Source of the DNA: Nitrospinota bacterium
Lineage (GTDB): Bacteria > UBA8248
NCBI GenBank assembly: GCA_046581755.1
Contig: JAYGFR010000031.1
Coordinates: forward strand, 5,671 to 69,670
Length of the DNA: 64,000 nucleotides
Direction of reading: 5' to 3'
Shown: positions 1 to 64,000 of the stretch, one piece after another
Layout: every line of letters begins with the position of its first letter
How positions within the stretch are numbered: the stretch's first letter is position 1
The notes under the pieces: generated by a model
Told to the model about the DNA's origin: nothing
Seen by the model: only the letters and a program-made list of their open reading frames with translations
Databases searched by the model: none
Position numbers and translations under genes: made by a program

Positions 1-321
1 GGGATGTTGACCGAAATGGGGAAATTCGCCGGCCTGCCCTGGGATTGCATTCTCTCATCCGAATTTTTCCGCCGTTATAAACCTGCCCCGGAGGTATACA
101 CCAGCGCCATCGAGCTGCTGGGATTGAAACCCGGTGAGGTCATGATGGTGGCTTCCCACAATTACGATCTCAGGGCCGCGCGCGCGTTGGGAATGAAAAC
201 GGGGTTTTTTGCACGCCCCACTCAATACGGCCCCGATCAGGCAGAGGACTTGGAAGCCGAGGAAGACTGGGACATCATCGCGGCCGGCCTGGAGGATTTG
301 GCTCAAAAGATGGGAACATAA
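1..321 (+). CDS. HAD-superfamily hydrolase (haloacid dehalogenase-like), C-terminal fragment; 5' end lies outside the window
   Basis: ORF 4..321 shows HAD-like C-terminal motifs (…VMMVASHNYDLRAARALGMKTGFF…). The reading frame is open to the window edge. Confidence 0.55.
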   Translation, partial: GMLTEMGKFAGLPWDCILSSEFFRRYKPAPEVYTSAIELLGLKPGEVMMVASHNYDLRAARALGMKTGFFARPTQYGPDQAEDLEAEEDWDIIAAGLEDLAQKMGT

Positions 322-331
322 GCCCTTCTTC

Positions 332-856
332 TCACCCCGGCACCTCGATTTCGCGGTCGGCGGCGCGGGCCATGAGGAAAATGAGGTCCGACAGGCGGTT
401 CACGAATATGAGCAAATCCGGGTTGCCGGTGAATCCCTCCTCCTGAAGGCGGACGCACCAGCGCTCGCCCCGGCGGAGGATCGTGGTGGCGAGGTCCAGC
501 GCCGCGCCCGGCCCCGACTCCCCCGAAATCACCCAATCGGTTATCTGGATGACTTTCTCGTAGCGGGCGATCTGCCCCTCGGCCCACCCGGCGTGCCCGG
601 GCCCCACGCGCTCCTTGAGGCGCGCCGCTTTTCCGCGCCGGGTCGCCAGCTCGCTCGAAACCAGGTAAAGGTCTTTTTGGATTTTGAGAATTTCGGGCTT
701 CATCCAGTCCGGCGCGAGCGCCCGCGCCAGCCCGAGCGCCGCCTTGGCCTCATCGAACGCGCCCAGCGCCTCGACCCGGTCCGAGCTCTTCGACGCCCGG
801 TCTCCGAACCAGAGATCCGTATCCCCGTCGTCGCCGCGCTTCGTCGTGATGGACAT
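332..856 (-). CDS. PduO-type ATP:cob(I)alamin adenosyltransferase
   Basis: 174-aa ORF. The N-terminus MSITTKRGDDGDTDLWFG is the hallmark of PduO/MMAB-type corrinoid adenosyltransferases. Confidence 0.8.
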   Translation of the reverse strand: MSITTKRGDDGDTDLWFGDRASKSSDRVEALGAFDEAKAALGLARALAPDWMKPEILKIQKDLYLVSSELATRRGKAARLKERVGPGHAGWAEGQIARYEKVIQITDWVISGESGPGAALDLATTILRRGERWCVRLQEEGFTGNPDLLIFVNRLSDLIFLMARAADREIEVPG

Positions 857-872
857 GGGCTGATCCTCCGCC

Positions 873-1934
873 CTAGAGCCGCTTGATGATGTCGTTCGCC
901 GCCTGGCGCGTGGTGGCGTCGCCGCCTAGATCGCCGGTGCGCCGCCCGCCAGCCAGATGCTCGCACACGGCCGTATCCACCCGCTTGGCCGCCCGCCCCT
1001 CGCCCAGATACTCGAGCATCATGGAGACGGCGAAAATCGTCGCGACCGGGTTGGCGATCCCTTTTCCCATGATGTCCGGGGCGGAGCCGTGGACGGGCTC
1101 GAAAAAGCCGGGATACCCGGCGTCCCCGGTGTTAGCACTCGGCGCGATGCCGAGGCCGCCGACGATGCCCGCGCCCAGGTCGGTCAGGATGTCGGCGAAC
1201 AGGTTACTCGCCACCACGACGTCAAAAATCTCGGGCCGCCGGACAAATTCGAGCGCGGCGGCATCGACGAGAAATTTTCCGGTCCCGATCTTCTTGTAGC
1301 GCGGCCGGGCCGCGATCTCATCGAATACCTCATCCCACAAAACGAGGGTGTAGCCCTGGGCGTTCGATTTGGTGATGTTGGTGACGTGCTTTTTCTTGCG
1401 CCCCAGGGCCGCCTCGAACGCCGCCGTGATGATCCGCTCGCAGCCCATGCGGGTGAAGATCACGTTCTGGATCGCCACCTCGGCGGGAAAGCCCTGGTAG
1501 TGCCGCCCCCCGGCAGGGCTGTACTCGCCCTCGGTGTTTTCCCGGAAACAGAGCATATCGATATCGCCGGGCCCGTATCCTTTGAGGGGGGATTCGAGTC
1601 CTTCAAGTAAAATGATCGGGCGCAGGTTGATATAGAGATCGAACGCCCGGCGGATGGGGAGAAGGAGCTGCTGAAGGGTGATGTGGTCGGGGATGTCCGG
1701 ACGCCCGACCGCACCGAGCAGGATGGTGTCGGCCTCGGCGAGTTTGTCGAGAAAGTTTTCGGGCGCCATGCGGCCCGTCTTGTGGTAGTAGTCGCTTCCC
1801 CAGGGATAGCGGGTGAAGTCGAACCGAAGGCCCCGCTGCCGCTTGGCGAGCGCCTTCAGCACCCGGACGCCTTCGTTGACCACTTCGGTGCCGATGCCGT
1901 CCCCGGGAAGGAGGGCGATTTTGTGACTGGCCAT
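873..1934 (-). CDS. Tartrate dehydrogenase / 3-isopropylmalate-isocitrate dehydrogenase family oxidative decarboxylase
   Basis: 353-aa ORF. It has the KIALLPGDGIGTEV N-terminus and the conserved isocitrate/isopropylmalate-DH core (NLRP, GSAPDI). Confidence 0.75.
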   Translation of the reverse strand: MASHKIALLPGDGIGTEVVNEGVRVLKALAKRQRGLRFDFTRYPWGSDYYHKTGRMAPENFLDKLAEADTILLGAVGRPDIPDHITLQQLLLPIRRAFDLYINLRPIILLEGLESPLKGYGPGDIDMLCFRENTEGEYSPAGGRHYQGFPAEVAIQNVIFTRMGCERIITAAFEAALGRKKKHVTNITKSNAQGYTLVLWDEVFDEIAARPRYKKIGTGKFLVDAAALEFVRRPEIFDVVVASNLFADILTDLGAGIVGGLGIAPSANTGDAGYPGFFEPVHGSAPDIMGKGIANPVATIFAVSMMLEYLGEGRAAKRVDTAVCEHLAGGRRTGDLGGDATTRQAANDIIKRL

Positions 1935-1989
1935 GGATTTCCTCGCTCGTAGGGCATCCGGGGCGGCCCCGGATGCGGAATAAAACCGG

Positions 1990-3573
1990 CTAAAGCCCCA
2001 GGTTGATCAGATACTCCACCGGGGCGTATTCGTCCGTCATGACAAGTCCATAGGCGCGCTTGGGCGGCGGCGGCACGCGCGCTTGGGCGGCGAATCGAAG
2101 GGCGGGGTCCGACTCCAGCCGCGCGAGAAACTTCCGGCGGTGGGCGGGGTCGCGGTCGCGGAACGCGAGCAGGAGAACGTTCTGCGCATAGGCGGGCAGG
2201 TTCGGATCCGTGCTGAACACCCAGACATCGGGAAACACCGCCGCCATCGTCCGGTAGACCGAAGTGTACAGCACCCCCCCCGGGCCCGTGCGCTTGGAGA
2301 TGAGGTTGAGCAGCATCGCTCCGCCCGGGGCGAGCCGGGCCCGCGCCTCCTCGAAAAATTCGCGCGTCACCAGATGGGAGGGGATGTTCCGCAGGCCCCG
2401 GTAGGCGTCGCCGACGATGAAATCCCACTTGCCCTTCGCGCTCCGGAGGGTGCGCCGGCCGTCTCCGGTGACGGTTTTGATCTTGGGATAGCGCCCGAGG
2501 CGGAAAAACTTCCGCCCGGCGGCCACGACGTCCGAATCCAGTTCGGCGACAACAATCTCGGCCCCGGGCAGCATCAGATGAAGCACCTTGGGCATCGTGA
2601 AAGCGCCGCCGCCGATGAAAAACATCCGCCGAATACGGGGGACCGCCGCCGGGCCCAGGGCGAGAAACTTGGTGTACTCGAAAAAGGTGGACCGGTCGTC
2701 GCCGATCACCATGGCCCCCTCGGGCTGGTAGTCCAGGTAGAGCTGGCGGACGCGCTTGCCCTCCCGGTCTCCTTCGATCACCCGGAGGGTGTGGTACATA
2801 TTCTCCTTGAAAAAAATTGTTTCCTTTGTCGGGCCGGGGGGGCGGGGTGTCCACGCCGCGCCGGCGAGGAGGCAAACGCCGGTAAAGATCAGAACCCTCC
2901 GCACGCTTCGGGAGCCCGCATCTTTCAATCCCGACAGCTTTCCCGAAACCAGGTAGAGCCCGCCGACGGCGGAGGCGGCCAGGGCAATCGCCGTAGCCAA
3001 AAAGATGGCGTTCAGCCCGAAGGCGGGTATCAGAACATATCCGGTGATGAAGGTGCCGAAGATGCTTCCGGCGGTGGACCAGGTGAACAGGTTTCCGGTC
3101 ACCCGGCCCAGCGTCGCGTCCCCCCGCGATGAAAGTTTCACGGCGTAGGGGGTGAGCGCGGCGAGGACGCACGCGGGCGCGGCGAAAAGCAACAGGCCGC
3201 CGAATATGGGGCCCGATCGGATGCTCAAGCCTTTTTCGAGCGTGGGCAGAAACGCCGCCCGGAGAACGGGGACCAGCGCCACCAGCCCGGCGCCCGCGAC
3301 CATGATCAGAAAAAACCGGTGCGCGCTCGGGTCGCGGTCGGCCATCCGGCCGCCGATGGCGTATCCCACCGACAGGGCAGCGAGGATGATCCCGATCATG
3401 CTTGTCCAGGTGTAGAGGGTGTTCCCGAAATGGGGGGCGAGCACGCGCCCGGCCGCAATTTCAATCACCAGGATCGACCCGCCCGACAGGAACACCGAAA
3501 AATAAAGATACCATCCCGAGAGCGCCCCTCTTCCATCTCCCGGCGCCGCGCCGGATGCTGCGGTTTTTGCCAT
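1990..3573 (-). CDS. Fused polytopic membrane domain plus spermidine-synthase-like (aminopropyltransferase-fold) protein
   Basis: The track ORF 1990..4518 carries a long, implausible N-terminal extension. The realistic start is Met316 (ATG at 3573-3571, minus strand), directly preceded by GGGAGAA. This gives about 527 aa with N-terminal TM helices and a C-terminal spermidine synthase-like domain (DYQPEGAMVIGDD…IGGGAFTMP…VAELD). Confidence 0.6.
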   Translation of the reverse strand: MAKTAASGAAPGDGRGALSGWYLYFSVFLSGGSILVIEIAAGRVLAPHFGNTLYTWTSMIGIILAALSVGYAIGGRMADRDPSAHRFFLIMVAGAGLVALVPVLRAAFLPTLEKGLSIRSGPIFGGLLLFAAPACVLAALTPYAVKLSSRGDATLGRVTGNLFTWSTAGSIFGTFITGYVLIPAFGLNAIFLATAIALAASAVGGLYLVSGKLSGLKDAGSRSVRRVLIFTGVCLLAGAAWTPRPPGPTKETIFFKENMYHTLRVIEGDREGKRVRQLYLDYQPEGAMVIGDDRSTFFEYTKFLALGPAAVPRIRRMFFIGGGAFTMPKVLHLMLPGAEIVVAELDSDVVAAGRKFFRLGRYPKIKTVTGDGRRTLRSAKGKWDFIVGDAYRGLRNIPSHLVTREFFEEARARLAPGGAMLLNLISKRTGPGGVLYTSVYRTMAAVFPDVWVFSTDPNLPAYAQNVLLLAFRDRDPAHRRKFLARLESDPALRFAAQARVPPPPKRAYGLVMTDEYAPVEYLINLGL

Positions 3574-3717
3574 TTCTCCCTCAATTGACGGTGTTGAGCG
3601 TCCGCACTTTATGGTAGCGCGCGCGGGCAGGCAACCGGGAGCGCGCCTCCCTGGATTTTTCGGGTTCAATGCCGCATAAATACACTGCACCCGAAAAACC
3701 CTGCAAGGGAGTGTCCC

Positions 3718-4413
3718 GTGTCGCCCGTGAAAGACAAAATCTATCCCGGCTCGGCCGCCGCCGTCGCCGGAATCCCCGACGGGGCGACGATCCTCCTCGG
3801 CGGATTCGGCGGGGTGGGGGTTCCCGAAAACCTCCTCGCCGCGATGGCGGACCATCCCGCCCGGGAGCTGACCATCGTCAGCAACCACGCCGGTTTCGGG
3901 GAGCGCGGCCTGGCCGTCCTCTTCCGGCAGAGGAAGGTGCGCAAGCTGATCTGCACCTACGCCTTCCACCCGACCGCCTTCGTCTTCCGCGAAATATACA
4001 TGGCCGGGGAGATCGAACTGGAGCAAATACCCCAGGGAACGATGGCCGAGCGAATCCGGGCGGCGGGGGCGGGCATTCCGGCCTTCTACACCCCCACCGG
4101 AGCGGGGACCCAGGCGGCCGAGGGAAAAGAGACCCGCCTCTTCGGCGGACGCGAGGCCATCCTCGAGCTCGCCCTCCCCGGCGATGTCGCCATCGTCAAG
4201 GCCCGCCGGGCGGACCGGATGGGCAACCTCACCTACCGGGGAACGGCGGCCAACTTCAACCCGGTCATGGCGGCGGCGGCGCGCCTCACCCTCGTCGAGA
4301 CCGAAATCATTGTGGAGCCGGGCGAAATCGCACCCGAGAACGTCCACACCCCGAGCGTCTACGTCGATAGAGTCGTCCTGGGAGAAGACCTTGAACTCCG
4401 ATCCGAAGCTTGA
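3718..4413 (+). CDS. scoA: 3-oxoacid CoA-transferase subunit A
   Basis: 231 aa with typical ScoA/AtoD sequence (…GGFGGVGVPENL…RKLICTYAFHP…). Confidence 0.85.
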   Translation: MSPVKDKIYPGSAAAVAGIPDGATILLGGFGGVGVPENLLAAMADHPARELTIVSNHAGFGERGLAVLFRQRKVRKLICTYAFHPTAFVFREIYMAGEIELEQIPQGTMAERIRAAGAGIPAFYTPTGAGTQAAEGKETRLFGGREAILELALPGDVAIVKARRADRMGNLTYRGTAANFNPVMAAAARLTLVETEIIVEPGEIAPENVHTPSVYVDRVVLGEDLELRSEA

Positions 4414-5086
4414 GGCCGCCGCCCTGCGGCCGGGCGATATTGCGCGCCGCGTGGCCCGGGAGGTTCCCGGCGGGACGGTGGTGAACCTGGGGATCGGCAT
4501 CCCGACACAGGTGGCCAATTATGTCGAGACCGGGCGCGGGGTTATGTTCATGGCCGAAAACGGCATCCTGGGCATCGGCCCGAGGCCCGCCCCCGGCAAG
4601 GAGGATCGGGACCTTATCAACGCCTCGCGCGAGCCCGTCACCGCGATTCCGGGCGCCTCGTTTTTCGGGCACGCCGATTCGTTCGCGATGATCCGGGGGG
4701 GACACGTGGACATCGCTGTCCTCGGCGCGCTCCAGGTGTCCGCCCGGGGAGACCTGGCGAACTGGACCGTGCCCGGCGCCGGAAAAGGCGGCATCGGCGG
4801 GGCAATGGACCTCGCCACCGGTGCCGGGGAGGTCTTCGCCATCATGACCCACCTCATGAAGGACGGGGGCCTCAAGCTGCTCGACGAATGCACCTATCCG
4901 CTCACGGCGGCCGGGGTCGTGACCAAACTTTTCACCGACATCGCCTTCATCGAGTTCACCGGAGATGCCCCCCTTCTCCGGGAGGTGGCGGCGGGACTCG
5001 ATGCCGAAGACATCCAGCGCGTAAGCGGGCCCCGGCTCCGGGTGGCCGATACGCTTGGAACCCTCGAGCGGGAACCGGAGGCATGA
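4391..5086 (+). CDS. scoB: 3-oxoacid CoA-transferase subunit B
   Basis: Carries the ScoB/AtoA core (GTVVNLGIGIPT…ENGILGIGP…). The proposed start is an in-frame TTG at 4391 preceded by GGAGAAG. It overlaps the scoA stop by 23 nt. The exact start is uncertain. Confidence 0.75.
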   Translation: MNSDPKLEAAALRPGDIARRVAREVPGGTVVNLGIGIPTQVANYVETGRGVMFMAENGILGIGPRPAPGKEDRDLINASREPVTAIPGASFFGHADSFAMIRGGHVDIAVLGALQVSARGDLANWTVPGAGKGGIGGAMDLATGAGEVFAIMTHLMKDGGLKLLDECTYPLTAAGVVTKLFTDIAFIEFTGDAPLLREVAAGLDAEDIQRVSGPRLRVADTLGTLEREPEA

Positions 5087-6324
5087 TCCGCGCGGGAGCG
5101 GGGATTTCGGGCGCGCGCGGATCGCGCGAGGCCGCCGAGGGGGCCGTCGGCGATGCGATGGATATGGCTGGAATCGGCCGGGCGGACCTTGTTTTTCTTT
5201 TTGTGACCTCTGAGCACCTGGAGGATTGGCCCCGGATCGCCCGCGCCGCCCGTGAGCGTTCCGGCGGGGCGCGGGTGGTCGGCTGCACGGGTTACGGGGT
5301 CCTGACTGCGGAGGCCGAGATCGAAGGCGAGACCGGGGCCGCCGCGCTGGCCATCGGCGGGGAAGGCTTTGCCGCCGCGCCGTTTCTCGCCGGGGGGCTG
5401 GGCCGCGATCCGCTCGAATGCGGAAGAGAAGCCGGCCGCCAGGCCCGCGAGGGGCTGGGCGCGGCGTTTCGAGGAGAAGGGCCGCCGGCCGCCGTCATTC
5501 TTCCGGATTCCTACAACCTCCGCGCCGGGGAGCTTTTCAGGGGCCTCCACGAGGAGCTGGGCGAGGATGCCATCATCGTGGGCGGAGGCGCCGCGGAGAA
5601 CGGCCGGCTCGGGCGAACGTTTCAGTTTCTGGACGAGGAGATGAAAACCGACGCCGTGGCCGGAGCGGTTTTTCCCTGGAGCCCCACCCGCTTCATCGGC
5701 ATCACCCAGGCCTACCAGCCCGATGGGGAGCCCATGGCGGTGACCCGCGCCGAGGAGAACATCATCTTCGAGATCTCGGGCCGGCCCGCCTACGAGGTAT
5801 TCGCCGAGGCGGCGGGCGAGGCGTTGATGCAAAACCCACGCACCGCCGCGGTCCATGTGTTCGTCGGCCTGCCCGGAGACCCGGACTCGGTCGTGCTGGA
5901 TCACGGAAACTATATCGTGCGCCCGGTCGTCGGGCTCGATCCCGGAAAAGGGCTCATTGCCCTGCCCGAGAAAATCTCCGTCGGCCAAGCGATCACCTTC
6001 ACGCGCCGCGACGGCCCCAGGGCCCGCGCCGACCTCGAAACCATGCTCTCGAAGGCCAAGGAGCGGTTCGCTACGGAGAATCTAGCCGACGCAGCCGATT
6101 TCGCCCTCTACTTCAACTGCTCCGGGCGGGGCGCCTCGCTCTACGGAGAGAGCGGCGTGGACTCCGCGGCCATCCGCCGGGAAGCGCCCGGCCTTCCGGT
6201 GGCGGGATTTTTCACCGGCTCGGAGATCGCGCCCATCGGCACGGAAGATCATTTGCATCAGTTTTCGGGTGTATTGATGATACTGGGTGGAGACCATCCG
6301 CCCATGTCCCAGGAGGATATATGA
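5083..6324 (+). CDS. FIST-domain (putative ligand-sensing) protein
   Basis: The start was re-set to the internal ATG at 5083, which forms an ATGA overlap with the scoB stop. 413 aa. The composition matches FIST_N plus FIST_C (…FFTGSEIAPIG…). This is a family-level call from memory. Confidence 0.5.
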   Translation: MIRAGAGISGARGSREAAEGAVGDAMDMAGIGRADLVFLFVTSEHLEDWPRIARAARERSGGARVVGCTGYGVLTAEAEIEGETGAAALAIGGEGFAAAPFLAGGLGRDPLECGREAGRQAREGLGAAFRGEGPPAAVILPDSYNLRAGELFRGLHEELGEDAIIVGGGAAENGRLGRTFQFLDEEMKTDAVAGAVFPWSPTRFIGITQAYQPDGEPMAVTRAEENIIFEISGRPAYEVFAEAAGEALMQNPRTAAVHVFVGLPGDPDSVVLDHGNYIVRPVVGLDPGKGLIALPEKISVGQAITFTRRDGPRARADLETMLSKAKERFATENLADAADFALYFNCSGRGASLYGESGVDSAAIRREAPGLPVAGFFTGSEIAPIGTEDHLHQFSGVLMILGGDHPPMSQEDI

Positions 6325-6749
6325 ACTACAGCATCGGAAACATTTTCGTCACGACGGTTCACGTTATCAGCGCCATTCTCGCCGTGGGCGGGGTGGCATT
6401 TTTCCGGTTTGTCGCGCTTCCCTACGCCGAAGGTCTTCCCGATGAGGAGCGGCAGCGCTGCATGCAGGCCCTTCGAGCGAAATTCGTTCCCTTTCTGCAC
6501 GGCTCGTTTCTCATGCTCTTCCTCACCGGAATTCACCACATCACCCGGCTCATCCGCTCGGGAATGACCATTCCGGGAATCCTCGTTCTCAAGATCGCTC
6601 TAGCCCTGATCATTATTTTTATCGGCGTCGCCCTCACCTGGCGGACGGGCTTCGAGGGCATGAAGGCGAACCGGAAGACCTATCTGACGATCAACCTCGC
6701 ACTCGCCGTGATCGTCGTCTTCCTGGGAATCTGGGTGACGCACGGGTAG
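6321..6749 (+). CDS. Small integral membrane protein, 4 predicted TM helices
   Basis: The start ATG at 6321 forms an ATGA overlap with the FIST stop. An AGGAGGA RBS lies at 6311-6317. 142 aa, hydrophobic. Confidence 0.5.
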   Translation: MNYSIGNIFVTTVHVISAILAVGGVAFFRFVALPYAEGLPDEERQRCMQALRAKFVPFLHGSFLMLFLTGIHHITRLIRSGMTIPGILVLKIALALIIIFIGVALTWRTGFEGMKANRKTYLTINLALAVIVVFLGIWVTHG

Positions 6750-6823
6750 GCGGCCGCGCTCCGATGTCTCTCGGGGAGATGTCTCTCGGAGAGAGGATGC
6801 GGTTCCGGACGAGGGAGACGCTC

Positions 6824-6852
6824 CCAGCCCCTTCGGCGGGGCTGGTATTTCT
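6824..6852 (+). terminator. Rho-independent terminator closing the scoA-scoB-FIST-membrane operon
   Basis: An 8-bp GC-rich stem (CCAGCCCC / GGGGCTGG) with a 6-nt loop, followed by a T-rich TATTTCT tail. Confidence 0.5.
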
Positions 6853-6905
6853 CCAGAAAGGCAATCAGGTTCTTCCGCTGCCCGCCCAGTGCGGCGGAAC
6901 CGGAA

Positions 6906-7559
6906 TCAGCGGACCCGGTTCTCCGGCCCGCGGCCCCGGAAGAGGTCGATAAACGCCGCCGCCGCCGCCCGGTCGAATTCGGCCAGGGTGAGGCGCTTCG
7001 TCCAGGCGGTCAGGACTATCGATTTCCCGATTCCGGCCATCGGCGTGGCGACGACCCCGGACCAAGGCCCCGAATAGAGCGCGATCCAGGAGCGCAAGGC
7101 CTCCATCGCTCCATCTCCGGGTTTATCGTAGTAGATGACGATGTTGCCGTGCTCGATCGCGTGCACCAGCTTCTCGGGGCGCTGGCGCGAGGTGTAGAAA
7201 CCCGGTCTCGTCCCGACAGAATCATGCGGCCCGGAGGTGGGATAGATGCTGGGGTAGCTGGCGTATCGGCCCGCCCGAAGGTGGCCGCCGCCCCGGGTGG
7301 GGATGGTTTTTATCCGCGACTGAATCGATTTGCCCACCGCCGCCGATTTCAAAAAAGCCCGCTCTTCTCCCCCTGAATTCAACCAATAATACGCGCCGCC
7401 GGCCACGGCCAAAACAACCGCCGCCAGGGCGATGAGATTTCCTGTTCCACCCTTTTTGTTATCCTGTTCCTTGCGGGATTTCTTTCCCTTTTGTTTCGGC
7501 TTTGATTTGGACTTGGGCACGCTGTCGCTCCCGGCGTTTCGATTTGAAGATCGCGGCAA
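6906..7559 (-). CDS. DUF3105-like protein with a Lys-rich N-terminus and one TM helix
   Basis: 217 aa. The C-terminal part (…HAIEHGNIVIYYDKPG…) resembles DUF3105. Confidence 0.4.
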   Translation of the reverse strand: MPRSSNRNAGSDSVPKSKSKPKQKGKKSRKEQDNKKGGTGNLIALAAVVLAVAGGAYYWLNSGGEERAFLKSAAVGKSIQSRIKTIPTRGGGHLRAGRYASYPSIYPTSGPHDSVGTRPGFYTSRQRPEKLVHAIEHGNIVIYYDKPGDGAMEALRSWIALYSGPWSGVVATPMAGIGKSIVLTAWTKRLTLAEFDRAAAAAFIDLFRGRGPENRVR

Positions 7560-7631
7560 TGAAAACAGATCTGATTCGTCCAGCGGATATACACGAGCGC
7601 CCCCTCCGGCGCCAAGCCGGTGGAGTGAACC

Positions 7632-8891
7632 CTATCCGCTTCCGACCGATCGGCCTCCTTGAGAGGGGCCGACCCCCAGCTTTTTCAGGCCATCCTCAAG
7701 GGCGTCCAGCGCCCGGTCGATCTGCCCTTCGGTGTGGGTAGCCATGAGGGTCGCCCGCAGGCGGCTCGTCCCCTCGGGGACCGTGGGCGGCCGGATGGCC
7801 AGCATCAAAAACCCGGCCGTGAGCATGTGGTCGGCCAGGGCGAGGGCACTCCTCGCGTCGCCGACGACGATCGGAAAAATCGGCACTTCCGCCCCACTGA
7901 CGAGAGCAGGCATCTCGAAGCCGATTCGCTCCAGGCCGGCGCGGAATCTCCGGCAAAGGGCGGCCAGGCATTTCCGCCGCTTTTCCCCCTCTTCACCCGA
8001 GGCCAGTTCGAGGGCGGCGCCGGCGGAGACCACCAAGGCGGGCGGAAGGGCCGTGGAGTAGATGAACGATCTGGCGTGGTTCACCAGATAATTTATTACA
8101 TCGGTGTCCGAGCAGGCGAAGGCGCCGTAGGAAGCCAGGGATTTCCCGAGCGTCCCCATGGAGACGCCGACGCGATCCTGGACACCGAAATGCGCCGCCG
8201 CGCCCCTGCCCGAGGGCCCCAGTATGCCGGTTGCATGGGCCTCGTCCACGAGGAGGAGCGCATCGTGCCGATCTGCAAGGGAGGCCATTTCGTCCAGCGG
8301 AGCCAGATCGCCATCCATGCTGAATACGCCATCCACCGCGATGAGCCGCTGGCGGGCGCCCCTGGCGCGCCGGAGCCCATCCTCGAGCGCGTTCAAATCA
8401 CCGTGGGCAAAGACGTACACCTTGGCCCGGCTCAGGCGGCAGCCGTCCACGATGCTGGCATGGTTGAGGGCGTCGCTGAATACGGCGTCCCCCTCCCCGG
8501 CCAGGGAGGAGATGAGGCCCGTGTTCGCCAGAAACCCGGAACCGAAAAGAATCGAGGCGTCTTTTTTCTTGAAGCGGGCAAGCGCCTTGGAGAGTTTTTC
8601 GTGAGGCTCCATGTAGCCCGAAATCAGAGGGCTCGCGCCGGCGCCGGAGCCCCACCGGTGCGCGGCCTCTGCCGCGCAGGCGGCCACCAGGGGATGATCG
8701 GCCAGGCCCAGGTAGTTGTTCCCGGCGAGATGGACGGCCTCGAATCCCTCGACCCGGACAACAGGGGCCTGCACCCCGGAGATCACCCGGAGCCTGCGGC
8801 GCAGACTCCGGCTGGAAAGGGAGCGCAAATCGGCCCGAATCGAATCGCGCCAACTCGAAGCCGCTGTCTGGATTGAGTCGCTCTCGGCCAT
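7632..8891 (-). CDS. bioF: 8-amino-7-oxononanoate synthase / class-II aminotransferase family (BioF-like)
   Basis: 419 aa. It has the PLP-lysine region (…VFSMDGDLAPL…) and a glycine-rich N-terminal motif typical of the AONS/KBL family. Confidence 0.75.
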   Translation of the reverse strand: MAESDSIQTAASSWRDSIRADLRSLSSRSLRRRLRVISGVQAPVVRVEGFEAVHLAGNNYLGLADHPLVAACAAEAAHRWGSGAGASPLISGYMEPHEKLSKALARFKKKDASILFGSGFLANTGLISSLAGEGDAVFSDALNHASIVDGCRLSRAKVYVFAHGDLNALEDGLRRARGARQRLIAVDGVFSMDGDLAPLDEMASLADRHDALLLVDEAHATGILGPSGRGAAAHFGVQDRVGVSMGTLGKSLASYGAFACSDTDVINYLVNHARSFIYSTALPPALVVSAGAALELASGEEGEKRRKCLAALCRRFRAGLERIGFEMPALVSGAEVPIFPIVVGDARSALALADHMLTAGFLMLAIRPPTVPEGTSRLRATLMATHTEGQIDRALDALEDGLKKLGVGPSQGGRSVGSG

Positions 8892-9378
8892 GTCCCGATT
8901 TTAGGGATTGGCGGCCCCGGTGAAAAGGGCCGGGTCAAACAGACGGAGTTTCGGCCTCAGCGGGACCGGGGGGGGGAGGTTCCGCTTCGTTTCTTGCCTG
9001 GATTCACGCTCTTTTTCTCTTTTTTTGTCTTTTTCCGTAAAAAGGACGCATCCATTTCGTGCGCGGGAGCGGTTTTTTACGCTTAATAGAGCCGTCAGTA
9101 TCATTTTCCACCCCCTCCATGTTGTGGGCATTGCCGCTCATTGGGCTGCTTTGGTGCCGCATCGCCCTGATTTCATTATGTCTCCTTGCCGCTGCGGGAG
9201 AGGGGTCTCCCGTTACCCGGAAGATATGACCCATCTCCTATTTACTTGCCCGGGAATGAAAAAAGTGGCATTTTGATGTGGTTTTTTGCCGGATTTTCTT
9301 CAAACCGGAATCTGGCGGGAATTTGAGATACCATGAAAGCGGGACCAGAGCTTTTCCACGCCCGCACTGAGGGCATGG

Positions 9379-9753
9379 ATGTTCGACTGGCTTTGGGTGG
9401 CAATCGGCGGCGCGGCGGGAAGCGTCCTGCGCTACGGTACGACCATCGCGGTCCAGCGGTGGACCCAGAGCTCTTGGCCCTGGGCTACGTTTGCGGTCAA
9501 TATCCTGGGCTCGTTCCTCATCGGCTGGCTCGCCTATATGGTGGTTGGCCGGGGGGCGATATCCGTCCAGACGCGGCTGATCGTCATGGTCGGACTTCTG
9601 GGCGGGTTCACGACCTTCTCCACCTTCAGTCTCGATACCCTACGCCTCATCCAGGAAGGGGGGTGGAGGGCGGCGGCGGCCAATGCCGTCCTCTCGGTGG
9701 CGGGAGGACTCATCGCCGCCTGGGCCGGCTTTAATATCGCATCGTCTCTCTGA
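9379..9753 (+). CDS. crcB: Fluoride ion channel CrcB/FluC
   Basis: 124 aa with the characteristic AIGGAAGSVLRY … GGFTTFSTF motifs. Confidence 0.85.
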   Translation: MFDWLWVAIGGAAGSVLRYGTTIAVQRWTQSSWPWATFAVNILGSFLIGWLAYMVVGRGAISVQTRLIVMVGLLGGFTTFSTFSLDTLRLIQEGGWRAAAANAVLSVAGGLIAAWAGFNIASSL

Positions 9754-9783
9754 GGGCCCCGCCGGTCAGTCCGCCTTCCCTCT

Positions 9784-10633
9784 TCATGCGGCCGCGGCGC
9801 CTCCCGCGACGATGAGAACCATCCCCCCGGCAGCGGCCAATCCGATCCGCTCGCCCAGAATCAGCCAGAGAAAAAAGGCCGAGAGAAACGGCGCAAAGTA
9901 GGCCATCGCCCCGAGGAGAGCCACCTCCCCGGCCGAGACCGCGCGCTCCCAGGCGAGAATCGCCGCCCCGATCGTGACCGCGCCGAGATAGAGAATCGCC
10001 CCCCACGCGGCGGGCGGCGGATCGGGCCACCCCGCCGCGAACAGCCAGAGCCCCGAAAGAAAAACGCTCCCTACCGAGGCGGTGAGCAGAAACGCCCGGC
10101 CCCCGCCCCATTTTCTGAGCAAAACCGTATAGCTCGACCAGGCCACCGCGCTCCCCAGCGCGAGGGCGTAGCCCAGAATATGGCCCTCCTCGAAAGCCGC
10201 CCTCTGCCCTCCGGCAACCAGGGCCGCCCCCGCCGCCCCGAGCAGCGCGCCGGCCGCGATCCGCGGGCGGAAGGGCTCTCGAAGAACAATCCAGGCCAGG
10301 AGAACGACCAGAAGCGGCCACAGGTAATTGATCAGCGTCGCCTCGACGATGGGAGCGCGGCGAATCGCCTCGAAATAAAACGCGCGAAAGAAGAACAGGC
10401 CCCACAGGCCGAGGAGCCGGCCCCGCCAGCGCTCGCGTGCATCCCGGGGCTCAAACGCGGGGGGGCAGCCCGAACAGGCGGGGAAGGATGCCGAAGGTGA
10501 GCGCCGCCGCCGCAAACCCGCCTCCCAGCACCCAGGGCGGATGCGTCTCTCGAAGGGCCGTTCCCGCCGCTGCCGCCAGCGTCCCCCAGCAGAATATGGC
10601 GAACAGCCCCCACCCCAACGATTTCATGTTCAT
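9784..10633 (-). CDS. EamA/DMT-family transporter, interrupted by a +1 frameshift in a C7/G7 run at about 10458-10464
   Basis: The N-terminal ORF 10451..10696 (MNMKSLGWGLFAIF…) and the C-terminal ORF 9784..10515 (…LINYLWPLLVVLLAWIVL…) lie in different frames. Removing one C from the C7 run restores a continuous EamA protein (…GLPPAFEPRDARERWRGRLLGLW…). Confidence 0.55.
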
Positions 10634-10749
10634 GGAATTTTCCACGTGCTTTGAGATACGGTCTCGGCTGCCTATAATCGCGCCATCGAATTCCAAGCGC
10701 CCCGACGCATTTCACCGGGCGGGCTGTCCCGCCCGCAAAGGAGACCCGC

Positions 10750-11022
10750 ATGAACGATCAAACCGACTTCCGGAAATTCTACCGCGACGCCCACGCCACC
10801 GCGCTTCTGACCGACCGCGAGAAAAAACTCATCGGCATCGCGGTCGCCATCGTCCGAAACTGCCAACCCTGAGTGGACCACCGCCTGGCGGCCGCCGGGA
10901 AAGCCGATATCCCAGAAGAGGTGCTGGACGCCACGTTCGATCTCACCACCGCGGTGATGGCCGGAATCGGACAGAGCATGAACCGGCGCTACAAGGATTC
11001 CCTGAAACCGAAAGAGGGGTAG
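10750..11022 (+). CDS. AhpD-like (carboxymuconolactone-decarboxylase family) selenoprotein, 90 aa, with selenocysteine at codon 41 (TGA 10870-10872)
   Basis: Not present in the ORF track. An ATG at 10750 has an AAGGAGA RBS 6 nt upstream. The hand translation is MNDQTDFRKFYRDAHATALLTDREKKLIGIAVAIVRNCQP-U-VDHRLAAAGKADIPEEVLDATFDLTTAVMAGIGQSMNRRYKDSLKPKEG. The AhpD/CMD catalytic motif C-x-x-C-x-x-x-H is present with its second Cys replaced by TGA. It ends at TAG 11020-11022. Confidence 0.7.
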
Positions 11023-11035
11023 CGGGCGGGGAGGG

Positions 11036-11704
11036 CTAGCGGACCTCGGCGCGGAGAACGTAGACATGGCGGGCGAGGGATTCCACTAGGCGGGAGGGAT
11101 CGAAATCCCGGGGAGTGGTGATCTGGACCCGTACCCGCATCGGGCCGCCTTCGGGATCTTTTTTCACGTCCATCTCCCGGATATCGCAGCGCTCCTTGGA
11201 AAGAATGTCCTCGAGCTCCTGGAACATCTCTTCCTCCTCCCCGCCGTTTGCCACAATTTCCAGAAGCTTGAAGCGGCGCCGCCCGGAAATTCGACGGCCG
11301 ACTTTTTTGAGCAGGCCCAGCGAAACCAGCATGATCACCACCACCGACACAGCCTCGACGTGGAGGCCCACTCCCACGGCCAGGCCGATCCCCGCCGTGG
11401 TCCAAATGCTCGCCGCCGTGGTCAGCCCCCGCACCGAAGCGCCCATCCGGAGGATGGCGCCCGCCCCCAAAAAACCGATGCCGCTGACGACCTGGGCCGC
11501 GATGCGGCCGGGGTCGTTCGTGGGACTCCCCTCGGCCACGCGCATGGAGACTTCCATGAGCAGGGCGGAGCCGAGGCAGAGGATGATATGGGTGCGAAGA
11601 CCGGCGGGCTGATTGTTGCGCTCGCGCTCCAGCCCGATGAGGCCGCCGAGGAAGGCGGCCTCGATCATGCGGAAAATGAATCCGATTTGGTCGGGGAGGA
11701 TCAA
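11036..11704 (-). CDS. MgtC/SapB-family membrane protein
   Basis: 222 aa with an N-terminal MgtC domain (…LGGLIGLERE…GIGFLGAGAI…) and a C-terminal soluble domain. Confidence 0.8.
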   Translation of the reverse strand: MILPDQIGFIFRMIEAAFLGGLIGLERERNNQPAGLRTHIILCLGSALLMEVSMRVAEGSPTNDPGRIAAQVVSGIGFLGAGAILRMGASVRGLTTAASIWTTAGIGLAVGVGLHVEAVSVVVIMLVSLGLLKKVGRRISGRRRFKLLEIVANGGEEEEMFQELEDILSKERCDIREMDVKKDPEGGPMRVRVQITTPRDFDPSRLVESLARHVYVLRAEVR

Positions 11705-11705
11705 C

Positions 11706-12332
11706 CTATTTTTTCCCGTGTGGGTTCGGGCGCGCTTTGCGCCGGGAAATTTCTTTTTTGATTTCCGCCTTGGATTTTCCGTTCACCGGGATGCCGAACA
11801 CCTCGCCCACCTTGGTCTGCTTGTCGAGCAGGCGCATAAACGCGAGATCCTCGATCTCGGCGAGCACCATCTCGCAGGTGCTGAATATGGTGCACCCCTC
11901 GACGAGATGGCCGCCGAAGCAGGTCGCCTCGGGTCGGCCCATCGAAATCGTGACGTGGGCATGAAGATAGGGCTTGCCGTCCTCGGTCTGGGTGATGTTG
12001 CCGCTCATCTGAAGAAGCTCGAGCGGGCCCTCGATGGGAGTGAAGATGCGGCAGTCGTTGTTGATGGGCCAGGGGTTGGGAAACTGCCATACGTTGCGAA
12101 GCGTCGCCCTCCGAAGGCTCGCCGCCACGCTGAGGATCACGCCCGCCTTCACCCCCCGCTCCGCGCAAATTTTCAGGGTCGTGCCGTACAAATCGTCGCC
12201 CGGGGCCATCCGGATCGTCAGCACGCGCCCGAGGCGCGCCTCCGCCACATCGTAACGGGGCGTGCGCTTCTTCCAGTCGGTTTCGTCGAAAATCACCTCT
12301 TGTGCTTGAGCGAATTTTTTTGTCGCCATCAA
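11706..12332 (-). CDS. PPC-domain (DUF296) protein
   Basis: 208 aa with a DUF296/PCC-like core (…LELLQMSGNI…HAHVTIS…). Confidence 0.6.
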   Translation of the reverse strand: MMATKKFAQAQEVIFDETDWKKRTPRYDVAEARLGRVLTIRMAPGDDLYGTTLKICAERGVKAGVILSVAASLRRATLRNVWQFPNPWPINNDCRIFTPIEGPLELLQMSGNITQTEDGKPYLHAHVTISMGRPEATCFGGHLVEGCTIFSTCEMVLAEIEDLAFMRLLDKQTKVGEVFGIPVNGKSKAEIKKEISRRKARPNPHGKK

Positions 12333-12498
12333 CCGTTCCTCTCCTCAAATTGATTCGCATCCCGCGGGATGGAAATTGCGATCGCCTCAAACCGTCCAGC
12401 CATTCGTGTGTCCGTTTATTCTAGCCCCCCGGATTCTAATCCCAAGCCCGGGGGAATGAAAACCAAGGGCCGCCATCCCGCAGTCCCCATCGAGGAAC

Positions 12499-13815
12499 CT
12501 AATCCCCTCGGTCGAAGCGGACGATCCCGCCCGAAACCGTCGTCCGGACAATCGCCCCGGGACGGAAAATATCGGCGAGCGCCACCTCCGCGGCGCCGGG
12601 CGGGGGCGCGATGACGGCGAAATCCGCCACCCCGCCGGAGGTCAGCCGGCCCACCCCCTCGTCCGTGAACCCCAGGGCCCCGGCGCCGTTCACCGTGCAG
12701 ATTTCCAGGAGCGCATCCGCCGTCAGGCCCGGGTCCGCCTCCCAGAGCGCCGCCGCCTCATCGAGCAACGAGAGCGAAGGGCTGCTCGCCCGGCTGTCCG
12801 TTCCGAGGCAGAGCCGGAGACCGGCACGCCGCATCCCGGCGGCATCGGCGAAAGGATGCCCGAAATAGGCGGTCGACCGGGGACACAGGCAAACCACCGC
12901 CCCGGCGCGCGTGAGAAGCTCCCAATCCTCCTCGTCCGTCTGGTTGCAGTGGACCGCCAGATCGATGTCCTCCAGGACCCCCGCATCGGCCAGGTAGCGC
13001 ACGGGCGAGCAGCCCGGCGGATCGAAGCCGTTGACCGCGCTCTCCAACGCTTTGTGCATTTCGGCGAACGCGCCGCCACCGTCCTTGAGGAACCGCACCT
13101 CTTCGGGGCTTTCGGCCAGATGGGTGGCCGAGGGCCAGGTCCGACCGCGCGCCTCCTCGAGCGCCAAGCGGTAGAGCGGAATCGATGTCGTGTAGGGCGC
13201 ATGGGGACTGACCCCATCCCTGAGAAATTCCGCCCCGCCACCGGTCTCGCCACCAGTCTCGAACACCCCATCCGCGGAGGGAAGCCTTTGGCGGACAATC
13301 GAATCCGCCTCGGCAGGGGCCAGCCCCAGCACCTCGCTGAACACCACCCCGCGCATCTCCATGAACGATAGGATCACCCGGCTGTGGCCCGAGGCCGAAA
13401 TATCTCCCACACAGGTGACGCCCGAGCCAAACGATGCGATCGCGCCGAGCCGGGAGGAGGAGAGAAAAAGAGGGGGCGGCCAGCCGCGCGTCTCGCGGAC
13501 CAGGGCCACGATCCACTCGGCCATCGGCGCGCGCGTGGCCTCGAATCCGCTCAGCTCGAGGTGGGTGTGGGCGTTCACGAGACCTGGGACGAGAACCGCC
13601 CTTCCGAAATTCCGCTCGGGAACCAGCGGCCCCTTGGGGCGGACCTCCGCCTCCGGGCCCACCGCTTCGATGCGGCCGCCCCGGGTGAGGACCGCTCCGC
13701 CGCGAATGGGCGGGCTCCCGGCCGGGCACACGAGATCGGCCCGCCAGAGGTTTTGTCTTCGAGAGGGGGTCTGCTCCGCGCGGTTTCCGTTTTCCGGGCC
13801 GCTAGCTGAGCTCAT
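12499..13815 (-). CDS. Amidohydrolase-family deaminase (candidate aminodeoxyfutalosine deaminase / MTA-SAH deaminase-like)
   Basis: 438 aa with metal-binding HxH (…VNAHTHLELS…) and a downstream HCNQ…D motif. It is co-oriented with the adjacent MqnC/MqnE radical-SAM gene. Confidence 0.65.
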   Translation of the reverse strand: MSSASGPENGNRAEQTPSRRQNLWRADLVCPAGSPPIRGGAVLTRGGRIEAVGPEAEVRPKGPLVPERNFGRAVLVPGLVNAHTHLELSGFEATRAPMAEWIVALVRETRGWPPPLFLSSSRLGAIASFGSGVTCVGDISASGHSRVILSFMEMRGVVFSEVLGLAPAEADSIVRQRLPSADGVFETGGETGGGAEFLRDGVSPHAPYTTSIPLYRLALEEARGRTWPSATHLAESPEEVRFLKDGGGAFAEMHKALESAVNGFDPPGCSPVRYLADAGVLEDIDLAVHCNQTDEEDWELLTRAGAVVCLCPRSTAYFGHPFADAAGMRRAGLRLCLGTDSRASSPSLSLLDEAAALWEADPGLTADALLEICTVNGAGALGFTDEGVGRLTSGGVADFAVIAPPPGAAEVALADIFRPGAIVRTTVSGGIVRFDRGD

Positions 13816-14047
13816 GATATTTGCGCGGCCTCAGGAAACCCGTGCCCGGACCCTTCCCGAACCGGTAGGCCGCGCGCCGGAGACTGGCCAGGTCATGTTC
13901 CCAGCGCCAATCGTTGACCTGGAGCCTTGTTCTCAGGCGGCCCGACTCCCACGCACACATGGCGGCGTAGGCGATCACGAGAGCAACGCCCCAACCGGGG
14001 AGGATCAATAAGAGGATTAAACCGAGAACGACGGACAAGGAAGCCAT
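13802..14047 (-). CDS. Small hydrophobic protein (hypothetical)
   Basis: 81-aa ORF that exactly fills the gap between the radical-SAM gene and the amidohydrolase. It has one or two TM helices. Confidence 0.3.
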   Translation of the reverse strand: MASLSVVLGLILLLILPGWGVALVIAYAAMCAWESGRLRTRLQVNDWRWEHDLASLRRAAYRFGKGPGTGFLRPRKYHELS

Positions 14048-14049
14048 GA

Positions 14050-15231
14050 TCAGATCAACTCATAGAAAAAATTTCGCCGCCGGAGGGTGAAGCCCGCGGC
14101 CCCGGCCATGCGGTGAAGATCGGCTTCGTTCAGGCAATGGACCGTACCCGCCGAGCTTACCACGTTCTCCTCCAACATGGTCGAGCCCATGTCGTTCGCC
14201 CCGAAGCGCAGCGAAAGCTCGCCCACCTTCATCCCCTGGGTCACCCAGGAGGATTGGATGTTCTCGAAGTTGTCCAGGTAGAGGCGGCTGATGGCCAGGG
14301 TGCGCAGATACTCGCTGCTGCCCACCGTCTGCGCCTTGAGCGCCGCCGATCCGTCGTTCTGGAACGTCCAGCAGATAAACGCCGTGAACCCGCCGGTCTC
14401 GTCCTGGAGCTCCCGGAGGCGGTCCAGGTGTTCGATCCGCTCGGCGGGGGTTTCGACGTGGCCGAACATCATCGTCGCCGACGAGCGAAGGCCCAGCCGG
14501 TGCGCCTGGCGCATTACGTCGAGCCAGCCATCCGAATCCACCTTGAGGCGCGCGATTTGGCGCCGGACCCGGTCCACCAGAATCTCGCCGCCCCCGCCCG
14601 GTATCGAATCGAGGCCCGCCTCCCGGAGGCGGACGATCACCCGCTCGTAGGGAATGTCCTCGAGCTTGGAGATATGGTGAATCTCGGGCGGGCTCAGCGC
14701 GTGGAGATGGAGATCCGGATACTCCATCTTCAGCCAGCGGAACAGATCTTCGTACCATTCGATCCGAAGGTCCGGGTGATGCCCTCCCTGGAGGAGGATC
14801 TGCTTCCCGCCAGCGGCATAGAGCTCGTCCAGCTTTTGGCGAATCTCCTCCTTGGTGCGGATGTAGGCCTCGGGGTGATCCCCGGGCGGGCGGTAGAAGG
14901 CGCAGAAGGTGCAATAGACATCGCAGACATTCGTGTAGTTAATGTTGCGGTCGATGCAGTAGGTGGCAAAACCTTCGGGGTGCTTTCGGGCGCGGACCTC
15001 ATCCGCCGCCGCGCCCAGGGCGGGCAGATCGTCTCCCTCGAGCAGGGCCAGGCCCTCCTCCATCGAGAGCCGCTCGCCCCCGGCTGCTTTTTCCAGCGCC
15101 TCGTAAAACGCCGATGTCGCCGTCGTCATGATTTCCTCGGATCCGGTCGCCCGGGGTGATATGGAGCGGGGAGTATACGGGGGTTTCCCCATCCGGGCGA
15201 GGGTGGGCATCCTCCCGCCAATTGTTGACAA
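14050..15231 (-). CDS. Radical-SAM menaquinone (futalosine pathway) enzyme, MqnC/MqnE family
   Basis: CxxxCxFCAF radical-SAM motif (…NYTNVCDVYCTFCAFYR…). The likely true start is the internal Met at about 15129 (MTTATSAFYEAL…). It is a paralog of the gene at 19946..21094. Confidence 0.8.
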   Translation of the reverse strand: MSTIGGRMPTLARMGKPPYTPRSISPRATGSEEIMTTATSAFYEALEKAAGGERLSMEEGLALLEGDDLPALGAAADEVRARKHPEGFATYCIDRNINYTNVCDVYCTFCAFYRPPGDHPEAYIRTKEEIRQKLDELYAAGGKQILLQGGHHPDLRIEWYEDLFRWLKMEYPDLHLHALSPPEIHHISKLEDIPYERVIVRLREAGLDSIPGGGGEILVDRVRRQIARLKVDSDGWLDVMRQAHRLGLRSSATMMFGHVETPAERIEHLDRLRELQDETGGFTAFICWTFQNDGSAALKAQTVGSSEYLRTLAISRLYLDNFENIQSSWVTQGMKVGELSLRFGANDMGSTMLEENVVSSAGTVHCLNEADLHRMAGAAGFTLRRRNFFYELI

Positions 15232-15255
15232 GTCCAGATATTGGGACTATATAAT
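15225..15255 (+). promoter_or_regulatory. Near-consensus sigma70-type promoter (TTGACA-17 nt-TATATAAT)
   Basis: TTGACA at 15225-15230 and TATATAAT at 15248-15255. No ORF follows for about 360 nt. Confidence 0.35.
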
Positions 15256-15618
15256 CTTAATATAAAAGCGCTACCCCCAGCCGGGGTCACCCGGCCCCTC
15301 CTCGAATCGGACCATCTGGTACACGCGCCGGTGCCCCTACACCGCCCTGCCCCGGCGGGAAATTCATTCATCCCATCTCCCCCGCCGGGGTGTTGCCCGC
15401 CGGGGTCTTGGAAAAGCATCCTCCATTCTTCTTCCCCTTGGCCATTTATTTCCATACCCGCACTCAAGCTCCCACCACCACACTCCCCTTGCACCACTCC
15501 TCCCAGCCACCACACCTCCCCGAACGCACCGTCCCGCAGCCGGCAGGTTCAAATTTCCCGGTTTTCGCCCCCTTGACGCACATAAAAATTATATATATAT
15601 TGTATATACTTTTTATTT

Positions 15619-15876
15619 ATGGGGATACTTGCCGTGGCCACCCAGATTGGAAAGTGGGGAAACAGCTTGGCCGTCAGGATTCCATCCGCCCTGGCGGAGC
15701 AATTCGGCTTGAAGGAAGGCTCTCCGGTGGAGATCATTACCGACGACCGGGGGCTCCTGGTCCGGAAGCCCGGCTACCGGCTGGAGGATCTCCTCGCGGG
15801 CATCACCCCCGAAAACCTGCCCCAAGAGCCTTCTCCCGGCCCGGCCGTGGGAGGTACGGACGGGGGAGGCGGATGA
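15619..15876 (+). CDS. mazE: AbrB/MazE/SpoVT-family antitoxin
   Basis: 85 aa with a KWGNSLAVRIP swapped-hairpin motif. An AT-rich promoter-like stretch lies immediately upstream. Confidence 0.7.
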   Translation: MGILAVATQIGKWGNSLAVRIPSALAEQFGLKEGSPVEIITDDRGLLVRKPGYRLEDLLAGITPENLPQEPSPGPAVGGTDGGGG

Positions 15877-16199
15877 GATCCGGTCTCGTCCCGGATCGCG
15901 GCGACATCCTCTTCCTGGATGGGGGCGCCGGACAGCGCGGCCGGGCCCCGGCTCTCATCGTCTCGCCCCGGGCCTACAACCGCGCCACCGGCCTTGCGCT
16001 CGCCTGTCCCATTATTCAAACCCCCGGGGGCTATCCGTTCGAGGTGCTCCTCCCCGGCAACCTGGGCATCGCCGGAGCGGTCCTCGCCGACCGGCCCCAA
16101 AGCCTCGACTGGCGCTCCCGCCGCCCCGAATTCGCCGCCCACGCCCCCAAGGCCGTCCTCGAGGAAATCGCCGCGAAGATAGCCATCTTGCTTGAGTGA
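15873..16199 (+). CDS. mazF: MazF/PemK-family endoribonuclease toxin
   Basis: The start ATG at 15873 forms an ATGA overlap with the antitoxin stop. 108 aa (RGDILFLDGGAGQRGRAPALIVS…). Confidence 0.7.
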   Translation: MRSGLVPDRGDILFLDGGAGQRGRAPALIVSPRAYNRATGLALACPIIQTPGGYPFEVLLPGNLGIAGAVLADRPQSLDWRSRRPEFAAHAPKAVLEEIAAKIAILLE

Positions 16200-16309
16200 G
16201 GGGGGGGGGATACCCATCAGATTTCATCAATATGATCACACACGGATATCCATTGCACCCGGATGGCGGGACGCCGGGGGTCGTGCGGAAGTATCGGGCC
16301 GGGCCGGCG

Positions 16310-16852
16310 CTAGATACTAATCACCTTCCCGTTGAGCTTGATCTCGCTTTTGAGCGGGACGGCGGCCTGGACCATGGCTTCGGCGAAACACCCCTGCTTG
16401 GCGTTTTTGATGAGGGCGAGGACGCGCTCCTCGGGGGCGTCGGATTCGACGGTGAAGTACGTCCGGGTTTCGAGGCATTCGGCTTTCACGGTGCCCCTCA
16501 GGACGGAGCCGGAGAGAAGGTAGTCCATCTCGACGCGGACCTTGCTGCTCTTGTATTCGATTTTCATCATGCTCGCGTACCGCGAGAGTTGGGTGAGCAG
16601 TCAGAAGCCGACTCCCATGCAGATGTAGGTGAGGGGCTGGGGGTGCTCGTCCTTTCCGCCCAGATCGGCGGGCTCGTCGCACATGACCTCGAAGTGGCGG
16701 TGTCGGCCGACCTTGAGCTGGGAGCCCGGGGGCGCCTCGGTGTCGGCGAACTGCTTGACCAGAAGGCCCTGCCGGGGGAGCTCGGGTTTGTCGATCACCC
16801 GCTCGCCGGGGGCGGTGCTCATGTCGCGGTGGAGGAGGGGCTTATCGTTCAT
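16310..16852 (-). CDS. OsmC/Ohr-like peroxiredoxin-family selenoprotein, copy 1 (Sec encoded by TGA at 16603-16601)
   Basis: Track ORFs 16601..16945 and 16310..16570 are in the same frame and separated only by TGA. The joined protein of about 180 aa reads …PQPLTYICMGVGF-U-LLTQLSRYASMMKIEYK…NAKQGCFAEAM…. Sec sits at the first catalytic Cys of OsmC, and the second Cys is retained. The start was set at MNDKPLL (16852). Confidence 0.7.
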
Positions 16853-16889
16853 GGGACGCCTCTTCAAGAAAAAGGAATTGGAGCTGGGC

Positions 16890-18311
16890 TCATCCGACCG
16901 GCGGCCGAAGCGCCCGGATTTCCGGGGTCGCACTCTCGTAGGCATGGGCGCACCGGAGCGCGGCGGCCTCGCGCCAGGGGGCGGTGACGATGTCGAGCGA
17001 AAGGGGCAGGCCGATTTTGTTCAGCCCCATGGGCACGACCAGCGAGGGGCAGCCGGTCATGTTGTGGCAGGAGAGAAACGGGCGGTGGAGGTAGCTGAAG
17101 GGAAGGTCTCGCCCGTTCATCTCGGCCATCAGGGTTTCGATGGGCGGGGCGGCGCAGGGGACCGAGGGCATGATCATGGCGTCGGCATCTTTTAAAAACG
17201 CGGCCGCCTCGCGCCGGAGCAGGACCCGCTCTCGCATGGCGTGGACATAATCGTCCAGCGGAATCTGGGCCGACCACTCGTAGCGCTCGCGCACGTCGTC
17301 TCCATAGCCATCGGGGTTTTCCTCGTAATACGGCCGGTGAAACGCGGCGAACTCGGGCCCGGCGATCTTGGGAAACAGCTCCCCGAAGCGGCCGGCGTTC
17401 GGGAAGGAGACCTCCTCGATATTCGCGCCCAGATCCCGGAACACAATCGCCGCACGGGCGAAGGCCTCTAAAATCTCGGAGTCCACCTCGGAGTTAGAGT
17501 AAAAATCAGGACAAATAAAAATCCGGCTGCCCGCGACGCCCTTGTCGATCCCCTCGGTGTAATCGGGCACGGAAACGTCCCGCGTTTTCGAATCCAGCGG
17601 ATCGAAACCGGCCATGACGTTCAGGAACATCGCCGCGTCTTTTGCGCTGCGCGTCATCGGGCCGCAATGGTCCAGGCTCAGGACGTTCGGGCAGATCCCC
17701 CGGATGCTCACCCGCCCGTGGGTGGGCTTGAGGCCGACGATGCCGCAAAAGGCCGCCGGGGTGCGCACCGATCCGCCCGTGTCGGTGCCCAGCGCGGCGG
17801 GGATCATGCCCGCCGAGACCGCCGCCGCCGAGCCGCCGCTCGAGCCGCCGACGATACGATCCGGGTTCCAGGGATTGTGCGAGGTGCCCCAGTGGGGGTT
17901 GATGGTGGTCGATGCGGCGGCGAACTCGTGGGTATGGGTCTTCCCGATCAGGATGGCCCCGGCCCGCTTGAGGCGGGCGATGACTTCGGCGTCCTCTGCG
18001 GGCACGTTGTCCCGGTGGAACGATGATCCGTTCGTGGTGCGGATTCCGGCGGTGTCGATGATGTCCTTCGCACCGTAGGGGATGCCGTGCAGGGGGCCCC
18101 GATAGCGGCCCGCGGCGATTTCGTCTCCGGCCCGCCGGGCCTCCTCCATCGCCAGCTCGCCCGTGACGGTCAAAAAGCCCAGGTACTCTTCGTTCAGCGC
18201 CTCGATGCGCCCCAGGAGGGCCTCGACGATTTCGGCCGGGGAGAGAGAGCGGTTTTTAATTTTCCCGGAGAGCTCGAATACGCTCAAATCGCAAAGGGCA
18301 TCATCCACCAC
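16890..18311 (-). CDS. Amidase-signature family amidase (GatA-like)
   Basis: GGSSGGS amidase signature. A probable GTG start at about 18311 is preceded by GGGAGGA. It lies directly upstream of, and is co-oriented with, OsmC-like selenoprotein copy 1. Confidence 0.8.
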   Translation of the reverse strand: MVDDALCDLSVFELSGKIKNRSLSPAEIVEALLGRIEALNEEYLGFLTVTGELAMEEARRAGDEIAAGRYRGPLHGIPYGAKDIIDTAGIRTTNGSSFHRDNVPAEDAEVIARLKRAGAILIGKTHTHEFAAASTTINPHWGTSHNPWNPDRIVGGSSGGSAAAVSAGMIPAALGTDTGGSVRTPAAFCGIVGLKPTHGRVSIRGICPNVLSLDHCGPMTRSAKDAAMFLNVMAGFDPLDSKTRDVSVPDYTEGIDKGVAGSRIFICPDFYSNSEVDSEILEAFARAAIVFRDLGANIEEVSFPNAGRFGELFPKIAGPEFAAFHRPYYEENPDGYGDDVRERYEWSAQIPLDDYVHAMRERVLLRREAAAFLKDADAMIMPSVPCAAPPIETLMAEMNGRDLPFSYLHRPFLSCHNMTGCPSLVVPMGLNKIGLPLSLDIVTAPWREAAALRCAHAYESATPEIRALRPPVG

Positions 18312-18340
18312 GGCAGCCACTCCTCCCAGATTTTGGCTGG

Positions 18341-19078
18341 CTATCTTCCCGGCGCATGAAGAATGCGCGTTTTTTTCTTCAGCGTCCTGAGCATCAGGTA
18401 GACGATCAGGCTGAGGGAGAAAATAACAGCCCAGCCCGTATCGATAACGAATTCTTTTTTCACGGTCCAATCGCCGATGGCCTGGAACAGGGTCATCACC
18501 GCGATCACGCAGAAAAACCCCGAATACTCTCTCCGCAGGACCGTCCTCGCCGAGAAAGGAAACGAGGGTTTCTCCCAGTTCGAAAATCTGGGGAAAATAA
18601 CCGGTGTCCGCTCCGTCCAGCGGAGATATTCATCCCCGAATTTTTCGCGCAAAAACTCTTCCTCCCGCAAGATGATCCGCTCGTAGTAAATCCAGAAAAA
18701 CATCGCGAGCAACACCAACGTGAGGGGCGATTGCAAGAAGAGAAGCAGGCCCGAGACCATAACGAAGTTTCCCAGATAAAGCGGGTTCCGGCAGAGGGAG
18801 TACATGCCGGTGGTGTTGAGCTGGCTGGCCTTTTGATTTTTCGTGATTCGGCCCGAGGTTCCGGCCGGGGCGTGTCCGACGCTGAGCGCCCGGATGGCCA
18901 GGCCGGACAGGGAAACCGCCAGGCAGACGATTTCGAGAACGCCGGCCCAGAACTCCGAGTTCATCGGAAAGCGGTAATGGCGGAACTCGTAGAGGACCAC
19001 CGGAACGATCGCCAGGGGGAGGTAGCCCCTCCAGCGGAAAAGCCAGTCGCCTTGTCTGACCATATCCTCTTTCAGCAT
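18341..19078 (-). CDS. Isoprenylcysteine-carboxyl-methyltransferase / phospholipid-methyltransferase-family membrane protein
   Basis: CRNPLYLG motif. The start was re-set to Met64 (ATG 19078-19076). Confidence 0.65.
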   Translation of the reverse strand: MLKEDMVRQGDWLFRWRGYLPLAIVPVVLYEFRHYRFPMNSEFWAGVLEIVCLAVSLSGLAIRALSVGHAPAGTSGRITKNQKASQLNTTGMYSLCRNPLYLGNFVMVSGLLLFLQSPLTLVLLAMFFWIYYERIILREEEFLREKFGDEYLRWTERTPVIFPRFSNWEKPSFPFSARTVLRREYSGFFCVIAVMTLFQAIGDWTVKKEFVIDTGWAVIFSLSLIVYLMLRTLKKKTRILHAPGR

Positions 19079-19157
19079 GGCACCACGGCTTTCGAGTTCA
19101 AGAGACATTCGGCGTCCAACGAAAAATTTCCATAACCCGCGCGGCCCGGCGCGCCGC

Positions 19158-19964
19158 CTACTCTTCCATTCTGGCCCGGTCCGCCTCCCACCCCCCGGGG
19201 GCGAGGCCGTCCTCGGCGAGATATGCGTAGTAGCGCCGGAGGCCCTCTTCCTCATCCGCCCCCACATCGTAGCGGATACAGTTCGTCAGGTAATCCCTCG
19301 CCGTGGCCTCGTCGATATAGGGCAGCTCCCGGGCGGCCCGGGCGATGATCTCATCCAGGCGGCGGACGCCCTCTTCCTTCGCCTCCCGGAGCAGGCGGCA
19401 GGCCCCGGCGTCTCCGGCCCTCGGCCGGAACAACCAGACCGCATAGAGAAACGGCAGGCCGGTGAACTCCGTCCACACCCCGCCCAGGTCGATGAGGTCG
19501 AGGCCGCCCGCCTCCTCGCGCAGGGCGTTGTCGCCGATGAGGAGGAAGGCATCGAGAGATTTGTCTTCGCGCGGCGGGCGCCGGGGATCGATGGACACGA
19601 ATTCGGGCGCGGCGCCCCATTTCCGGGAGATGATGACACGCGCCATGTTGGCGGCCGAAAGGGACCAGGCGTCCAGGCCGACGCGCCGGAGCTCCCCGGG
19701 CGGCTTCCGGCAGAACAGGCGGATGCTCTTCACCCGCCCCCGGCTGGCAATCCCCACGCCGGGCACATAGCGGGCCCCGGGCAGATGAAACATCGCGAAG
19801 GAGGAAACCAGCGCGGCATCCACCCCGCCCTCCTCGAGCAGGGGCAACAGCCGCGCGGGGGGCTCGGCGCGGAGTTCCACCTCCGCCCGGTTTTCGAGGG
19901 CGAGAGTGAGAGGAACCGCGTTGAGGAAGGGAACCGTACCGAGCTTCAGGCCTTGACCGCCCAT
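19158..19964 (-). CDS. mqnA: Chorismate dehydratase MqnA (futalosine pathway)
   Basis: 268 aa with an N-terminal LGTVPFLNAVPL motif of the MqnA/MqnD family. Confidence 0.65.
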   Translation of the reverse strand: MGGQGLKLGTVPFLNAVPLTLALENRAEVELRAEPPARLLPLLEEGGVDAALVSSFAMFHLPGARYVPGVGIASRGRVKSIRLFCRKPPGELRRVGLDAWSLSAANMARVIISRKWGAAPEFVSIDPRRPPREDKSLDAFLLIGDNALREEAGGLDLIDLGGVWTEFTGLPFLYAVWLFRPRAGDAGACRLLREAKEEGVRRLDEIIARAARELPYIDEATARDYLTNCIRYDVGADEEEGLRRYYAYLAEDGLAPGGWEADRARMEE

Positions 19965-21094
19965 GTATCTCCCAGGCGCTTCACCTCGCGGTAGAGCGTG
20001 TCGCGCTCGACGGGCCTGCGGCCCACCTCTTCGATGATGCGGCGAATCTCGTCCACGCCGATTTCCTGCGGCGTCTGGGCGCCGGCCATGTGATAGATCT
20101 TCTCCTGGACGACGGTTCCGTCGATATCGTCCACCCCGAAGCGCTGGCTGATCTGCGCGATGGGCACACCGACCATGATCCAGTAGGCCTTGATGTGATC
20201 GATGTTGTCGAGAAGGAGCCGGGCGGCGGCGTAGTTGCGGATATCGAGCAGCCCGCCCGGGCCGGGCACGTCCGCCATTTGCGAATTATCCGGGTGAAAG
20301 GCGAGCGGGATGAACGTCGTGAAGCCGCCCGTCTCGTCCTGAAGCTCGCGGAGCCGCAGCATGTGGTCCACCCGGTCCTCGTCGGTTTCGACGTGGCCGT
20401 AGAGCATGGTGCAGGAGCTCCGGAGGCCCATGCCGTGGGCGATGCGGTGGACATCGAGCCAATCCTCGGCGGATTGTTTTCCCTTGCAGATGACAGAGCG
20501 CGTGGGCTCGGCGAAAATCTCCGCCCCACCACCCGTGAGCGAGCCCAGCCCCGCCCGCACCAGCGCCCCCAGCGTCTCCTCGACGCTCATCTTCGCGACA
20601 TGGTCCGCCAGCCAGCGGATCTCGGTGGAGGTGAAGATTTTGAGGTGGAGATGGGGGTGAATCTCCTTGATGCCGTGGATCATCTCCAGGTAGTAATCGA
20701 AGGGAAGGTCCGGGTGCAACCCGCCCACCATGTGAAACTCGGTGCGCCCCTTGCCGAGGCCCTCGGCCATCTTGAATATTTCTTCGAGCGAGTAGGCGTA
20801 GGCGCCCTCCTGGCCCTCTTTTCTGGCGAACGCGCAGAACTTGCACGCCTTCCAGAGAACGCAGACGTTCGAGTAATTGATGTGGCTGTTGACGTTGTAG
20901 TAGGTGGCGTCCCCGTGCATGCGCTCTCGCACGAGGTTCGCCATGTGGCCGAGGCCGGCGATGTCATCCGTCCGGTAGAGGCGCACCCCCTCCTCGAACG
21001 AGAGCCGCTCGCCCGCCTCCACCTTCTCGAAAATATCCGCCAACGGCCCGCGCCGGAGCCGCCGGGCCATGAATGTTTCAGTCATCGAACCCAC
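19946..21094 (-). CDS. Radical-SAM MqnE/MqnC-family enzyme (aminofutalosine synthase or cyclic dehypoxanthinyl-futalosine synthase)
   Basis: 382 aa with …NYSNVCVLWKACKFCAF…. It overlaps the mqnA start by 19 nt. Confidence 0.8.
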   Translation of the reverse strand: MGSMTETFMARRLRRGPLADIFEKVEAGERLSFEEGVRLYRTDDIAGLGHMANLVRERMHGDATYYNVNSHINYSNVCVLWKACKFCAFARKEGQEGAYAYSLEEIFKMAEGLGKGRTEFHMVGGLHPDLPFDYYLEMIHGIKEIHPHLHLKIFTSTEIRWLADHVAKMSVEETLGALVRAGLGSLTGGGAEIFAEPTRSVICKGKQSAEDWLDVHRIAHGMGLRSSCTMLYGHVETDEDRVDHMLRLRELQDETGGFTTFIPLAFHPDNSQMADVPGPGGLLDIRNYAAARLLLDNIDHIKAYWIMVGVPIAQISQRFGVDDIDGTVVQEKIYHMAGAQTPQEIGVDEIRRIIEEVGRRPVERDTLYREVKRLGDTWAVKA

Positions 21095-21246
21095 TCAGCC
21101 AAAGCCCCCGAAACCCCCAAGAGGCGGGTTTTTGAACCTACCGGACAACCCGGCAAGTGTCGTATCTAGAAAGGGGGGGTGTCAATGCAGGCCCGGCCTT
21201 GCAGGCATCCCTTGCTCCCCCGGCCCGACAGGGAGCCCGGTGCCCC

Positions 21247-21453
21247 CTACCCCCCGAAAATATCGCGCGGGTGTTTTTCGCTCAGCATCGCCTCGTTGAT
21301 CATCCAGTTCTCCCGGGGCACGTCCTCGAACATCACCCAGACGGCCTCGGGGGGCGCGGCGGTGTTGTGCATGATGACTTCGTGGATCTCGCTGGCGATT
21401 TGTTTTTTCGTCTCCGGCGAAAGGCCGAAGGCAGATACGCGGACCAGGGGCAT
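21247..21453 (-). CDS. 4-oxalocrotonate tautomerase-family protein
   Basis: 68 aa beginning MPLVRV (Pro1 catalytic residue). Confidence 0.65.
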   Translation of the reverse strand: MPLVRVSAFGLSPETKKQIASEIHEVIMHNTAAPPEAVWVMFEDVPRENWMINEAMLSEKHPRDIFGG

Positions 21454-21501
21454 AGGAGAATCTCCTTTCAGGAATGGGAGAGCGTTTCCGGCGGGCGGCC
21501 T

Positions 21502-22305
21502 CTAGGCCGCGCCTTCGTTCTCCCTCAAAAACGCGTCCACGGCGGCATTCCAGCCCTCGGGGTTTCGCCGGTAGGAGTTGTGCCCGCCGGTTTCGAGGAG
21601 ATGGAGGCTGGAGCCCTCGATCATGGCGCTCAAGTCTTCGGCGAAATAGGGCGGGGTGAGCGGATCGTCCTTGGCGGCGACGATGAGCGCCTTGTGGGCG
21701 ATATTGGGGATTTCGTCCAGGCGGTCGTGCGCCAGGGTCATGTCGATCCGGGCGGTGAGGATATCGGGATCGGCGATGGTTTCTTTCTGGCGCTTTTCGA
21801 GGTCGAGCAGGATTTCGAGATCGTTGCGGAACATGGCGGGCCCGCCCGTCCAGATGGAGCTGGCCTCGATATAGGCCTCTTGGCCGTAGGCATGGAGGAT
21901 TCGCCGCCGGGCGATCTGGAGGCGGGTCATATACTCGTCCGCGCGGGTCCAGGTATTGGTGAAAACGGCCAGCCCGACGCGATCGGGATGGTCGAGGCAA
22001 AGATTCTGGAGAATGCAGCCGCCGGTCGAGGCCCCCGCGATGTGCGCCCGCTCGATTCCCAGATGGTCGAGCAGGGCGGCCGCGTCTTCGGTGATCTGTG
22101 CGGTGGTGTATCCCTCCTTGGGCTTATCGCTCTCGCCCGAGCCGCGGTGATCGAACGAGATGCACCGGTAGCGCCCGGAGAAATAGGGGAACTGGAACTC
22201 CCACATTTTCGAGAGCCCGATGAGGCCCGGAATGAAAAGAAGGGCCTCGCCCTCGCCTTCTTCGATATAGTGAATTTGAACGTCTTTCGCCTGGAATCGA
22301 GGCAT
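21502..22305 (-). CDS. Alpha/beta-fold hydrolase
   Basis: 267 aa with a GASTGG nucleophile elbow and HGSGES region. Confidence 0.8.
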   Translation of the reverse strand: MPRFQAKDVQIHYIEEGEGEALLFIPGLIGLSKMWEFQFPYFSGRYRCISFDHRGSGESDKPKEGYTTAQITEDAAALLDHLGIERAHIAGASTGGCILQNLCLDHPDRVGLAVFTNTWTRADEYMTRLQIARRRILHAYGQEAYIEASSIWTGGPAMFRNDLEILLDLEKRQKETIADPDILTARIDMTLAHDRLDEIPNIAHKALIVAAKDDPLTPPYFAEDLSAMIEGSSLHLLETGGHNSYRRNPEGWNAAVDAFLRENEGAA

Positions 22306-22478
22306 CGTCTCTCCTCAAAAAATGCGTCACTAAAAAAATGCGTAACTCCCCTCCGGCGCGTCCCGGGCGAAGCGGCGTCTCCGGGGGATCAACCTGCCCT
22401 GATTGGCGAATGGTTCGGAAAAGCGGCGGGGCCGCCGGGGATGGACAAGCCGCCCGCACAGGGGCATCCGCTACGGGG

Positions 22479-22715
22479 CTATCTCTCGTCCCTGTCCATT
22501 TCTTTGACGAGCAGATTTTTGTCCTTCTTGTCGCCCGGATAGGCCGGGGATCGTTCGTGCCCCATCCGGCCGAAGGCCCGGCCCAAAATGCGGTGGGCCG
22601 CGCTCTCCTCGCTGTGCTTGGGCAGAGGAGGCTGCGCTTTTTTCTTCCCGGGTTTTTCGGACATCTCAACAGACCTCAAATGATCGATTGCCTTCCGGCT
22701 GCCCGCCGGGCTCAA
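22479..22715 (-). CDS. Small basic hypothetical protein
   Basis: 78-aa ORF with no recognisable family. Confidence 0.2.
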   Translation of the reverse strand: MSPAGSRKAIDHLRSVEMSEKPGKKKAQPPLPKHSEESAAHRILGRAFGRMGHERSPAYPGDKKDKNLLVKEMDRDER

Positions 22716-22718
22716 GCG

Positions 22719-24161
22719 CTACGAATCCATCTTATCGGAGGTTCTTCTTCCCTTACTGACTCTCCGCTCTTCTTCGATCGTTCTCCGCTCATTTCCGTAC
22801 CTGCGCCAAGCCCTTCGCCGGTCAATTTTGAAGGAGGATCGCATCAGCCAGCCCCGGACGCGCGATCGGAGGCCGGAGACGGCGAATTCTTTCGTCATGT
22901 AGTCGGTCGCCCCCGCCGCGAAGCACTCCAGGACATCGTTCTGCTCAAACCGCTTTCCGGTGACAACGATGATGGCCACGTCGTTTAGGTCGGGATTCTC
23001 ATTCCCCCGGATGGCCCGGCAGACGTCGAGTCCGTGCATTCCGGGAAGCTCCAAGTCCAGGAGGATCAGGTCCGGCAGCTCATCGCATGCGACCTTCACC
23101 GCCTCCTTCCCATCGTAGGCATGGAGAAACCTGATTCCTTCTTCTTCCTGAAGGGTGGCTTCCAGGAGCCGGTTCATTTGGCGATCGTCGTCCACGATGA
23201 GAACTTTCTTTTCCCGCTCCGGCGACGATCCCGCGAGCAGGGCGGAATCTTTTTTTGAAACGACCGGAATCTTGGCCTTGGGATCCTCGGCCAGTTCGAT
23301 GACCAGATTGTCCTCCGCCGCGAACACCTCGGGAACGAATTCGGCCCCGTTCGCCCTTTGCCGGGCCTTTTCGACCAACTCGTCCATCTCCTCGTCGTTT
23401 CGAAGCGGGTCGTGGTGGAAAAGCGCCAGCCGCTTGGCGCGGGCGGCAATGGCATAGTCCACCACTTTTTCATAGGGCGAGTGGCCCCAGCCCACCTTGG
23501 AGGAATATTCCTCGAGGGTGTATTGCGCATCGTGGATGATCAGATCGGCACCTTCCATGAATTTAACGTGGTCCTGGTCTTCATGATGAATGGGAAATAC
23601 GCCGATCTCGGAGCCCATCGAATGAAGCGAGTGGGGTTCATGGTCCGGAATGTAGACGATTTTCACCCCTCCGGTTTCGAGGGCATAACACAAAGTGAGA
23701 GAGGGATGATTTGTGTAGCATGCGGAAACATGCACGCCATCGACATCGAAAACCCCCTCGCCCAGGTCCATGAACTTCACCGTCGCGCCGAGCGAATCGA
23801 GATTGACGGGAAAATAGCTGTAGATCATCTGTCCCGAGAGGGTATTGCTCAACTCTTGGCCCATTCTCCTGGGCCCGTATATGTTCACCTCGTTTCCGGG
23901 AACGAAAAGAGGGGCGAAAAACGGGAAACCCTGGATGTGATCCCAATGGGTATGGGTGATCAGGAGGTTGGCTTTTATCGGATTCTCGCCCGATCTCATC
24001 ATCTCCTGACCCAGGTCGTGAATTCCCGTCCCGCAGTCGAAAATGATGCGCCTTCCATCATCCATCAGGACCTGCACGCAGGACGTATTTCCGCCATACC
24101 GAAGCGTGCTCAGACCCGGTTTCGCCAATGAACCGCGAACCCCCCAAAAACGAACTTGCAC
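22719..24161 (-). CDS. MBL-fold metallo-hydrolase fused to a C-terminal response-regulator receiver domain
   Basis: 480 aa. It has an N-terminal HxHxDH motif (THTHWDHIQG) and a C-terminal receiver (…VLIVDDD…DLILLDLELPGMHG…). Confidence 0.75.
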   Translation of the reverse strand: MQVRFWGVRGSLAKPGLSTLRYGGNTSCVQVLMDDGRRIIFDCGTGIHDLGQEMMRSGENPIKANLLITHTHWDHIQGFPFFAPLFVPGNEVNIYGPRRMGQELSNTLSGQMIYSYFPVNLDSLGATVKFMDLGEGVFDVDGVHVSACYTNHPSLTLCYALETGGVKIVYIPDHEPHSLHSMGSEIGVFPIHHEDQDHVKFMEGADLIIHDAQYTLEEYSSKVGWGHSPYEKVVDYAIAARAKRLALFHHDPLRNDEEMDELVEKARQRANGAEFVPEVFAAEDNLVIELAEDPKAKIPVVSKKDSALLAGSSPEREKKVLIVDDDRQMNRLLEATLQEEEGIRFLHAYDGKEAVKVACDELPDLILLDLELPGMHGLDVCRAIRGNENPDLNDVAIIVVTGKRFEQNDVLECFAAGATDYMTKEFAVSGLRSRVRGWLMRSSFKIDRRRAWRRYGNERRTIEEERRVSKGRRTSDKMDS

Positions 24162-24392
24162 GTTTCCTCCCTTCCCCCCGCCCCGCGCGAGGAGAGGTGC
24201 ATGGAAATCCGGCAGGAGGCGGAGAGCCCATCACAACCCGAGGGACCGGATATCGGATTTTTCGAACCGGAACCCGCGAACATTAAAAAATTCAAAGGCT
24301 ACCGGACAAAACCCATATATTGGATAAGCTTACCGATTCCTTGTCCCGAATTGCAATGGCGAATCGGCAAACCTGGCATAGGTTAATATGCC

Positions 24393-25502
24393 CTATAATC
24401 TTAATTTCAATTGCTCCCCGATGGCCATGAGACGGATTTTATCCATACCTCCACCCGATTCCGATATGACGCGCCTGAGCACGGCCGGGGCCGCGTCCAC
24501 GGGTTCGTCCGTCAGATCGAATGTCCCCCAATGCATCGGCACCATCCACCTAGCGCGAAGCTCCTTGAACGCCCGGTAGGCCTCGGATGGATTCATATGG
24601 GCGTATCGCATGAACCAGCGGGGCTCATAGGCGCCGATGGGCAGCATGGCCACGTCGATGGGGCCGAATTTTTTTCCGAACTCGGCAAACCCGTGAAAAT
24701 AACCCGAATCACCGCCGAAAAAGTATTTTCGCCTGTCCGACTCGATGAGCCAGGCGCACCAAAGAGATCCATTCCGGGGCATCCAAAAACGGTTGGACCA
24801 GTGTTGGACGGGCAGGCAGGTGATTTTCCATTTTCCCCGCCGCGCGCTTTGCCACCAGTCCATCTCCTTGACCCGGCGGCCGCGCTCGCGGAACCATTTT
24901 CCCAGTCCCCGGGGAACATACCACTGGACGCTTTCAGGAAGCGTCTTCACCGTCCACTCGTCCATATGGTCGTAGTGGTTGTGAGAGAGGACGCAAAACG
25001 CGTCCCCTGGAATACGCTCCACCGGAAGCCCGGGCGGATGAACACGGTCGTACAACAGCGCGCGTTCGCCGAAATGGGGGTCCGTCACGAAGGTATCGGC
25101 CCCCTCCTTTACGACGAATGTACAGTGGCCCACCCAGGCAATCGACGCCGATGGCTCGGGCTTCGAAAGATAGGCCCCATCGTTTTCCGTCCGGGCAACG
25201 CGGGGAGACCGGGATTTTTCCGCCAGGTAGGGATTCCGGTAGTAAAACTTCCACTTCAAAAAAGCCCCGAACCGGTTGGGGCTCGGCCACCAGGGATTGA
25301 ACCAGGCCCCTTCTTTTTCGTGGGGCCAATAAAGCGATTCCGCCGAGCGCGATACGAGCCCCTGGGCCTCGGGCCGGGGGAGTTCCGTGGGGGAAGGCGG
25401 CTCAAACCCGATGCGCCCGCAACCGGTCAAGACGCCAGCCGCCGCCAGGGACCAAGAGCCCGCCGTTTTGAAAAAAACCCGCCTGCCCATTTTCTTTTCC
25501 AT
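24393..25502 (-). CDS. MBL-fold hydrolase (NAPE-PLD-like) with a twin-arginine signal
   Basis: A Tat motif RRVFFK lies near the N-terminus. The HNHYDH metal-binding motif is present. The start could be 25526 or 25502. Confidence 0.7.
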   Translation of the reverse strand: MEKKMGRRVFFKTAGSWSLAAAGVLTGCGRIGFEPPSPTELPRPEAQGLVSRSAESLYWPHEKEGAWFNPWWPSPNRFGAFLKWKFYYRNPYLAEKSRSPRVARTENDGAYLSKPEPSASIAWVGHCTFVVKEGADTFVTDPHFGERALLYDRVHPPGLPVERIPGDAFCVLSHNHYDHMDEWTVKTLPESVQWYVPRGLGKWFRERGRRVKEMDWWQSARRGKWKITCLPVQHWSNRFWMPRNGSLWCAWLIESDRRKYFFGGDSGYFHGFAEFGKKFGPIDVAMLPIGAYEPRWFMRYAHMNPSEAYRAFKELRARWMVPMHWGTFDLTDEPVDAAPAVLRRVISESGGGMDKIRLMAIGEQLKLRL

Positions 25503-25678
25503 CCCGAAACCGCGCCTCCGGCTCATGATAATTTGTCCGGCGCCCAGGCCACATACATATGATAGAATTCATCTTATATCTTTTCGAAATAGAAAACGGA
25601 AAAATTTTCCGCACGAACCGATGGCTCCCGGCCCGAAAATATTCGCTCCCGGCCGCGCCGGGAAAGTAGGGGAGAGGA

Positions 25679-27187
25679 ATGAGAGAACCACCCGAAAAAT
25701 GGGGCCGGGCCTTCATCCTGACGGCGGCTGTCCTCTTCCTGGGATGGAGCGGACTGGCGCCGGCAATGGGCGCGGCCTCCCCGTCCACCCAAATGGTGAA
25801 CATCGAGACCGCCCGGCCCGCCGATGCCTATATCGCCGGATACGCCATGGCCATCATCTTGCGCGAATTCAACCTTAAGGGCGTCACCCTCACCGTCGAG
25901 GGCGGAAACGTCATCCTCATCACGGGGAGACACCGGGGGGATGCGATTCGCCGGGTGGCGGCTGCCGTATTCAAACTGCCCTCGGTCAGGAGCGTCAGCA
26001 TCCGCGAACGCCTGGCGCTCGGCCCAAAGCCCAAGGGCCGCCCGGAACCGGACCGCATCTCCTGGTCTCGTCCCATCAAAAGAGGAAAATTCACCATCCA
26101 CCTCCGGGAAGATGTCTCCGGGGCGGCGGCTCTTGCGCTAAAAATTCTCTCCTCTCCCGGAGCGGACTCCCGGGACAGAATCTACCGAATGGCCAAGAAA
26201 AAGCTTTCGGGGATCGATGGCCTCACGCTCGTTGCGGTGGAGGAGAGTATATTCACGCGGGACTCCGGGACCGCCTCCGCTCCCCCCGAAGAGGAGCCGA
26301 AAAAAGTGGTCCGGGTGAAATCTCCGGATACGGGTTCACGATTTTTCCCGAAAGGAGACCTGTTCAAGCCCCTGATCGCCGATCCGCGCTGGCCCCATTT
26401 TTCCGTCGTCTATCAGAGCTATATCGACGATCCGGTCCGCTCGGTCGAAAACAAATTCGTCAGCACAGCGATTGCGGTGAGTTTCGGGGAAACCCTGCCC
26501 ATCTACCGGCAGCAGCTCTCTCCCGACTTCGCGTGGGAAATTGGCTTTCACGCCGCCGTGTTCGGGCTCTTCGACCTGGAGGGAGAGTCCTTCGATCTCA
26601 TCAACACGGATTTCTGGGTGGCCCCGATAGCGATCGGGATCCGTCTCGGAAACATCACAAGCCTGTTTCGCTTCTACCATCAATCCTCCCACTTGGGAGA
26701 CGAATTTATCCTCCGCGACCCCAACATCAGCGAATTCGCGCTCCGGGATCCGGCCAAGGATCGCGTCAACCTAAGCTACTGGGCGTTCAACCTGCTCCTG
26801 TCCTATGACATCGACGAGAACTTCCGCGTCTATGTGGGCGGAGAGCATATGATCGACAAAGGCGGGTTCTTTTTCGAAAAAGACCCATCCGATTTGGAAG
26901 AGGTCTCGGTTCAATACGGCATCGAATACCGCGGGCTGCCGCTTTCCATCCTGAAATGGGACAAACTCGAGGGAAGGATCATCACCGGTATGGACATCAA
27001 GAACCAGGAAGAATCCGACTGGGAGGCCAACCTCTCCATCCGGGGGGGGGTCCAGTTCGAGGATCCGAACTTTCCCCACTCCCAGTACCAGATCATCCTC
27101 GAATACTTTACCGGGCGATCTCCGAATGGGCAGTTCTACAAACGGAACATCGAGTATTTCGGCTTCGGCGTTCAGGGGTTCTTTTAA
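25679..27187 (+). CDS. Secreted/outer-membrane protein: signal peptide, BON-like N-terminal region, beta-rich C-terminal domain ending in Phe (DUF1207-like)
   Basis: 502 aa. It has an N-terminal hydrophobic signal, and the C-terminal residue is F. The beta-strand-rich C-terminal half supports this call. The family name is uncertain. Confidence 0.4.
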   Translation: MREPPEKWGRAFILTAAVLFLGWSGLAPAMGAASPSTQMVNIETARPADAYIAGYAMAIILREFNLKGVTLTVEGGNVILITGRHRGDAIRRVAAAVFKLPSVRSVSIRERLALGPKPKGRPEPDRISWSRPIKRGKFTIHLREDVSGAAALALKILSSPGADSRDRIYRMAKKKLSGIDGLTLVAVEESIFTRDSGTASAPPEEEPKKVVRVKSPDTGSRFFPKGDLFKPLIADPRWPHFSVVYQSYIDDPVRSVENKFVSTAIAVSFGETLPIYRQQLSPDFAWEIGFHAAVFGLFDLEGESFDLINTDFWVAPIAIGIRLGNITSLFRFYHQSSHLGDEFILRDPNISEFALRDPAKDRVNLSYWAFNLLLSYDIDENFRVYVGGEHMIDKGGFFFEKDPSDLEEVSVQYGIEYRGLPLSILKWDKLEGRIITGMDIKNQEESDWEANLSIRGGVQFEDPNFPHSQYQIILEYFTGRSPNGQFYKRNIEYFGFGVQGFF

Positions 27188-27229
27188 AGCCGGGCCGCCT
27201 CCGTGCCCACCCCCCCGCCGCCCGGCCCG

Positions 27230-28093
27230 CTATTTCGCCGCGGCCCTGGCTTCTTCCTCTTCCTTCATCCGTTTCAGGAACACGGGCGCGGGAGTGTCCG
27301 GGCGCCACTTGGTCTGATCCGGAGGCTCGGGCCACTCATAGGGAAGATGGACATACGTATTCGGCCCCTTCGCCGATTCGAGCAAATCGGCCATGCCGCC
27401 GCAGATTCTCCGCTGCCCCTCGCGGTCGCCCACATCTCCAATCTGGCGGCCGAAGGGATACTGGATAAACGCGGCGCGCGGGACGGCGACCTTCTCCGTC
27501 ATCCCGGGCACGTTGCTGAGAGAAACCGTGGCGATTCCCGCCCTTTCGATTTCGCGCTGAAGCAGTCCGCCGGACCGGATGCAAAGCGGTCAGACGGGAA
27601 TGAGAAAAACCGCATCCACCTTCTCGGACTTCATTTTTTCGACCATCAGCGGCGCCGTGCGCTTGATCAGCGGGTTGAAGTTGGGGATGTAGCCCATGAT
27701 GGAATAGAGCGTATCGGCGAGGCTCCCGATTTTTCCCTCGCTCTCGTAGTCGTTGAAAATGTCCACCGGCCAGGCCACGTTCCGGTCCTTGGCCATAAAG
27801 CTCGTGTCGATGTGCAGATGGCTGTACTCCACATCGTCCTGGCCCGCCGTTCGCGGAATCTCTCGGTGGCTGGGGTCGCCCCAGGTCGGCTCGGCCCGCT
27901 CACGATCATAGTCGAACGACACATCCCCTTTCGCAAAGATTCCGGCCGTGGAAACCAGCGTCACGCGGCATTCCGAAAGCGGCTTGGAGAGCGGCGTCCA
28001 GGGCGTTTCCGCCGGGTCGTTGGCCCGCATTTGCTCGATACGATCCTTTTGCCCGGGGTGAAAAAACAAACTGTCGACTTTCGTGATCGCCAT
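27230..28093 (-). CDS. Glycine/sarcosine/betaine/D-proline-reductase protein-B (GrdB/PrdB) family selenoprotein, with Sec at TGA 27592-27590
   Basis: Track ORFs 27590..28177 and 27230..27511 are in the same frame. Hand translation across the gap gives …EKVDAVFLIPV-U-PLC-IRSGGLLQREIERAGIATVSLSNV…. This contains the U-x-x-C motif followed by the RSxxxxQRxIExAGI segment, as in PrdB (…TAGUGTCHRSAVIVQRAIEEAGIPT…). The start is at Met29 (ATG 28093, RBS AAGGAGA). 287 aa. Confidence 0.75.
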
Positions 28094-28198
28094 GGAAATC
28101 TCCTTGAATGAGTCCGGATTCCGGCGGAGCCGAGCGATGGACGCTTCGAGCCTCTGCGAGACGCATATATTATTCACACTATCACCAACCGGGCATCT

Positions 28199-29242
28199 TC
28201 ACCCCACCGTGAGGACCAGCTTCCCCTGGGTGTGGCCCCCTTCGAGCATGGCGTGGGCGCGGGCGATGGACTCAGCCGTCATGGGGCCCAACTCCGCAAC
28301 CATCGGCGGGGCGATGGCGCCCGCTTCCAGCCAGCCGCGGAGGGTATCGAGCGCATCCCGGTAGGCGCTCCAATAGGGCCGCCCGCCGCCGCGCACCGGG
28401 GCTCTGAGAAACACGCTATGGAACGAGGCGGATTTCGGGAACAGGGGGCCCTTCTGGGAGTGGAAAAATTCATCGATCGGCGCGCCCGGCTCGGGGGCAC
28501 AGGAAACCACGTGGCCGAAATAGTCCACTGCACGCATGCAGAGCTTTTTCATATCCTTGCCCACCAAATCGAACGTCAGCCGGGGGAGCCTTCCCCCGTT
28601 CGCTTCAACGATTCGGCTTTCGAGCGCATCCAGAGAGAGCCCCGCGTAGCGGATGATGTTTTCATCCGGAACCCCGAGGCGCTCATGGATATAGGCAGCG
28701 CTTTGATCGCTCCCCGCCGTCGTAACGATGGGGTCGGCCCCCAGGTGGCGGAGTATCTGGATCGCCATCGTCCCGACCCCGCCGGAACCGCCCGCCACGA
28801 AGGCCGAATCCCCCGCCCCCGCGCGGGCCTTCATGACAACGCACTCATAGGCCGTCAGCGAAACCAGCGGCACCGCCGCCGCCTCGGCGAAGGAGAGCCC
28901 GGCGGGCTTTCGGGAGACGAATTCGGCGGGAACGGAGACGAACTCGGCATATCCCTCCCCGCCGCTCTCCCCGAACCGGGGGAGGTAGGACATCACCTCA
29001 TCGCCGAGGGCGAAATTTTCGACGCCGCTCCCGGCGGCCTCGACCACCCCCGCAACGTCCCGCCCCAGGAGCATGGGCAGCGCCCCCCCGCTCGCCCCCG
29101 AGCGGGCCTTGTAGTCTGTCGGGTTCACTGAGATCGCCCGGACCCGGATCTTCACCTCCCCTTCCCCGGCTTCGGGCTCGGGCCACTCCGCGTCCTCGAG
29201 GTTTTCGGTCCCACCGAAGGCTTTGAAGATTACCGCTTTCAT
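28199..29242 (-). CDS. Zinc-type MDR-superfamily quinone oxidoreductase / alcohol dehydrogenase
   Basis: A GGSGGVG Rossmann motif is present. The start was re-set to MKAVIFKAFGG. Confidence 0.8.
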   Translation of the reverse strand: MKAVIFKAFGGTENLEDAEWPEPEAGEGEVKIRVRAISVNPTDYKARSGASGGALPMLLGRDVAGVVEAAGSGVENFALGDEVMSYLPRFGESGGEGYAEFVSVPAEFVSRKPAGLSFAEAAAVPLVSLTAYECVVMKARAGAGDSAFVAGGSGGVGTMAIQILRHLGADPIVTTAGSDQSAAYIHERLGVPDENIIRYAGLSLDALESRIVEANGGRLPRLTFDLVGKDMKKLCMRAVDYFGHVVSCAPEPGAPIDEFFHSQKGPLFPKSASFHSVFLRAPVRGGGRPYWSAYRDALDTLRGWLEAGAIAPPMVAELGPMTAESIARAHAMLEGGHTQGKLVLTVG

Positions 29243-29273
29243 ATCGAACTGTCCTTTCGGTTTAAAATCCGCC

Positions 29274-30065
29274 TCACACCATCCAGGCGCCGCCGGCAAC
29301 CATCATGCCCTGGCCCGTGACGTTCCGGCTCTCGTCGCTGGCCAGGTAGACGGCCAGGCTCCCCACGTCATCGGGCGTCTGCTCCCGTCCCATGGGCACC
29401 GCGCCCTGAACAAACGCGTCGAACACATCGCGGGGCGCGCGCCCGGTGTCCTCGCCAATGACCACGCCGTGGCCCTTTTCCCACAAGTCCGTCCAGAGCA
29501 TCCCGGGGTTGATCGCGTTCACGTTTACGCTGTAGGGCGCGAACTCCTTGGCGAGGCTCATGGTAAAGCTCATCGCCGCAGCCTTCGAGGCGCAGTAATG
29601 TGGCACGTTCTCGTTCGCCCGCCGGGCCGCCAGCGAGGCGATGTTGATAATTTTCCCGTACCGGCGCTCCCTCATATGCGCGGCGAGGGCCCGGCACATG
29701 AGAAAAACGGCGGTCGTATTCACCGCGAACACCGCGTTCCATTCCTCCAGCGAAAGCCGGTCGATGGGGTTTCCGAGCTGGCTGGAGGGCCGCCCGTGGC
29801 TGTTCACGAGAATATCGACGCTGCCCATTCGCTCGATGGCCGTCCGGGCCACGCGTTCCACGTCCCCCTCTTTCGTTAGGTCGGCGCCGAGCGCGAAATG
29901 GTCTCCCCCGCCCGCATCGTCGGCCCCCTTCCGGGCGATTTCTTCGGTGAGATCGACCGCGCAAACCCGCGCGCCCTCGCGCGCGAATGCCCGGATGATT
30001 CCCCGGCCGATACCCCCTCCGCCTCCCGTGACGATTGCCGTCTTGCCTTCTAATCGCATTTCCAC
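29274..30065 (-). CDS. Short-chain dehydrogenase/reductase (SDR)
   Basis: TGGGGGIG cofactor motif and a YxxxK catalytic motif (YCASK). Confidence 0.85.
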   Translation of the reverse strand: MEMRLEGKTAIVTGGGGGIGRGIIRAFAREGARVCAVDLTEEIARKGADDAGGGDHFALGADLTKEGDVERVARTAIERMGSVDILVNSHGRPSSQLGNPIDRLSLEEWNAVFAVNTTAVFLMCRALAAHMRERRYGKIINIASLAARRANENVPHYCASKAAAMSFTMSLAKEFAPYSVNVNAINPGMLWTDLWEKGHGVVIGEDTGRAPRDVFDAFVQGAVPMGREQTPDDVGSLAVYLASDESRNVTGQGMMVAGGAWMV

Positions 30066-30280
30066 CTCCCGTGCGGCGATGGCATTCGCCGCGCACCTGC
30101 CGCCTGAATAGATAACAGATGGGATCGACGGTACAGGAACGCGGCGGGGCGGGCCAGCATCCCCGCCGGATCCCGTTGGCCGCTGCCGGAGGGGGATGAT
30201 ATCCTCGGCCTATCGATAACCGAGCCCGGCCTCGCGGCAACCCGGAGCCGGTTCTTATTTTCGCATTCAGGGGACCCATC

Positions 30281-30715
30281 ATGCCCCTTTTAAAAACGAC
30301 CAAGGATTCCATCGATATCGGCATCGTCGTGAAAGATCTTTCGGTGGCGGAAAAATTTTATGGAGATGTCCTCGGCTTTCCGGTCGTCCGGGAGGTGGAT
30401 ATCAGCGCCGATGTGGCGCGCCAGGCCGGTTGCGCCTCGGGCCCCTTCCGGTTCAAGGCGTTCCAGGCCGGGGAGGTCCAGCTCAAAATCATCCAGGCCG
30501 AGTCCGACCCGCCCGCCGGAACGGGCAAGGTGGATGCGGCGACCGGGGTGCGCTACCTCACTTTTTCGGTCGAAAGCGTGGAAGAAGCCTACGACGCGGT
30601 GAAGGCGGCGGGCGCGGCGATGCAGGGCGAAATTTCGGAAGTCGTTCCGGGCCGGTTCATTTTTTTCTTCTCCGATCCCGACGGGAACCTGCTCGAATGC
30701 GTCGGGCCCAAATAA
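30281..30715 (+). CDS. VOC/glyoxalase-bleomycin-resistance-fold protein
   Basis: 144 aa with a typical paired beta-alpha-beta-beta-beta VOC composition. Confidence 0.65.
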   Translation: MPLLKTTKDSIDIGIVVKDLSVAEKFYGDVLGFPVVREVDISADVARQAGCASGPFRFKAFQAGEVQLKIIQAESDPPAGTGKVDAATGVRYLTFSVESVEEAYDAVKAAGAAMQGEISEVVPGRFIFFFSDPDGNLLECVGPK

Positions 30716-30779
30716 TCCCCGGCCCGGCGCGGCCTCCCGGCAAGCCGCCGAGCCCTCGCCTCCAGGAAAAGAAAATCTG

Positions 30780-31397
30780 ATGTTCGAAATCGTCCACGCC
30801 TACCTCGCCGAGTTCACATATGCGGGCATTTTTTTGGCCCTGTTGCTCTGCGGGCTCGGCCTTCCGCTTCCCGAGGACGTTCCGATCCTCATTTCGGGCT
30901 ATCTTTCCTACCTGGGAACCATTCACTTCGGGTATGCCCTGGCCGTCACCATGGCCGGCGTCCTGATCGGGGATATGATTATCTTCAGCTTGGGCTATTG
31001 GTGGGGGCCGCGCGCCACCCAGCACCGCCTTGTGCGATCCATCCTCACCCCGAAACGAATGGAAAAAGTCGAGGTGTTTTTCGGCAAGCACGGAAGAAAG
31101 GCGGTGTTTTTTGGCCGGTTTCTCGCGGGGCTCCGGGCGCCGCTGTTTCTCACGGCGGGGATAATGCGCATGCCGGCCTGGAGGTTTTTCTGCATGGACG
31201 GCCTGGCCGTCCTCCTGAGTGTGCCGGCCCTGTTGATTTTGGCCTACTCCTTCGGGGAGCAACTGGACTCCTTGCGGCGGATGCTGGGAACCACCAAGAC
31301 AATCGTGGTTCTCATTCTGGGAGCGGGAATCGCCTTATATGCGGTTCGCTTTTTCGTTCGCCGCTGGAAGGGCGGCCCCTTCGCCGCGGCCGACTAG
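30780..31397 (+). CDS. DedA-family (SNARE-associated / TVP38) membrane protein
   Basis: 205 aa with …GRFLAGLRAPLFLTAG…. Confidence 0.8.
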   Translation: MFEIVHAYLAEFTYAGIFLALLLCGLGLPLPEDVPILISGYLSYLGTIHFGYALAVTMAGVLIGDMIIFSLGYWWGPRATQHRLVRSILTPKRMEKVEVFFGKHGRKAVFFGRFLAGLRAPLFLTAGIMRMPAWRFFCMDGLAVLLSVPALLILAYSFGEQLDSLRRMLGTTKTIVVLILGAGIALYAVRFFVRRWKGGPFAAAD

Positions 31398-31589
31398 GCG
31401 CCCCGCCGCCTGGAATTGATCCCCACTTTCTTCATTTTAATGCCCCGGGTTCCCGGATCGGGACCACATAAAATTATTGGACGCGATAACCCGCCGGGAA
31501 TAGAGCGGAAGCGACCGGGCGCTTGAAAATGATCTGAACCTGCCGAACCATGCCGGCGCAAACGACATCACCGAAACAATCCTGAACGG

Positions 31590-32050
31590 GCGGGCAGAAC
31601 GAAAATTCGCGGCCCTTGGCGCATCTGCCCGAAAATTCTCCCGGACGGGACGGAAACGATGGAGGGCGAATCTGCGCACGCCCCTCACCCAACCCTCTCC
31701 CGGCGGATGGGAGGTGGAGTCCACCTCCACCCGCCGAACATGGTTCGAGCGGGGCAAGGGAGAGGGCGTTGCTCAATGATCCTCCCCGCAATTACCTGAA
31801 AATTCGGACAGGAGGGCTCGAAAAGAGAGTGTGCAAAATTGTGCGCACCTCGGCGCATTTGCCCGAAAATCCTGGAAGACCATTGAAAATGGGGGAGCGC
31901 GAAATTGCGCGCGCCTTGGCGCATCTGCCCGAAAATTATCCCGGAACACCCCGAAAAGAGGACTGGCGAATCTGTGTGCGCCTTGGCGCATTTGCCCGAA
32001 TCTCCCGGCGGATTGCGCTGGAGCGTTTCGAAATATTCGCCCGAGGGGGG
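31590..32050. repeat. Intergenic array of about 4 degenerate 55-60-bp direct repeats with internal hairpin-forming palindromes
   Basis: The unit is approximately GCG(C)GAAAT(T/C)TG(C/T)GCGC(G/A)CCTTGGCGCAT(C/T)TGCCCGAAAAT(T/C)(A/C)TCCCGG. Copies start near 31592, 31836, 31900 and 31960. The overlapping track ORFs with recurring AHLPEN peptides are artefacts of the repeat. Confidence 0.6.
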
Positions 32051-32091
32051 GGATCCGCCGGAATCCGGACGCGCCAGAGGAGACAGCGATA

Positions 32092-33033
32092 TCAGGATGC
32101 GGCGGCGGCGAAGATATCCTGGCCCGAGGTGTCCACGGCGTGGGCCCCATGCGCGGCGATTCGGAGGACGTGCATCTGGGTGCCGATGCCGTGGGAGCGG
32201 TAGACATCGCGCATGGCGAGCCCCACCTTCCCGGCGCTCGGATCGCATAAGGCCAGGACACAGGGCCCGGCGCCGCTGATGCAGACCCCCAGCGCGCCCG
32301 CCTCGTATGCGGCGGCAAATATCTCATCAAGGGGGCCCATCAACTCCTTGCGGTAAGGCTGGTGCAGTTTGTCATCCATGGCTTCGCGGAACAGTTCGTT
32401 CTGCCCATAAGCGAACGCGGCCATGAGCATCCCGACCCGCTGCACGTTGAAAGTTGCGTCCGAAAGGGAAATCTCGCCGGGAAGCCGGAGCCGCGCCTCC
32501 TTGGTGCTGACCTCGAAGGAGGGAACGACGATTACCCACCGGTAGCGGTCCACGACTGGAGCGCGGGTGTAGAGCGTCCGGCCGTCTTCTCCGATGGCCG
32601 AGATGCAAAACCCGCCCACGAGAGCGGGAACGACATTATCGGGATGCCCTTCCATTTCCACGGCCAGCTGTACGAGATCGTCCATCGATAGCGGGCTGCC
32701 CAGCATGAGATTCCCCCCCACCAGCCCCCCGACCAGGGCTGCGGAGCTGCTGCCCAATCCTCTGGCAAGAGGAATGTGGTTGCGCTGCTTCATCCAAAGT
32801 CCGGGGAGGGTCCGCCCCGCCTTTTGATATACGCGCTTGACCGCCTCGACGGATATATTGGTCTCATCGCGCGGGATGACGTCCATCCCTTCGCCTTCGA
32901 CGTGAACCGAGAGGCCCCAGGGAAGCTCGTCGAGTTCGACCCGGTTATAGAGGTTGAGAGCCACGCCCAGCGCATCGAAGCCCGGACCGAGATTGGTGGT
33001 GCTTGAGGGAACTTGAACGCGAACCAAGGGCAA
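32092..33033 (-). CDS. thrB: Homoserine kinase
   Basis: 313 aa with a GHMP-kinase motif (…PLARGLGSSSAALVGG…). Confidence 0.85.
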   Translation of the reverse strand: MPLVRVQVPSSTTNLGPGFDALGVALNLYNRVELDELPWGLSVHVEGEGMDVIPRDETNISVEAVKRVYQKAGRTLPGLWMKQRNHIPLARGLGSSSAALVGGLVGGNLMLGSPLSMDDLVQLAVEMEGHPDNVVPALVGGFCISAIGEDGRTLYTRAPVVDRYRWVIVVPSFEVSTKEARLRLPGEISLSDATFNVQRVGMLMAAFAYGQNELFREAMDDKLHQPYRKELMGPLDEIFAAAYEAGALGVCISGAGPCVLALCDPSAGKVGLAMRDVYRSHGIGTQMHVLRIAAHGAHAVDTSGQDIFAAAAS

Positions 33034-33045
33034 ACCGGCACTCCT

Positions 33046-33620
33046 TTATTCCGGTACATCCACCGACATTGCGAACGCGCATCCGGCGTCCCGCATTTCC
33101 CGAGTCGCCCGGTCTCCGTCGCCGGGCCGGACATCTACCGCGCGGATGGCGTCCTTGAGAACCACTACTTCGAGCCCCTCCCGGCGGCCGTCCAGCGCCG
33201 TGGCGCGCACACAATAATCCGTCGCCAGCCCGCAGACAAATATCCGCCGGATCTTCTTGGATTTCAGCTCGGCGGCCAGCGGGGTTCCGTCGAATCCCGA
33301 ATAGGCCTCGACATCCTCCCGGGTGCCTTTCGATATGAGGAGATCGGCCCGGTCGGAATGCATTTGGGGGTGAAATTGGGCGCCCGCCGTATCCGCCACG
33401 CAATGGGGAGGCCAGATTCCGCCCTGGGCCTCAAAGGACATATGGCCGAGGGGATGCCAGTCGCGAGTCGCCACCTTGAACAAGCGGGGATGGGCCAAAG
33501 GGTATTGACATGAGGAACGATCAGATCCCCTTCGGGGACAGCCAGCGCCCCGCCGGGGCAAAAATCGTTCTGCAGATCCACCACCACCAGCGCGTCTCCG
33601 GGTCCGGCGGAAATCTCGCT
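33046..33620 (-). CDS. Nicotinamidase/isochorismatase-family hydrolase, frameshifted near 33490-33500
   Basis: The N-terminal part (…DALVVVDLQNDFCPGGALAVPEGD…) and the C-terminal part (…VATRDWHP…WPPHCV…FVCGLATDYCV…) lie in different frames. The junction is at a CCCTTTGGCCC stretch. Confidence 0.55.
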
Positions 33621-33644
33621 CATCTCCAGGCCCTCCATGCAGGA

Positions 33645-34109
33645 TCAGGTACGACCCCCAACAAGTTGCGCATAATACCTCTGAAGAGCTTCCATGAGAT
33701 TGCTGAAATACTGGCGGTAATAGAATAAGCTCATTCCGTAGGGGTCTTTAATCGTGTCCCCCGGCTTCCCGCCCAGACGGAACCGCGCCAATTCGACCAC
33801 TTTTTCGCGTGCAATCGGAAAGTTCATCTCAATAAATTCTTCATGCTCTGGAGACATCACGACGATTTCGTCGGCCCAGGTCACAAGCTCTTGCGAAAGC
33901 GGCTGGGCCACATGAGACATCAGGTCCAGGCCGGCCGTATCCGCCACCTGCTGCGCCTCGACGGGGGATTTGTTCCCGGCGAAAGCGTGGGTCCCCGCCG
34001 ACCGGGCGTTTAGGTCGCTCCTTCCCGCGCGAGAGGAAAAATTTTTCAGCAAGGCTTCGGCCATCGGCGATCGGCACAAATTTCCCGTGCACACAAAAAG
34101 AATGTTCAT
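33645..34109 (-). CDS. Low-molecular-weight protein-tyrosine phosphatase / ArsC-like
   Basis: A CTGNLCRSPMAE P-loop lies at the N-terminus. Confidence 0.8.
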   Translation of the reverse strand: MNILFVCTGNLCRSPMAEALLKNFSSRAGRSDLNARSAGTHAFAGNKSPVEAQQVADTAGLDLMSHVAQPLSQELVTWADEIVVMSPEHEEFIEMNFPIAREKVVELARFRLGGKPGDTIKDPYGMSLFYYRQYFSNLMEALQRYYAQLVGGRT

Positions 34110-34948
34110 TGCCCCGCCCCGGCACTTTCCACACCGGCCAACCCGATCCGCAGCCGGATATTTTCTCCCCTCGGGCCCCTTCTCACCGAAATATTCATTT
34201 CCCGGCCCCGGTTGAGAAATTCCTTCTCGAACGATTCCACCGTAGATACTTTCCGGCCCTCCACCTGAATAATCACGTCTCCGCGCCGAAGCCCAGACCT
34301 TTCGGCGGGTTTTCCGGCGAAAACCTGGGAAACGAGCAACCCGGCCGCGTCCCCGCCGCCGAAATAGCGAGAGAGCGAGGGAGTCAACGACTGAAGAACA
34401 ACTCCCATGCGTTTGCGGTGGGTCAGACTTGAACCGGAGCGGCGAAGTTCCCCATCGCGCAGAACCTGGGCTTTGGCAAATATGGGGGCCTTGACCCGCA
34501 AGGCCAGTGCGATTGCATCCGAAGGACGGCTGTCGATAAAAAAACTGCGGTCTGGGGACTTCATCTCGATATGGGCATAAAACATCCCGCCCTTAAGCTC
34601 GGTAATGACAACGCGAACCACCTTTGCTTTTAGGCCACCGATAATATTTCGAAGCAAATCATGGGTCATTGGCCTTTTGGGCGTAACTCCTCGAAGTTGC
34701 ATCATAATGGCACGGGCCTCTGCCATGCCGATCCATATTGGAATCATCCGGCCTTGAATTTTATCCTCAAGGACAACGACGGGCTGCTTGTTTCGCGAAT
34801 CGAGAACGACCGTCTTCACATGGACTCGCCGCATCCCACTGGCAGCCGGAAACTCAGCCGCCGGTGCCTGCGCCAGGAATGGAAGCACAAGAATCCCGAC
34901 CACGGCCGAGATCAGGCCCATCCCATTTTTTGACGGTCTGCAACTCAC
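34106..34948 (-). CDS. Bifunctional-nuclease (DUF151) domain protein with a C-terminal PDZ domain, probably secreted
   Basis: 280 aa with an N-terminal signal-like segment, a DUF151-like core (…IPIWIGMAEARAI…) and a PDZ-like C-terminus (…GLRRGDVIIQVEG…). There is a 4-nt overlap with the downstream phosphatase gene. Confidence 0.5.
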   Translation of the reverse strand: MSCRPSKNGMGLISAVVGILVLPFLAQAPAAEFPAASGMRRVHVKTVVLDSRNKQPVVVLEDKIQGRMIPIWIGMAEARAIMMQLRGVTPKRPMTHDLLRNIIGGLKAKVVRVVITELKGGMFYAHIEMKSPDRSFFIDSRPSDAIALALRVKAPIFAKAQVLRDGELRRSGSSLTHRKRMGVVLQSLTPSLSRYFGGGDAAGLLVSQVFAGKPAERSGLRRGDVIIQVEGRKVSTVESFEKEFLNRGREMNISVRRGPRGENIRLRIGLAGVESAGAGQ

Positions 34949-35416
34949 TCGAGTATCCTCGATAAAAAAAAACTCATATTTCTAGCAAAATGGTGCAAAA
35001 TTTATTGAGGGAATTTAACTCCTCTTTAAATTCGCTCCCGGGCAAGCCACCGGAGGATGGTCAAACGCGCCGCCGGTGAGACGAAGGCTCACTGTCTTCA
35101 TCACCGGATCCCACTTGGCGATTTCAGCCCTCCAATATCAGCACCGACATACTCAGCCTATCACCTAGAAAATAGCCCGATCAAGAAATATAACAAAATG
35201 AAACTTTCTCTCGTAAATAACGCCGCCGATAGGATAAATCGTGCCGATCAAAGCATCCCCTAATCTCTACCAGGGTCTTGACACCTGCGCCAACTCTGAT
35301 CCAACCTTAACCTGTTGCGAAATTTCAAGCCACTGATTCTATTTTTATGGCATCCATTAGGCCGATTTGTTTTTTCAGCGAAGACCGCAAAAACCCGAAA
35401 TGGGTGAGGTTTTCAG

Positions 35417-35797
35417 ATGCAGCGCATTAAAGTCGAACAAGCCGCGACGGACATGGTCATCGCCCAGCCCGTCGAAACCTCGACGGGGCAGGTTCTTTGC
35501 TCCAAAGAGACGGTTCTGACCCAAACCTTGATCGACCGGCTGGAAAAAATCGACATCACCCACATTACGGTGGAAGGGCATCCCGTGGACGACGGGAAAC
35601 CCGTCAAGACGTTTGAAGAGGAGATGGCCGAGATCGATATTCGGTTCCGCTCCGTCTTGGACAACAAACTCATGGCCGCGCTGAAAGTGGTCGTTCAAAA
35701 ACACATACAAAAGAAGTACAAGATGCTCTCCGAAGAAATCGCAGCCAGCGAAAAGCGGAATCAAGAAGCCGAGGAGTCCGAAACGGCTAAAAAGTAG
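35417..35797 (+). CDS. Hypothetical protein (lower-GC island)
   Basis: 126-aa ORF directly upstream of the HDOD gene, with a charged C-terminus. No family recognised. Confidence 0.35.
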   Translation: MQRIKVEQAATDMVIAQPVETSTGQVLCSKETVLTQTLIDRLEKIDITHITVEGHPVDDGKPVKTFEEEMAEIDIRFRSVLDNKLMAALKVVVQKHIQKKYKMLSEEIAASEKRNQEAEESETAKK

Positions 35798-35833
35798 AGT
35801 CTCCCGTTAAACCACGAAACGCGAGGACCGCCC

Positions 35834-36673
35834 GTGGCGATTGATTCTTCTCTTTTCAAACATAAAGTCCAAGCCCTCGAAAATCTGCCGACTCTTCCGG
35901 GCGTCGTGGCAAAGCTATCCACCATGGTGGAAAGTCCCACGATCAGCACCGCCCAGGTCGGTGAAATGATTCAGGCCGATCAGGTCCTCTCGGCCAAGGT
36001 GCTCAGGCTGATCAATTCAGCATTTTTTGGATTTCCCGGGAAAATCTCGACCGTCACGCATGCCCTCGTCCTCCTTGGGTTCAATGCGGTAAAAGGGCTG
36101 GTCTTGACGGCCTCGGCGTTCGATATCATGGCCACTGAGATGATGAATCTGTGGAAACATTCCCTTGGTGTTTCCCTGGCCGCCGGAATTATCTCCAGAA
36201 GGCTCAACCTCAAGGACACAGAAGAAGTCATCGTCGCCGGCCTTTTACACGACATCGGCAAGGTGGCGCTCAAGGTGGAAGGTCCCGAGCAATTCGATGC
36301 CGTGATGGAAAACGTCCACCAAACCAAAGGCCTATTTATCGAATCCGAAAATGAAGTTCTCGGATTCAACCACACCAGGGTCGGGGAATGGCTCAGCGAA
36401 AAATGGAACCTTCCGCCGAATCTGCGGGACCCAATCACATTGCACCACCGCCCCCAAAGCGCCAAAAACGCTCCCGAGGCCACCGCCGTGGTTCACATGG
36501 CGGATATCCTTGTGCGATCAATTGGATATGGAAACGGCGGCGACATGGGAATCCCGGTTCTCGACCGGGAAACCGTCAAATCGCTGAATCTCTCCCTTGC
36601 CGATATTGGAGAGATCCTTGATGAGATGGAGGGCGAATTCTTCAAGAGCGAAGATCTGATCCCATCGGAATGA
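35834..36673 (+). CDS. HDOD-domain signalling protein
   Basis: 279 aa with …LLHDIGKVAL… and the wider HDOD pattern. Confidence 0.75.
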   Translation: MAIDSSLFKHKVQALENLPTLPGVVAKLSTMVESPTISTAQVGEMIQADQVLSAKVLRLINSAFFGFPGKISTVTHALVLLGFNAVKGLVLTASAFDIMATEMMNLWKHSLGVSLAAGIISRRLNLKDTEEVIVAGLLHDIGKVALKVEGPEQFDAVMENVHQTKGLFIESENEVLGFNHTRVGEWLSEKWNLPPNLRDPITLHHRPQSAKNAPEATAVVHMADILVRSIGYGNGGDMGIPVLDRETVKSLNLSLADIGEILDEMEGEFFKSEDLIPSE

Positions 36674-36766
36674 CTCCGGCCCATCGAAACGATTCCGGCC
36701 GCGTCCCCCCCGCAGGAACGCTTATTCTTCCCGCACATTTCCATTTAATGCCCCGGAGCCGCCCCC

Positions 36767-37546
36767 ATGACCGACGCTCCCGCCTTGGCGCTGACCGTCC
36801 TTGGCACCGGTGATGCCTTTGCCTCCGGCGGCCATCCCCATAGCTGCTACCTGGCCGAGCCGCTCAGGCGCGAAGAGGGCGAAGCCCGGGCCTTGCTGAT
36901 CGATTGCGGCCCCACCGCAGTTCCGACACTCCAGGGAATGAACTTCGACCTGGGCAAAATCGACCTTGTACTCCTGACCCACCATCATGGCGACCATATC
37001 GCGGGGATCGCCTTCCTCTACCTGAATTACCAGTTCATGGTCCGCCGGGAGACCTCCCTCACCGTCGCGGGTCCGCCCGGCACAGAGGAAAAATGCGAGG
37101 AAATCTTTCGAGCGAACTACGGAGAAACCGCCGATCTCATGAAGCGCCGCTTCGAACTGAACTACATCGAACTTGTCGAAGACCGAGAGCAGGAGATTTG
37201 CGGCCTCAATGTGCTTCCGAAGCGGGTCACGCACATGCGAAAAGGAATCCCCTACGGATATCGGATTCGCTGGAAGGGACGCTCGTTCGGCCTGAGCGGC
37301 GATACCGAATGGGACGAAAATCTGATTGATCTTGCCGAGGGAACAGACCTGTTTCTGGCGGAATGTTTCTCCGCCGGGGAAAAAATTCCGTTTCACACCT
37401 CGCTAAAAGACCTCGAACGGGAATCGGACCGCCTCCGCACGCGGCGGCTTCTTCTGACGCATATGGGCGAAGATGTTCGTCGCCTGACCGCCGCAGGCAA
37501 ATCCCTCTTCGAAGCCGCCCGCGACGGCCAGCGGATCGAATTCTAG
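36767..37546 (+). CDS. MBL-fold metallo-hydrolase
   Basis: THHHGDH motif. 259 aa. Confidence 0.75.
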   Translation: MTDAPALALTVLGTGDAFASGGHPHSCYLAEPLRREEGEARALLIDCGPTAVPTLQGMNFDLGKIDLVLLTHHHGDHIAGIAFLYLNYQFMVRRETSLTVAGPPGTEEKCEEIFRANYGETADLMKRRFELNYIELVEDREQEICGLNVLPKRVTHMRKGIPYGYRIRWKGRSFGLSGDTEWDENLIDLAEGTDLFLAECFSAGEKIPFHTSLKDLERESDRLRTRRLLLTHMGEDVRRLTAAGKSLFEAARDGQRIEF

Positions 37547-37558
37547 CCTCGAGACCCG

Positions 37559-37864
37559 TTACTTCGTCTGAGTCAATAAAACGTCGTACATGCTGACCTT
37601 AGCCGGTCCGGTGAATAAATCGGGAGGCGTATCTGATGATCGGGCGTGCGCTTTGTGAAACGATTCGCTCCCGACCCAGCTATCAAACGCCGATTTGTCT
37701 TCCCAAGTGGTATGGCTGATAAAATCGCCGCCATCGCCGCGCAGAAGGTGAAACTCCTGGAAGCCTTCAACTTCGTGGAGATACGAATCCCGAGTCCGCC
37801 AAATTTCCTCGAACTCCTCTTCTCGGCCCTCGGCCACTTGAAAGCGGTTCATTACGATGTACAT
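37559..37864 (-). CDS. Antibiotic-biosynthesis-monooxygenase (ABM)-fold protein
   Basis: 101 aa with a ferredoxin-like ABM signature (MYIVMNRFQV…FHLLRG…). Confidence 0.6.
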   Translation of the reverse strand: MYIVMNRFQVAEGREEEFEEIWRTRDSYLHEVEGFQEFHLLRGDGGDFISHTTWEDKSAFDSWVGSESFHKAHARSSDTPPDLFTGPAKVSMYDVLLTQTK

Positions 37865-38109
37865 ATAAAACTCCTCAACCTCACTGAGTAAATTCCCGTA
37901 CCGGGATCATGGCTGGCCACTCCATTTGAGACGCGGCAAACGCCGCTTTCTCCATCTTATTTTCAACGGCAGGGGGTATGAAAATCAAGGGACCGGAGAG
38001 AAATTCTTTCTTCCTTTTGACATCTGTTTCTCTTCTGATTCATGCTGGAAATACACGTACCAGATACTCCTCCCAAAACGAAAATTTTCAACATACATGG
38101 AGGCTTACT

Positions 38110-38466
38110 ATGAGCAACGCGGCAAAGAGAAAAGCTTGCCTCATTCGGCCCTCGGAGGTCCCAGACGATGAAATCGACGGCGGAGCCACCCATAAAACCA
38201 TCATCACCCGGGGGGCAAACGAAACCGACATTACCGTCTACCGCTCACAAATAACCCCGGGCAAATCCCACGACTGGCATCATCACGAGGTGGACGAGGT
38301 GATTTTCTGCGTCGCCGGAGAGGGGCGCTACGAGCTCGAAGACAGCGAGATTTGCTTCAAGGCCGGTGATTTTATCTTCATGCCCAAAGGCACCGAGCAC
38401 CGCAGCTCGTCTACGACCGATGGCCCCGTCGAACTCGTCGCCATCTTTCAGCCCGGCCTCGAATAA
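38110..38466 (+). CDS. Cupin-domain protein
   Basis: The start was re-set to an internal ATG at 38110. It has a cupin two-His motif (…HDWHHHEVDEV…PKGTEH…). Confidence 0.6.
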   Translation: MSNAAKRKACLIRPSEVPDDEIDGGATHKTIITRGANETDITVYRSQITPGKSHDWHHHEVDEVIFCVAGEGRYELEDSEICFKAGDFIFMPKGTEHRSSSTTDGPVELVAIFQPGLE

Positions 38467-38520
38467 TGCGTGGACGATCATCGCTCCGAAGTCCAAGATT
38501 GCCCGGCTGGGTGCCACCCC

Positions 38521-39390
38521 CTATTTCTTCGGCGGAATGTGGCGCACCTTCCGCTCTTTCTTGATGGGCTTGAAGGAGCGAAGATAAGCCACGATAGCGT
38601 CCAGATCCTCCGCGTGGATGTTCTGGTAGAAATGATAGGGCATCGGCGGGAACATTTTGCTCCCGTCGGCGCGATATCCGGTGAAGATGGCTGATTTGAC
38701 CTGCCACTCCGACCATTTGCCTATTCCGGTTTCCGGGTCGGGAGTGATGTTGGCCGAAACAGTCTGCCCCCACGGGCCGCGAACGACAAAACCACCCGCC
38801 CCGAGCTGGTTCTTAAAGTCGCGTCGCCCCTTCACCATCGGCGTGTGGCACTCGATACAGTGGCCGAGCGGCCCGGCGAGATAGGCGCCATATTTCAGTT
38901 TGTCCTTGCGCGAAACCTCGGGCCGGCTTCTCTTCTGACCCCATGCGGGCGGTAGCGGAATCCGGTACACCCCTCTAGGCACCTTGTTCTTTACCGGCTT
39001 CACCTGCCGAAGATAGGCGATGAACGCCCACACGTCCCGGTCGGAAATCATGGAATAGAGACCGCCGGGCATCGGGGGGCCGATGAGAGAGCCATCTGGG
39101 CGCTTCCCCGTACGAATGGCTGCAAAAATCTGATCGTCCGTCCAGTTTCCAATTCCGGTCTCTTTGTCGGGGGTGATGTTTGAGGCATAGGTGGTGAACG
39201 GAGGCTCAACCCACTTATGCCCCCCGGCAAACTCCCTGCTGGAATCGGGTTTTCCCATGAGACTGCCCGGCGTGTGGCAATTTCCGCAGGCGACAACCCC
39301 GTTCATGAGGTATTTTCCGCGCTCCAGCAGCGTCTCGGCGGATACCGCGCCGCCAAAAACCAAGGCCACCAAAATATCAGATAAACCCAA
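38521..39390 (-). CDS. Diheme c-type cytochrome, secreted
   Basis: Two CxxCH motifs (CGNCH, CIECH). It has a TTG start with an N-terminal signal peptide. Confidence 0.8.
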   Translation of the reverse strand: MGLSDILVALVFGGAVSAETLLERGKYLMNGVVACGNCHTPGSLMGKPDSSREFAGGHKWVEPPFTTYASNITPDKETGIGNWTDDQIFAAIRTGKRPDGSLIGPPMPGGLYSMISDRDVWAFIAYLRQVKPVKNKVPRGVYRIPLPPAWGQKRSRPEVSRKDKLKYGAYLAGPLGHCIECHTPMVKGRRDFKNQLGAGGFVVRGPWGQTVSANITPDPETGIGKWSEWQVKSAIFTGYRADGSKMFPPMPYHFYQNIHAEDLDAIVAYLRSFKPIKKERKVRHIPPKK

Positions 39391-39722
39391 ATTTTCCCCA
39401 TCACGGAATTCCTCTTGGATTCAGGCCCCAGCGCCCGAATCTGGCGGATGGGCACGATTCCTAGCCAATCAATCGCTAGGTAGAATTAACCATTGGGTAC
39501 GAGCAAGTCATATAAAAGAAAGTCCATGCTACTTCCTGGAAGTTTCATTTTGCAAGATGGCTGCTGGCAAGATGGCGGCCCTCTCTAAATCCACCGGGAA
39601 GAAGAATTCCGCACAAATAACCATTTGATATCTATACCGTTACATGCACTTGACAACTATGTTCGATATTTGTTTGTATTCTAAATGTATTTCTTTCGAC
39701 ACCAGATTTCGGTGGAGGTGCT

Positions 39723-41096
39723 ATGAGCAGCACTGCCACCCGGGGTGATCTCACCGGGACAATCCACACGGCCGAGGTCGAGACCATCGCCGCAGGCGGG
39801 GCCGGCGTCGCCCGCCTCGACGGGCGCGCGGTTTTCATTCCGCGCACCGTTCCCGGCGACAGGGTCAGCTTCCGCATATTAGCCGACAAGGGAAGATTCC
39901 TCCGGGGCGAATTCGAGGAGATCGCCCGCGCGGGAGCCGACCGGCGCGATCCCCCCTGCCCAGACTGGGCCGAATGCGGCGGCTGCCCTCTTCAGCAAAT
40001 GACGCCCGGCGGACAGACCGAGGCGAAGAGTCGTATATTTCTGGATGCGCTTTCGCGGATCGGCAAGATCGAAACCTTAGTCCAGCCCCAACTCCTCAAG
40101 GACACCGCCCCCGAGTTCGCCTACCGGATTCGTGCGCGGTTTCAGATCAAAGGAGATGCCATCGGTTTCTTTGCCCCGGGAACGCGAGACCTGATTCCGG
40201 TCAATTCCTGCCTCCTGACCGAGGAGCCGGTTTCGGCGGCCTTCGACGATATTAGGCAGCTTCTCCAAGAAGAGCCCGCCGCGCGCGGAATCGAATCGGT
40301 CGAGATCACTTCGCTGGACGAAGATCCGGATATGGGCGCTGGCCTTCTTATCTACCCTATCGGAACCCGGGACCGGGGAAAAGGAACCCTTTCGGGCAAG
40401 ACCCGCCAGGCCTGGAGGTCTTTCAGCCGCTCCAGCGGCCGGCCCCTCGCGGTCGCCGGAGAGCGGACGCCGGAGGAGGCTCCCCGGTGGACGGCGCGGT
40501 ATGAGTTGGACGCACCGGCGGGCAGGCCGCTTTCGCTGCGGGTCTCTCCCGAATCTTTTTTGCAGGCCAACCGCTCGGTCAACCGGCTGCTCGTTCAGGC
40601 CGTAACTACGGGGGCGGCGCTTCCCAGGGATGGACGCGCGGTGGACCTGTACTGCGGGGCGGGCAATTTTTCGATCCCGTTGGCCATGATCGCCGGGCGC
40701 GTGGTGGGCGTCGAATCCAGCCCCTTCGCCATCCGGGACGCCGAGGCGAACGCCCGCGAGGCCGGCCTGGATAACCTGCGCTTTATCCAGGGCGAATCCG
40801 GGCGGATCGAAGCGGACGAAATCCTGGATGCGCTGGGCGACGGCACGCCCGATCTGTTGCTCCTCGATCCGCCCCGGCGCGGGGCGCTCGAGACAGTCCC
40901 GCTCATACTGAGGTTGATGCCCGGGCAAATCATCTACGTCTCGTGCAATCCCGCCACGTTTGCCCGCGACGCACGGGATCTCACCGAAGGAGGCTACCGC
41001 ATGGAGACGGCGCTGATCGCCCCCATGTTTCCCAATACCGCCCACGTCGAGTCCGTCACCTGGTGGAAGCGCGAGAACGCTCCCGCCCCTGGTTAA
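39723..41096 (+). CDS. rlmD: 23S rRNA (uracil-C5)-methyltransferase RlmD/RumA family (TRAM domain plus SAM-dependent methyltransferase)
   Basis: 457 aa with an N-terminal TRAM domain, a 4-Cys cluster (…CPDWAECGGCPLQ…) and a C-terminal SAM-MTase domain with a catalytic Cys (…VSCNPAT…). Confidence 0.8.
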   Translation: MSSTATRGDLTGTIHTAEVETIAAGGAGVARLDGRAVFIPRTVPGDRVSFRILADKGRFLRGEFEEIARAGADRRDPPCPDWAECGGCPLQQMTPGGQTEAKSRIFLDALSRIGKIETLVQPQLLKDTAPEFAYRIRARFQIKGDAIGFFAPGTRDLIPVNSCLLTEEPVSAAFDDIRQLLQEEPAARGIESVEITSLDEDPDMGAGLLIYPIGTRDRGKGTLSGKTRQAWRSFSRSSGRPLAVAGERTPEEAPRWTARYELDAPAGRPLSLRVSPESFLQANRSVNRLLVQAVTTGAALPRDGRAVDLYCGAGNFSIPLAMIAGRVVGVESSPFAIRDAEANAREAGLDNLRFIQGESGRIEADEILDALGDGTPDLLLLDPPRRGALETVPLILRLMPGQIIYVSCNPATFARDARDLTEGGYRMETALIAPMFPNTAHVESVTWWKRENAPAPG

Positions 41097-41120
41097 GGAT
41101 CGTCCCAAGGAGAGAAGGCC

Positions 41121-41734
41121 ATGTTTTTGACCCGCAGGCAACGCGAAATCTTTGAATTCATCCAGGAGTTCATCCGGGAAAAGGATACGCTCCAAGCATC
41201 GCGGAGATCGGAGCCCACTTCAAACTCTCCTCCCCGGCCACCGTGCACAAGCATCTTCAAAACCTCTCGCAAAAAGGCCTCATCAAGCGCAGCTGGAACC
41301 GATCCCGCGCGATCGAACTCATACCCGGCGCGGACACGGTGGGCAAAGAGGCCGGCGCCCCTGTCGAGCTTCCCCTGCGCGGGATAATCGCCGCGGGCGT
41401 TCCGCTCGAGGCCGTCCAGGACAACGAAACCATCCCCCTTCCCTGGTCCTCGAGCGACAACAACCTCTATGTCCTCAAGGTCAAGGGCAACTCCATGGTT
41501 GAGGATCATATTCAGGACGGCGATTACGTCATCGTCGAGCAGCGCGAAACCGCCCAAAATGGCGAGACCGTCGTCGCCCTGCTGGAGGGTGAAAACGCCA
41601 CCCTGAAACGGTACTACCGGGAGGGGGACCGGGTCCGCCTCCAGCCGGCAAACGCATCGATGAACCCGATCCTGGTGAACGAGGGCGACCTCCGCATCCA
41701 GGGCGTGGTCGTGGGCGTTCTCAGAAAGTACTAA
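41121..41734 (+). CDS. lexA: LexA repressor, with an apparent -1 frameshift in an A-run at 41179-41182
   Basis: Frame 1 gives MFLTRRQREIFEFIQEFIRE. A shifted frame continues GKGYAPSIAEIGAHFKLSSPATVHKHLQNLSQKGLIKR… and then the S24 peptidase domain (…KVKGNSM…). One extra A would restore an intact lexA. Confidence 0.75.
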
Positions 41735-41776
41735 GCGACTGCTCCCGCTCCTCCGAAAGCCGCCCGGGAGCCCAGA

Positions 41777-43030
41777 GTGAACCTCGAACGCCATCCACCC
41801 CCCGTGGGGCCCGCTTCGCGCGTCATCGCCCATGTGGACATGGACGCCTTTTTCGTCGCGGTCGAACGGCGGGACAACCCCGCCTTGGCGGGAAAACCCG
41901 TCATCGTCGGCGGCAGTGTGGGAAACCGCGGCGTGGTGTCGGCAGCCTCCTACGAAGCCCGGCGGTTCGGTGTCCATTCGGCCATGCCGATGATCCAGGC
42001 GCGCCGGCTGTGTCCCGGCGCTGTTTACATTCCCGCCAGCCATTCGAAATACGCCGCCGCCTCCAGGCAGGTGATGGGCCTTCTGCGGACCTTCTCTCCC
42101 GCGCTCCAAGTCATGTCGGTCGATGAGGCCTATCTCGACCTCACCGGAACCGAACGCCTCCACGGCCTGGCCTTTGCCGCCGCGGTGCAAATCCGGGCCG
42201 CGATCATGGACGAACTCGAATTTTCGGCCTCGGTGGGCATCGCATCGAACCGACTCATGGCCAAGGTCGCCTCGGAGCTGTCCAAACCCGCCGGAATTCT
42301 TCACATCTATCCGGGCCAGGAGGCGGCAATCCTCGCCCCGCTTTCGCCCGGCGCCCTCCCCGGCGTGGGGATGGTCACCGCTGCCCGCCTGCGCGGGATG
42401 GGAATCCGGACGATCGGCGACATCGCACGGCTACCGCTATCGGTGCTGGAGGCGAACTTCAAAAGCTGGGGCACCGAACTCTACCGCAAGGCGCGGGGGG
42501 AGTACGGCTCCGACCTTGTGCTGGACAGCGCGCCCAAGAGCGTCGGAAAAGAAACCACCTTCGGCGAGGACGAAGGCGACCCGAACCGCCTCGAAGCCGT
42601 CCTCTCCCGCCTGGCCGGGGAGGCTGCTTCGCGCCTGCGGCGGAAAAAATTGGAAGCCAGGAGCATCACCCTCAAGATTCGCTTCGAGGATTTTGCAACG
42701 AACACCCTGGCCGCCCCGCTAAACCCGGCCACGGCAATCGCCCGCCCCATATTCGAGGCGGCGCGGGGGCTCCTCCGGCGGGCGCTCGATGAAAAATCCG
42801 GAGGCCGCAAGATCCGCCTCGTCGGAGTGTATCTCGGGGGGCTGGAGTCCCCCGGCATTCAGCCCCGCCTGATAGACGAAGAATCCCGCCGGCGGGAAGT
42901 GCGGCTGACCGAAACTGTAGACTCTCTGCGCGAGCGTTTCGGAGAAGACGCACTCGTCTCGGGAACCTCGCTGGAGCATATGAAGCGGCCCGAGACCGGC
43001 GGAGGCCAGACGGAAGAAATCCCCTTCTGA
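41777..43030 (+). CDS. dinB: DNA polymerase IV
   Basis: 417 aa with N-terminal …IAHVDMDAFFVAVE… and other Y-family polymerase motifs. It lies immediately downstream of lexA. Confidence 0.9.
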   Translation: MNLERHPPPVGPASRVIAHVDMDAFFVAVERRDNPALAGKPVIVGGSVGNRGVVSAASYEARRFGVHSAMPMIQARRLCPGAVYIPASHSKYAAASRQVMGLLRTFSPALQVMSVDEAYLDLTGTERLHGLAFAAAVQIRAAIMDELEFSASVGIASNRLMAKVASELSKPAGILHIYPGQEAAILAPLSPGALPGVGMVTAARLRGMGIRTIGDIARLPLSVLEANFKSWGTELYRKARGEYGSDLVLDSAPKSVGKETTFGEDEGDPNRLEAVLSRLAGEAASRLRRKKLEARSITLKIRFEDFATNTLAAPLNPATAIARPIFEAARGLLRRALDEKSGGRKIRLVGVYLGGLESPGIQPRLIDEESRRREVRLTETVDSLRERFGEDALVSGTSLEHMKRPETGGGQTEEIPF

Positions 43031-43290
43031 CGAAAACCGGCCAGGCGCGGAATACGGGCACGCCAACCGGGCCAAGGGCCGGAGCCGGTCGCCACCTGAA
43101 ACAAGGTGAAACCAATCCCCCGCAAATTCCCTCAAACCCCGGAAAATATTCCCCGCCGGACGCAATCCTCCTGTCCGCCGGCGTTCCTCCCGCCAACGCG
43201 TTAAACATACATCCATTCGACGAATGGCCTGCTACAGGAAATTCGCGGAAATGCGGGGTTCCGGTTCGTATGCCGCCCCAACCTTTCGGC

Positions 43291-44199
43291 TCAAACAGAC
43301 AAAATTACCACCATCGTTCCGGCCACCGTCATGCCCGCGCCCCCAACCAGGCGCCAGGTGATATTTTCGGCCTCGCGCACAAATATATGGGCCACGATGA
43401 GGGCAAGAAGCGGCTGAAGGGCGGTAATCGAAGATGCGTTCACCGCATATGTATAGTGGACGGCGCTGAAAAAAGAGGGCACCGCCACCGTCTGGCAGCA
43501 GGCGGCCGCGCCGATCCACGGCCAACTGGCCCTTGGCACCCATCTTCCGGCCTCGGCTTTCGAGCCCGCCAGGGCGATCAACCAGGTGAACGGCACCCCG
43601 GCCCAGATGACCATGGCCGCCGCCGCGAGCGGAGGCACATCCGAGGCCACTACCTTCATGGTTACGCCGGATATGCTCCATATAAAGACAGTGACTCCGG
43701 CCGCGGCCCACCCGAGCAAACGGGCGGTCGGGGCGGACGGAAGGTTGGCGTCCTGGGAGGGCTCAGCCCTGACGGCGGCGGTCAAACCGCCGGCGAGAAG
43801 GACCAAGCCGAACAACATTTGCTGGGTAACCGGCTCGTTCACCCAGGCCGATGCGATAAAGGCGGTGATGATCGGGGTGCTCGTCGCGACCGGAAGGGCA
43901 CGGCTGGGCCCGATCCGGCGGATGGCGAAATAATAGGTGAGCCTCCCTGCGCCCACCATGAACAGCCCAAGCGCCGCCATGAAATAAATCGTCTCGCTCC
44001 GCGAGGGCTGAAAAGCCGAAAGCGGCATAATGGAAAAGGCCACCGGGATCATCAACAACCCGTTGACTGACGATATCGTCGCCGTGGTCCGGAGAAGGGG
44101 AGCGTCCCGCAACGCCATGCGGATCGAAAATGACAGCGCGGTCCATGCGAATAACGCCACCCCCGCAAAAATCATTCCCAGAGTGTGTGTGGTTTCCAT
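43291..44199 (-). CDS. EamA/DMT-family transporter
   Basis: 302 aa with 10 TM segments and duplicated EamA-domain composition. Confidence 0.75.
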   Translation of the reverse strand: METTHTLGMIFAGVALFAWTALSFSIRMALRDAPLLRTTATISSVNGLLMIPVAFSIMPLSAFQPSRSETIYFMAALGLFMVGAGRLTYYFAIRRIGPSRALPVATSTPIITAFIASAWVNEPVTQQMLFGLVLLAGGLTAAVRAEPSQDANLPSAPTARLLGWAAAGVTVFIWSISGVTMKVVASDVPPLAAAAMVIWAGVPFTWLIALAGSKAEAGRWVPRASWPWIGAAACCQTVAVPSFFSAVHYTYAVNASSITALQPLLALIVAHIFVREAENITWRLVGGAGMTVAGTMVVILSV

Positions 44200-44311
44200 T
44201 TAGACGATATCGGCCTTTCGGTGGAGCGGAATAAAGCTGGGGGAGTTACAGGTGGCGTGCTGGAGCCAGCCATTCACATCGGGCGTGGGGGGGGCGCCGA
44301 CCTTCGTCATC

Positions 44312-45493
44312 TCAGCCGCCCTCCATAGCGGTCAGTACTCTCGATACAAAGCCCAGCAGGCGAATGCCCTCTAAATAACGGCCCCATCTGGTCCCCCCAC
44401 CGGGGTCCACATGGCTCATGCTTTCAGCCACCATCAGATGGACGCCACCGGCTCCCGGACCTCTCCGCCGGGCCTCGGCCGCCAGGCGAACGCTCTCCGA
44501 TGGCGGCACAAAGGGATCCGAACGGCCATGAAGCAAAAACATCGACATCCGGGTCTTCGGAAGCGCCGCGCGAAGCGACCACTCTTCGAGCATCGCCCGC
44601 ATCGGACCGGATTGAGCGCCGAAAAGTGCCTCGAAACGGCGCGGATCGCGATTTTCGATCAGCGCGAGCAGCCGTCTAAACCTCTCGGGCAAGCGGCCTA
44701 CGGAAGTCGATACATCGGCGCTTTCGTCGGCGATCTTCGCCCGGACAATCCGTTCCAATTCGATTCGGTAGGCTCCAATTCCGAGTATCCCCATGTTGTA
44801 CCGGAGAAACAGCCATTTTCCCACCCGGACAGGGGGGCCGCCCGGAAACGCGGGCTCTGCATCCCGCCCCCCGGTCGTCAGATGGCGAAGCACCGCCTTC
44901 AGGTCATAGTACGCGCCCAGGCCGATGAAATATCCGGTCCGCCCTTTTAGTCTTGATCGAGAGGCGGCCATCATCGCGGGCCCGGCGGCGAACGAGAAGG
45001 CGAACAACCCGCAGGCGGTTCCGGGCCGGGAGAATTTTTGGTCCATCCATAAAAAACTTTTCGAGATTCGCCCGGCATCTTCCCGGTCCGCGCGAAATTG
45101 GCGCATTCCCGGAAGCTCGGGCACACCAACCGCGAAGCCCAGGCGGGCCAGGTTCCGGGCGAACGCTGCCAGCCGGGGATCCCGCCTTCCCAGGTCGGTC
45201 ATCCCGTGGGCGAGCAGGATGCATCCCCGGACGGCTCCGGGGGGTTCCGGCCCTCCGCCCGGGAGGTAGAGATCGACCCTGAGGCCTTCAAAATCAGCCG
45301 GTAGGCGGCGAGGCGGGGATGTCCACCTCTTGAGCCAGGCGACATCCTCCCCGGCGAATAGCGCCTGCAAGAGAAAGGCCGCGTCCACCGGATGGCGGGC
45401 GGGCGGATAATACCGGGGGACAATGAGGAGAAGAGCGAGCGCAACCAGGCCCAGGCACAGGCGGCGCGGCCATCTCGGGGTGCTCTGGGGCAT
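44312..45493 (-). CDS. Membrane-anchored alpha/beta-hydrolase-like hypothetical protein
   Basis: 393 aa with an N-terminal TM segment and hydrolase-like blocks (…ILLAHGMTD…LHGRSDPFV…). Confidence 0.4.
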   Translation of the reverse strand: MPQSTPRWPRRLCLGLVALALLLIVPRYYPPARHPVDAAFLLQALFAGEDVAWLKRWTSPPRRLPADFEGLRVDLYLPGGGPEPPGAVRGCILLAHGMTDLGRRDPRLAAFARNLARLGFAVGVPELPGMRQFRADREDAGRISKSFLWMDQKFSRPGTACGLFAFSFAAGPAMMAASRSRLKGRTGYFIGLGAYYDLKAVLRHLTTGGRDAEPAFPGGPPVRVGKWLFLRYNMGILGIGAYRIELERIVRAKIADESADVSTSVGRLPERFRRLLALIENRDPRRFEALFGAQSGPMRAMLEEWSLRAALPKTRMSMFLLHGRSDPFVPPSESVRLAAEARRRGPGAGGVHLMVAESMSHVDPGGGTRWGRYLEGIRLLGFVSRVLTAMEGG

Positions 45494-48379
45494 CTACACG
45501 GCCTGTTGCTGTTCCAGATAGGCTTTGAGGTAGGCCCCCGTGTGGGATTTTTTCGATTTCGCCACCTCCTCGGGCGTTCCCTCAGCCACGATGCGGCCTC
45601 CTCCTTCGCCGCCCTCGGGACCCAGATCGATAATCCAGTCCGCCGCGCGGATGACATCGAGGTGATGCTCTATCACCAACACCGTATTCCCCAGCGCAAC
45701 GAGGCGGAAAAGAACCTCCAGGAGACGCTCGACATCCTGAAAATGCAAACCCGTGGTCGGCTCGTCCATGATGTAAAGGACGTTTCGCGGCGGCTTGGTG
45801 ATCAGCTGGCCCGCGATTTTGAGGCGTTGGGCCTCGCCGCCCGACAGGGTGTTGACCGGCTGCCCGATCCGCAAATAGGCCAGGCCCACCTCGCGCAGGA
45901 CGAAAAGCTTGTTCACGATCGAGGGAACATGATCGAAGAAGAGGATTCCCTCGTCCACGGTCAGGTTGAGGACTTCGTGAATGTTCAAACCTTTGAAGCG
46001 AACCTCCAGCGTCTGGGTCTTGAAGCGCTTCCCCTCGCACTCGGGGCAACGGACGAAGATGTCCGCCATGAAATGCATCTCAATCTTCTGGTGTCCGCTT
46101 CCGCTGCAGGCCTCGCACCGCCCGCCGGTCGAGTTGAAGGAAAAATGACCGGGGCCGAAACCGAAGCTCCGTGCCCTCTGCGTATCGGCGAATTGGCGGC
46201 GAATTGGATCGTAGGCTTTGATATAGGTGACGGGGTTGCTCCGGGGACTCTTCCCAATGGGGCTCTGGTCGAGAAGGACGGTGGAGGTGATATTTTCGAA
46301 GCCATGAATCTGCTTGAAGCGTCCGATGGGGGTTTTTGAATCGTGGAGGATGCGCGCTAGCACCGGATACAAGGTGTCGTGGATCAGGGTGCTCTTCCCC
46401 GAGCCCGACACGCCCGTAATGGCGACGAATTTTCCCAAGGGTATATGGAGGTCCACGTTTTTCAGGTTGTTTTCGCTGGCCCCGATGAGAGAGAGGCGCT
46501 GGCCGTCCCCGCCCGCCTGCTCGCGGGGCCGCCGGGGCTTGATTTGGCGGGTGTTTGCCATGAATTTCGCAGTCAAGGAATCCTCGCTGGCGGCGAGGTT
46601 TTCGAGCGAGCCGGAGTACACCACCTCTCCGCCGCGTTCGCCCGCTCCGGGCCCGAGATCCACCACATAATCCGCCTCCGAAATAATGTCCCGGTCATGC
46701 TCGACTAGGAGGAGCGTATTTCCGCGCTCGACGAGACCTTTGAGAATTTCGATGAGCCTGCTGTTGTCCCGCGGATGGAGCCCGATGGTCGGCTCATCCA
46801 GGATATACAGCGTTCCCGTCAGGTGGGCGCCTAGCTGTTTGGCCAGGCTGATCCGCTGGTGCTCGCCCCCGCTGAGGGTGCGCGTCTCGCGGTCGAGGGT
46901 GAGGTAGTCCAGCCCGACGTGGTGGAGAAATTCCAGTCGCTCCTCAACCTGCCTTAAAATATCGGCCGCCCGGTCCGCCTGATCCGGGGGCATTTCCGCA
47001 TCGCGGAAAAACGCTCGTAGCTTCGAGACCGGCAGGGCGCAGATCTCGGCGATGTTCCGCCCCGCCAGCCGGACCCAAAGGGCCTCGGGCCGGAGGCGCG
47101 TCCCGCCGCAGACGGCGCAATTTTGGAGGCTCTGATAACGGCGGATGAACACTCGGACCCATATCTTGTATTTCTTCCGCCGGAGGCGTTCGAAAAACGG
47201 ATAGATCCCAAGCAGGTGCTTCGATCCCTGGAGGACCATTTTTTTATGCTTTTTCGGCAAAACGGCCCAGGGCCGATGGATATCGAGTCCTTCCTCCTCG
47301 GCGGCCGCCTGAAGCTGTTGGCCAAAATAGCGCCGGTAGCGGGGCCGTGTCCAGGGATCGATTGCACCCTGGGCGAGCGTCCGGTCCGGCTTCGGGATGA
47401 TGAGGGATTCGTCGAAATTGAGCGTGTTCCCGAACCCCCCGCACTCGACGCAAGCGCCATGCGGATTGTTGAAGCTGAAGCTCGGCGGGATGGGAGGCTC
47501 GAATATCCTTCCGCAGCACTCCAGGCGCTCGTTGAAGGAGCGCATCGGGCCATCCACCACCTGGACCACGGCGTTCCTCTCCCCCTCCCGAAAGGCGGTC
47601 TCGATCGATTCACCTAGCCGGGCGCGGGATTTTTCCGAAAAAACCAGCCGGTCCACCACAATATAGATCGGCACCGCAATCGATCCGTTTTCCTCTGCCT
47701 TTTTCCCGGGAACGGCTTTTTTCTTTCCCCGTGTTTTTTCCTTGGGCTTGGGCGGGGGCTTTTTTTGAGACTCGGGGGCGGGGACAGCGATTTTTCTGAT
47801 CCGGTCCGCGAGGCCGGGCTCCAGGTTATGGACCTCTCCCTCCACCATGGCGCGGATGAAGCCTTGGGCCGTCAGGCTGGAAAAGCGATCTTCCAGGTCG
47901 CCGAGCAAGGCCAATGGGAGCGGAAACATCACAAATCCCCGCGAATCCGGAAAATTATCGAGTATGTGTGCCACGGTATTGTCCACCGTAGAGGGCCGGA
48001 CAGGCTTTCCGCAATCGGGGCAGTGAATTTTTCCGGCCTTGGCGAACAGGAGGCGAACATAATCGTATATTTCCGAGGCTGTCCCGACGGTGGAGCGTGA
48101 ATGCTTTACGGGATTGTATTGCTGGATGGCGATGGCCGGGCTGATTCCCTCGATCAAGTCTACGTCGGGCTTGTCCATCCGCTCCAAAAACTGCCGCGCG
48201 TAGGTCGAAAGGGATTCGACGTAGCGGCGGTGCCCTTCGGCATAGATGGTATCGAAGGCCAGGGAGGATTTTCCCGAACCGCTGGGACCGGTCACGACGA
48301 TAAACTGCTCGCGGGGAAGACGGAGGGAGATGTTCTTGAGGTTATGCTCCCGCGCTCCCTCGATAATGATGTCTTCCAT
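45494..48379 (-). CDS. uvrA: Excinuclease ABC subunit A
   Basis: 961 aa with two ABC ATPase modules, zinc-finger Cys clusters and the canonical N-terminus [22 protein letters not shown]. It contains a roughly 30-aa Lys/Pro-rich low-complexity insertion. Confidence 0.95.
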
Positions 48380-48516
48380 GCCAGATAATCCCGAATCGAT
48401 CAGAGCGTTTGATGTAGGACCGCAGAGTAACCCTACAAGTATGGTCGGGTGGGTTCTTCGGTGTCAACGGTAGGGCTATGGTATATTGAGGCGGCCATAA
48501 AGGAGGGATTCGGCGA

Positions 48517-48720
48517 ATGCAAAAGCGCATTGCCGCGTGTTTCGGCATCCTTGCAGCAGCCGCCGCCCTGGCGGGATGCGGAACCCGCTACGAGCGCTTC
48601 ATCTCATCGCGTCCCGGCGGCGGGATCGTCCGGATTATCGCCAAGCCAAGCCAGATCGTATTTCCGGCAGCGCTCCGGGTCATGCACGACACAGGGGAGG
48701 AAATCTGGGAGGCCGATTAA
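48517..48720 (+). CDS. Small lipoprotein (hypothetical)
   Basis: A signal peptide with a lipobox (…AALAGC…). It ends at TAA 48718-48720. Confidence 0.4.
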   Translation: MQKRIAACFGILAAAAALAGCGTRYERFISSRPGGGIVRIIAKPSQIVFPAALRVMHDTGEEIWEAD

Positions 48721-49101
48721 AAGGCCGGCCGGATCGTCTCTATCAGCGCCCTCGGCCCGCGGGCCGTTTTTTTCACCCCCCTTTCCCATGGCAGGACCCG
48801 GGTCGAAATCTCCTCCGACCTACCCAGTTCCTTCTTCAGAGGGGGTATCGTCGGGCCAGGCAATTTTTTTATTTTGCTGCGAGAACAGATCGTCGCCTAA
48901 GAGAAGAAGGCGGGATTCAGAAAATCAGAACTCAAAAAAAGAAAAGTCGATGCCGACCTTCGAACGAAATTCAAGCAGAAAGTAACTCCCGAGGAAGAGC
49001 GCCCTCCGGCCGCGGAGCCGGCGCCCCCGCCCGCGCCGCCGGGCCGGTTTCAAAGGTTCCGGAGAAGATACAACTAGCCTCCCCGCCCGGCCGGTGAAAT
49101 C

Positions 49102-49890
49102 TTAAATCGCCTTCAGGCGGCCTCCGTCCACCAAAATATACCCGCCCGTGATGTAGCTCGCCCCTGGCGAGACCAAAAAACCCACCATCGCACCGAATTC
49201 ATCCGGCTCCCCAAGCCGGCCGAGCGGAATCTGCTTGGTGGCCACGGCCAGGGATTCTTCGAGCGAGATATTTTTCTTTTTCGAGAAGGCGGCGCGGTTC
49301 TGTCTCACCCGGTCGGTCAGAACCGCACCGGGAGCCACCACATTAACCAGAATTCCATCGCCGGCCAGTTCGCGGGAGAGGAATTTCGACAGCCCCGCCA
49401 CAGCGGGCCGCATCACGTTCGAAAGAGTCAAGTTCGGGATGGGCTCCCGAACCGAGCCGGAAAGATTAAAAATAATCCGGTCGTATCCGCGCCCTTTCAT
49501 ATGTGGCAAGACGGCATCGACAAGACGCACCGCGCTCATGACGCTCAATTCGAACGCACGGCGCCAGTCATCGTCCGAAAAGTCATTAAACTCACCCGGC
49601 GGCGGGCCGCCCGCATTCGACACCAGAACATCCACCCCTCCGAAATGTCCCGCCCCGCCCTCGATGAAATATTTTACGCCTTCCACCGTGCCGATACCGG
49701 CCGCACAATGCCAGGTTTCGATATCCGCCTCTTTTGAAATATCTTCCGCGGCGGCGGCGGCCTCATCGGCATTTCGTGAGAACAACCCGATCTTCGCCCC
49801 TCGGCGGGCCATCGACAGCGCCGACGCACGTCCGAGACCTTTGCTGGCCGCGGATACAAGAGCGACCTTCCCTTCCATATTTCGCATCAA
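49102..49890 (-). CDS. SDR-family oxidoreductase
   Basis: SAASKGLGRA cofactor motif. Confidence 0.85.
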   Translation of the reverse strand: MMRNMEGKVALVSAASKGLGRASALSMARRGAKIGLFSRNADEAAAAAEDISKEADIETWHCAAGIGTVEGVKYFIEGGAGHFGGVDVLVSNAGGPPPGEFNDFSDDDWRRAFELSVMSAVRLVDAVLPHMKGRGYDRIIFNLSGSVREPIPNLTLSNVMRPAVAGLSKFLSRELAGDGILVNVVAPGAVLTDRVRQNRAAFSKKKNISLEESLAVATKQIPLGRLGEPDEFGAMVGFLVSPGASYITGGYILVDGGRLKAI

Positions 49891-49902
49891 ATACCTCCCA
49901 CG

Positions 49903-50331
49903 TTAGGAATCATTGCCTTCGGCGATCTCGACGAAATAGCGCATCACGTCGATTTCGGTAATGATTCCAAGTAGTTCACGGTCATTGTTGACCACGGGAA
50001 GACACCCGATTCTCATCTCGAGCATGCGCTTGGCCGCGTGCACGACTGGCTCGTTCGGATCGGCCAGCTTCACATCCTTGACCATCACCTTCTCGACATC
50101 GGTAGCCTCTAGCAGCTCTTTGCGATCCTCTTTGGAGAAATTGATCCCCGAGGAAAGTTTCGCGCGGAGCAGGTCTCGTTGGGTCACCAGGCCGACGACA
50201 AAACCCCCTTTAGTCACCGGCATGTGGCGGATATCTCCACTCGACATGATCTCATCGACGAGATCCAGTTTTTCATCGAGGCTGATGGTGACAACGCCCG
50301 TGGTCATAATTTTACTGACACGTTCATCCAA
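49903..50331 (-). CDS. CBS-domain pair protein
   Basis: 142 aa with two CBS repeats. Confidence 0.8.
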   Translation of the reverse strand: MDERVSKIMTTGVVTISLDEKLDLVDEIMSSGDIRHMPVTKGGFVVGLVTQRDLLRAKLSSGINFSKEDRKELLEATDVEKVMVKDVKLADPNEPVVHAAKRMLEMRIGCLPVVNNDRELLGIITEIDVMRYFVEIAEGNDS

Positions 50332-50352
50332 AAATTTCCCCCCTGGCGCCGG

Positions 50353-51219
50353 TCAAGAACCGCCTCCACCTCCCCGGGGTACGGCGAGAACCAGCGCCGG
50401 CACAATTCTTCCAGCCAAGAAAGTCAAATATCCATCTCCCTGAACCACCAACTGGGAACTCGACCCCCCATCGAGGTTCATCGCCTCAATTGCCCCCAGG
50501 CCGCCATCCGGCTCGGAGCGGACCAAAAAATTCTGAAGTTCGCACCAGGAGATCCCGCGCCCGATTTCCTCGCTCACCATGAAAATGAGGCGCCCTTTTT
50601 CCCCGAATGCCAAGATCGTCCGCCTGTCCGCTCGGCGGTACTCGCGGTATGCGTCCAGCCCGGGGTCGGGCCGCCCCCCGCGCACGAGATAGGGGCCGGC
50701 CTGAAACGCCTCCCGAACCCCTTTCGAATCGAAATCCTCGCGGGTTGCGATACCCACCTTTCCGGAACCTTTCAAGACGTAAAAAACCGCTCCCAAGTGA
50801 AGCGCCCGCCGCCGTCCCCGGAAAAGAAGGCGGCTGTTGAAAATCGTATCGGCCGTGCGGAAGTAGCCGAGCGGCCTTCCTTTTTCGTCGAAATATCCCG
50901 CGTTCACCACAACGGCGGCCTTGGTCATCTGCGCAATTATGCGCACGGCCTCGGACCTTATATTTTTGCCCGCCTGCCACCTGAGCCGAATATCGAATTG
51001 ATCCGGATCGAGCCGCGCCGCGGTCATCCTTGAGGTGGTGCCATCCTCGAAACGGATTTGAATCTTTCTGACTTCCATCCCCGGGCCAATGGTGCGCCAA
51101 GTGTTTATTCCGCCTACCAAGCGGGTCTTACAGCCATCTTCCGAAGCATGGGCGGTGGCAACGGCGGCGATGAAAATCGCCGCCGCGAAGGACAACCCGG
51201 CATTCCGGAATTTGACCAC
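50353..51219 (-). CDS. Phosphodiester-glycosidase-family (DUF2233, NAGPA-like) secreted protein
   Basis: A signal peptide and a C-terminal …NLDGGSSSQL… motif. Confidence 0.55.
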   Translation of the reverse strand: MVKFRNAGLSFAAAIFIAAVATAHASEDGCKTRLVGGINTWRTIGPGMEVRKIQIRFEDGTTSRMTAARLDPDQFDIRLRWQAGKNIRSEAVRIIAQMTKAAVVVNAGYFDEKGRPLGYFRTADTIFNSRLLFRGRRRALHLGAVFYVLKGSGKVGIATREDFDSKGVREAFQAGPYLVRGGRPDPGLDAYREYRRADRRTILAFGEKGRLIFMVSEEIGRGISWCELQNFLVRSEPDGGLGAIEAMNLDGGSSSQLVVQGDGYLTFLAGRIVPALVLAVPRGGGGGS

Positions 51220-51282
51220 GGCCCCCCCCCCTTCGCTCCCTACCAGCGTATTATGAGCCTTTCCTGACGACGAAGCCCCCCG

Positions 51283-52953
51283 TCAAAATCCAACGGCGCA
51301 ACCGTCCCTGCGATGGTCCGACCCGCCCATGTAAGCGTCCCCCGGCATGCGAACAATCCCCTGCCCGCCTCCGAAGCCCTCGTAACCGCCGCTCCGAGCC
51401 ACATCGTGGCCTCTTTCGCGAAGGTCTTCGAGCACATCGTCCGGAACGCCGCCCTCGATGGCGACCTCCCGGCCCTCCAGGATGCGAAACCGGGGCGCCT
51501 CGATAGCCTCCTGAATGTTCATGCCAAAATCCACCATGTTGGACAGGACCTGGACATGGCCCTGGGGCTGCATGTCACCTCCCATGATGCCGTAGCTCAT
51601 CCACGGCTCACCGTCCTTCATCACGAATCCGGGGATGATGGTATGAAACGGCCGCTTCCCGGGCGCGATGCAATTGAGATGGCCCTCCTCCAGTTCGAAG
51701 CCGAAACCTCGACTCTGGAGCATGATCCCCGTATCGCCCGCCGTGACGCCGGATCCGAAATGATGGAAAAGGCTGTTGATGAAGGAGCACATGTTTCCGT
51801 CGCGGTCTGCGGTGGTGAGATAGATCGTGTTGCTCGATCTCGGCGGGGAGCCGGAAACAGGATCGCCGGCCACGTCCGCCAGAATCAATTCGCGCCGGCT
51901 TTCGGCATACGCCTTGGACAAAAGCCCCTCCAGAGGGACTTCGGCCTGCGCCATATCGGTGATGTACTTCCCCCTGTCCGCGAAGGAGAGCTTCATCGCC
52001 TCGATGAGACGGTGGAGATGATCCGCACAGCCGTAGCTGTAATCCGACAGCGGATACCCTTCGAGAATGTTCATGCAAATGAGAGCGGCAAGCCCCTGGC
52101 CGTTCGGAGGAATCTCGCAAAGCTCATAACCCCGGTAGTTCGTCCGGATGGGCTCGACCCAGGTGCAGCGGGTGTCCGCGAAATCCTCCATTTCGAACAG
52201 GCCGCCCAGTTCCCCCGAAGCGGCTACAATCGCCTCGGCCACCGGCCCGTGGTAGAAGGCTTCTCTTCCGCCATCGGCCAGGAGCCGGAACGTGGCGGCC
52301 AGATTTGGATTCCGGAACACTTCACCCACCTTCGGCGCCCGCCCGCCAGGAAGATAGGTCCGCTTCGAGGCTTCGAAGGAGGAGAGTTTCTCTTCCTGCA
52401 TTCGCCAGGCGTTTCCGATGATGGGCGTCACCGGAAATCCATTTTCCGCGTAATGGATGGCCGGGGCCAGCAGATCGGTCATCGATTTTTTTCCGCTCCC
52501 GAACCGATCGAGCGCCGAGCACCAGCCGTCGAACGCGCCCGGCACGGTGACCGCAAAAATCCCCTTCTGGGGAGCGATGGTGAACCCCTCGCTCCGGTAG
52601 CGCTCCAGGGTGGCGGCGCGGGGGGAGCGGCCGCTCGCGTTCAGGCCGGCAAGTTGCTTCTGGGCGGCATCCCAATAGATCAGGAACATGTCGCCGCCGA
52701 TGCCGGTGGACTGGGGCTCCACTACGTTGAGCGCGGCCGCGCCGGCGATGGCGGCGTCCATCGCGTTCCCTCCCTCCCGGAGGATCTGAAGGGCCGCAAT
52801 GGCGGCGAGGGGCTGGCTGGTCGCCACCATTCCCTCTTGCGACAGGACCGGAGAGCGGCCCGCGGGCAAGGAGGTTTTCGTTGTCGGCGGCAGCCTTTTT
52901 GTTTTCGAGTCCAAAAGCATTGTCTGGCTCATTCGAAAAATAACTCCAAGCAC
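51283..52953 (-). CDS. ggt: Gamma-glutamyltransferase family protein
   Basis: 556 aa with the GGT fold and a Thr nucleophile region (…NTIYLTTADRDGNMCSF…). Confidence 0.8.
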   Translation of the reverse strand: MLGVIFRMSQTMLLDSKTKRLPPTTKTSLPAGRSPVLSQEGMVATSQPLAAIAALQILREGGNAMDAAIAGAAALNVVEPQSTGIGGDMFLIYWDAAQKQLAGLNASGRSPRAATLERYRSEGFTIAPQKGIFAVTVPGAFDGWCSALDRFGSGKKSMTDLLAPAIHYAENGFPVTPIIGNAWRMQEEKLSSFEASKRTYLPGGRAPKVGEVFRNPNLAATFRLLADGGREAFYHGPVAEAIVAASGELGGLFEMEDFADTRCTWVEPIRTNYRGYELCEIPPNGQGLAALICMNILEGYPLSDYSYGCADHLHRLIEAMKLSFADRGKYITDMAQAEVPLEGLLSKAYAESRRELILADVAGDPVSGSPPRSSNTIYLTTADRDGNMCSFINSLFHHFGSGVTAGDTGIMLQSRGFGFELEEGHLNCIAPGKRPFHTIIPGFVMKDGEPWMSYGIMGGDMQPQGHVQVLSNMVDFGMNIQEAIEAPRFRILEGREVAIEGGVPDDVLEDLRERGHDVARSGGYEGFGGGQGIVRMPGDAYMGGSDHRRDGCAVGF

Positions 52954-54017
52954 TAAAAAGAATCGGGGGGGGGTTGTCCCTTCAGGAACACGGACTCAAT
53001 ACATCTTTCGCCGTCCGGCGAGACGGCGAGGGCATCCGGCCCGACGATGCACCGCTCCAAGGATACCTTCTCCCCGACCTCCGCCCCAGGAAACAACACC
53101 GAATGTACGACCGAGGCGCCCTCGCCCAGAGTAGCACCGCCTCCCAAAACCGCGAAAGGGCCGGCGGAGGCTCCCCGGCCCAGGCGCACCCCTTTTCCGA
53201 TCAGAACGGGCGGATGGACCACGCCCCCGCCCCAATCCATGGAGGGCCCTTCCACCAGCACATCCCCTCCGGCGGGCCAATCCATCCCGGGGACAAACCG
53301 CCCGGCGAGCAGATCGTCTGCGGCATCCAGATACCGTGCCGGCGTGCCAACGTCGGCCCAGTAGGAATTCGTCACCAGCGCGCCGATGAGGGCGCCCCCT
53401 TCGATCAAGGGGGGATACACCTCCTCGGAAATCCCGCAAGGACGCCCCGGGGGGATGTGGTCGAGAAATTCTGGAGATAAAACGCTCTGCCCGGTAAACA
53501 TCCCCTCGGTCAGGGCGCCGGCGGGCTGGCCGGGCGCCTCGGCCCGGAGAAACCTCCGGAGCCGCCCCGCCTTATCCACGGCCAGTAGACCGAATTTTTC
53601 CGCTTCCGGCGACGTGCGCAAAACCAGTGTCGCCAGGAATCCGCCCGCCTGATGGCGGGCCAGCGCCACCTCCAGATCGGCATTGCTTATGATATCGGCG
53701 TTTAATACGAAAAACGGCCCGCCAGTCTCCCGCAGGAAGGCTTCCGCCTGTTTAATCCCACCCGCCGTTCCCAATATCTCGGGCTCGAACGAGTAGCGGA
53801 TCTCTACGCCACAGGCCGATTCCCCGAGTTCTGCCCGAATCGCCTCGGCCCGGTGATGGAGGTTCACGACGGCTTCCTTCACGCCCGCCCGGCGGAGCCT
53901 GTCCAGAGCAAACCGGATCACCGGCACGCCGCCCAGAGGCAAGAGCAGCTTGGGCACCGATTCGCCGAGCGAGCCCATCCGGACGCCGAGGCCCGCCGCT
54001 AGGACAAAAGCGCGCAT
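52953..54017 (-). CDS. Sugar-phosphate nucleotidyltransferase with a C-terminal left-handed beta-helix
   Basis: N-terminal LAAGLGVRMG…GGVPV nucleotidyltransferase motif and hexapeptide-like C-terminal repeats. Confidence 0.7.
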   Translation of the reverse strand: MRAFVLAAGLGVRMGSLGESVPKLLLPLGGVPVIRFALDRLRRAGVKEAVVNLHHRAEAIRAELGESACGVEIRYSFEPEILGTAGGIKQAEAFLRETGGPFFVLNADIISNADLEVALARHQAGGFLATLVLRTSPEAEKFGLLAVDKAGRLRRFLRAEAPGQPAGALTEGMFTGQSVLSPEFLDHIPPGRPCGISEEVYPPLIEGGALIGALVTNSYWADVGTPARYLDAADDLLAGRFVPGMDWPAGGDVLVEGPSMDWGGGVVHPPVLIGKGVRLGRGASAGPFAVLGGGATLGEGASVVHSVLFPGAEVGEKVSLERCIVGPDALAVSPDGERCIESVFLKGQPPPDSF

Positions 54018-54192
54018 CGCCAGCCCAAAATGAACCTCTCCAAATGGCGGCGAACGATTTCATGCCACAGGCACCCCGCCCGGCCGAAAGCAATGGCGCA
54101 ATTTCTTTCAATCGGCATGGGTCAAAGCCGCCTGTCCGGGGGGGGCGAATGTGAAAAGATGGATTCGCACGGACGGCCGCTGGACCGGTGTC

Positions 54193-55098
54193 TTAATCGG
54201 AGGAATTCCCGTTTTTCCTGCGGCGGAAGAACGATTGGATCTCATCCGCAAGCTCTTCGCCCGAGGGCAACTCCTCGGGTTCCGTGCCTTGGGCTTCCTC
54301 GTCTTCGTCCAGGTCCTTCTTGGCCCGGGTATTCCACAGATCCGTCTGGGAGAGAAGGCGAGCAATTCCGGGCCGATCTTCGATGGCTTCCTTTATCTGG
54401 GAATCAAACTGATCCACCGACTTTTGCAGTTCGCTCAGGTCGAACCGAACCTCTCCAGTGGCCCCGAGACGATCCAGAAGGGCATGAGCCGCCTTTGGAT
54501 TCGGCAGCGAGGAGATGTAATGCGGGATATTGGCCCAAAGGCTCACCGCCGGAATCCGCGCATTCTGGAACTGGGTATGAATCACGCCCACGATGCCGGT
54601 CGGACCCTCGTATTTGGTTGCCGCCACCCCGGTGCGATCCGCCAGGCTGGGGTCGGTCGCCAGGCAAACCAATTCGGGCGGTTCGGTGTGGGACAGTCCT
54701 GCCAGCAAGGCACCCATGGTCACCGCCAGGCGCGATTTGCACACCTGGACAAGTTCGAGAACATCCTGGCTGAACGTCTTCCACCTGAGTTGCGGCTCCA
54801 CACCGACGCACACCACCAGGTCGCGCGATAGGTCCGGATGCTTGCAATAATAAAACGCGTTCTCGGGCCAGGAGATCTTACGGTTTCCATCCCTATCGAG
54901 CCGGACGAGGGGCCGTTGGTCCGAATACTGAAAAAATTCATCCGGTCCAAACCACGCGAAGCGCTTGCCTCTGTATTGATTGATCAGGAACCGCGCGGCG
55001 ATGGTCGCCGACCGGGCGGCATCGTTCCATCCCTCAAAAGCCAGAACAAACATCGGATCGCGGAGTTCTGGAAGGATCTCGATGTGAAGATTTTTCAT
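54193..55098 (-). CDS. PAC2-family (proteasome-assembly-chaperone-like) protein
   Basis: 301 aa. Its composition is PAC2/DUF75-like, and it has an acidic C-terminus. Confidence 0.5.
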   Translation of the reverse strand: MKNLHIEILPELRDPMFVLAFEGWNDAARSATIAARFLINQYRGKRFAWFGPDEFFQYSDQRPLVRLDRDGNRKISWPENAFYYCKHPDLSRDLVVCVGVEPQLRWKTFSQDVLELVQVCKSRLAVTMGALLAGLSHTEPPELVCLATDPSLADRTGVAATKYEGPTGIVGVIHTQFQNARIPAVSLWANIPHYISSLPNPKAAHALLDRLGATGEVRFDLSELQKSVDQFDSQIKEAIEDRPGIARLLSQTDLWNTRAKKDLDEDEEAQGTEPEELPSGEELADEIQSFFRRRKNGNSSD

Positions 55099-55249
55099 TG
55101 TGGAATTCTCTCCGGATCAGGCAGCCGGCCGGTAACAGGCCCCATATCGGAATTTCATTTTACCCTCGGCTCCCGGCTCACCTCAAGGCAAGCCCGGGAA
55201 GAGGGCGGGCGAAACCCGCTATCTGACACCGGACATTCGCTTTCAGGAC

Positions 55250-56143
55250 CTATCCGGCCTGCCCCGAGGGATGCTCGCCGAGGGCGTCGTAAACGATCCC
55301 GACGCCGTTTTTCTGGAGCAAATAAGCCCTGTCGCCCAGGACGCGAGGATGCTCAAGGCCGGGTCGATCGATGTAATTCACCCGCTCCTGGACCTCCTCG
55401 CGACCGAGCCCGAGATCCTTGAGCTTCTTCACCTCCCCAATGACGTCGAACATCCTTTGCCGCTGGCGGGGAATTTCATCTTTCCGGCAAGGGCCGCCGT
55501 GTCCCGGCACGTACCAGTCCACGTCGAGGGATTCCAGCAAGGCGAGCGATTCGAACCACTCCCAGACCGCAGCCGAATGGAAGAAGGGATAATTGCCGGG
55601 GGTGATGTTGTCCGCCGTGAAGACAACGCGGGCCTCCACGGCGTGAACGACCGTCTGGCCCCGCGTGTGGCCGGGCGAGAATATGAGATGAAAGGTTTGG
55701 CCGCCGAGCCGAAGCGTCATCCGGCTGCGAAAAGTGATGTCCGGCCAGCGGATTTCGTACCCATCGAGGAGAGGCCCGCACTCGGGATCGTAAAACAGCA
55801 TGCGCTCCTTGGCCACCTCGACGGAGGGAAGCGAGGTCAGGAAGTCGGAATAGGTCACCTCGCTCGAAATGATCGTCCCTCCCCCCAGATACCAGTTCGA
55901 TGCGATGTGATCTTGATGATGTTCGGTGTTGATGTGGTAGCGGAGGGGCCCTTTCGAAGCAATGAAATCACGCCATTCGATCGCGTCGCTGGGCTTCATG
56001 GGGCCGTCGATGGCGACGACGCCCTCGGAGGTGATCACCATCCCCACTGTGGGGTAACGGTTCATGTAAAAAACCTGGTCGGTCAATGAGTCCATCGCTG
56101 CCTCACTGGGGGGCGGGAGAGCCGGATTTACAGGCGTGCCCAT
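55250..56143 (-). CDS. MBL-fold metallo-hydrolase
   Basis: HHQDHIAS motif. Confidence 0.7.
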   Translation of the reverse strand: MGTPVNPALPPPSEAAMDSLTDQVFYMNRYPTVGMVITSEGVVAIDGPMKPSDAIEWRDFIASKGPLRYHINTEHHQDHIASNWYLGGGTIISSEVTYSDFLTSLPSVEVAKERMLFYDPECGPLLDGYEIRWPDITFRSRMTLRLGGQTFHLIFSPGHTRGQTVVHAVEARVVFTADNITPGNYPFFHSAAVWEWFESLALLESLDVDWYVPGHGGPCRKDEIPRQRQRMFDVIGEVKKLKDLGLGREEVQERVNYIDRPGLEHPRVLGDRAYLLQKNGVGIVYDALGEHPSGQAG

Positions 56144-56163
56144 CCTCCCGTGCCGGCCCCCTG

Positions 56164-56718
56164 TTATCCTGAAATCCCTTCGAGCTCCAAGGGCTCGCCG
56201 TTCAGTTCGATTTCACTTTTGAGCGGGACGGATGACTGGATCATCCGCTCGGCGTAGCAACCCTGCTTGGCGTTCCGGATAAGCAGAGCGATCTTCTCGG
56301 GCGGGGCACCGCTTTCCACCCGGAAAATCGTTCGCGTCTCTGTGCACCCGGACTCGACCGTCCCCTTCAATACCGAACCACGCAAAAAATAGTCCATCTC
56401 CACCCGACAACTCGCCTTGGTGATCTCGATTTTCATCATGTGCGCGTACCGCGCCAGCTGGGTGAGCAGTCAGAAACCCACCCCCATGCAGATATAGGTG
56501 AGAGGCTGGGGATAGCAATCCTGCCCCCCGATTCGGGGCGGCTCATCGCAAAACACCTCGAACTTCTCCTTCCGCCCCACCTTGATCTGGCCGTCGCCGC
56601 TCCACTCGGTCTCCGCCCATTGGTAGGAAACCGTCCCTTGGGGCGGAAGCTCGGGCTTGTCGATGAGCCGCTCCCCGAGAACGGCACTGAGCTCTGTCGT
56701 CACTATCGGTTTTTCCAT
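56164..56718 (-). CDS. OsmC/Ohr-like selenoprotein, copy 2 (Sec encoded by TGA at 56472-56470)
   Basis: Track ORFs 56470..56754 and 56164..56439 are in the same frame and separated by TGA. The joined sequence is …PQPLTYICMGVGF-U-LLTQLARYAHMMKIEITK…NAKQGCYAERM…. This is the same architecture and TGA position as copy 1, with about 70 % identity. The start was set at MEKPIV (56718). Confidence 0.7.
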
Positions 56719-56998
56719 AATCAGGCCCTTTTTGAGAAAACGCAGGTGCATCATCCGCTTCGGTTAAATGGGAGCCGAATGCCCTCTGACGGTCAAAATT
56801 CCGGGTACCAGCCCATATTTTCAAAAATACCCCGTCAAAGCCAGACCCCGAACCATTATCCCGAGAATTAACGGGGCGCGGCCCGATTTACGCCCTTGAA
56901 TCTGGCTCCCATTTCAGCCATTATCCGTCCTCCCCGGACCTCCGGGGAAAACGGATGCAGCCGCGCCACTAATGCCAGAACGACCCTGGAGCAAACCA

Positions 56999-58804
56999 AT
57001 GGCCTCGACCATTCGGGACGACATTCGAAATTTCGCGATCATCGCCCATGTGGACCACGGCAAAACCACACTCGTGGATTCCATGCTCTGGCAGACCGGA
57101 ATCTTCCGCGAGGGCCAGGTGGTCGCCAGCCGGGTCCTCGATTCGATGGACCTTGAGCGTGAAAAAGGCATCACCATCATGGCGAAAAATTGCGCCGTTA
57201 AATACAAGGGCATCACCCTCAACATCGTCGATACACCCGGCCACGCGGATTTCGGCGGCGAGGTCGAGCGGGTGCTCTCTTTGGTGGACGGCGCCCTGCT
57301 CCTGGTGGACGCCTCCGAGGGGCCGCTTCCGCAGACCCGCTTCGTGGTCAGCAAGGCGCTCGAGCGCAACCTCCCCTTCGTCCTTATCATCAACAAGGTG
57401 GACCGCTCGGACGCGCGCCCCGAGGAGGTTTTGAACGAAGTGTACGACCTGTTCATCGACCTGGAAGCCACCGAGGATCAACTTGAGTTCCCCGTCCTTT
57501 ACGCTATCGCCAAGGAGGGCCGCACGGGCACATCGCCCGAAGCTCTCTCGGACAACCTCGAACCCCTGTTCGATGCCCTGTTAAAAACCATTCCCCCGCC
57601 CACATTCAATGAAGGAGAGCCACTCCAGCTTCTCGTAGCCCAGCTCGAATACGACAACTACGTCGGACGCCTCGCCATCGGCCGGGTGTGGAACGGGGAG
57701 ATTCGAGCGAGGGAAAAGTGCATTCTGATCGGCGCAAAAGGCGAGAACGCCACCGCCGAGATCACCCTCCTCTACGGCTACGAAGGGCTTCTGCGGAAAG
57801 AAATTTCAAAAGCGCGGGCCGGCGATATTGTCGCCGTCGCCGGCTTCGATAAAATCGGAATCGGGGATACCATTGCCGACCCCGAAAATCCGAAACCGCT
57901 TCCGCCCATCGTCCTCGATGAGCCGACCATCACCATGATCTTCCGGGTGAACGATTCACCCTTCGCGGGCCGGAGCGGTCGATTTCTCACCTCGCGCCAG
58001 ATTCGAACCCGCCTGTTTCAGGAATCGCTCAACAACCCGGCCATCGTGGTCGAGGAAACCGACTCCTCAGACACCTTCCGCCTGTCGGGCCGGGGCTCCC
58101 TCCAGCTGGCCATTCTCATCGAACAACTCCGGCGCGATAGCTTCGAAATTATCGTCGGCCCGCCAGAGGTCATTACGCGCTCCGAAAACGGCAAAAAACT
58201 CGAACCCGTCGAGAACGTCGTCATCGATCTGCCCGAGGAATATATCGGCGCGGTCACCCAAAAGCTCGGCGAGCGCAAAGGCAAGATGACCCAGATGGTC
58301 AACCACGGAAAGGGCCGCGCCCGCCTCGAGTTCCGCATCCCGAGCCGAGGCCTTTTCGGATACCGGACCGAATTCATGACCGACACGCGGGGCACTGGAA
58401 TCTTCACGGCCATCTTCGGTGGGTGGGAGCCCTGGGCGGGCGACATTCCCGGCAGGACCACCGGCGCCCTCGTCGCCGACCGGGCGGGCAGAGTCACTGG
58501 CTATGCCATCGAGCATCTACAGGACAGGGGAACCCTTTTCGTCGCGCCCACCGACAATGTATACGAAGGAATGATCATCGGCGAAAACAGCCGGGAGCAG
58601 AACATGGACATCAACATTACGAAAGAGAAAAAACTCACCAATATGCGGGCCGCCGGCTCCGACAACACCGCCCATATCGTCCCGCCGCGCCTCTTCAACC
58701 TGGAGCAGGCCATCGATTTTCTCAAAGAAGGCGAATGCCTCGAAGTCACCCCCGACGCCTTTCGTTTCCGCAAAACCGAGCTCAAATCAAGAAAGCACGC
58801 GTGA
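56999..58804 (+). CDS. typA: Translational GTPase TypA/BipA
   Basis: The start was re-set to Met10 ([25 protein letters not shown]). G-domain motifs and a BipA-specific C-terminus are present. Confidence 0.9.
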
Positions 58805-58817
58805 TGGCAGCCCGCCG

Positions 58818-59837
58818 CTAGCCCCTCGGCTCAAGTTCGAACGCCTCGGCCATGAGTTCGTAGGTTTTCATGCGGAAACCGAAGTCGTAGCACTGGTTCA
58901 CGACAACAAATTCCTCGATGCCGCCGTGCTCCTCGCCCAGGGCAAGCATCTGCGCCTTTACCCCATCGGGCGTTCCGGCGATGGTCCGGCTCAGAGTGTC
59001 GTTCACGAAATGGCGCTCCATCTCGGTGTAGGGGTAGGCGAGCGCCTCCTCGGGCGAGGGTACGCCGCCCGTTTCCCCCTTGCGGTTCCGGAGGAAAAAC
59101 AGGCCTCGGCTTGCCGCGTGGCGGCGGGCCTCTTCTTCATCCTCCGAGCAAAAAACAAACACGCCGAGGCTGGCCTCGGGAACGGTGAGGCGGGAGGAGG
59201 GGCGGAAACGCTCTCGGTATATATTCAAAATCTGCGGCCCGCCGATGTTGTTGATGAAATGGGCAAACGAAAAGGGGCAGCCAAAATGCGCTGCGAGCAT
59301 GGCGCTCTGATCACTGGAGCCGAGCAGCCAAGTCTCGGGCGCGGTCGGACCGTCTGGCATGGCTTGAATATGCTCGAAGGGATGTCCGGGCTCGAGGCCG
59401 CCGCCGAGATACCCCAGCAAATCCGAAACCTTCCGGGGAAAATCCTCGACCGAAAGGGGGTTTCCTCCGTTGGCGAGCGCCTGCGAGGTGAGCCGGTCGC
59501 TTCCAGGGGCGCGGCCGATTCCGAGATCGATCCGTCCCGGATAAAGCGTTTCGAGGACCCGGAAATTCTCGGCCACCTTGAGGGGGCTGTAGTGGCTGAG
59601 CATGACGCCGCCCGAGCCCACCCGGATGTCCTTTGTGCGGGCGGCCACCTGGCCCACCATGATTTCGGGCGAGGGGCCGGCCAATCCGCTGTGGCTGTGA
59701 TGCTCGGCCACCCAATAACGGTGGTATCCCAGGCGGTCGGCCGCTTGGGCAAGCTCTATCGTTTCGCGGATGGCACCGGCCGCCGAGCCACCGCCCCGGA
59801 TCGGGGATTGGTCCAAAACGCTAAGACGAATCATCAA
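58818..59837 (-). CDS. LLM-class (luciferase-like) flavin-dependent oxidoreductase
   Basis: 339-aa TIM-barrel LLM composition (…YHRYWVAEHH…). Confidence 0.8.
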   Translation of the reverse strand: MMIRLSVLDQSPIRGGGSAAGAIRETIELAQAADRLGYHRYWVAEHHSHSGLAGPSPEIMVGQVAARTKDIRVGSGGVMLSHYSPLKVAENFRVLETLYPGRIDLGIGRAPGSDRLTSQALANGGNPLSVEDFPRKVSDLLGYLGGGLEPGHPFEHIQAMPDGPTAPETWLLGSSDQSAMLAAHFGCPFSFAHFINNIGGPQILNIYRERFRPSSRLTVPEASLGVFVFCSEDEEEARRHAASRGLFFLRNRKGETGGVPSPEEALAYPYTEMERHFVNDTLSRTIAGTPDGVKAQMLALGEEHGGIEEFVVVNQCYDFGFRMKTYELMAEAFELEPRG

Positions 59838-60120
59838 AAAAATTCCACAAATGAAGGACAGATAATTTCACGTTCATCCATCCGTCGAAATACCGGGTTT
59901 GCCGCACGATCCACGCGAGAAACAGTGCGCCCGGAAGCGAGGTGTATCCGGCAGGGGATTTTCCATCTTCCGCCGCCGGGAGACAAGGAGTGGACGTCTC
60001 CCCCGGCGGGGTCCGCCGTGCCGCCGTCCCACCATGATTTGCATGGAACGGACGGGACAGGATAGCATCCTCCCCATTCCGAATACCGATAATGGATAAA
60101 TTTCCCGGGGAGGATATCTC

Positions 60121-60321
60121 GTGTCCATGTCAGAAGAAGAAATATCGCGCCGCTCCGAAGAAATTTTCGGAACACCCATCAGTGGAGAGCACCTTTCTGG
60201 ACTCGCCTCTCTGTTGGCTTCGCTCGAAGGGACCCATCTCGGGGCTGTCGAGGCGATAGCCCCGGAATCGGAGCCGATGGGCCACCGGGCCATATTAAGG
60301 GAGTCCCGCCATGGTGGATGA
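60121..60321 (+). CDS. Small acidic protein, possibly a GatC/AtzG-like amidase partner
   Basis: 66-aa ORF overlapping the amidase start by 11 nt. The spacing of E/L residues and a terminal …EP motif resemble GatC. Confidence 0.3.
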   Translation: MSMSEEEISRRSEEIFGTPISGEHLSGLASLLASLEGTHLGAVEAIAPESEPMGHRAILRESRHGG

Positions 60322-61729
60322 CATCGCCCGCCTTGCCGCCTCGGAAATCGCCGGGCGGGTCCTGGCCGGAGAGCTTTTGGCCGCCGATGTGGCGGAGGCG
60401 TTCCTCCTCCGAGCCGAGAAGATCGGCCCGGCCCTCAACACCTGGATCACCCTCGACCGGGAAGGCGCCCTGAATCAGGCCCGGATTATCGACGAGGCCA
60501 TGGCGGAAGGCAAAGACCCCGGACCGCTAGCCGGCGTTCCGGTGGGCCTGAAAGATATCATCGACGTGGCCGGACTCCGGACGACTGCCGGAAGCCTCAT
60601 CCTCAAAGACCAGGTGGCGGCCGGGGACGCACCGCTTACCCGAAAAATCCGGAAAGCGGGCGCGGTCATTCTGGGAAAACTCAACATGCACGAGTTCGCC
60701 TTCGGCCCCTCCGGCCACAACCCTCACTACGGAGACCAGAAGAATCCCTGGGACACGAAAAGGGTCACCGGCGGCTCCAGCGGGGGTTCGGGAAACGCGG
60801 CCGCCACGGGCCAAGCCTCCATCACCATCGGCTCGGACACCGGGGGCTCCATCCGGATTCCCACCTCTCTTTGCGGGGTCATCGGGCACAAGCCCACGTT
60901 CGGGTTGGTCACCAAGGCGGGCTGCGTATCGCTTTCATGGTCACTGGATTCATTCGGCCCCATGGCGACCTCCGCCCGGGACTGCGCCCTGATGATGTCC
61001 ACCATCGCCGGGCCCGACCCGGAAGATCCCAGCTCCCTTCAGGTGGAGGCGCCCGATTTCATCGGCGCCCTGGACAAACCGCTTGCCGGGCTCCGGATCG
61101 GACACGCCCGAAACTACTACGCCGATCAGTCCGACCCCGCCGTATGCGAAGCTATCGAGGAGGTGGACCGGGCGCTGTCCGATGCGGGCGCCCAGGTCGT
61201 CGAGGTGAACATTCCCGGCTTGAAGACGGCTTACGGCGCAGCCACGAATTTTATGATGCCCGAGGCCGCGGCCTATCACGAGAAAAACATTCGGGAGAGG
61301 CCGGACGATTACGACCCCAAGGTGCTTGAGCGCCTGAAAATCGGTTTTTTCATTCCCGCGACATCCTACATTCAGGCCCAGCGCTTCCGCTCGCAGTGGA
61401 CCGCGCAGGTGCTCAAGGAGGTTTTCGGGAAGGTGGACCTGGTCCTTGCGGCGGCAACGCCCATGCCCGCTCCGTTGCGCTCGGCCAAAACGGTCACGGT
61501 GGCCGGAAAAGAATACGACGCGCGGGGCCACCTGATCGCCTTGACCCGGCATATCAATTTCCTGGGCTTTCCCTCGACCGGGTTTCCGGCCGGTATCAGC
61601 GACGAGGGCCTTCCGTTGGGAGCCCAGCTCATCGGACCGCCGCTTCACGATCACCGCACCATCGCGGCAGTCCATCAACTGGGAAAAGCGGGAGCCGTCC
61701 GCTTTCAGTTCGCGCCGTTCGAGGGATAG
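60311..61729 (+). CDS. Amidase-signature family amidase
   Basis: GGSSGGS motif and a Ser-cisSer-Lys triad region. It is a paralog of the gene at 16890..18311. Confidence 0.85.
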   Translation: MVDDIARLAASEIAGRVLAGELLAADVAEAFLLRAEKIGPALNTWITLDREGALNQARIIDEAMAEGKDPGPLAGVPVGLKDIIDVAGLRTTAGSLILKDQVAAGDAPLTRKIRKAGAVILGKLNMHEFAFGPSGHNPHYGDQKNPWDTKRVTGGSSGGSGNAAATGQASITIGSDTGGSIRIPTSLCGVIGHKPTFGLVTKAGCVSLSWSLDSFGPMATSARDCALMMSTIAGPDPEDPSSLQVEAPDFIGALDKPLAGLRIGHARNYYADQSDPAVCEAIEEVDRALSDAGAQVVEVNIPGLKTAYGAATNFMMPEAAAYHEKNIRERPDDYDPKVLERLKIGFFIPATSYIQAQRFRSQWTAQVLKEVFGKVDLVLAAATPMPAPLRSAKTVTVAGKEYDARGHLIALTRHINFLGFPSTGFPAGISDEGLPLGAQLIGPPLHDHRTIAAVHQLGKAGAVRFQFAPFEG

Positions 61730-61781
61730 CGTGCCGACGGGAAACCCTTGCGAGGTGAACGGATGGTCTCTCGGAGTTCAT

Positions 61782-63038
61782 TTACTCCGGGCGCGCCCCG
61801 CCGGGGCCCATCGGAAATTTCTTGCAAAGCTCCCGAACATCATCGCGTACGGAGGCGATGAGTTCTTCGTTGCCGATGTCTCCCAAAACGTCAGCGATCC
61901 AGCCGCCGATGGTCTCCATGTCGGCTTCCTTCATCTTCCGGGTGGTCAGCGCGGGAGTTCCAATACGGATACCGCTCGTGAGCGTCGGTTTTCGCGTGTC
62001 GAACGGGATGGCATTTTTATTCACGGTGATTCCGGCACGGCCGAGCGCCGCCTCGGCCTTCCTTCCGCTGAACCCGGCCTCCCTCAAATCGAGAAGGAGC
62101 AGGTGGTTGTCGGTTCCTCCCGAGACCAGCTGGATTCCCTTCCCCTTCAACGCCGCCGCTAGCGCCTTGGCGTTTTTCACAATCTGCGCCGCATAGTCTT
62201 TGAAGGCGTCCGTCGATGCCTCCTTGAGCGCCACCGCCTTGGCCGCGATGACGTGCATCAACGGACCGCCTTGCATCCCCGGGAAAACGGCCTTGCTGAT
62301 CGCGGCGGCGTGGTCCTCGTCGGTGAGAATCATGCCTCCGCGCGGCCCGCGCAGCGTTTTGTGGGTGGTCGTGGTGACGATATGGGCATGCCCCGCGGGG
62401 GAGGGATGCTCTCCCGCCACGATGAGCCCGGCGATGTGGGCGATGTCGGCCATGACGACCGCGCCCACCTCGTCGGCGATCTGGCGGAAGGGCTTATAGT
62501 CGATGGTCCGCGGATAGGCGCTCGCGCCGACCACGATGATTTTCGGGCGGTGCTCCATGGCCTGGGATTCCACCTCGTCGAAGTCGATGACGTGATTTTC
62601 GGGGTCCACCCCGTAGGCTGCGACATTGAACCACCGCCCGGAAAATGTAACGGGATGGCCGTGGGTCAGGTGGCCGCCGTGGGAAAGATTCATCCCCAAG
62701 ATGGTATCTCCCGGCTCGAGGAGGCCGAAATAGACGGCGGCGTTCGCCTGCGCCCCACTGTGGGGCTGGACCGATGCGTGGTCCATCTTGAAAAGATCTT
62801 TGGCACGCTCGATGGCCAGAGACTCGGCGATATCCACGTACTGGCATCCGCCGTAGTAGCGCTTGCCCGGAAGGCCCTCAGCGTACTTGTTCGTCATGAT
62901 GCCCCCGACCGCCTCCAGGACCGCCTCGCTGACGTAGTTCTCCGAGGCGATGAGCTCCAGCCCGTCCTCTTGCCGGACGGTTTCTTTTTCCATCGCGTCG
63001 AATATTTCGGGATCCATTAATTCGAGAGCAGATGCCAT
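61782..63038 (-). CDS. glyA: Serine hydroxymethyltransferase
   Basis: The start was re-set to [19 protein letters not shown] (Met35). The PLP-lysine motif [14 protein letters not shown] is present. Confidence 0.9.
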
Positions 63039-63254
63039 GAAACAAACCTCCGGAAGAACATCAAGTCGAGGATTCAGGGACAACCAAGGCGCGGCAGGAC
63101 GGCTTCTGCCTAGAAAGGCGGACGCTAACAAAGAGGCCATCCGGCGTCAATTCTCCCGCCCGCCCCGGCCTCCGGGGTCTCTGCGAATCTCTGGCATGAG
63201 CGGCGGGCCGGGCCTATAATACTTTTTTCCAATGACTCGAGTGGAGATTCCCGT

Positions 63255-63725
63255 ATGGTGAAAAACCTCCTGCAATCCTCGCCGGGGGGGCCTCCCCGGA
63301 TGGCGCTTCCCGCTGAACCGGAGGAGATGGGTAAATCCGGGGAACTTTGCGAGGTCCTTCTTTCCCGGTCGGACGAAACCGGGGACGCCCTCGATGCCCT
63401 GATATCCCTCACCGCGCGCCATCCGGACGCACTCTCGGGCTGGACCGCTCTCGGCAAGGTTGCCCAGGCGCGGGGAAAAATTCTAGAGGCCTACGCGTAT
63501 TTTCGCGTGGCCTATCCCCACGGACTCGATCGTGCGCGCGCCGCCGGCGGGCGGGGGGACGGGCCCTTCCCCTGAGAATTTCCCGAAAACCGCCCGTTCC
63601 TTCTCGCCGTATCCGGGCTCATGCATTGCGCCGACGAAATCGGCGAGACGGGCGAGGCCGAGCGGTGCTGGAAGTTTCTGGCCATTCTCGACCCGGGGCA
63701 TGCGTTCGAGCGAAAGCCCGGCTGA
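63255..63725 (+). CDS. DUF3151-like hypothetical protein with an internal in-frame TGA (63573-63575)
   Basis: The track ORF ends at …GGRGDGPFP-TGA. The same frame continues for 49 codons (EFPENRPFLLAVSGLMHCADEIGETGEAERCWKFLAILDPGHAFERKPG) to TGA 63723-63725. This continuation contains the FL(R/L) block that I associate with DUF3151, after the TGA. Confidence 0.3.
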
Positions 63726-63900
63726 GCCGGTCCCCCCCCTTTCAATCGTTCTGTTGGCGAAGCGTCCCGATCATGTCAGAATCGGTTCTACAGGTGCGTT
63801 CAACCGCTTGAACGCCGCCGTCCCGGCGGGCATCGATCATTCGGATGCGGCGCCCGGGATATCCTCCAGGCCTCCCGAATGCACCTGTGAGGGACCGCCC

Positions 63901-64000
63901 ATGGGAAAGCTCGTCGTCGTATCCAACCGGTTGCCATCCATCTCCGAGAAGGAAACTTCTCGTTCGCGAAACCGAAATGTGGGCGGGCTGGTTTCGGCAC
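63901..64000 (+). CDS. otsA: Alpha,alpha-trehalose-phosphate synthase, N-terminal fragment; 3' end lies outside the window
   Basis: An ATG at 63901 starts MGKLVVVSNRLPSISEKE…GGLVSA, the canonical OtsA N-terminus. It is absent from the track because no stop codon falls within the window. Confidence 0.55.
   Translation, partial: MGKLVVVSNRLPSISEKETSRSRNRNVGGLVSA

Follow-up and report, generated by a model that had tools for sequence, protein, structure and literature searches.

Bacterial SECIS elements of the Escherichia coli fdhF type consist of a minimal upper stem-loop that lies approximately 11 nt after the UGA codon and exposes a G or U in the apical loop. Three families of thiol-based proteins that concern us here, AhpD-like, OsmC-like and PrdB/GrdB, were all described as selenoproteins in 2005 (Zhang et al. 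2005 for AhpD-like proteins; Zhang, Fomenko & Gladyshev 2005, the Sargasso Sea selenoproteome, for OsmC-like proteins). Their published motifs are CXXU for AhpD-like/CMD proteins, UXXT for OsmC-like proteins and UXXC for PrdB (PMC1088965). BSepDB (2026), a catalogue restricted to species with a selenocysteine (Sec) pathway, lists the MAG FO_M_Nitrospinota_01 with 54 selenoprotein genes, which puts it in the top ten of all bacteria for selenoprotein richness (PMC13326102). This MAG (Nitrospinota/UBA8248, L004) is also the best genome match to the 64-kb stretch of DNA analysed here, referred to below as the window.

An earlier note on this DNA had pointed to four genes with an in-frame TGA at the position of a redox-active Cys. 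The frames translate as described: each contains exactly one internal TGA with coding sequence on both flanks, the codon-usage log-odds score is positive on either side of all four TGAs, and the TGA falls on the column of a conserved active-site Cys. The genes and their Sec codons are as follows.

10750..11022, + strand: small AhpD/CMD-like selenoprotein gene, 90 aa, motif C38-Q-P-U41 (translation, weak profile matches)
10870..10872, + strand: Sec codon (UGA) of the AhpD-like gene (translation, conserved in related loci)
16310..16852, − strand: OsmC-related selenoprotein gene 1, 180 aa, motif U84-L-L-T, second conserved Cys at 155 (NF041052, homologue and PDB alignments)
16601..16603, − strand: Sec codon (UGA) of OsmC gene 1 (translation)
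27230..28093, − strand: stand-alone PrdB/GrdB-like selenoprotein gene, 287 aa, motif U168-P-L-C (Pfam GRDB, TIGR04483)
27590..27592, − strand: Sec codon (UGA) of the PrdB-like gene (translation, conserved in genome loci)
56164..56718, − strand: OsmC-related selenoprotein gene 2, 184 aa, motif U-L-L-T (NF041052)
56470..56472, − strand: Sec codon (UGA) of OsmC gene 2 (translation)

The motifs of these genes agree with those published for the three families (PMC1088965), and the reading of UGA as Sec in place of a redox-active Cys is supported in all four cases. We assign a probability of roughly 0.93 to the joint explanation, in which a UBA8248-type host carries four Sec genes with hairpin SECIS elements and decodes them in the standard way. 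The finding is sound, real and well supported, yet it is ordinary rather than novel, because all three families have been known as selenoproteins since 2005 and the unusual selenoprotein richness of the closest sequenced relative is already on record.

The two OsmC-related genes are paralogues with 61% identity; gene 1 lies 37 nt 3′ of a co-oriented amidase gene, and gene 2 lies upstream of a metallo-beta-lactamase-fold gene that also runs in its direction. Both proteins score far above the cut-off of 95 bits for NF041052, the "OsmC-related (seleno)protein" model (gene 1: 153.5, gene 2: 159.5), and the OsmC Pfam domain covers both halves around the TGA. The Sec column is occupied by Cys in four of five full-length homologues (P0001, P0003, P0004, P0005) and by Leu in the remaining one. 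In alignments with PDB entries 3cje, 2opl and 1vla the U-L-L-T motif falls on GC(V/L)xT, and "KQGCF" aligns with "KKGCF", so that the second site of the NF041052 family is also in place. The window proteins share with the OsmC-like selenoprotein family (Zhang, Fomenko & Gladyshev 2005; NF041052) a UxxT motif located where the OsmC fold has its first conserved Cys, the second Cys, a score well over the cut-off and a SECIS-like hairpin with a loop G after the UGA. We see no essential difference from this family; particular to the window are the two paralogues, the Nitrospinota-like lineage and the amidase and metallo-beta-lactamase-fold neighbours.

The PrdB-like gene starts with an ATG 6 nt 3′ of an AAGGAG ribosome-binding site. 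Its product belongs to the GrdB/PrdB superfamily as judged from UPLC at the Sec site and from Pfam GRDB (PF07355), where its 42.2 bits exceed the gathering score of 22 and the match ends 4 residues short of the TGA. The match to TIGR04483 (PrdB) spans the TGA and covers profile positions 19–234 of 238, at 114.8 bits against an equivalog cut-off of 300; TIGR01918 is just under its cut-off (62.1 versus 65.45). Three Cys forms (P0069, P0073, P0074) carry Cys at the Sec column in the motif CPLCC, and the PDB contains no sequence relative of this protein. The gene resembles the D-proline reductase PrdB / glycine reductase GrdB selenoprotein B family in having UxxC at the family Sec position, in its PrdB size (287 aa) and in belonging to a family that overwhelmingly contains Sec. 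It differs in scoring under the equivalog and subfamily cut-offs and in standing without partner genes: no PrdA, PrdC or GrdA, and hence no PrdA linkage, was found near it, and its neighbours encode a Zn-dependent alcohol dehydrogenase, a short-chain dehydrogenase, a DUF1207 protein and metallo-beta-lactamase-fold proteins. Because the protein scores far under the PrdB cut-off and lacks PrdA, PrdC or GrdA nearby, its substrate is probably neither D-proline nor glycine.

The AhpD-like gene has an AAGGAG ribosome-binding site 7 nt 5′ of its ATG. Its product falls just under the gathering score of Pfam CMD (PF02627: 21.6 versus 23 bits) and below the cut-offs of TIGR00778 (17.5 versus 27.8) and NF041047 (21.8 versus 110); weak NCBIfam matches to AhpD domains of known selenoproteins are all far below their cut-offs. 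A CxxC-type redox motif is found at the conserved helix start. When the protein was aligned with PDB entries 3bey, 7y4r, 5dik and 1vke, using a query with Cys at the Sec site, CQPU fell on CDAC, CDGC, CPGC and CDDC, with U at the second Cys of CxxC. Like the known AhpD-like/CMD CxxU selenoproteins (Zhang et al. 2005; the NF041047 GSU3128 family; the AhpD domains of MduS and ArsM/AhpD), the window protein is a small helical CMD-type sequence with CxxU on the CxxC of AhpD/CMD structures and a SECIS-like hairpin 11 nt after the UGA. Unlike them, it scores below every curated cut-off and is without a close Cys homologue. As no close Cys form occurs among 22 database proteins and 29 loci, the replacement of Cys is read in this gene from the distant PDB CMD/AhpD proteins, whereas homologues with Cys at the UGA column were found directly for the others. 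The absence of a Cys member, the failure to reach any curated HMM cut-off and an unusually frozen SECIS are the grounds for a doubtful further reading, by which the 90-aa CQPU protein would form an AhpD-fold subfamily of its own whose members are all selenoproteins. If this were true, and if the protein were absent from current selenoprotein catalogues, it would represent a new, small selenoprotein family from marine or sediment environments.

In all four genes the UGA is conserved among orthologues with intact downstream frames. A metagenome scan with the C-terminal halves of the alignment recovered 29 loci related to the AhpD-like gene, and every one retains the TGA; the Sec column of the PrdB-like gene reads TGA in 79/80 genome loci, which span several phyla, and an open frame of 115–138 codons comes after each of these TGAs; and the TGA is present in all OsmC relatives examined (L111–L118). 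Independent metagenome assemblies of the same population, with ~99% nucleotide identity, also keep all four TGAs. This conservation is far above chance. It bears on the possibility that the genes are broken or pseudogenes, with TGAs that arose by nonsense mutation or through errors in sequencing or assembly. Such events do happen in this very window: the TGA at 63573–63575 in a DUF3151 gene, which we considered as a fifth selenoprotein and rejected, occupies a Trp column that reads TGG in relatives with 99.2% identity, is followed by no hairpin and is a Trp-to-stop change, not Sec. The four TGAs, on the other hand, are conserved across species, fall on a conserved Cys column and are each followed by a constrained hairpin. 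Since the conservation across species already refutes it, we regard gene breakage as extremely improbable, and the Sec reading stands.

The candidate SECIS hairpins that follow the four Sec codons are listed here with approximate folding energies.

10884..10899, + strand: AhpD-like gene, CCUGGC-GGCC-GCCGGG, 11 nt after the UGA, ~−9.4 kcal/mol
16572..16586, − strand: OsmC gene 1, CUCGCG-GUA-CGCGAG, 14 nt after the UGA, ~−7.3 kcal/mol
27563..27577, − strand: PrdB-like gene, CGGUCC-GGC-GGACUG, 12 nt after the UGA, ~−6.0 kcal/mol
56442..56454, − strand: OsmC gene 2, GCGCG-GUA-CGCGC, 15 nt after the UGA, ~−6.2 kcal/mol

All four genes have a stem-loop with an apical-loop G shortly after the UGA, whereas only ~4–7% of all TGA trinucleotides in the window (1536) have one at comparable energy. 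When the 66 nt that follow each UGA were folded, only OsmC gene 1 stood out by its z-score (−2.26), and the other three values were not significant; the signal sits in short local hairpins, and therefore we relied on comparative tests. The AhpD-like hairpin is present in every distinct homologue. Across 22 distinct sequences seven codons in a row are without synonymous variation, with a third-codon-position entropy of 0 over codons +4 to +10 compared to a mean of 1.15 bits elsewhere, and the 21 nt of the SECIS region are invariant save one loop base. For the PrdB-like hairpin, 92.9% of cells pair in 28 homologues versus no more than 58.7% in slid controls; double (compensatory) changes occur in four of the seven pairs, and the loop opens with a G that never varies. 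The helix of this family starts 11 nt after the UGA, with a C-C mismatch as the outermost pair in the window. In the OsmC hairpin, pair 19–31 is U-A, G-C, G-C and A-U across four Sec forms, and these compensatory changes include a switch of Ser codon from AGC to UCC. The one OsmC Cys form checked for this feature has the two outer pairs broken and the loop G missing; the Cys forms checked do retain the CGCG core of the OsmC stem and, in the PrdB-like hairpin, most of the stem.

Compared to the E. coli fdhF-type element, the window hairpins are similar in starting 11–15 nt after the UGA, in placing their loops at nt 21–26 from the U of UGA and in beginning the loop with G. They differ in their shorter stems (5–6 bp), in loops of only 3–4 nt (GGCC, GGC, GUA) and in that no bulged U is evident. 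Against the hairpins count their shortness, with energies from −6 to −9.4 kcal/mol, and the fact that conserved amino acids dictate a portion of every stem.

An alternative code that reads UGA as Trp or Gly (tables 4 or 25) is a further possibility, and ten database homologues of the AhpD-like protein do show "W" at the site. The entry that we checked (P0130) is a gene-caller artefact, because the DNA of both contigs that bear it reads TGA. Furthermore, TGA aligns to Cys, neither to Trp nor to Gly, the GC content of the window is 62%, and TGA ends 21 of 53 confidently called window genes. Its use as a normal stop already refutes a reassigned code, which we consider to have next to no chance of being correct. 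A systematic scan of the window, including N-terminal and C-terminal Sec scans and all intergenic gaps, returned no further credible Sec gene. Four other in-frame TGAs from a coding-potential scan (23256+, 36019−, 57808−, 56233+) were discarded as antisense shadows of real genes or junk.

Essentially all called genes of the window were checked without finding selA, selB, selD, yedE, yedF or a gene for tRNA-Sec, and neither an RNA gene nor a tRNA-Sec turned up in it with Rfam and ARAGORN. This absence from the window is compatible with a lost Sec machinery, the UGAs being read through by near-cognate Trp or Cys insertion or the two halves being made separately; start codons are indeed called for some of the downstream halves. 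On the other side, the frozen synonymous sites and the compensatory base pairs just past the UGA point to an RNA element under selection at the distance typical of a SECIS, the Pfam domain of OsmC extends over both halves, and the closest genome is catalogued among Sec-pathway organisms with 54 selenoprotein genes. We therefore consider read-through or split expression unlikely and favor Sec insertion. The extensive selenoproteome proposed in the earlier note fits the published data on this nearest MAG (PMC13326102), and we infer that the host genome encodes the Sec machinery, with selA/B/C/D located outside the window.

The host would be an uncultured Nitrospinota-like bacterium of the GTDB lineage UBA8248, or near it, that decodes UGA as Sec in four ordinary chromosomal genes: two for OsmC-related UxxT paralogues, one for a small AhpD/CMD-like CxxU protein and one for a stand-alone PrdB/GrdB-like UxxC protein. 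Each product has a thiol-based oxidoreductase fold in which Sec would replace the Cys that acts as nucleophile or redox-active residue, and the proteins may act as peroxidases or reductases. Recoding would follow the standard bacterial mechanism: the short hairpin with its apical-loop G, starting 11–15 nt past the UGA, is predicted to bind SelB-GTP-Sec-tRNA(Sec), which would deliver Sec to the ribosome in place of release factor 2.

As the families, the Sec motifs and the selenoprotein richness of the lineage are all published, the window holds no new biology; it offers clear-cut examples of compact SECIS hairpins from a selenoprotein-rich Nitrospinota-like lineage, and its practical value is for annotation. 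The claim that these families lie outside standard gene-calling pipelines holds only for the small AhpD-like protein, which is under every curated cut-off. It fails for the OsmC-related, GrdB/PrdB and several AhpD-domain selenoproteins, for which NCBIfam, the model set of the NCBI annotation pipeline, contains Sec-aware models. An exact-sequence look-up of two window proteins returned no record. The expectation that annotations of relatives would be cut or split at the Sec codon proved correct for the PrdB-like, OsmC and AhpD-like genes, and three types of artefact occur in public data. The first is truncation at the Sec codon: among the best 120 PrdB-like entries listed, most have 166–168 aa and end there, and AhpD-like relatives appear as 49-aa "hypothetical protein" entries. 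The second is division into two "hypothetical" halves. On a 99%-identical contig reached via a homologue, the JGI call splits the PrdB-like gene into 167 + 90 aa; OsmC gene 2 is split at the TGA on near-identical contigs (L112–L117); two OsmC relatives are called as Pfam-less halves of 99 + 91 and 103 + 92 aa, and in a third (71 + 101 aa) the second half retains a weak OsmC match. The third type is a full-length product with a false Trp, as found for other AhpD-like relatives where the DNA reads TGA; these products come from code-4-style calling on short contigs.

Translation of the four frames reported in the earlier note confirmed that each contains exactly one internal TGA (U in the motifs below).

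10750–11022, + strand: AhpD-like gene, 90 aa, ...RNCQPUVDH...
16310–16852, − strand: OsmC 1, 180 aa, ...GVGFULLTQL...
27230–28093, − strand: PrdB-like gene, 287 aa, ...FLIPVUPLCIRS...
56164–56718, − strand: OsmC 2, 184 aa, ...GVGFULLTQL...

Using a codon-usage model trained on the long ORFs within the window (GC content 61.7%), we obtained positive log-odds on both flanks of all four TGAs. Since TGA is the ordinary stop of 21 of the 53 confidently called window genes, we can exclude a genetic code that reads UGA as sense. We can also exclude sequencing error as the source of the four TGAs, because they are kept in contigs of about 99% nucleotide identity from several independent metagenomes. 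The observation of four selenocysteine (Sec) genes and its main interpretation are strongly supported as correct.

OsmC 1 and OsmC 2 are paralogues (61% identity) that score 153.5 and 159.5 bits against the NCBIfam model NF041052 "OsmC-related (seleno)protein" (cut-off 95), and the TGA of both genes falls inside the Pfam OsmC match. The PrdB-like protein exceeds the Pfam GRDB gathering score (42.2 versus 22 bits) and covers nearly the full PrdB profile (TIGR04483), where its 114.8 bits stay far below the cut-off of 300. Its gene neighbors encode a Zn-dependent alcohol dehydrogenase, a short-chain dehydrogenase, DUF1207 and metallo-beta-lactamase-fold proteins; PrdA, PrdC and GrdA are not among them. 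This 287-aa protein is PrdB-like and stand-alone rather than an equivalog of proline reductase. With 21.6 bits (gathering score 23), the 90-aa protein is a marginal match to Pfam CMD/AhpD, and its best NCBIfam similarities, all far under the cut-offs, are to AhpD domains of other selenoproteins.

Alignments of all three families place a redox-active Cys at the TGA column. In full-length OsmC homologues this column holds Cys in four of five sequences and Leu in one; it corresponds to the first conserved Cys in PDB entries 3cje, 2opl and 1vla, with the second conserved Cys also aligned. Full-length Cys forms of the PrdB-like protein are rare and read CPLCC opposite UPLC in the window. The CQPU motif of the AhpD-like protein, aligned with Cys at the site in the query, lies opposite the CxxC of 3bey, 7y4r, 5dik and 1vke, with a flanking helix as the anchor. 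The window motifs agree exactly with the published ones of the three families, namely UXXC for PrdB, CXXU for AhpD-like and CMD proteins and UXXT for OsmC-like proteins (PMC1088965).

The TGAs are also conserved among relatives. A genome scan with one genome per species returned 470 PrdB-like relatives. In the best 80 of these, TGA occupies the same column in 79, followed by P-x-C and a frame of 115–138 codons; the sole exception is frameshifted. These loci are spread over Nitrospinota, Tectomicrobia, Chloroflexota, Desulfobacterota and Acidobacteriota. A metagenome scan for the AhpD-like gene added 27 loci to two found before, and TGA follows NCQ[PSL] in 29 of 29. All recovered OsmC relatives carry the TGA. 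Many Nitrospinota-like genomes (related loci L009–L068, e.g. OZ244906.1, OZ251456.1 and OZ241875.1) encode two paralogues of the PrdB-like selenoprotein, with UPLCNRSGG or UPLCMRSVS, the latter followed by a weaker hairpin in the same register.

Each of the four UGAs is followed 11–15 nt downstream by a short hairpin with G as the first loop base, a candidate SECIS element to which SelB would bind.

10884–10899, + strand: AhpD-like, CCUGGC-GGCC-GCCGGG, 11 nt after UGA
16572–16586, − strand: OsmC 1, CUCGCG-GUA-CGCGAG, 14 nt after UGA
27563–27577, − strand: PrdB-like, CGGUCC-GGC-GGACUG, 12 nt after UGA
56442–56454, − strand: OsmC 2, GCGCG-GUA-CGCGC, 15 nt after UGA

Among the 1536 TGA trinucleotides of the window, 15% are followed by any such hairpin and about 4–7% by one of comparable energy, as compared to four of four candidates. 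The AhpD-like hairpin occurs in every distinct sequence of its family, where third-codon-position entropy is 0 throughout a run of seven degenerate codons (+4 to +10) versus a mean of 1.15 bits elsewhere, a clear constraint at the nucleotide level. In 28 PrdB-like sequences the 7-bp helix is 92.9% paired, with compensatory double changes in four pairs and an invariant G as first loop base, whereas sliding the 3′ arm by 1–3 columns as a control left at most 58.7% paired. Pair 19–31 of the OsmC hairpin reads U-A, G-C, G-C and A-U across four Sec forms, changes that include the replacement of one Ser codon (AGC) by another (UCC). In the one OsmC Cys form checked, the two outer pairs are broken and the loop G is lost. 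The stems are short in all four genes and partly dictated by conserved amino acids, and folding z-scores over the whole stretches after the UGAs are unremarkable. The only PrdB-like Cys form checked (TGC, CPLCC, at 1501–2400 of related locus L121) still contains most of the stem, reflecting either a recent Sec-to-Cys conversion or partial imposition by the conserved R-S-V-G-L codons.

A full scan of the window gave no further Sec candidates. A DUF3151 gene (63255–63725, + strand) is interrupted within its Pfam match by a TGA at 63573–63575, which we rejected as Sec since most homologues have Trp at this column, TGG stands there in three contigs of 99.1–99.3% nucleotide identity, and no SECIS-like hairpin follows. 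The window copy also has Pro at 63517, where homologues have a nearly invariant His. This TGA reflects a nonsense allele, decay of the gene or an error of assembly, and serves as an internal negative control.

The predicted misannotation of relatives was borne out. Most of the best 120 database entries for the PrdB-like protein are 166–168 aa long and terminate at the Sec codon; several of them are NCBI MAG entries under the name "selenoprotein B family protein". On a 99%-identical contig, JGI splits the gene into 167 aa and a Pfam-less 90 aa. OsmC relatives are called in halves without Pfam match (99+91 and 103+92 aa); a third is split into 71+101 aa, with a weak OsmC match left in the second half. 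Some AhpD-like relatives are 49-aa "hypothetical protein" entries. In ENA and JGI, full-length entries for AhpD-like proteins (database proteins P0130–P0138 and P0140) carry Trp at the Sec site; for P0130, the one checked, the DNA reads TGA in both contigs (L002:782–1054 and L003:620–892). Apparently, gene callers applied a UGA=Trp table to short contigs and thereby created false "W" variants. The broader claim that these families escape standard pipelines is right only in part; for two of the three, NCBIfam has selenoprotein-aware models.

Among essentially all called window genes we found no SelA, SelB, SelD or YedE/YedF domains, and the window contains no tRNA and no Rfam match. A 601-aa GTPase (56999–58804) was rejected as SelB; it is TypA/BipA. 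Among genomes, the MAG FO_M_Nitrospinota_01 matches the PrdB-like gene best (84% amino-acid identity), with further Nitrospinota MAGs among the next. BSepDB, which covers only species possessing the Sec pathway, lists 54 selenoprotein genes for this MAG (GTDB phylum UBA8248) and 50 and 48 for two other UBA8248 MAGs, all three in the bacterial top ten (PMC13326102). This listing indirectly supports the presence of Sec machinery in the window organism. At about 50 genes per 3–4.5 Mb genome, roughly one selenoprotein gene is expected per 64 kb; four represent a few-fold local excess (Poisson probability ~0.02). They do not form an island, because they lie 6–29 kb apart in unrelated contexts.

The four genes are of kinds already known: a 2005 paper described the three families with their Sec motifs (PMC1088965), and the large selenoproteome of the lineage was reported in 2026 (PMC13326102). 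The small CQPU AhpD-like subfamily, which falls under every curated threshold and has no Cys form among the relatives found, is the only element that may be uncatalogued.

The 3′ end of OsmC 1 directly adjoins a MazE/MazF (PemK) toxin-antitoxin pair (15619–16199, + strand), which is followed by a run of ten G (16200–16209). One of two amidase paralogues (16890–18320 and 60311–61729) lies directly upstream of OsmC 1. Two CofH/MqnC-type radical SAM genes and a VitK2_biosynth gene (14050–15210, 19158–19964 and 19946–21094, all − strand) suggest the futalosine route to menaquinone. Finally, about 700 nt at 31398–32091 are without a gene call in both the window gene map and the JGI calls on a syntenic contig. 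A 50-nt direct repeat (core GCGC.CCTTGGCGCATYTGCCCGAAAAT) occurs there four times, with a spacing of 66–67 nt between the last three copies; Rfam gave no match to the stretch even at E ≤ 1.

Follow-up and report, generated by a model that had tools for sequence, protein, structure and literature searches.

The window analysed here is a stretch of 64,000 nucleotides and contains, on its minus strand, an OsmC-like gene of 180 codons with a putative selenocysteine (Sec) at codon 84 (copy 1; 16310..16852, with matches to NF041052 and Pfam OsmC). The gene starts at the ATG 16852-16850 and ends with the TAG 16312-16310. An in-frame TGA occurs once, at 16603-16601 (16601..16603, minus strand), and constitutes the candidate Sec codon U84 within the motif U-L-L-T, a position that is occupied by Cys in homologs and at which the TGA recurs in metagenomes. 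With GC3 values of 0.92 before the TGA and 0.86 after it, both halves look coding and in the same frame. Downstream of the TGA, on the same strand, lies the candidate SECIS hairpin (16572..16586), which was supported by RNAalifold and by covariation. It consists of a 6-bp stem, CUCGCG/CGCGAG (CTCGCG at 16586-16581, CGCGAG at 16577-16572), and a GUA apical loop (GTA at 16580-16578). The first paired base is the 15th nucleotide 3' of the UGA, and the loop G lies 20 nt after it. The second, resolving-type conserved Cys, Cys155, is encoded by a TGT at 16388..16390 (minus strand) and is invariant in the homolog alignment (A2). As genomic context, an amidase-signature amidase gene (16890..18311, minus strand; Pfam Amidase, 352 bits) is located upstream, and copy 1 is possibly co-transcribed with it. 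The layout of the locus had been described correctly by the original prediction: the two minus-strand open reading frames (ORFs) that share a frame and are split by the TGA only proved to be one frame of 180 codons, the perfect 6-bp hairpin at 16572-16586, 15 nt 3' of the UGA, matched the sequence in all coordinates, the second Cys is kept within NAKQGCFAEAM (TGT 16390-16388, Cys155), and the co-oriented amidase, with its TGA stop at 16892-16890, lies 37 nt upstream.

A second OsmC-like selenoprotein gene (copy 2; 56164..56718, minus strand) comprises 184 codons and is 61% identical to copy 1. Alignment of the two paralogs, which had been proposed as a check, placed the TGA of copy 2 (56472-56470, i.e., 56470..56472 on the minus strand) at the codon that aligns with the TGA of copy 1. 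The hairpin of copy 2 (56442..56454, minus strand; -7.6 kcal/mol) has a 5-bp stem, GCGCG/CGCGC, and again a GUA loop, and one pair differs between the copies, being U-A in copy 1 and G-C in copy 2. In near-identical metagenome contigs the gene of copy 2 is split by gene callers into pieces of 99 aa and 91 aa. Such contigs from ENA and Logan (L123-L128), originating from several independent assemblies, are ~98-100% identical to the neighborhood of copy 2, and the selenoprotein gene was called as 99-aa and 91-aa ORFs in every one.

For profile searches, U was replaced by C in both copies. The NCBIfam model NF041052, "OsmC-related (seleno)protein", was matched with 162.2 bits by copy 1 and 168.3 bits by copy 2 (cutoff 95), spanning model positions 13-144 of 144, and Pfam OsmC (PF02566) was matched with 45.2 and 47.2 bits, respectively (cutoff 27.5). 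A search among 5.8 billion proteins resulted in 14 full-length homologs, 13 of which were aligned. At the TGA position, 12 of these 13 have a Cys (GVGF-C-LLTQ), and Cys155 is invariant among them; in Sec-form sequences Cys155 is retained in 98 of 103. The same search also recovered protein fragments: P0015 and P0017 cover the N-terminal part and stop after ...GF, and P0016 and P0018 cover the C-terminal part. Such fragments are the usual signature of selenoprotein genes cut by gene callers. In sequence alignments to solved structures (PDB 3cje, E = 9e-8, and 1vla; 2opl was also included), position 84 aligned to the first conserved Cys and C155 to the second. A structure model (AF2/AlphaFold; pLDDT 86) was made for the closest Cys homolog, P0001, and it matched OsmC/Ohr folds only: 2opl, 3cje, 2onf, 1lql, 1vla, 1ml8/YhfA and many Ohr entries. 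The spacing between U84 and C155 is 71 residues; a redox Cys pair ~60 residues apart is a hallmark of Ohr/OsmC proteins (PMC5384416).

When folded, the hairpins of copy 1 and copy 2 had energies of -7.8 kcal/mol (z = -2.45) and -7.6 kcal/mol (z = -1.49), respectively, and neither was significant in a 42-nt context. The constraints of the bacterial SECIS (bSECIS) model have been published (PMC13188914), and the hairpin falls within all of those quoted there: the apical loop measures 3 nt (allowed 3-9 nt), the upper stem 5-6 bp (allowed 4-16 bp), the required G in the first two loop positions is present (G, then U), the UGA-to-loop spacing is 20 nt (allowed 16-37 nt), and the minimum free energies (MFE) of -7.8 and -7.6 kcal/mol lie below the limit of -7.5 kcal/mol. 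A longer SECIS, in which a lower stem pairs +3..+8 with +53..+58 as in the MFE fold of copy 1, was rejected, as it was conserved neither in copy 2 nor in the family alignment. A search of the whole window against Rfam gave no hits, and Rfam appears to be without a model able to recognize a bacterial SECIS of this kind.

By itself the hairpin offers weak evidence; it is the comparison across sequences that decides. When 114 distinct Sec-form sequences were aligned without gaps (A3), RNAalifold predicted exactly the 6-bp hairpin and nothing else. Standard pairs made up 96.3% of the pair cells of this alignment, whereas shuffling gave 73% and the slid controls 16-67%. Compensatory changes were present in four of the six pairs, for example G-C and C-G (68:45) at one pair and C-G, A-U, G-C and U-A at another. 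Double changes amounted to 120 cells versus 36.6 +/- 4.2 after shuffling, and the observed value was reached in none of 500 shuffles. The two loop-closing pairs (C-G and G-C) are invariant and thus without covariation evidence; they could be unpaired in the SelB-bound form. At synonymous positions the codons that overlap the hairpin did not vary: the Arg codon is CGG in all 114 Sec forms, its third base being the loop G, and the Tyr/Phe codon ends in C in all 114 (TAC for Tyr). The seven Cys-form genes can form only 2-4 of the 6 pairs, use the codons CGC, CGT and TAT at these positions, and have lost the hairpin. The absence of the hairpin from the Cys forms shows that the RNA constraint is specific to genes that need UGA decoding. 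The hairpin is an RNA element under purifying and compensatory selection in Sec forms only, and the recurrence of the TGA together with the hairpin and its covariation in 114 genes is far beyond chance.

These comparisons bore out the remaining parts of the original prediction. The assignment to OsmC-like selenoproteins agrees with the NF041052 scores, which were well above the cutoff for both copies. The TGA had been equated with the first conserved Cys of the OsmC/Ohr fold, a proposal that homologs placing it away from the catalytic Cys would have contradicted; the homolog alignment (Cys in 12 of 13) and the alignments to 3cje and 1vla agree in putting it at the first conserved Cys. The hairpin, finally, had been named a candidate SECIS, and this is corroborated by its covariation over 114 sequences and its absence in seven Cys forms.

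The surroundings of copy 1 (12499..21094) contain genes of the futalosine pathway, namely a MqnA-like gene and two MqnC/E-like radical SAM genes, as well as an amidohydrolase gene and a homolog of LmtA/ICMT-like (LmtA, lipid A) methyltransferases. The futalosine pathway is an alternative menaquinone pathway. In a syntenic metagenome contig (L035) the genes follow one another as MqnC/E, OsmC(Sec), amidase, methyltransferase, MqnA, MqnC/E, with protein identities of 64-90%, and the gene order and amidase pairing of copy 1 are not kept in contig L104 or in most other loci. An ORF with a PemK/MazF-type toxin domain in its C-terminal 100 residues (~15390..16199, plus strand) is convergent to copy 1 and lies just downstream of it. 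In L035 only ~175 nt separate the OsmC gene from the MqnC/E gene, and the toxin-antitoxin module near copy 1 therefore looks like an insertion. Copy 2 is followed after 20 nt by a gene for an MBL-fold hydrolase and then by one for a PAC2 protein, and a divergent TypA/BipA gene is located upstream; this arrangement recurs in ~99% identical contigs. An amidase-signature amidase is found near each OsmC-like copy (16890..18311, minus strand, and 60311..61729, plus strand). The two amidases share ~35% identity, as estimated from cross-matches on L035, and only the first is adjacent to and co-oriented with its OsmC-like gene. Clustering of the neighboring genes of 119 loci gave no universally conserved neighbor, and the clusters ranked highest consisted of shadow ORFs antisense to the OsmC gene. 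A promoter and terminator scan around copy 1 resulted in nothing above the shuffled expectation.

The distribution of the TGA was investigated by scanning metagenome contigs with the degenerate DNA pattern G-F-TGA-L-L-T-Q-x-x-R, which matched at least 120 stretches. Among the matches listed, 117 of 120 had the same gene with the same in-frame TGA, the protein was conserved on both sides of the TGA, and the median pairwise identity of the TGA-form genes was 44%. Judging by their names, the TGA-form contigs appear to come from many different metagenome samples; the genes on L035 and L104 are both 86% identical to copy 1. A scan of genome contigs with a Cys-containing peptide pattern yielded two loci, both of the Cys form. 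In one gene (L134:1160-1204; NCBI GCA_017884105.1, protein P0003) the Sec/Cys position is occupied by TTA (Leu), yet the hairpin is perfect, with 6 of 6 pairs and a GUA loop, which is most simply explained if a Sec-form gene has recently mutated from TGA to TTA or was assembled wrongly.

An in-frame TGA could be present if UGA were reassigned throughout the genome, to Trp as in code 4 or to Gly as in code 25, or if the TGA were a sequencing or assembly error for TGC or TGT. Its bare presence, and nothing further, speaks for these readings, to which we give practically no credence. As TGA is the ordinary stop of 16 of the 41 Pfam-supported genes in the window, the genetic code is not reassigned, and among these 41 genes the TGA is internal in the two OsmC-like genes only. 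The same TGA in 117 contigs from many independent metagenomes (among the matches listed) and in two paralogs excludes a sequencing error or a recent pseudogene. That the TGA is a genuine stop, so that the locus would be a pseudogene or two small genes of 83 aa and 86 aa as annotated by automated callers, we consider very unlikely. The near-identical metagenome copies are indeed split by callers into 99-aa and 91-aa ORFs, the fragments P0015-P0018 are present in protein databases, and no Sec machinery is encoded within the 64-kb window. However, a stop codon would have to fall exactly on the catalytic Cys codon in two paralogs and, among the matches listed, in 117 contigs; the 11 codons from the TGA to the next ATG are highly conserved and form part of a long, high-confidence helix in the model of the homolog P0001; the GC3 values (0.92 and 0.86) look like those of coding sequence on either side of the TGA; and the hairpin with its compensatory changes is specific to Sec forms. 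In our assessment both loci are very probably OsmC-related selenoprotein genes that belong to the COG1765/YhfA-type group of the Ohr/OsmC superfamily and in which the UGA is read as Sec by means of the hairpin.

According to this selenoprotein reading, UGA codon 84 would be decoded as selenocysteine, with the hairpin acting as a bacterial SECIS from within the coding sequence. At the UGA it would recruit SelB, loaded with Sec-tRNA(Sec), to the paused ribosome, a mode of delivery that we propose by analogy with the established bacterial pathway; actual Sec insertion in this organism is likewise presumed. Neither tRNA-Sec nor selA, selB or selD was found within the 64-kb window (ARAGORN reported no tRNA-Sec there), and the Sec machinery of the organism is therefore assumed. 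Two further candidate selenoprotein genes in the window provide indirect support for the use of Sec by this organism, and the source organism is probably Sec-rich. One is a CMD/AhpD-like gene (~10750..11022, plus strand) with a TGA at 10870-10872 in the motif RNCQP-U-VDH (CxxU). Its GC3 is 0.80 both before and after the TGA, and it matched Pfam CMD with 27.7 bits (cutoff 23) and, weakly, the NCBIfam AhpD-domain selenoprotein models. The other encodes a PrdB/GrdB-like selenoprotein B homolog (~28093..27233, minus strand) with a TGA at 27592-27590 in the motif IPV-U-PLC (UxxC), and immediately follows a zinc-ADH gene that is in the same frame. It scored 120 bits with NCBIfam PrdB, below the cutoff of 300, and 64.5 with TIGR01918 (cutoff 65.45), and also matched Pfam GRDB.

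In the encoded protein, Sec84 would lie at the N-terminal end of a long helix, in the first, peroxidatic-type Cys position, and would serve as the redox nucleophile. Following the Ohr/OsmC mechanism (PMC5384416), it would be oxidised by a hydroperoxide or another oxidant to a selenenic acid, which would form a selenenylsulfide with Cys155, and this would be recycled by a thiol or lipoyl reductant; both oxidant and reductant are presumed from that mechanism. We hold with high confidence that the protein contains Sec and that this Sec is redox-active, and regard it as an evenly balanced matter whether it would, by analogy, specifically be a hydroperoxide reductase. The catalytic Glu of Ohr/OsmC proteins, which is located ~10 residues before the peroxidatic Cys, is replaced: in a pairwise sequence alignment the Glu of P-L-E-L-V in 1vla corresponds to Thr75 of P-L-T-Y-I. 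The homolog alignment contained no conserved acidic residue in residues 69-83. The catalytic Arg of OsmC is located in the loop that precedes helix 1, that of Ohr within its first beta-hairpin. In sequence alignments the D59-D68 loop contained no invariant Arg, and the invariant R91 and R130 lie elsewhere. With the Glu absent and no conserved Arg in the loop, the protein belongs to the third Ohr/OsmC group (COG1765/YhfA), and because the canonical OsmC/Ohr Glu is absent, a peroxidase activity can only be inferred. This third group is poorly characterised, with conflicting reports of activity (PMC5384416). In the literature no biochemical characterisation of any member of the OsmC-like selenoprotein family was found.

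It is conceivable, and we entertain it tentatively, that the protein is a selenoprotein but no hydroperoxide reductase, and that Sec84 and Cys155 take part in another thiol/selenol redox or transfer reaction, such as disulfide or persulfide reduction or the detoxification of electrophiles. The missing Glu, the lack of a conserved Arg in the sequence alignments and the poor characterisation of the third group would all fit such a role. It might be linked to the hydrolases next to the two genes, the amidase that precedes copy 1 and the MBL-fold hydrolase that follows copy 2. The syntenic L035 has the same amidase-OsmC pair, an amidase lies ~2 kb from the gene in another contig (L093), L123-L126 retain the order OsmC-MBL-PAC2, and a thioredoxin-TPR gene is found downstream in 18 loci of one clade. 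However, no neighbor is common to the whole family, the synteny is conserved in close relatives only, and within the superfamily the peroxidase mechanism is marked by just this conserved two-Cys geometry (PMC5384416). A bolder proposal, which we think improbable, is that the Sec clade, which by sequence is without the Glu/Arg pair, comprises no peroxidases and would catalyze a selenol-dependent reaction of its own that practically requires Sec. The idea of such a requirement draws on the frequency of the Sec forms, which in metagenomes seem to be no rarer than the Cys forms. The question of biochemical function is general to the third Ohr/OsmC group lacking the Glu and extends beyond this locus.

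The OsmC-like selenoproteins (COG1765), which have a UxxT motif and a predicted SECIS, were described as a family in 2005 from the Sargasso Sea metagenome by Zhang, Fomenko & Gladyshev (PMC1088965), were found again in the GOS data (PMC2398784), and are listed in reviews from 2022 and 2026. The motif U-L-L-T of both copies fits UxxT and is replaced by C-L-L-T in 12 of the 13 full-length homologs. Judged by their sequences, the two genes agree with this family in every criterion and are thus already known in kind. They add two further members from one genome and confirm a family described 20 years ago. Their value is chiefly one of annotation, as standard gene callers split the gene into two short hypothetical ORFs; in addition, they provide a clean covariation dataset for the minimal SECIS of the family, with 114 sequences and a hairpin that is lost in Cys forms.

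Compared with the family of Zhang and co-workers (NF041052), the HMM match, the UxxT motif and the position of Sec at the first conserved Cys are all the same, as is the SECIS immediately after the UGA, whose small apical loop contains a G. By HMM, motif and SECIS description there is no substantive difference. With the OsmC/Ohr thiol peroxidases (T. maritima OsmC, PDB 1vla; X. fastidiosa Ohr) the proteins share the fold and the two conserved redox residues, the first of which is the nucleophile. In contrast to these peroxidases, the peroxidatic Cys is replaced by the putative Sec, and an N-terminal extension of ~45 residues is present. The closest solved relatives are two OsmC-like proteins from structural genomics, 3cje (Jannaschia Jann_2040), which is the closest by sequence (E = 9e-8), and 2opl (Geobacter GSU2788), which is the closest by fold (E = 6.5e-9). 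The motifs G-C-x-x-T-Q and K-x-G-C-F are common to 3cje and the window proteins, whereas both solved proteins are Cys forms with only ~20% identity to the window proteins, and their function is likewise uncharacterised. When set against the bacterial SECIS consensus (the bSECISearch model and the SECIS of E. coli fdhF), the position within the ORF is common to both, whereas the hairpin described here stands at the minimal end, since its loop is a tri-loop and its energy is right at the limit. In the SECIS of E. coli fdhF, G23/U24 are spaced from the UGA almost as the loop G-U is here. A bulged U is not evident, and the heptamer CGGUACG is invariant across the family. This invariant CGGUACG tri-loop hairpin may represent an unusually minimal, family-specific class of SECIS that is present across very divergent bacteria.
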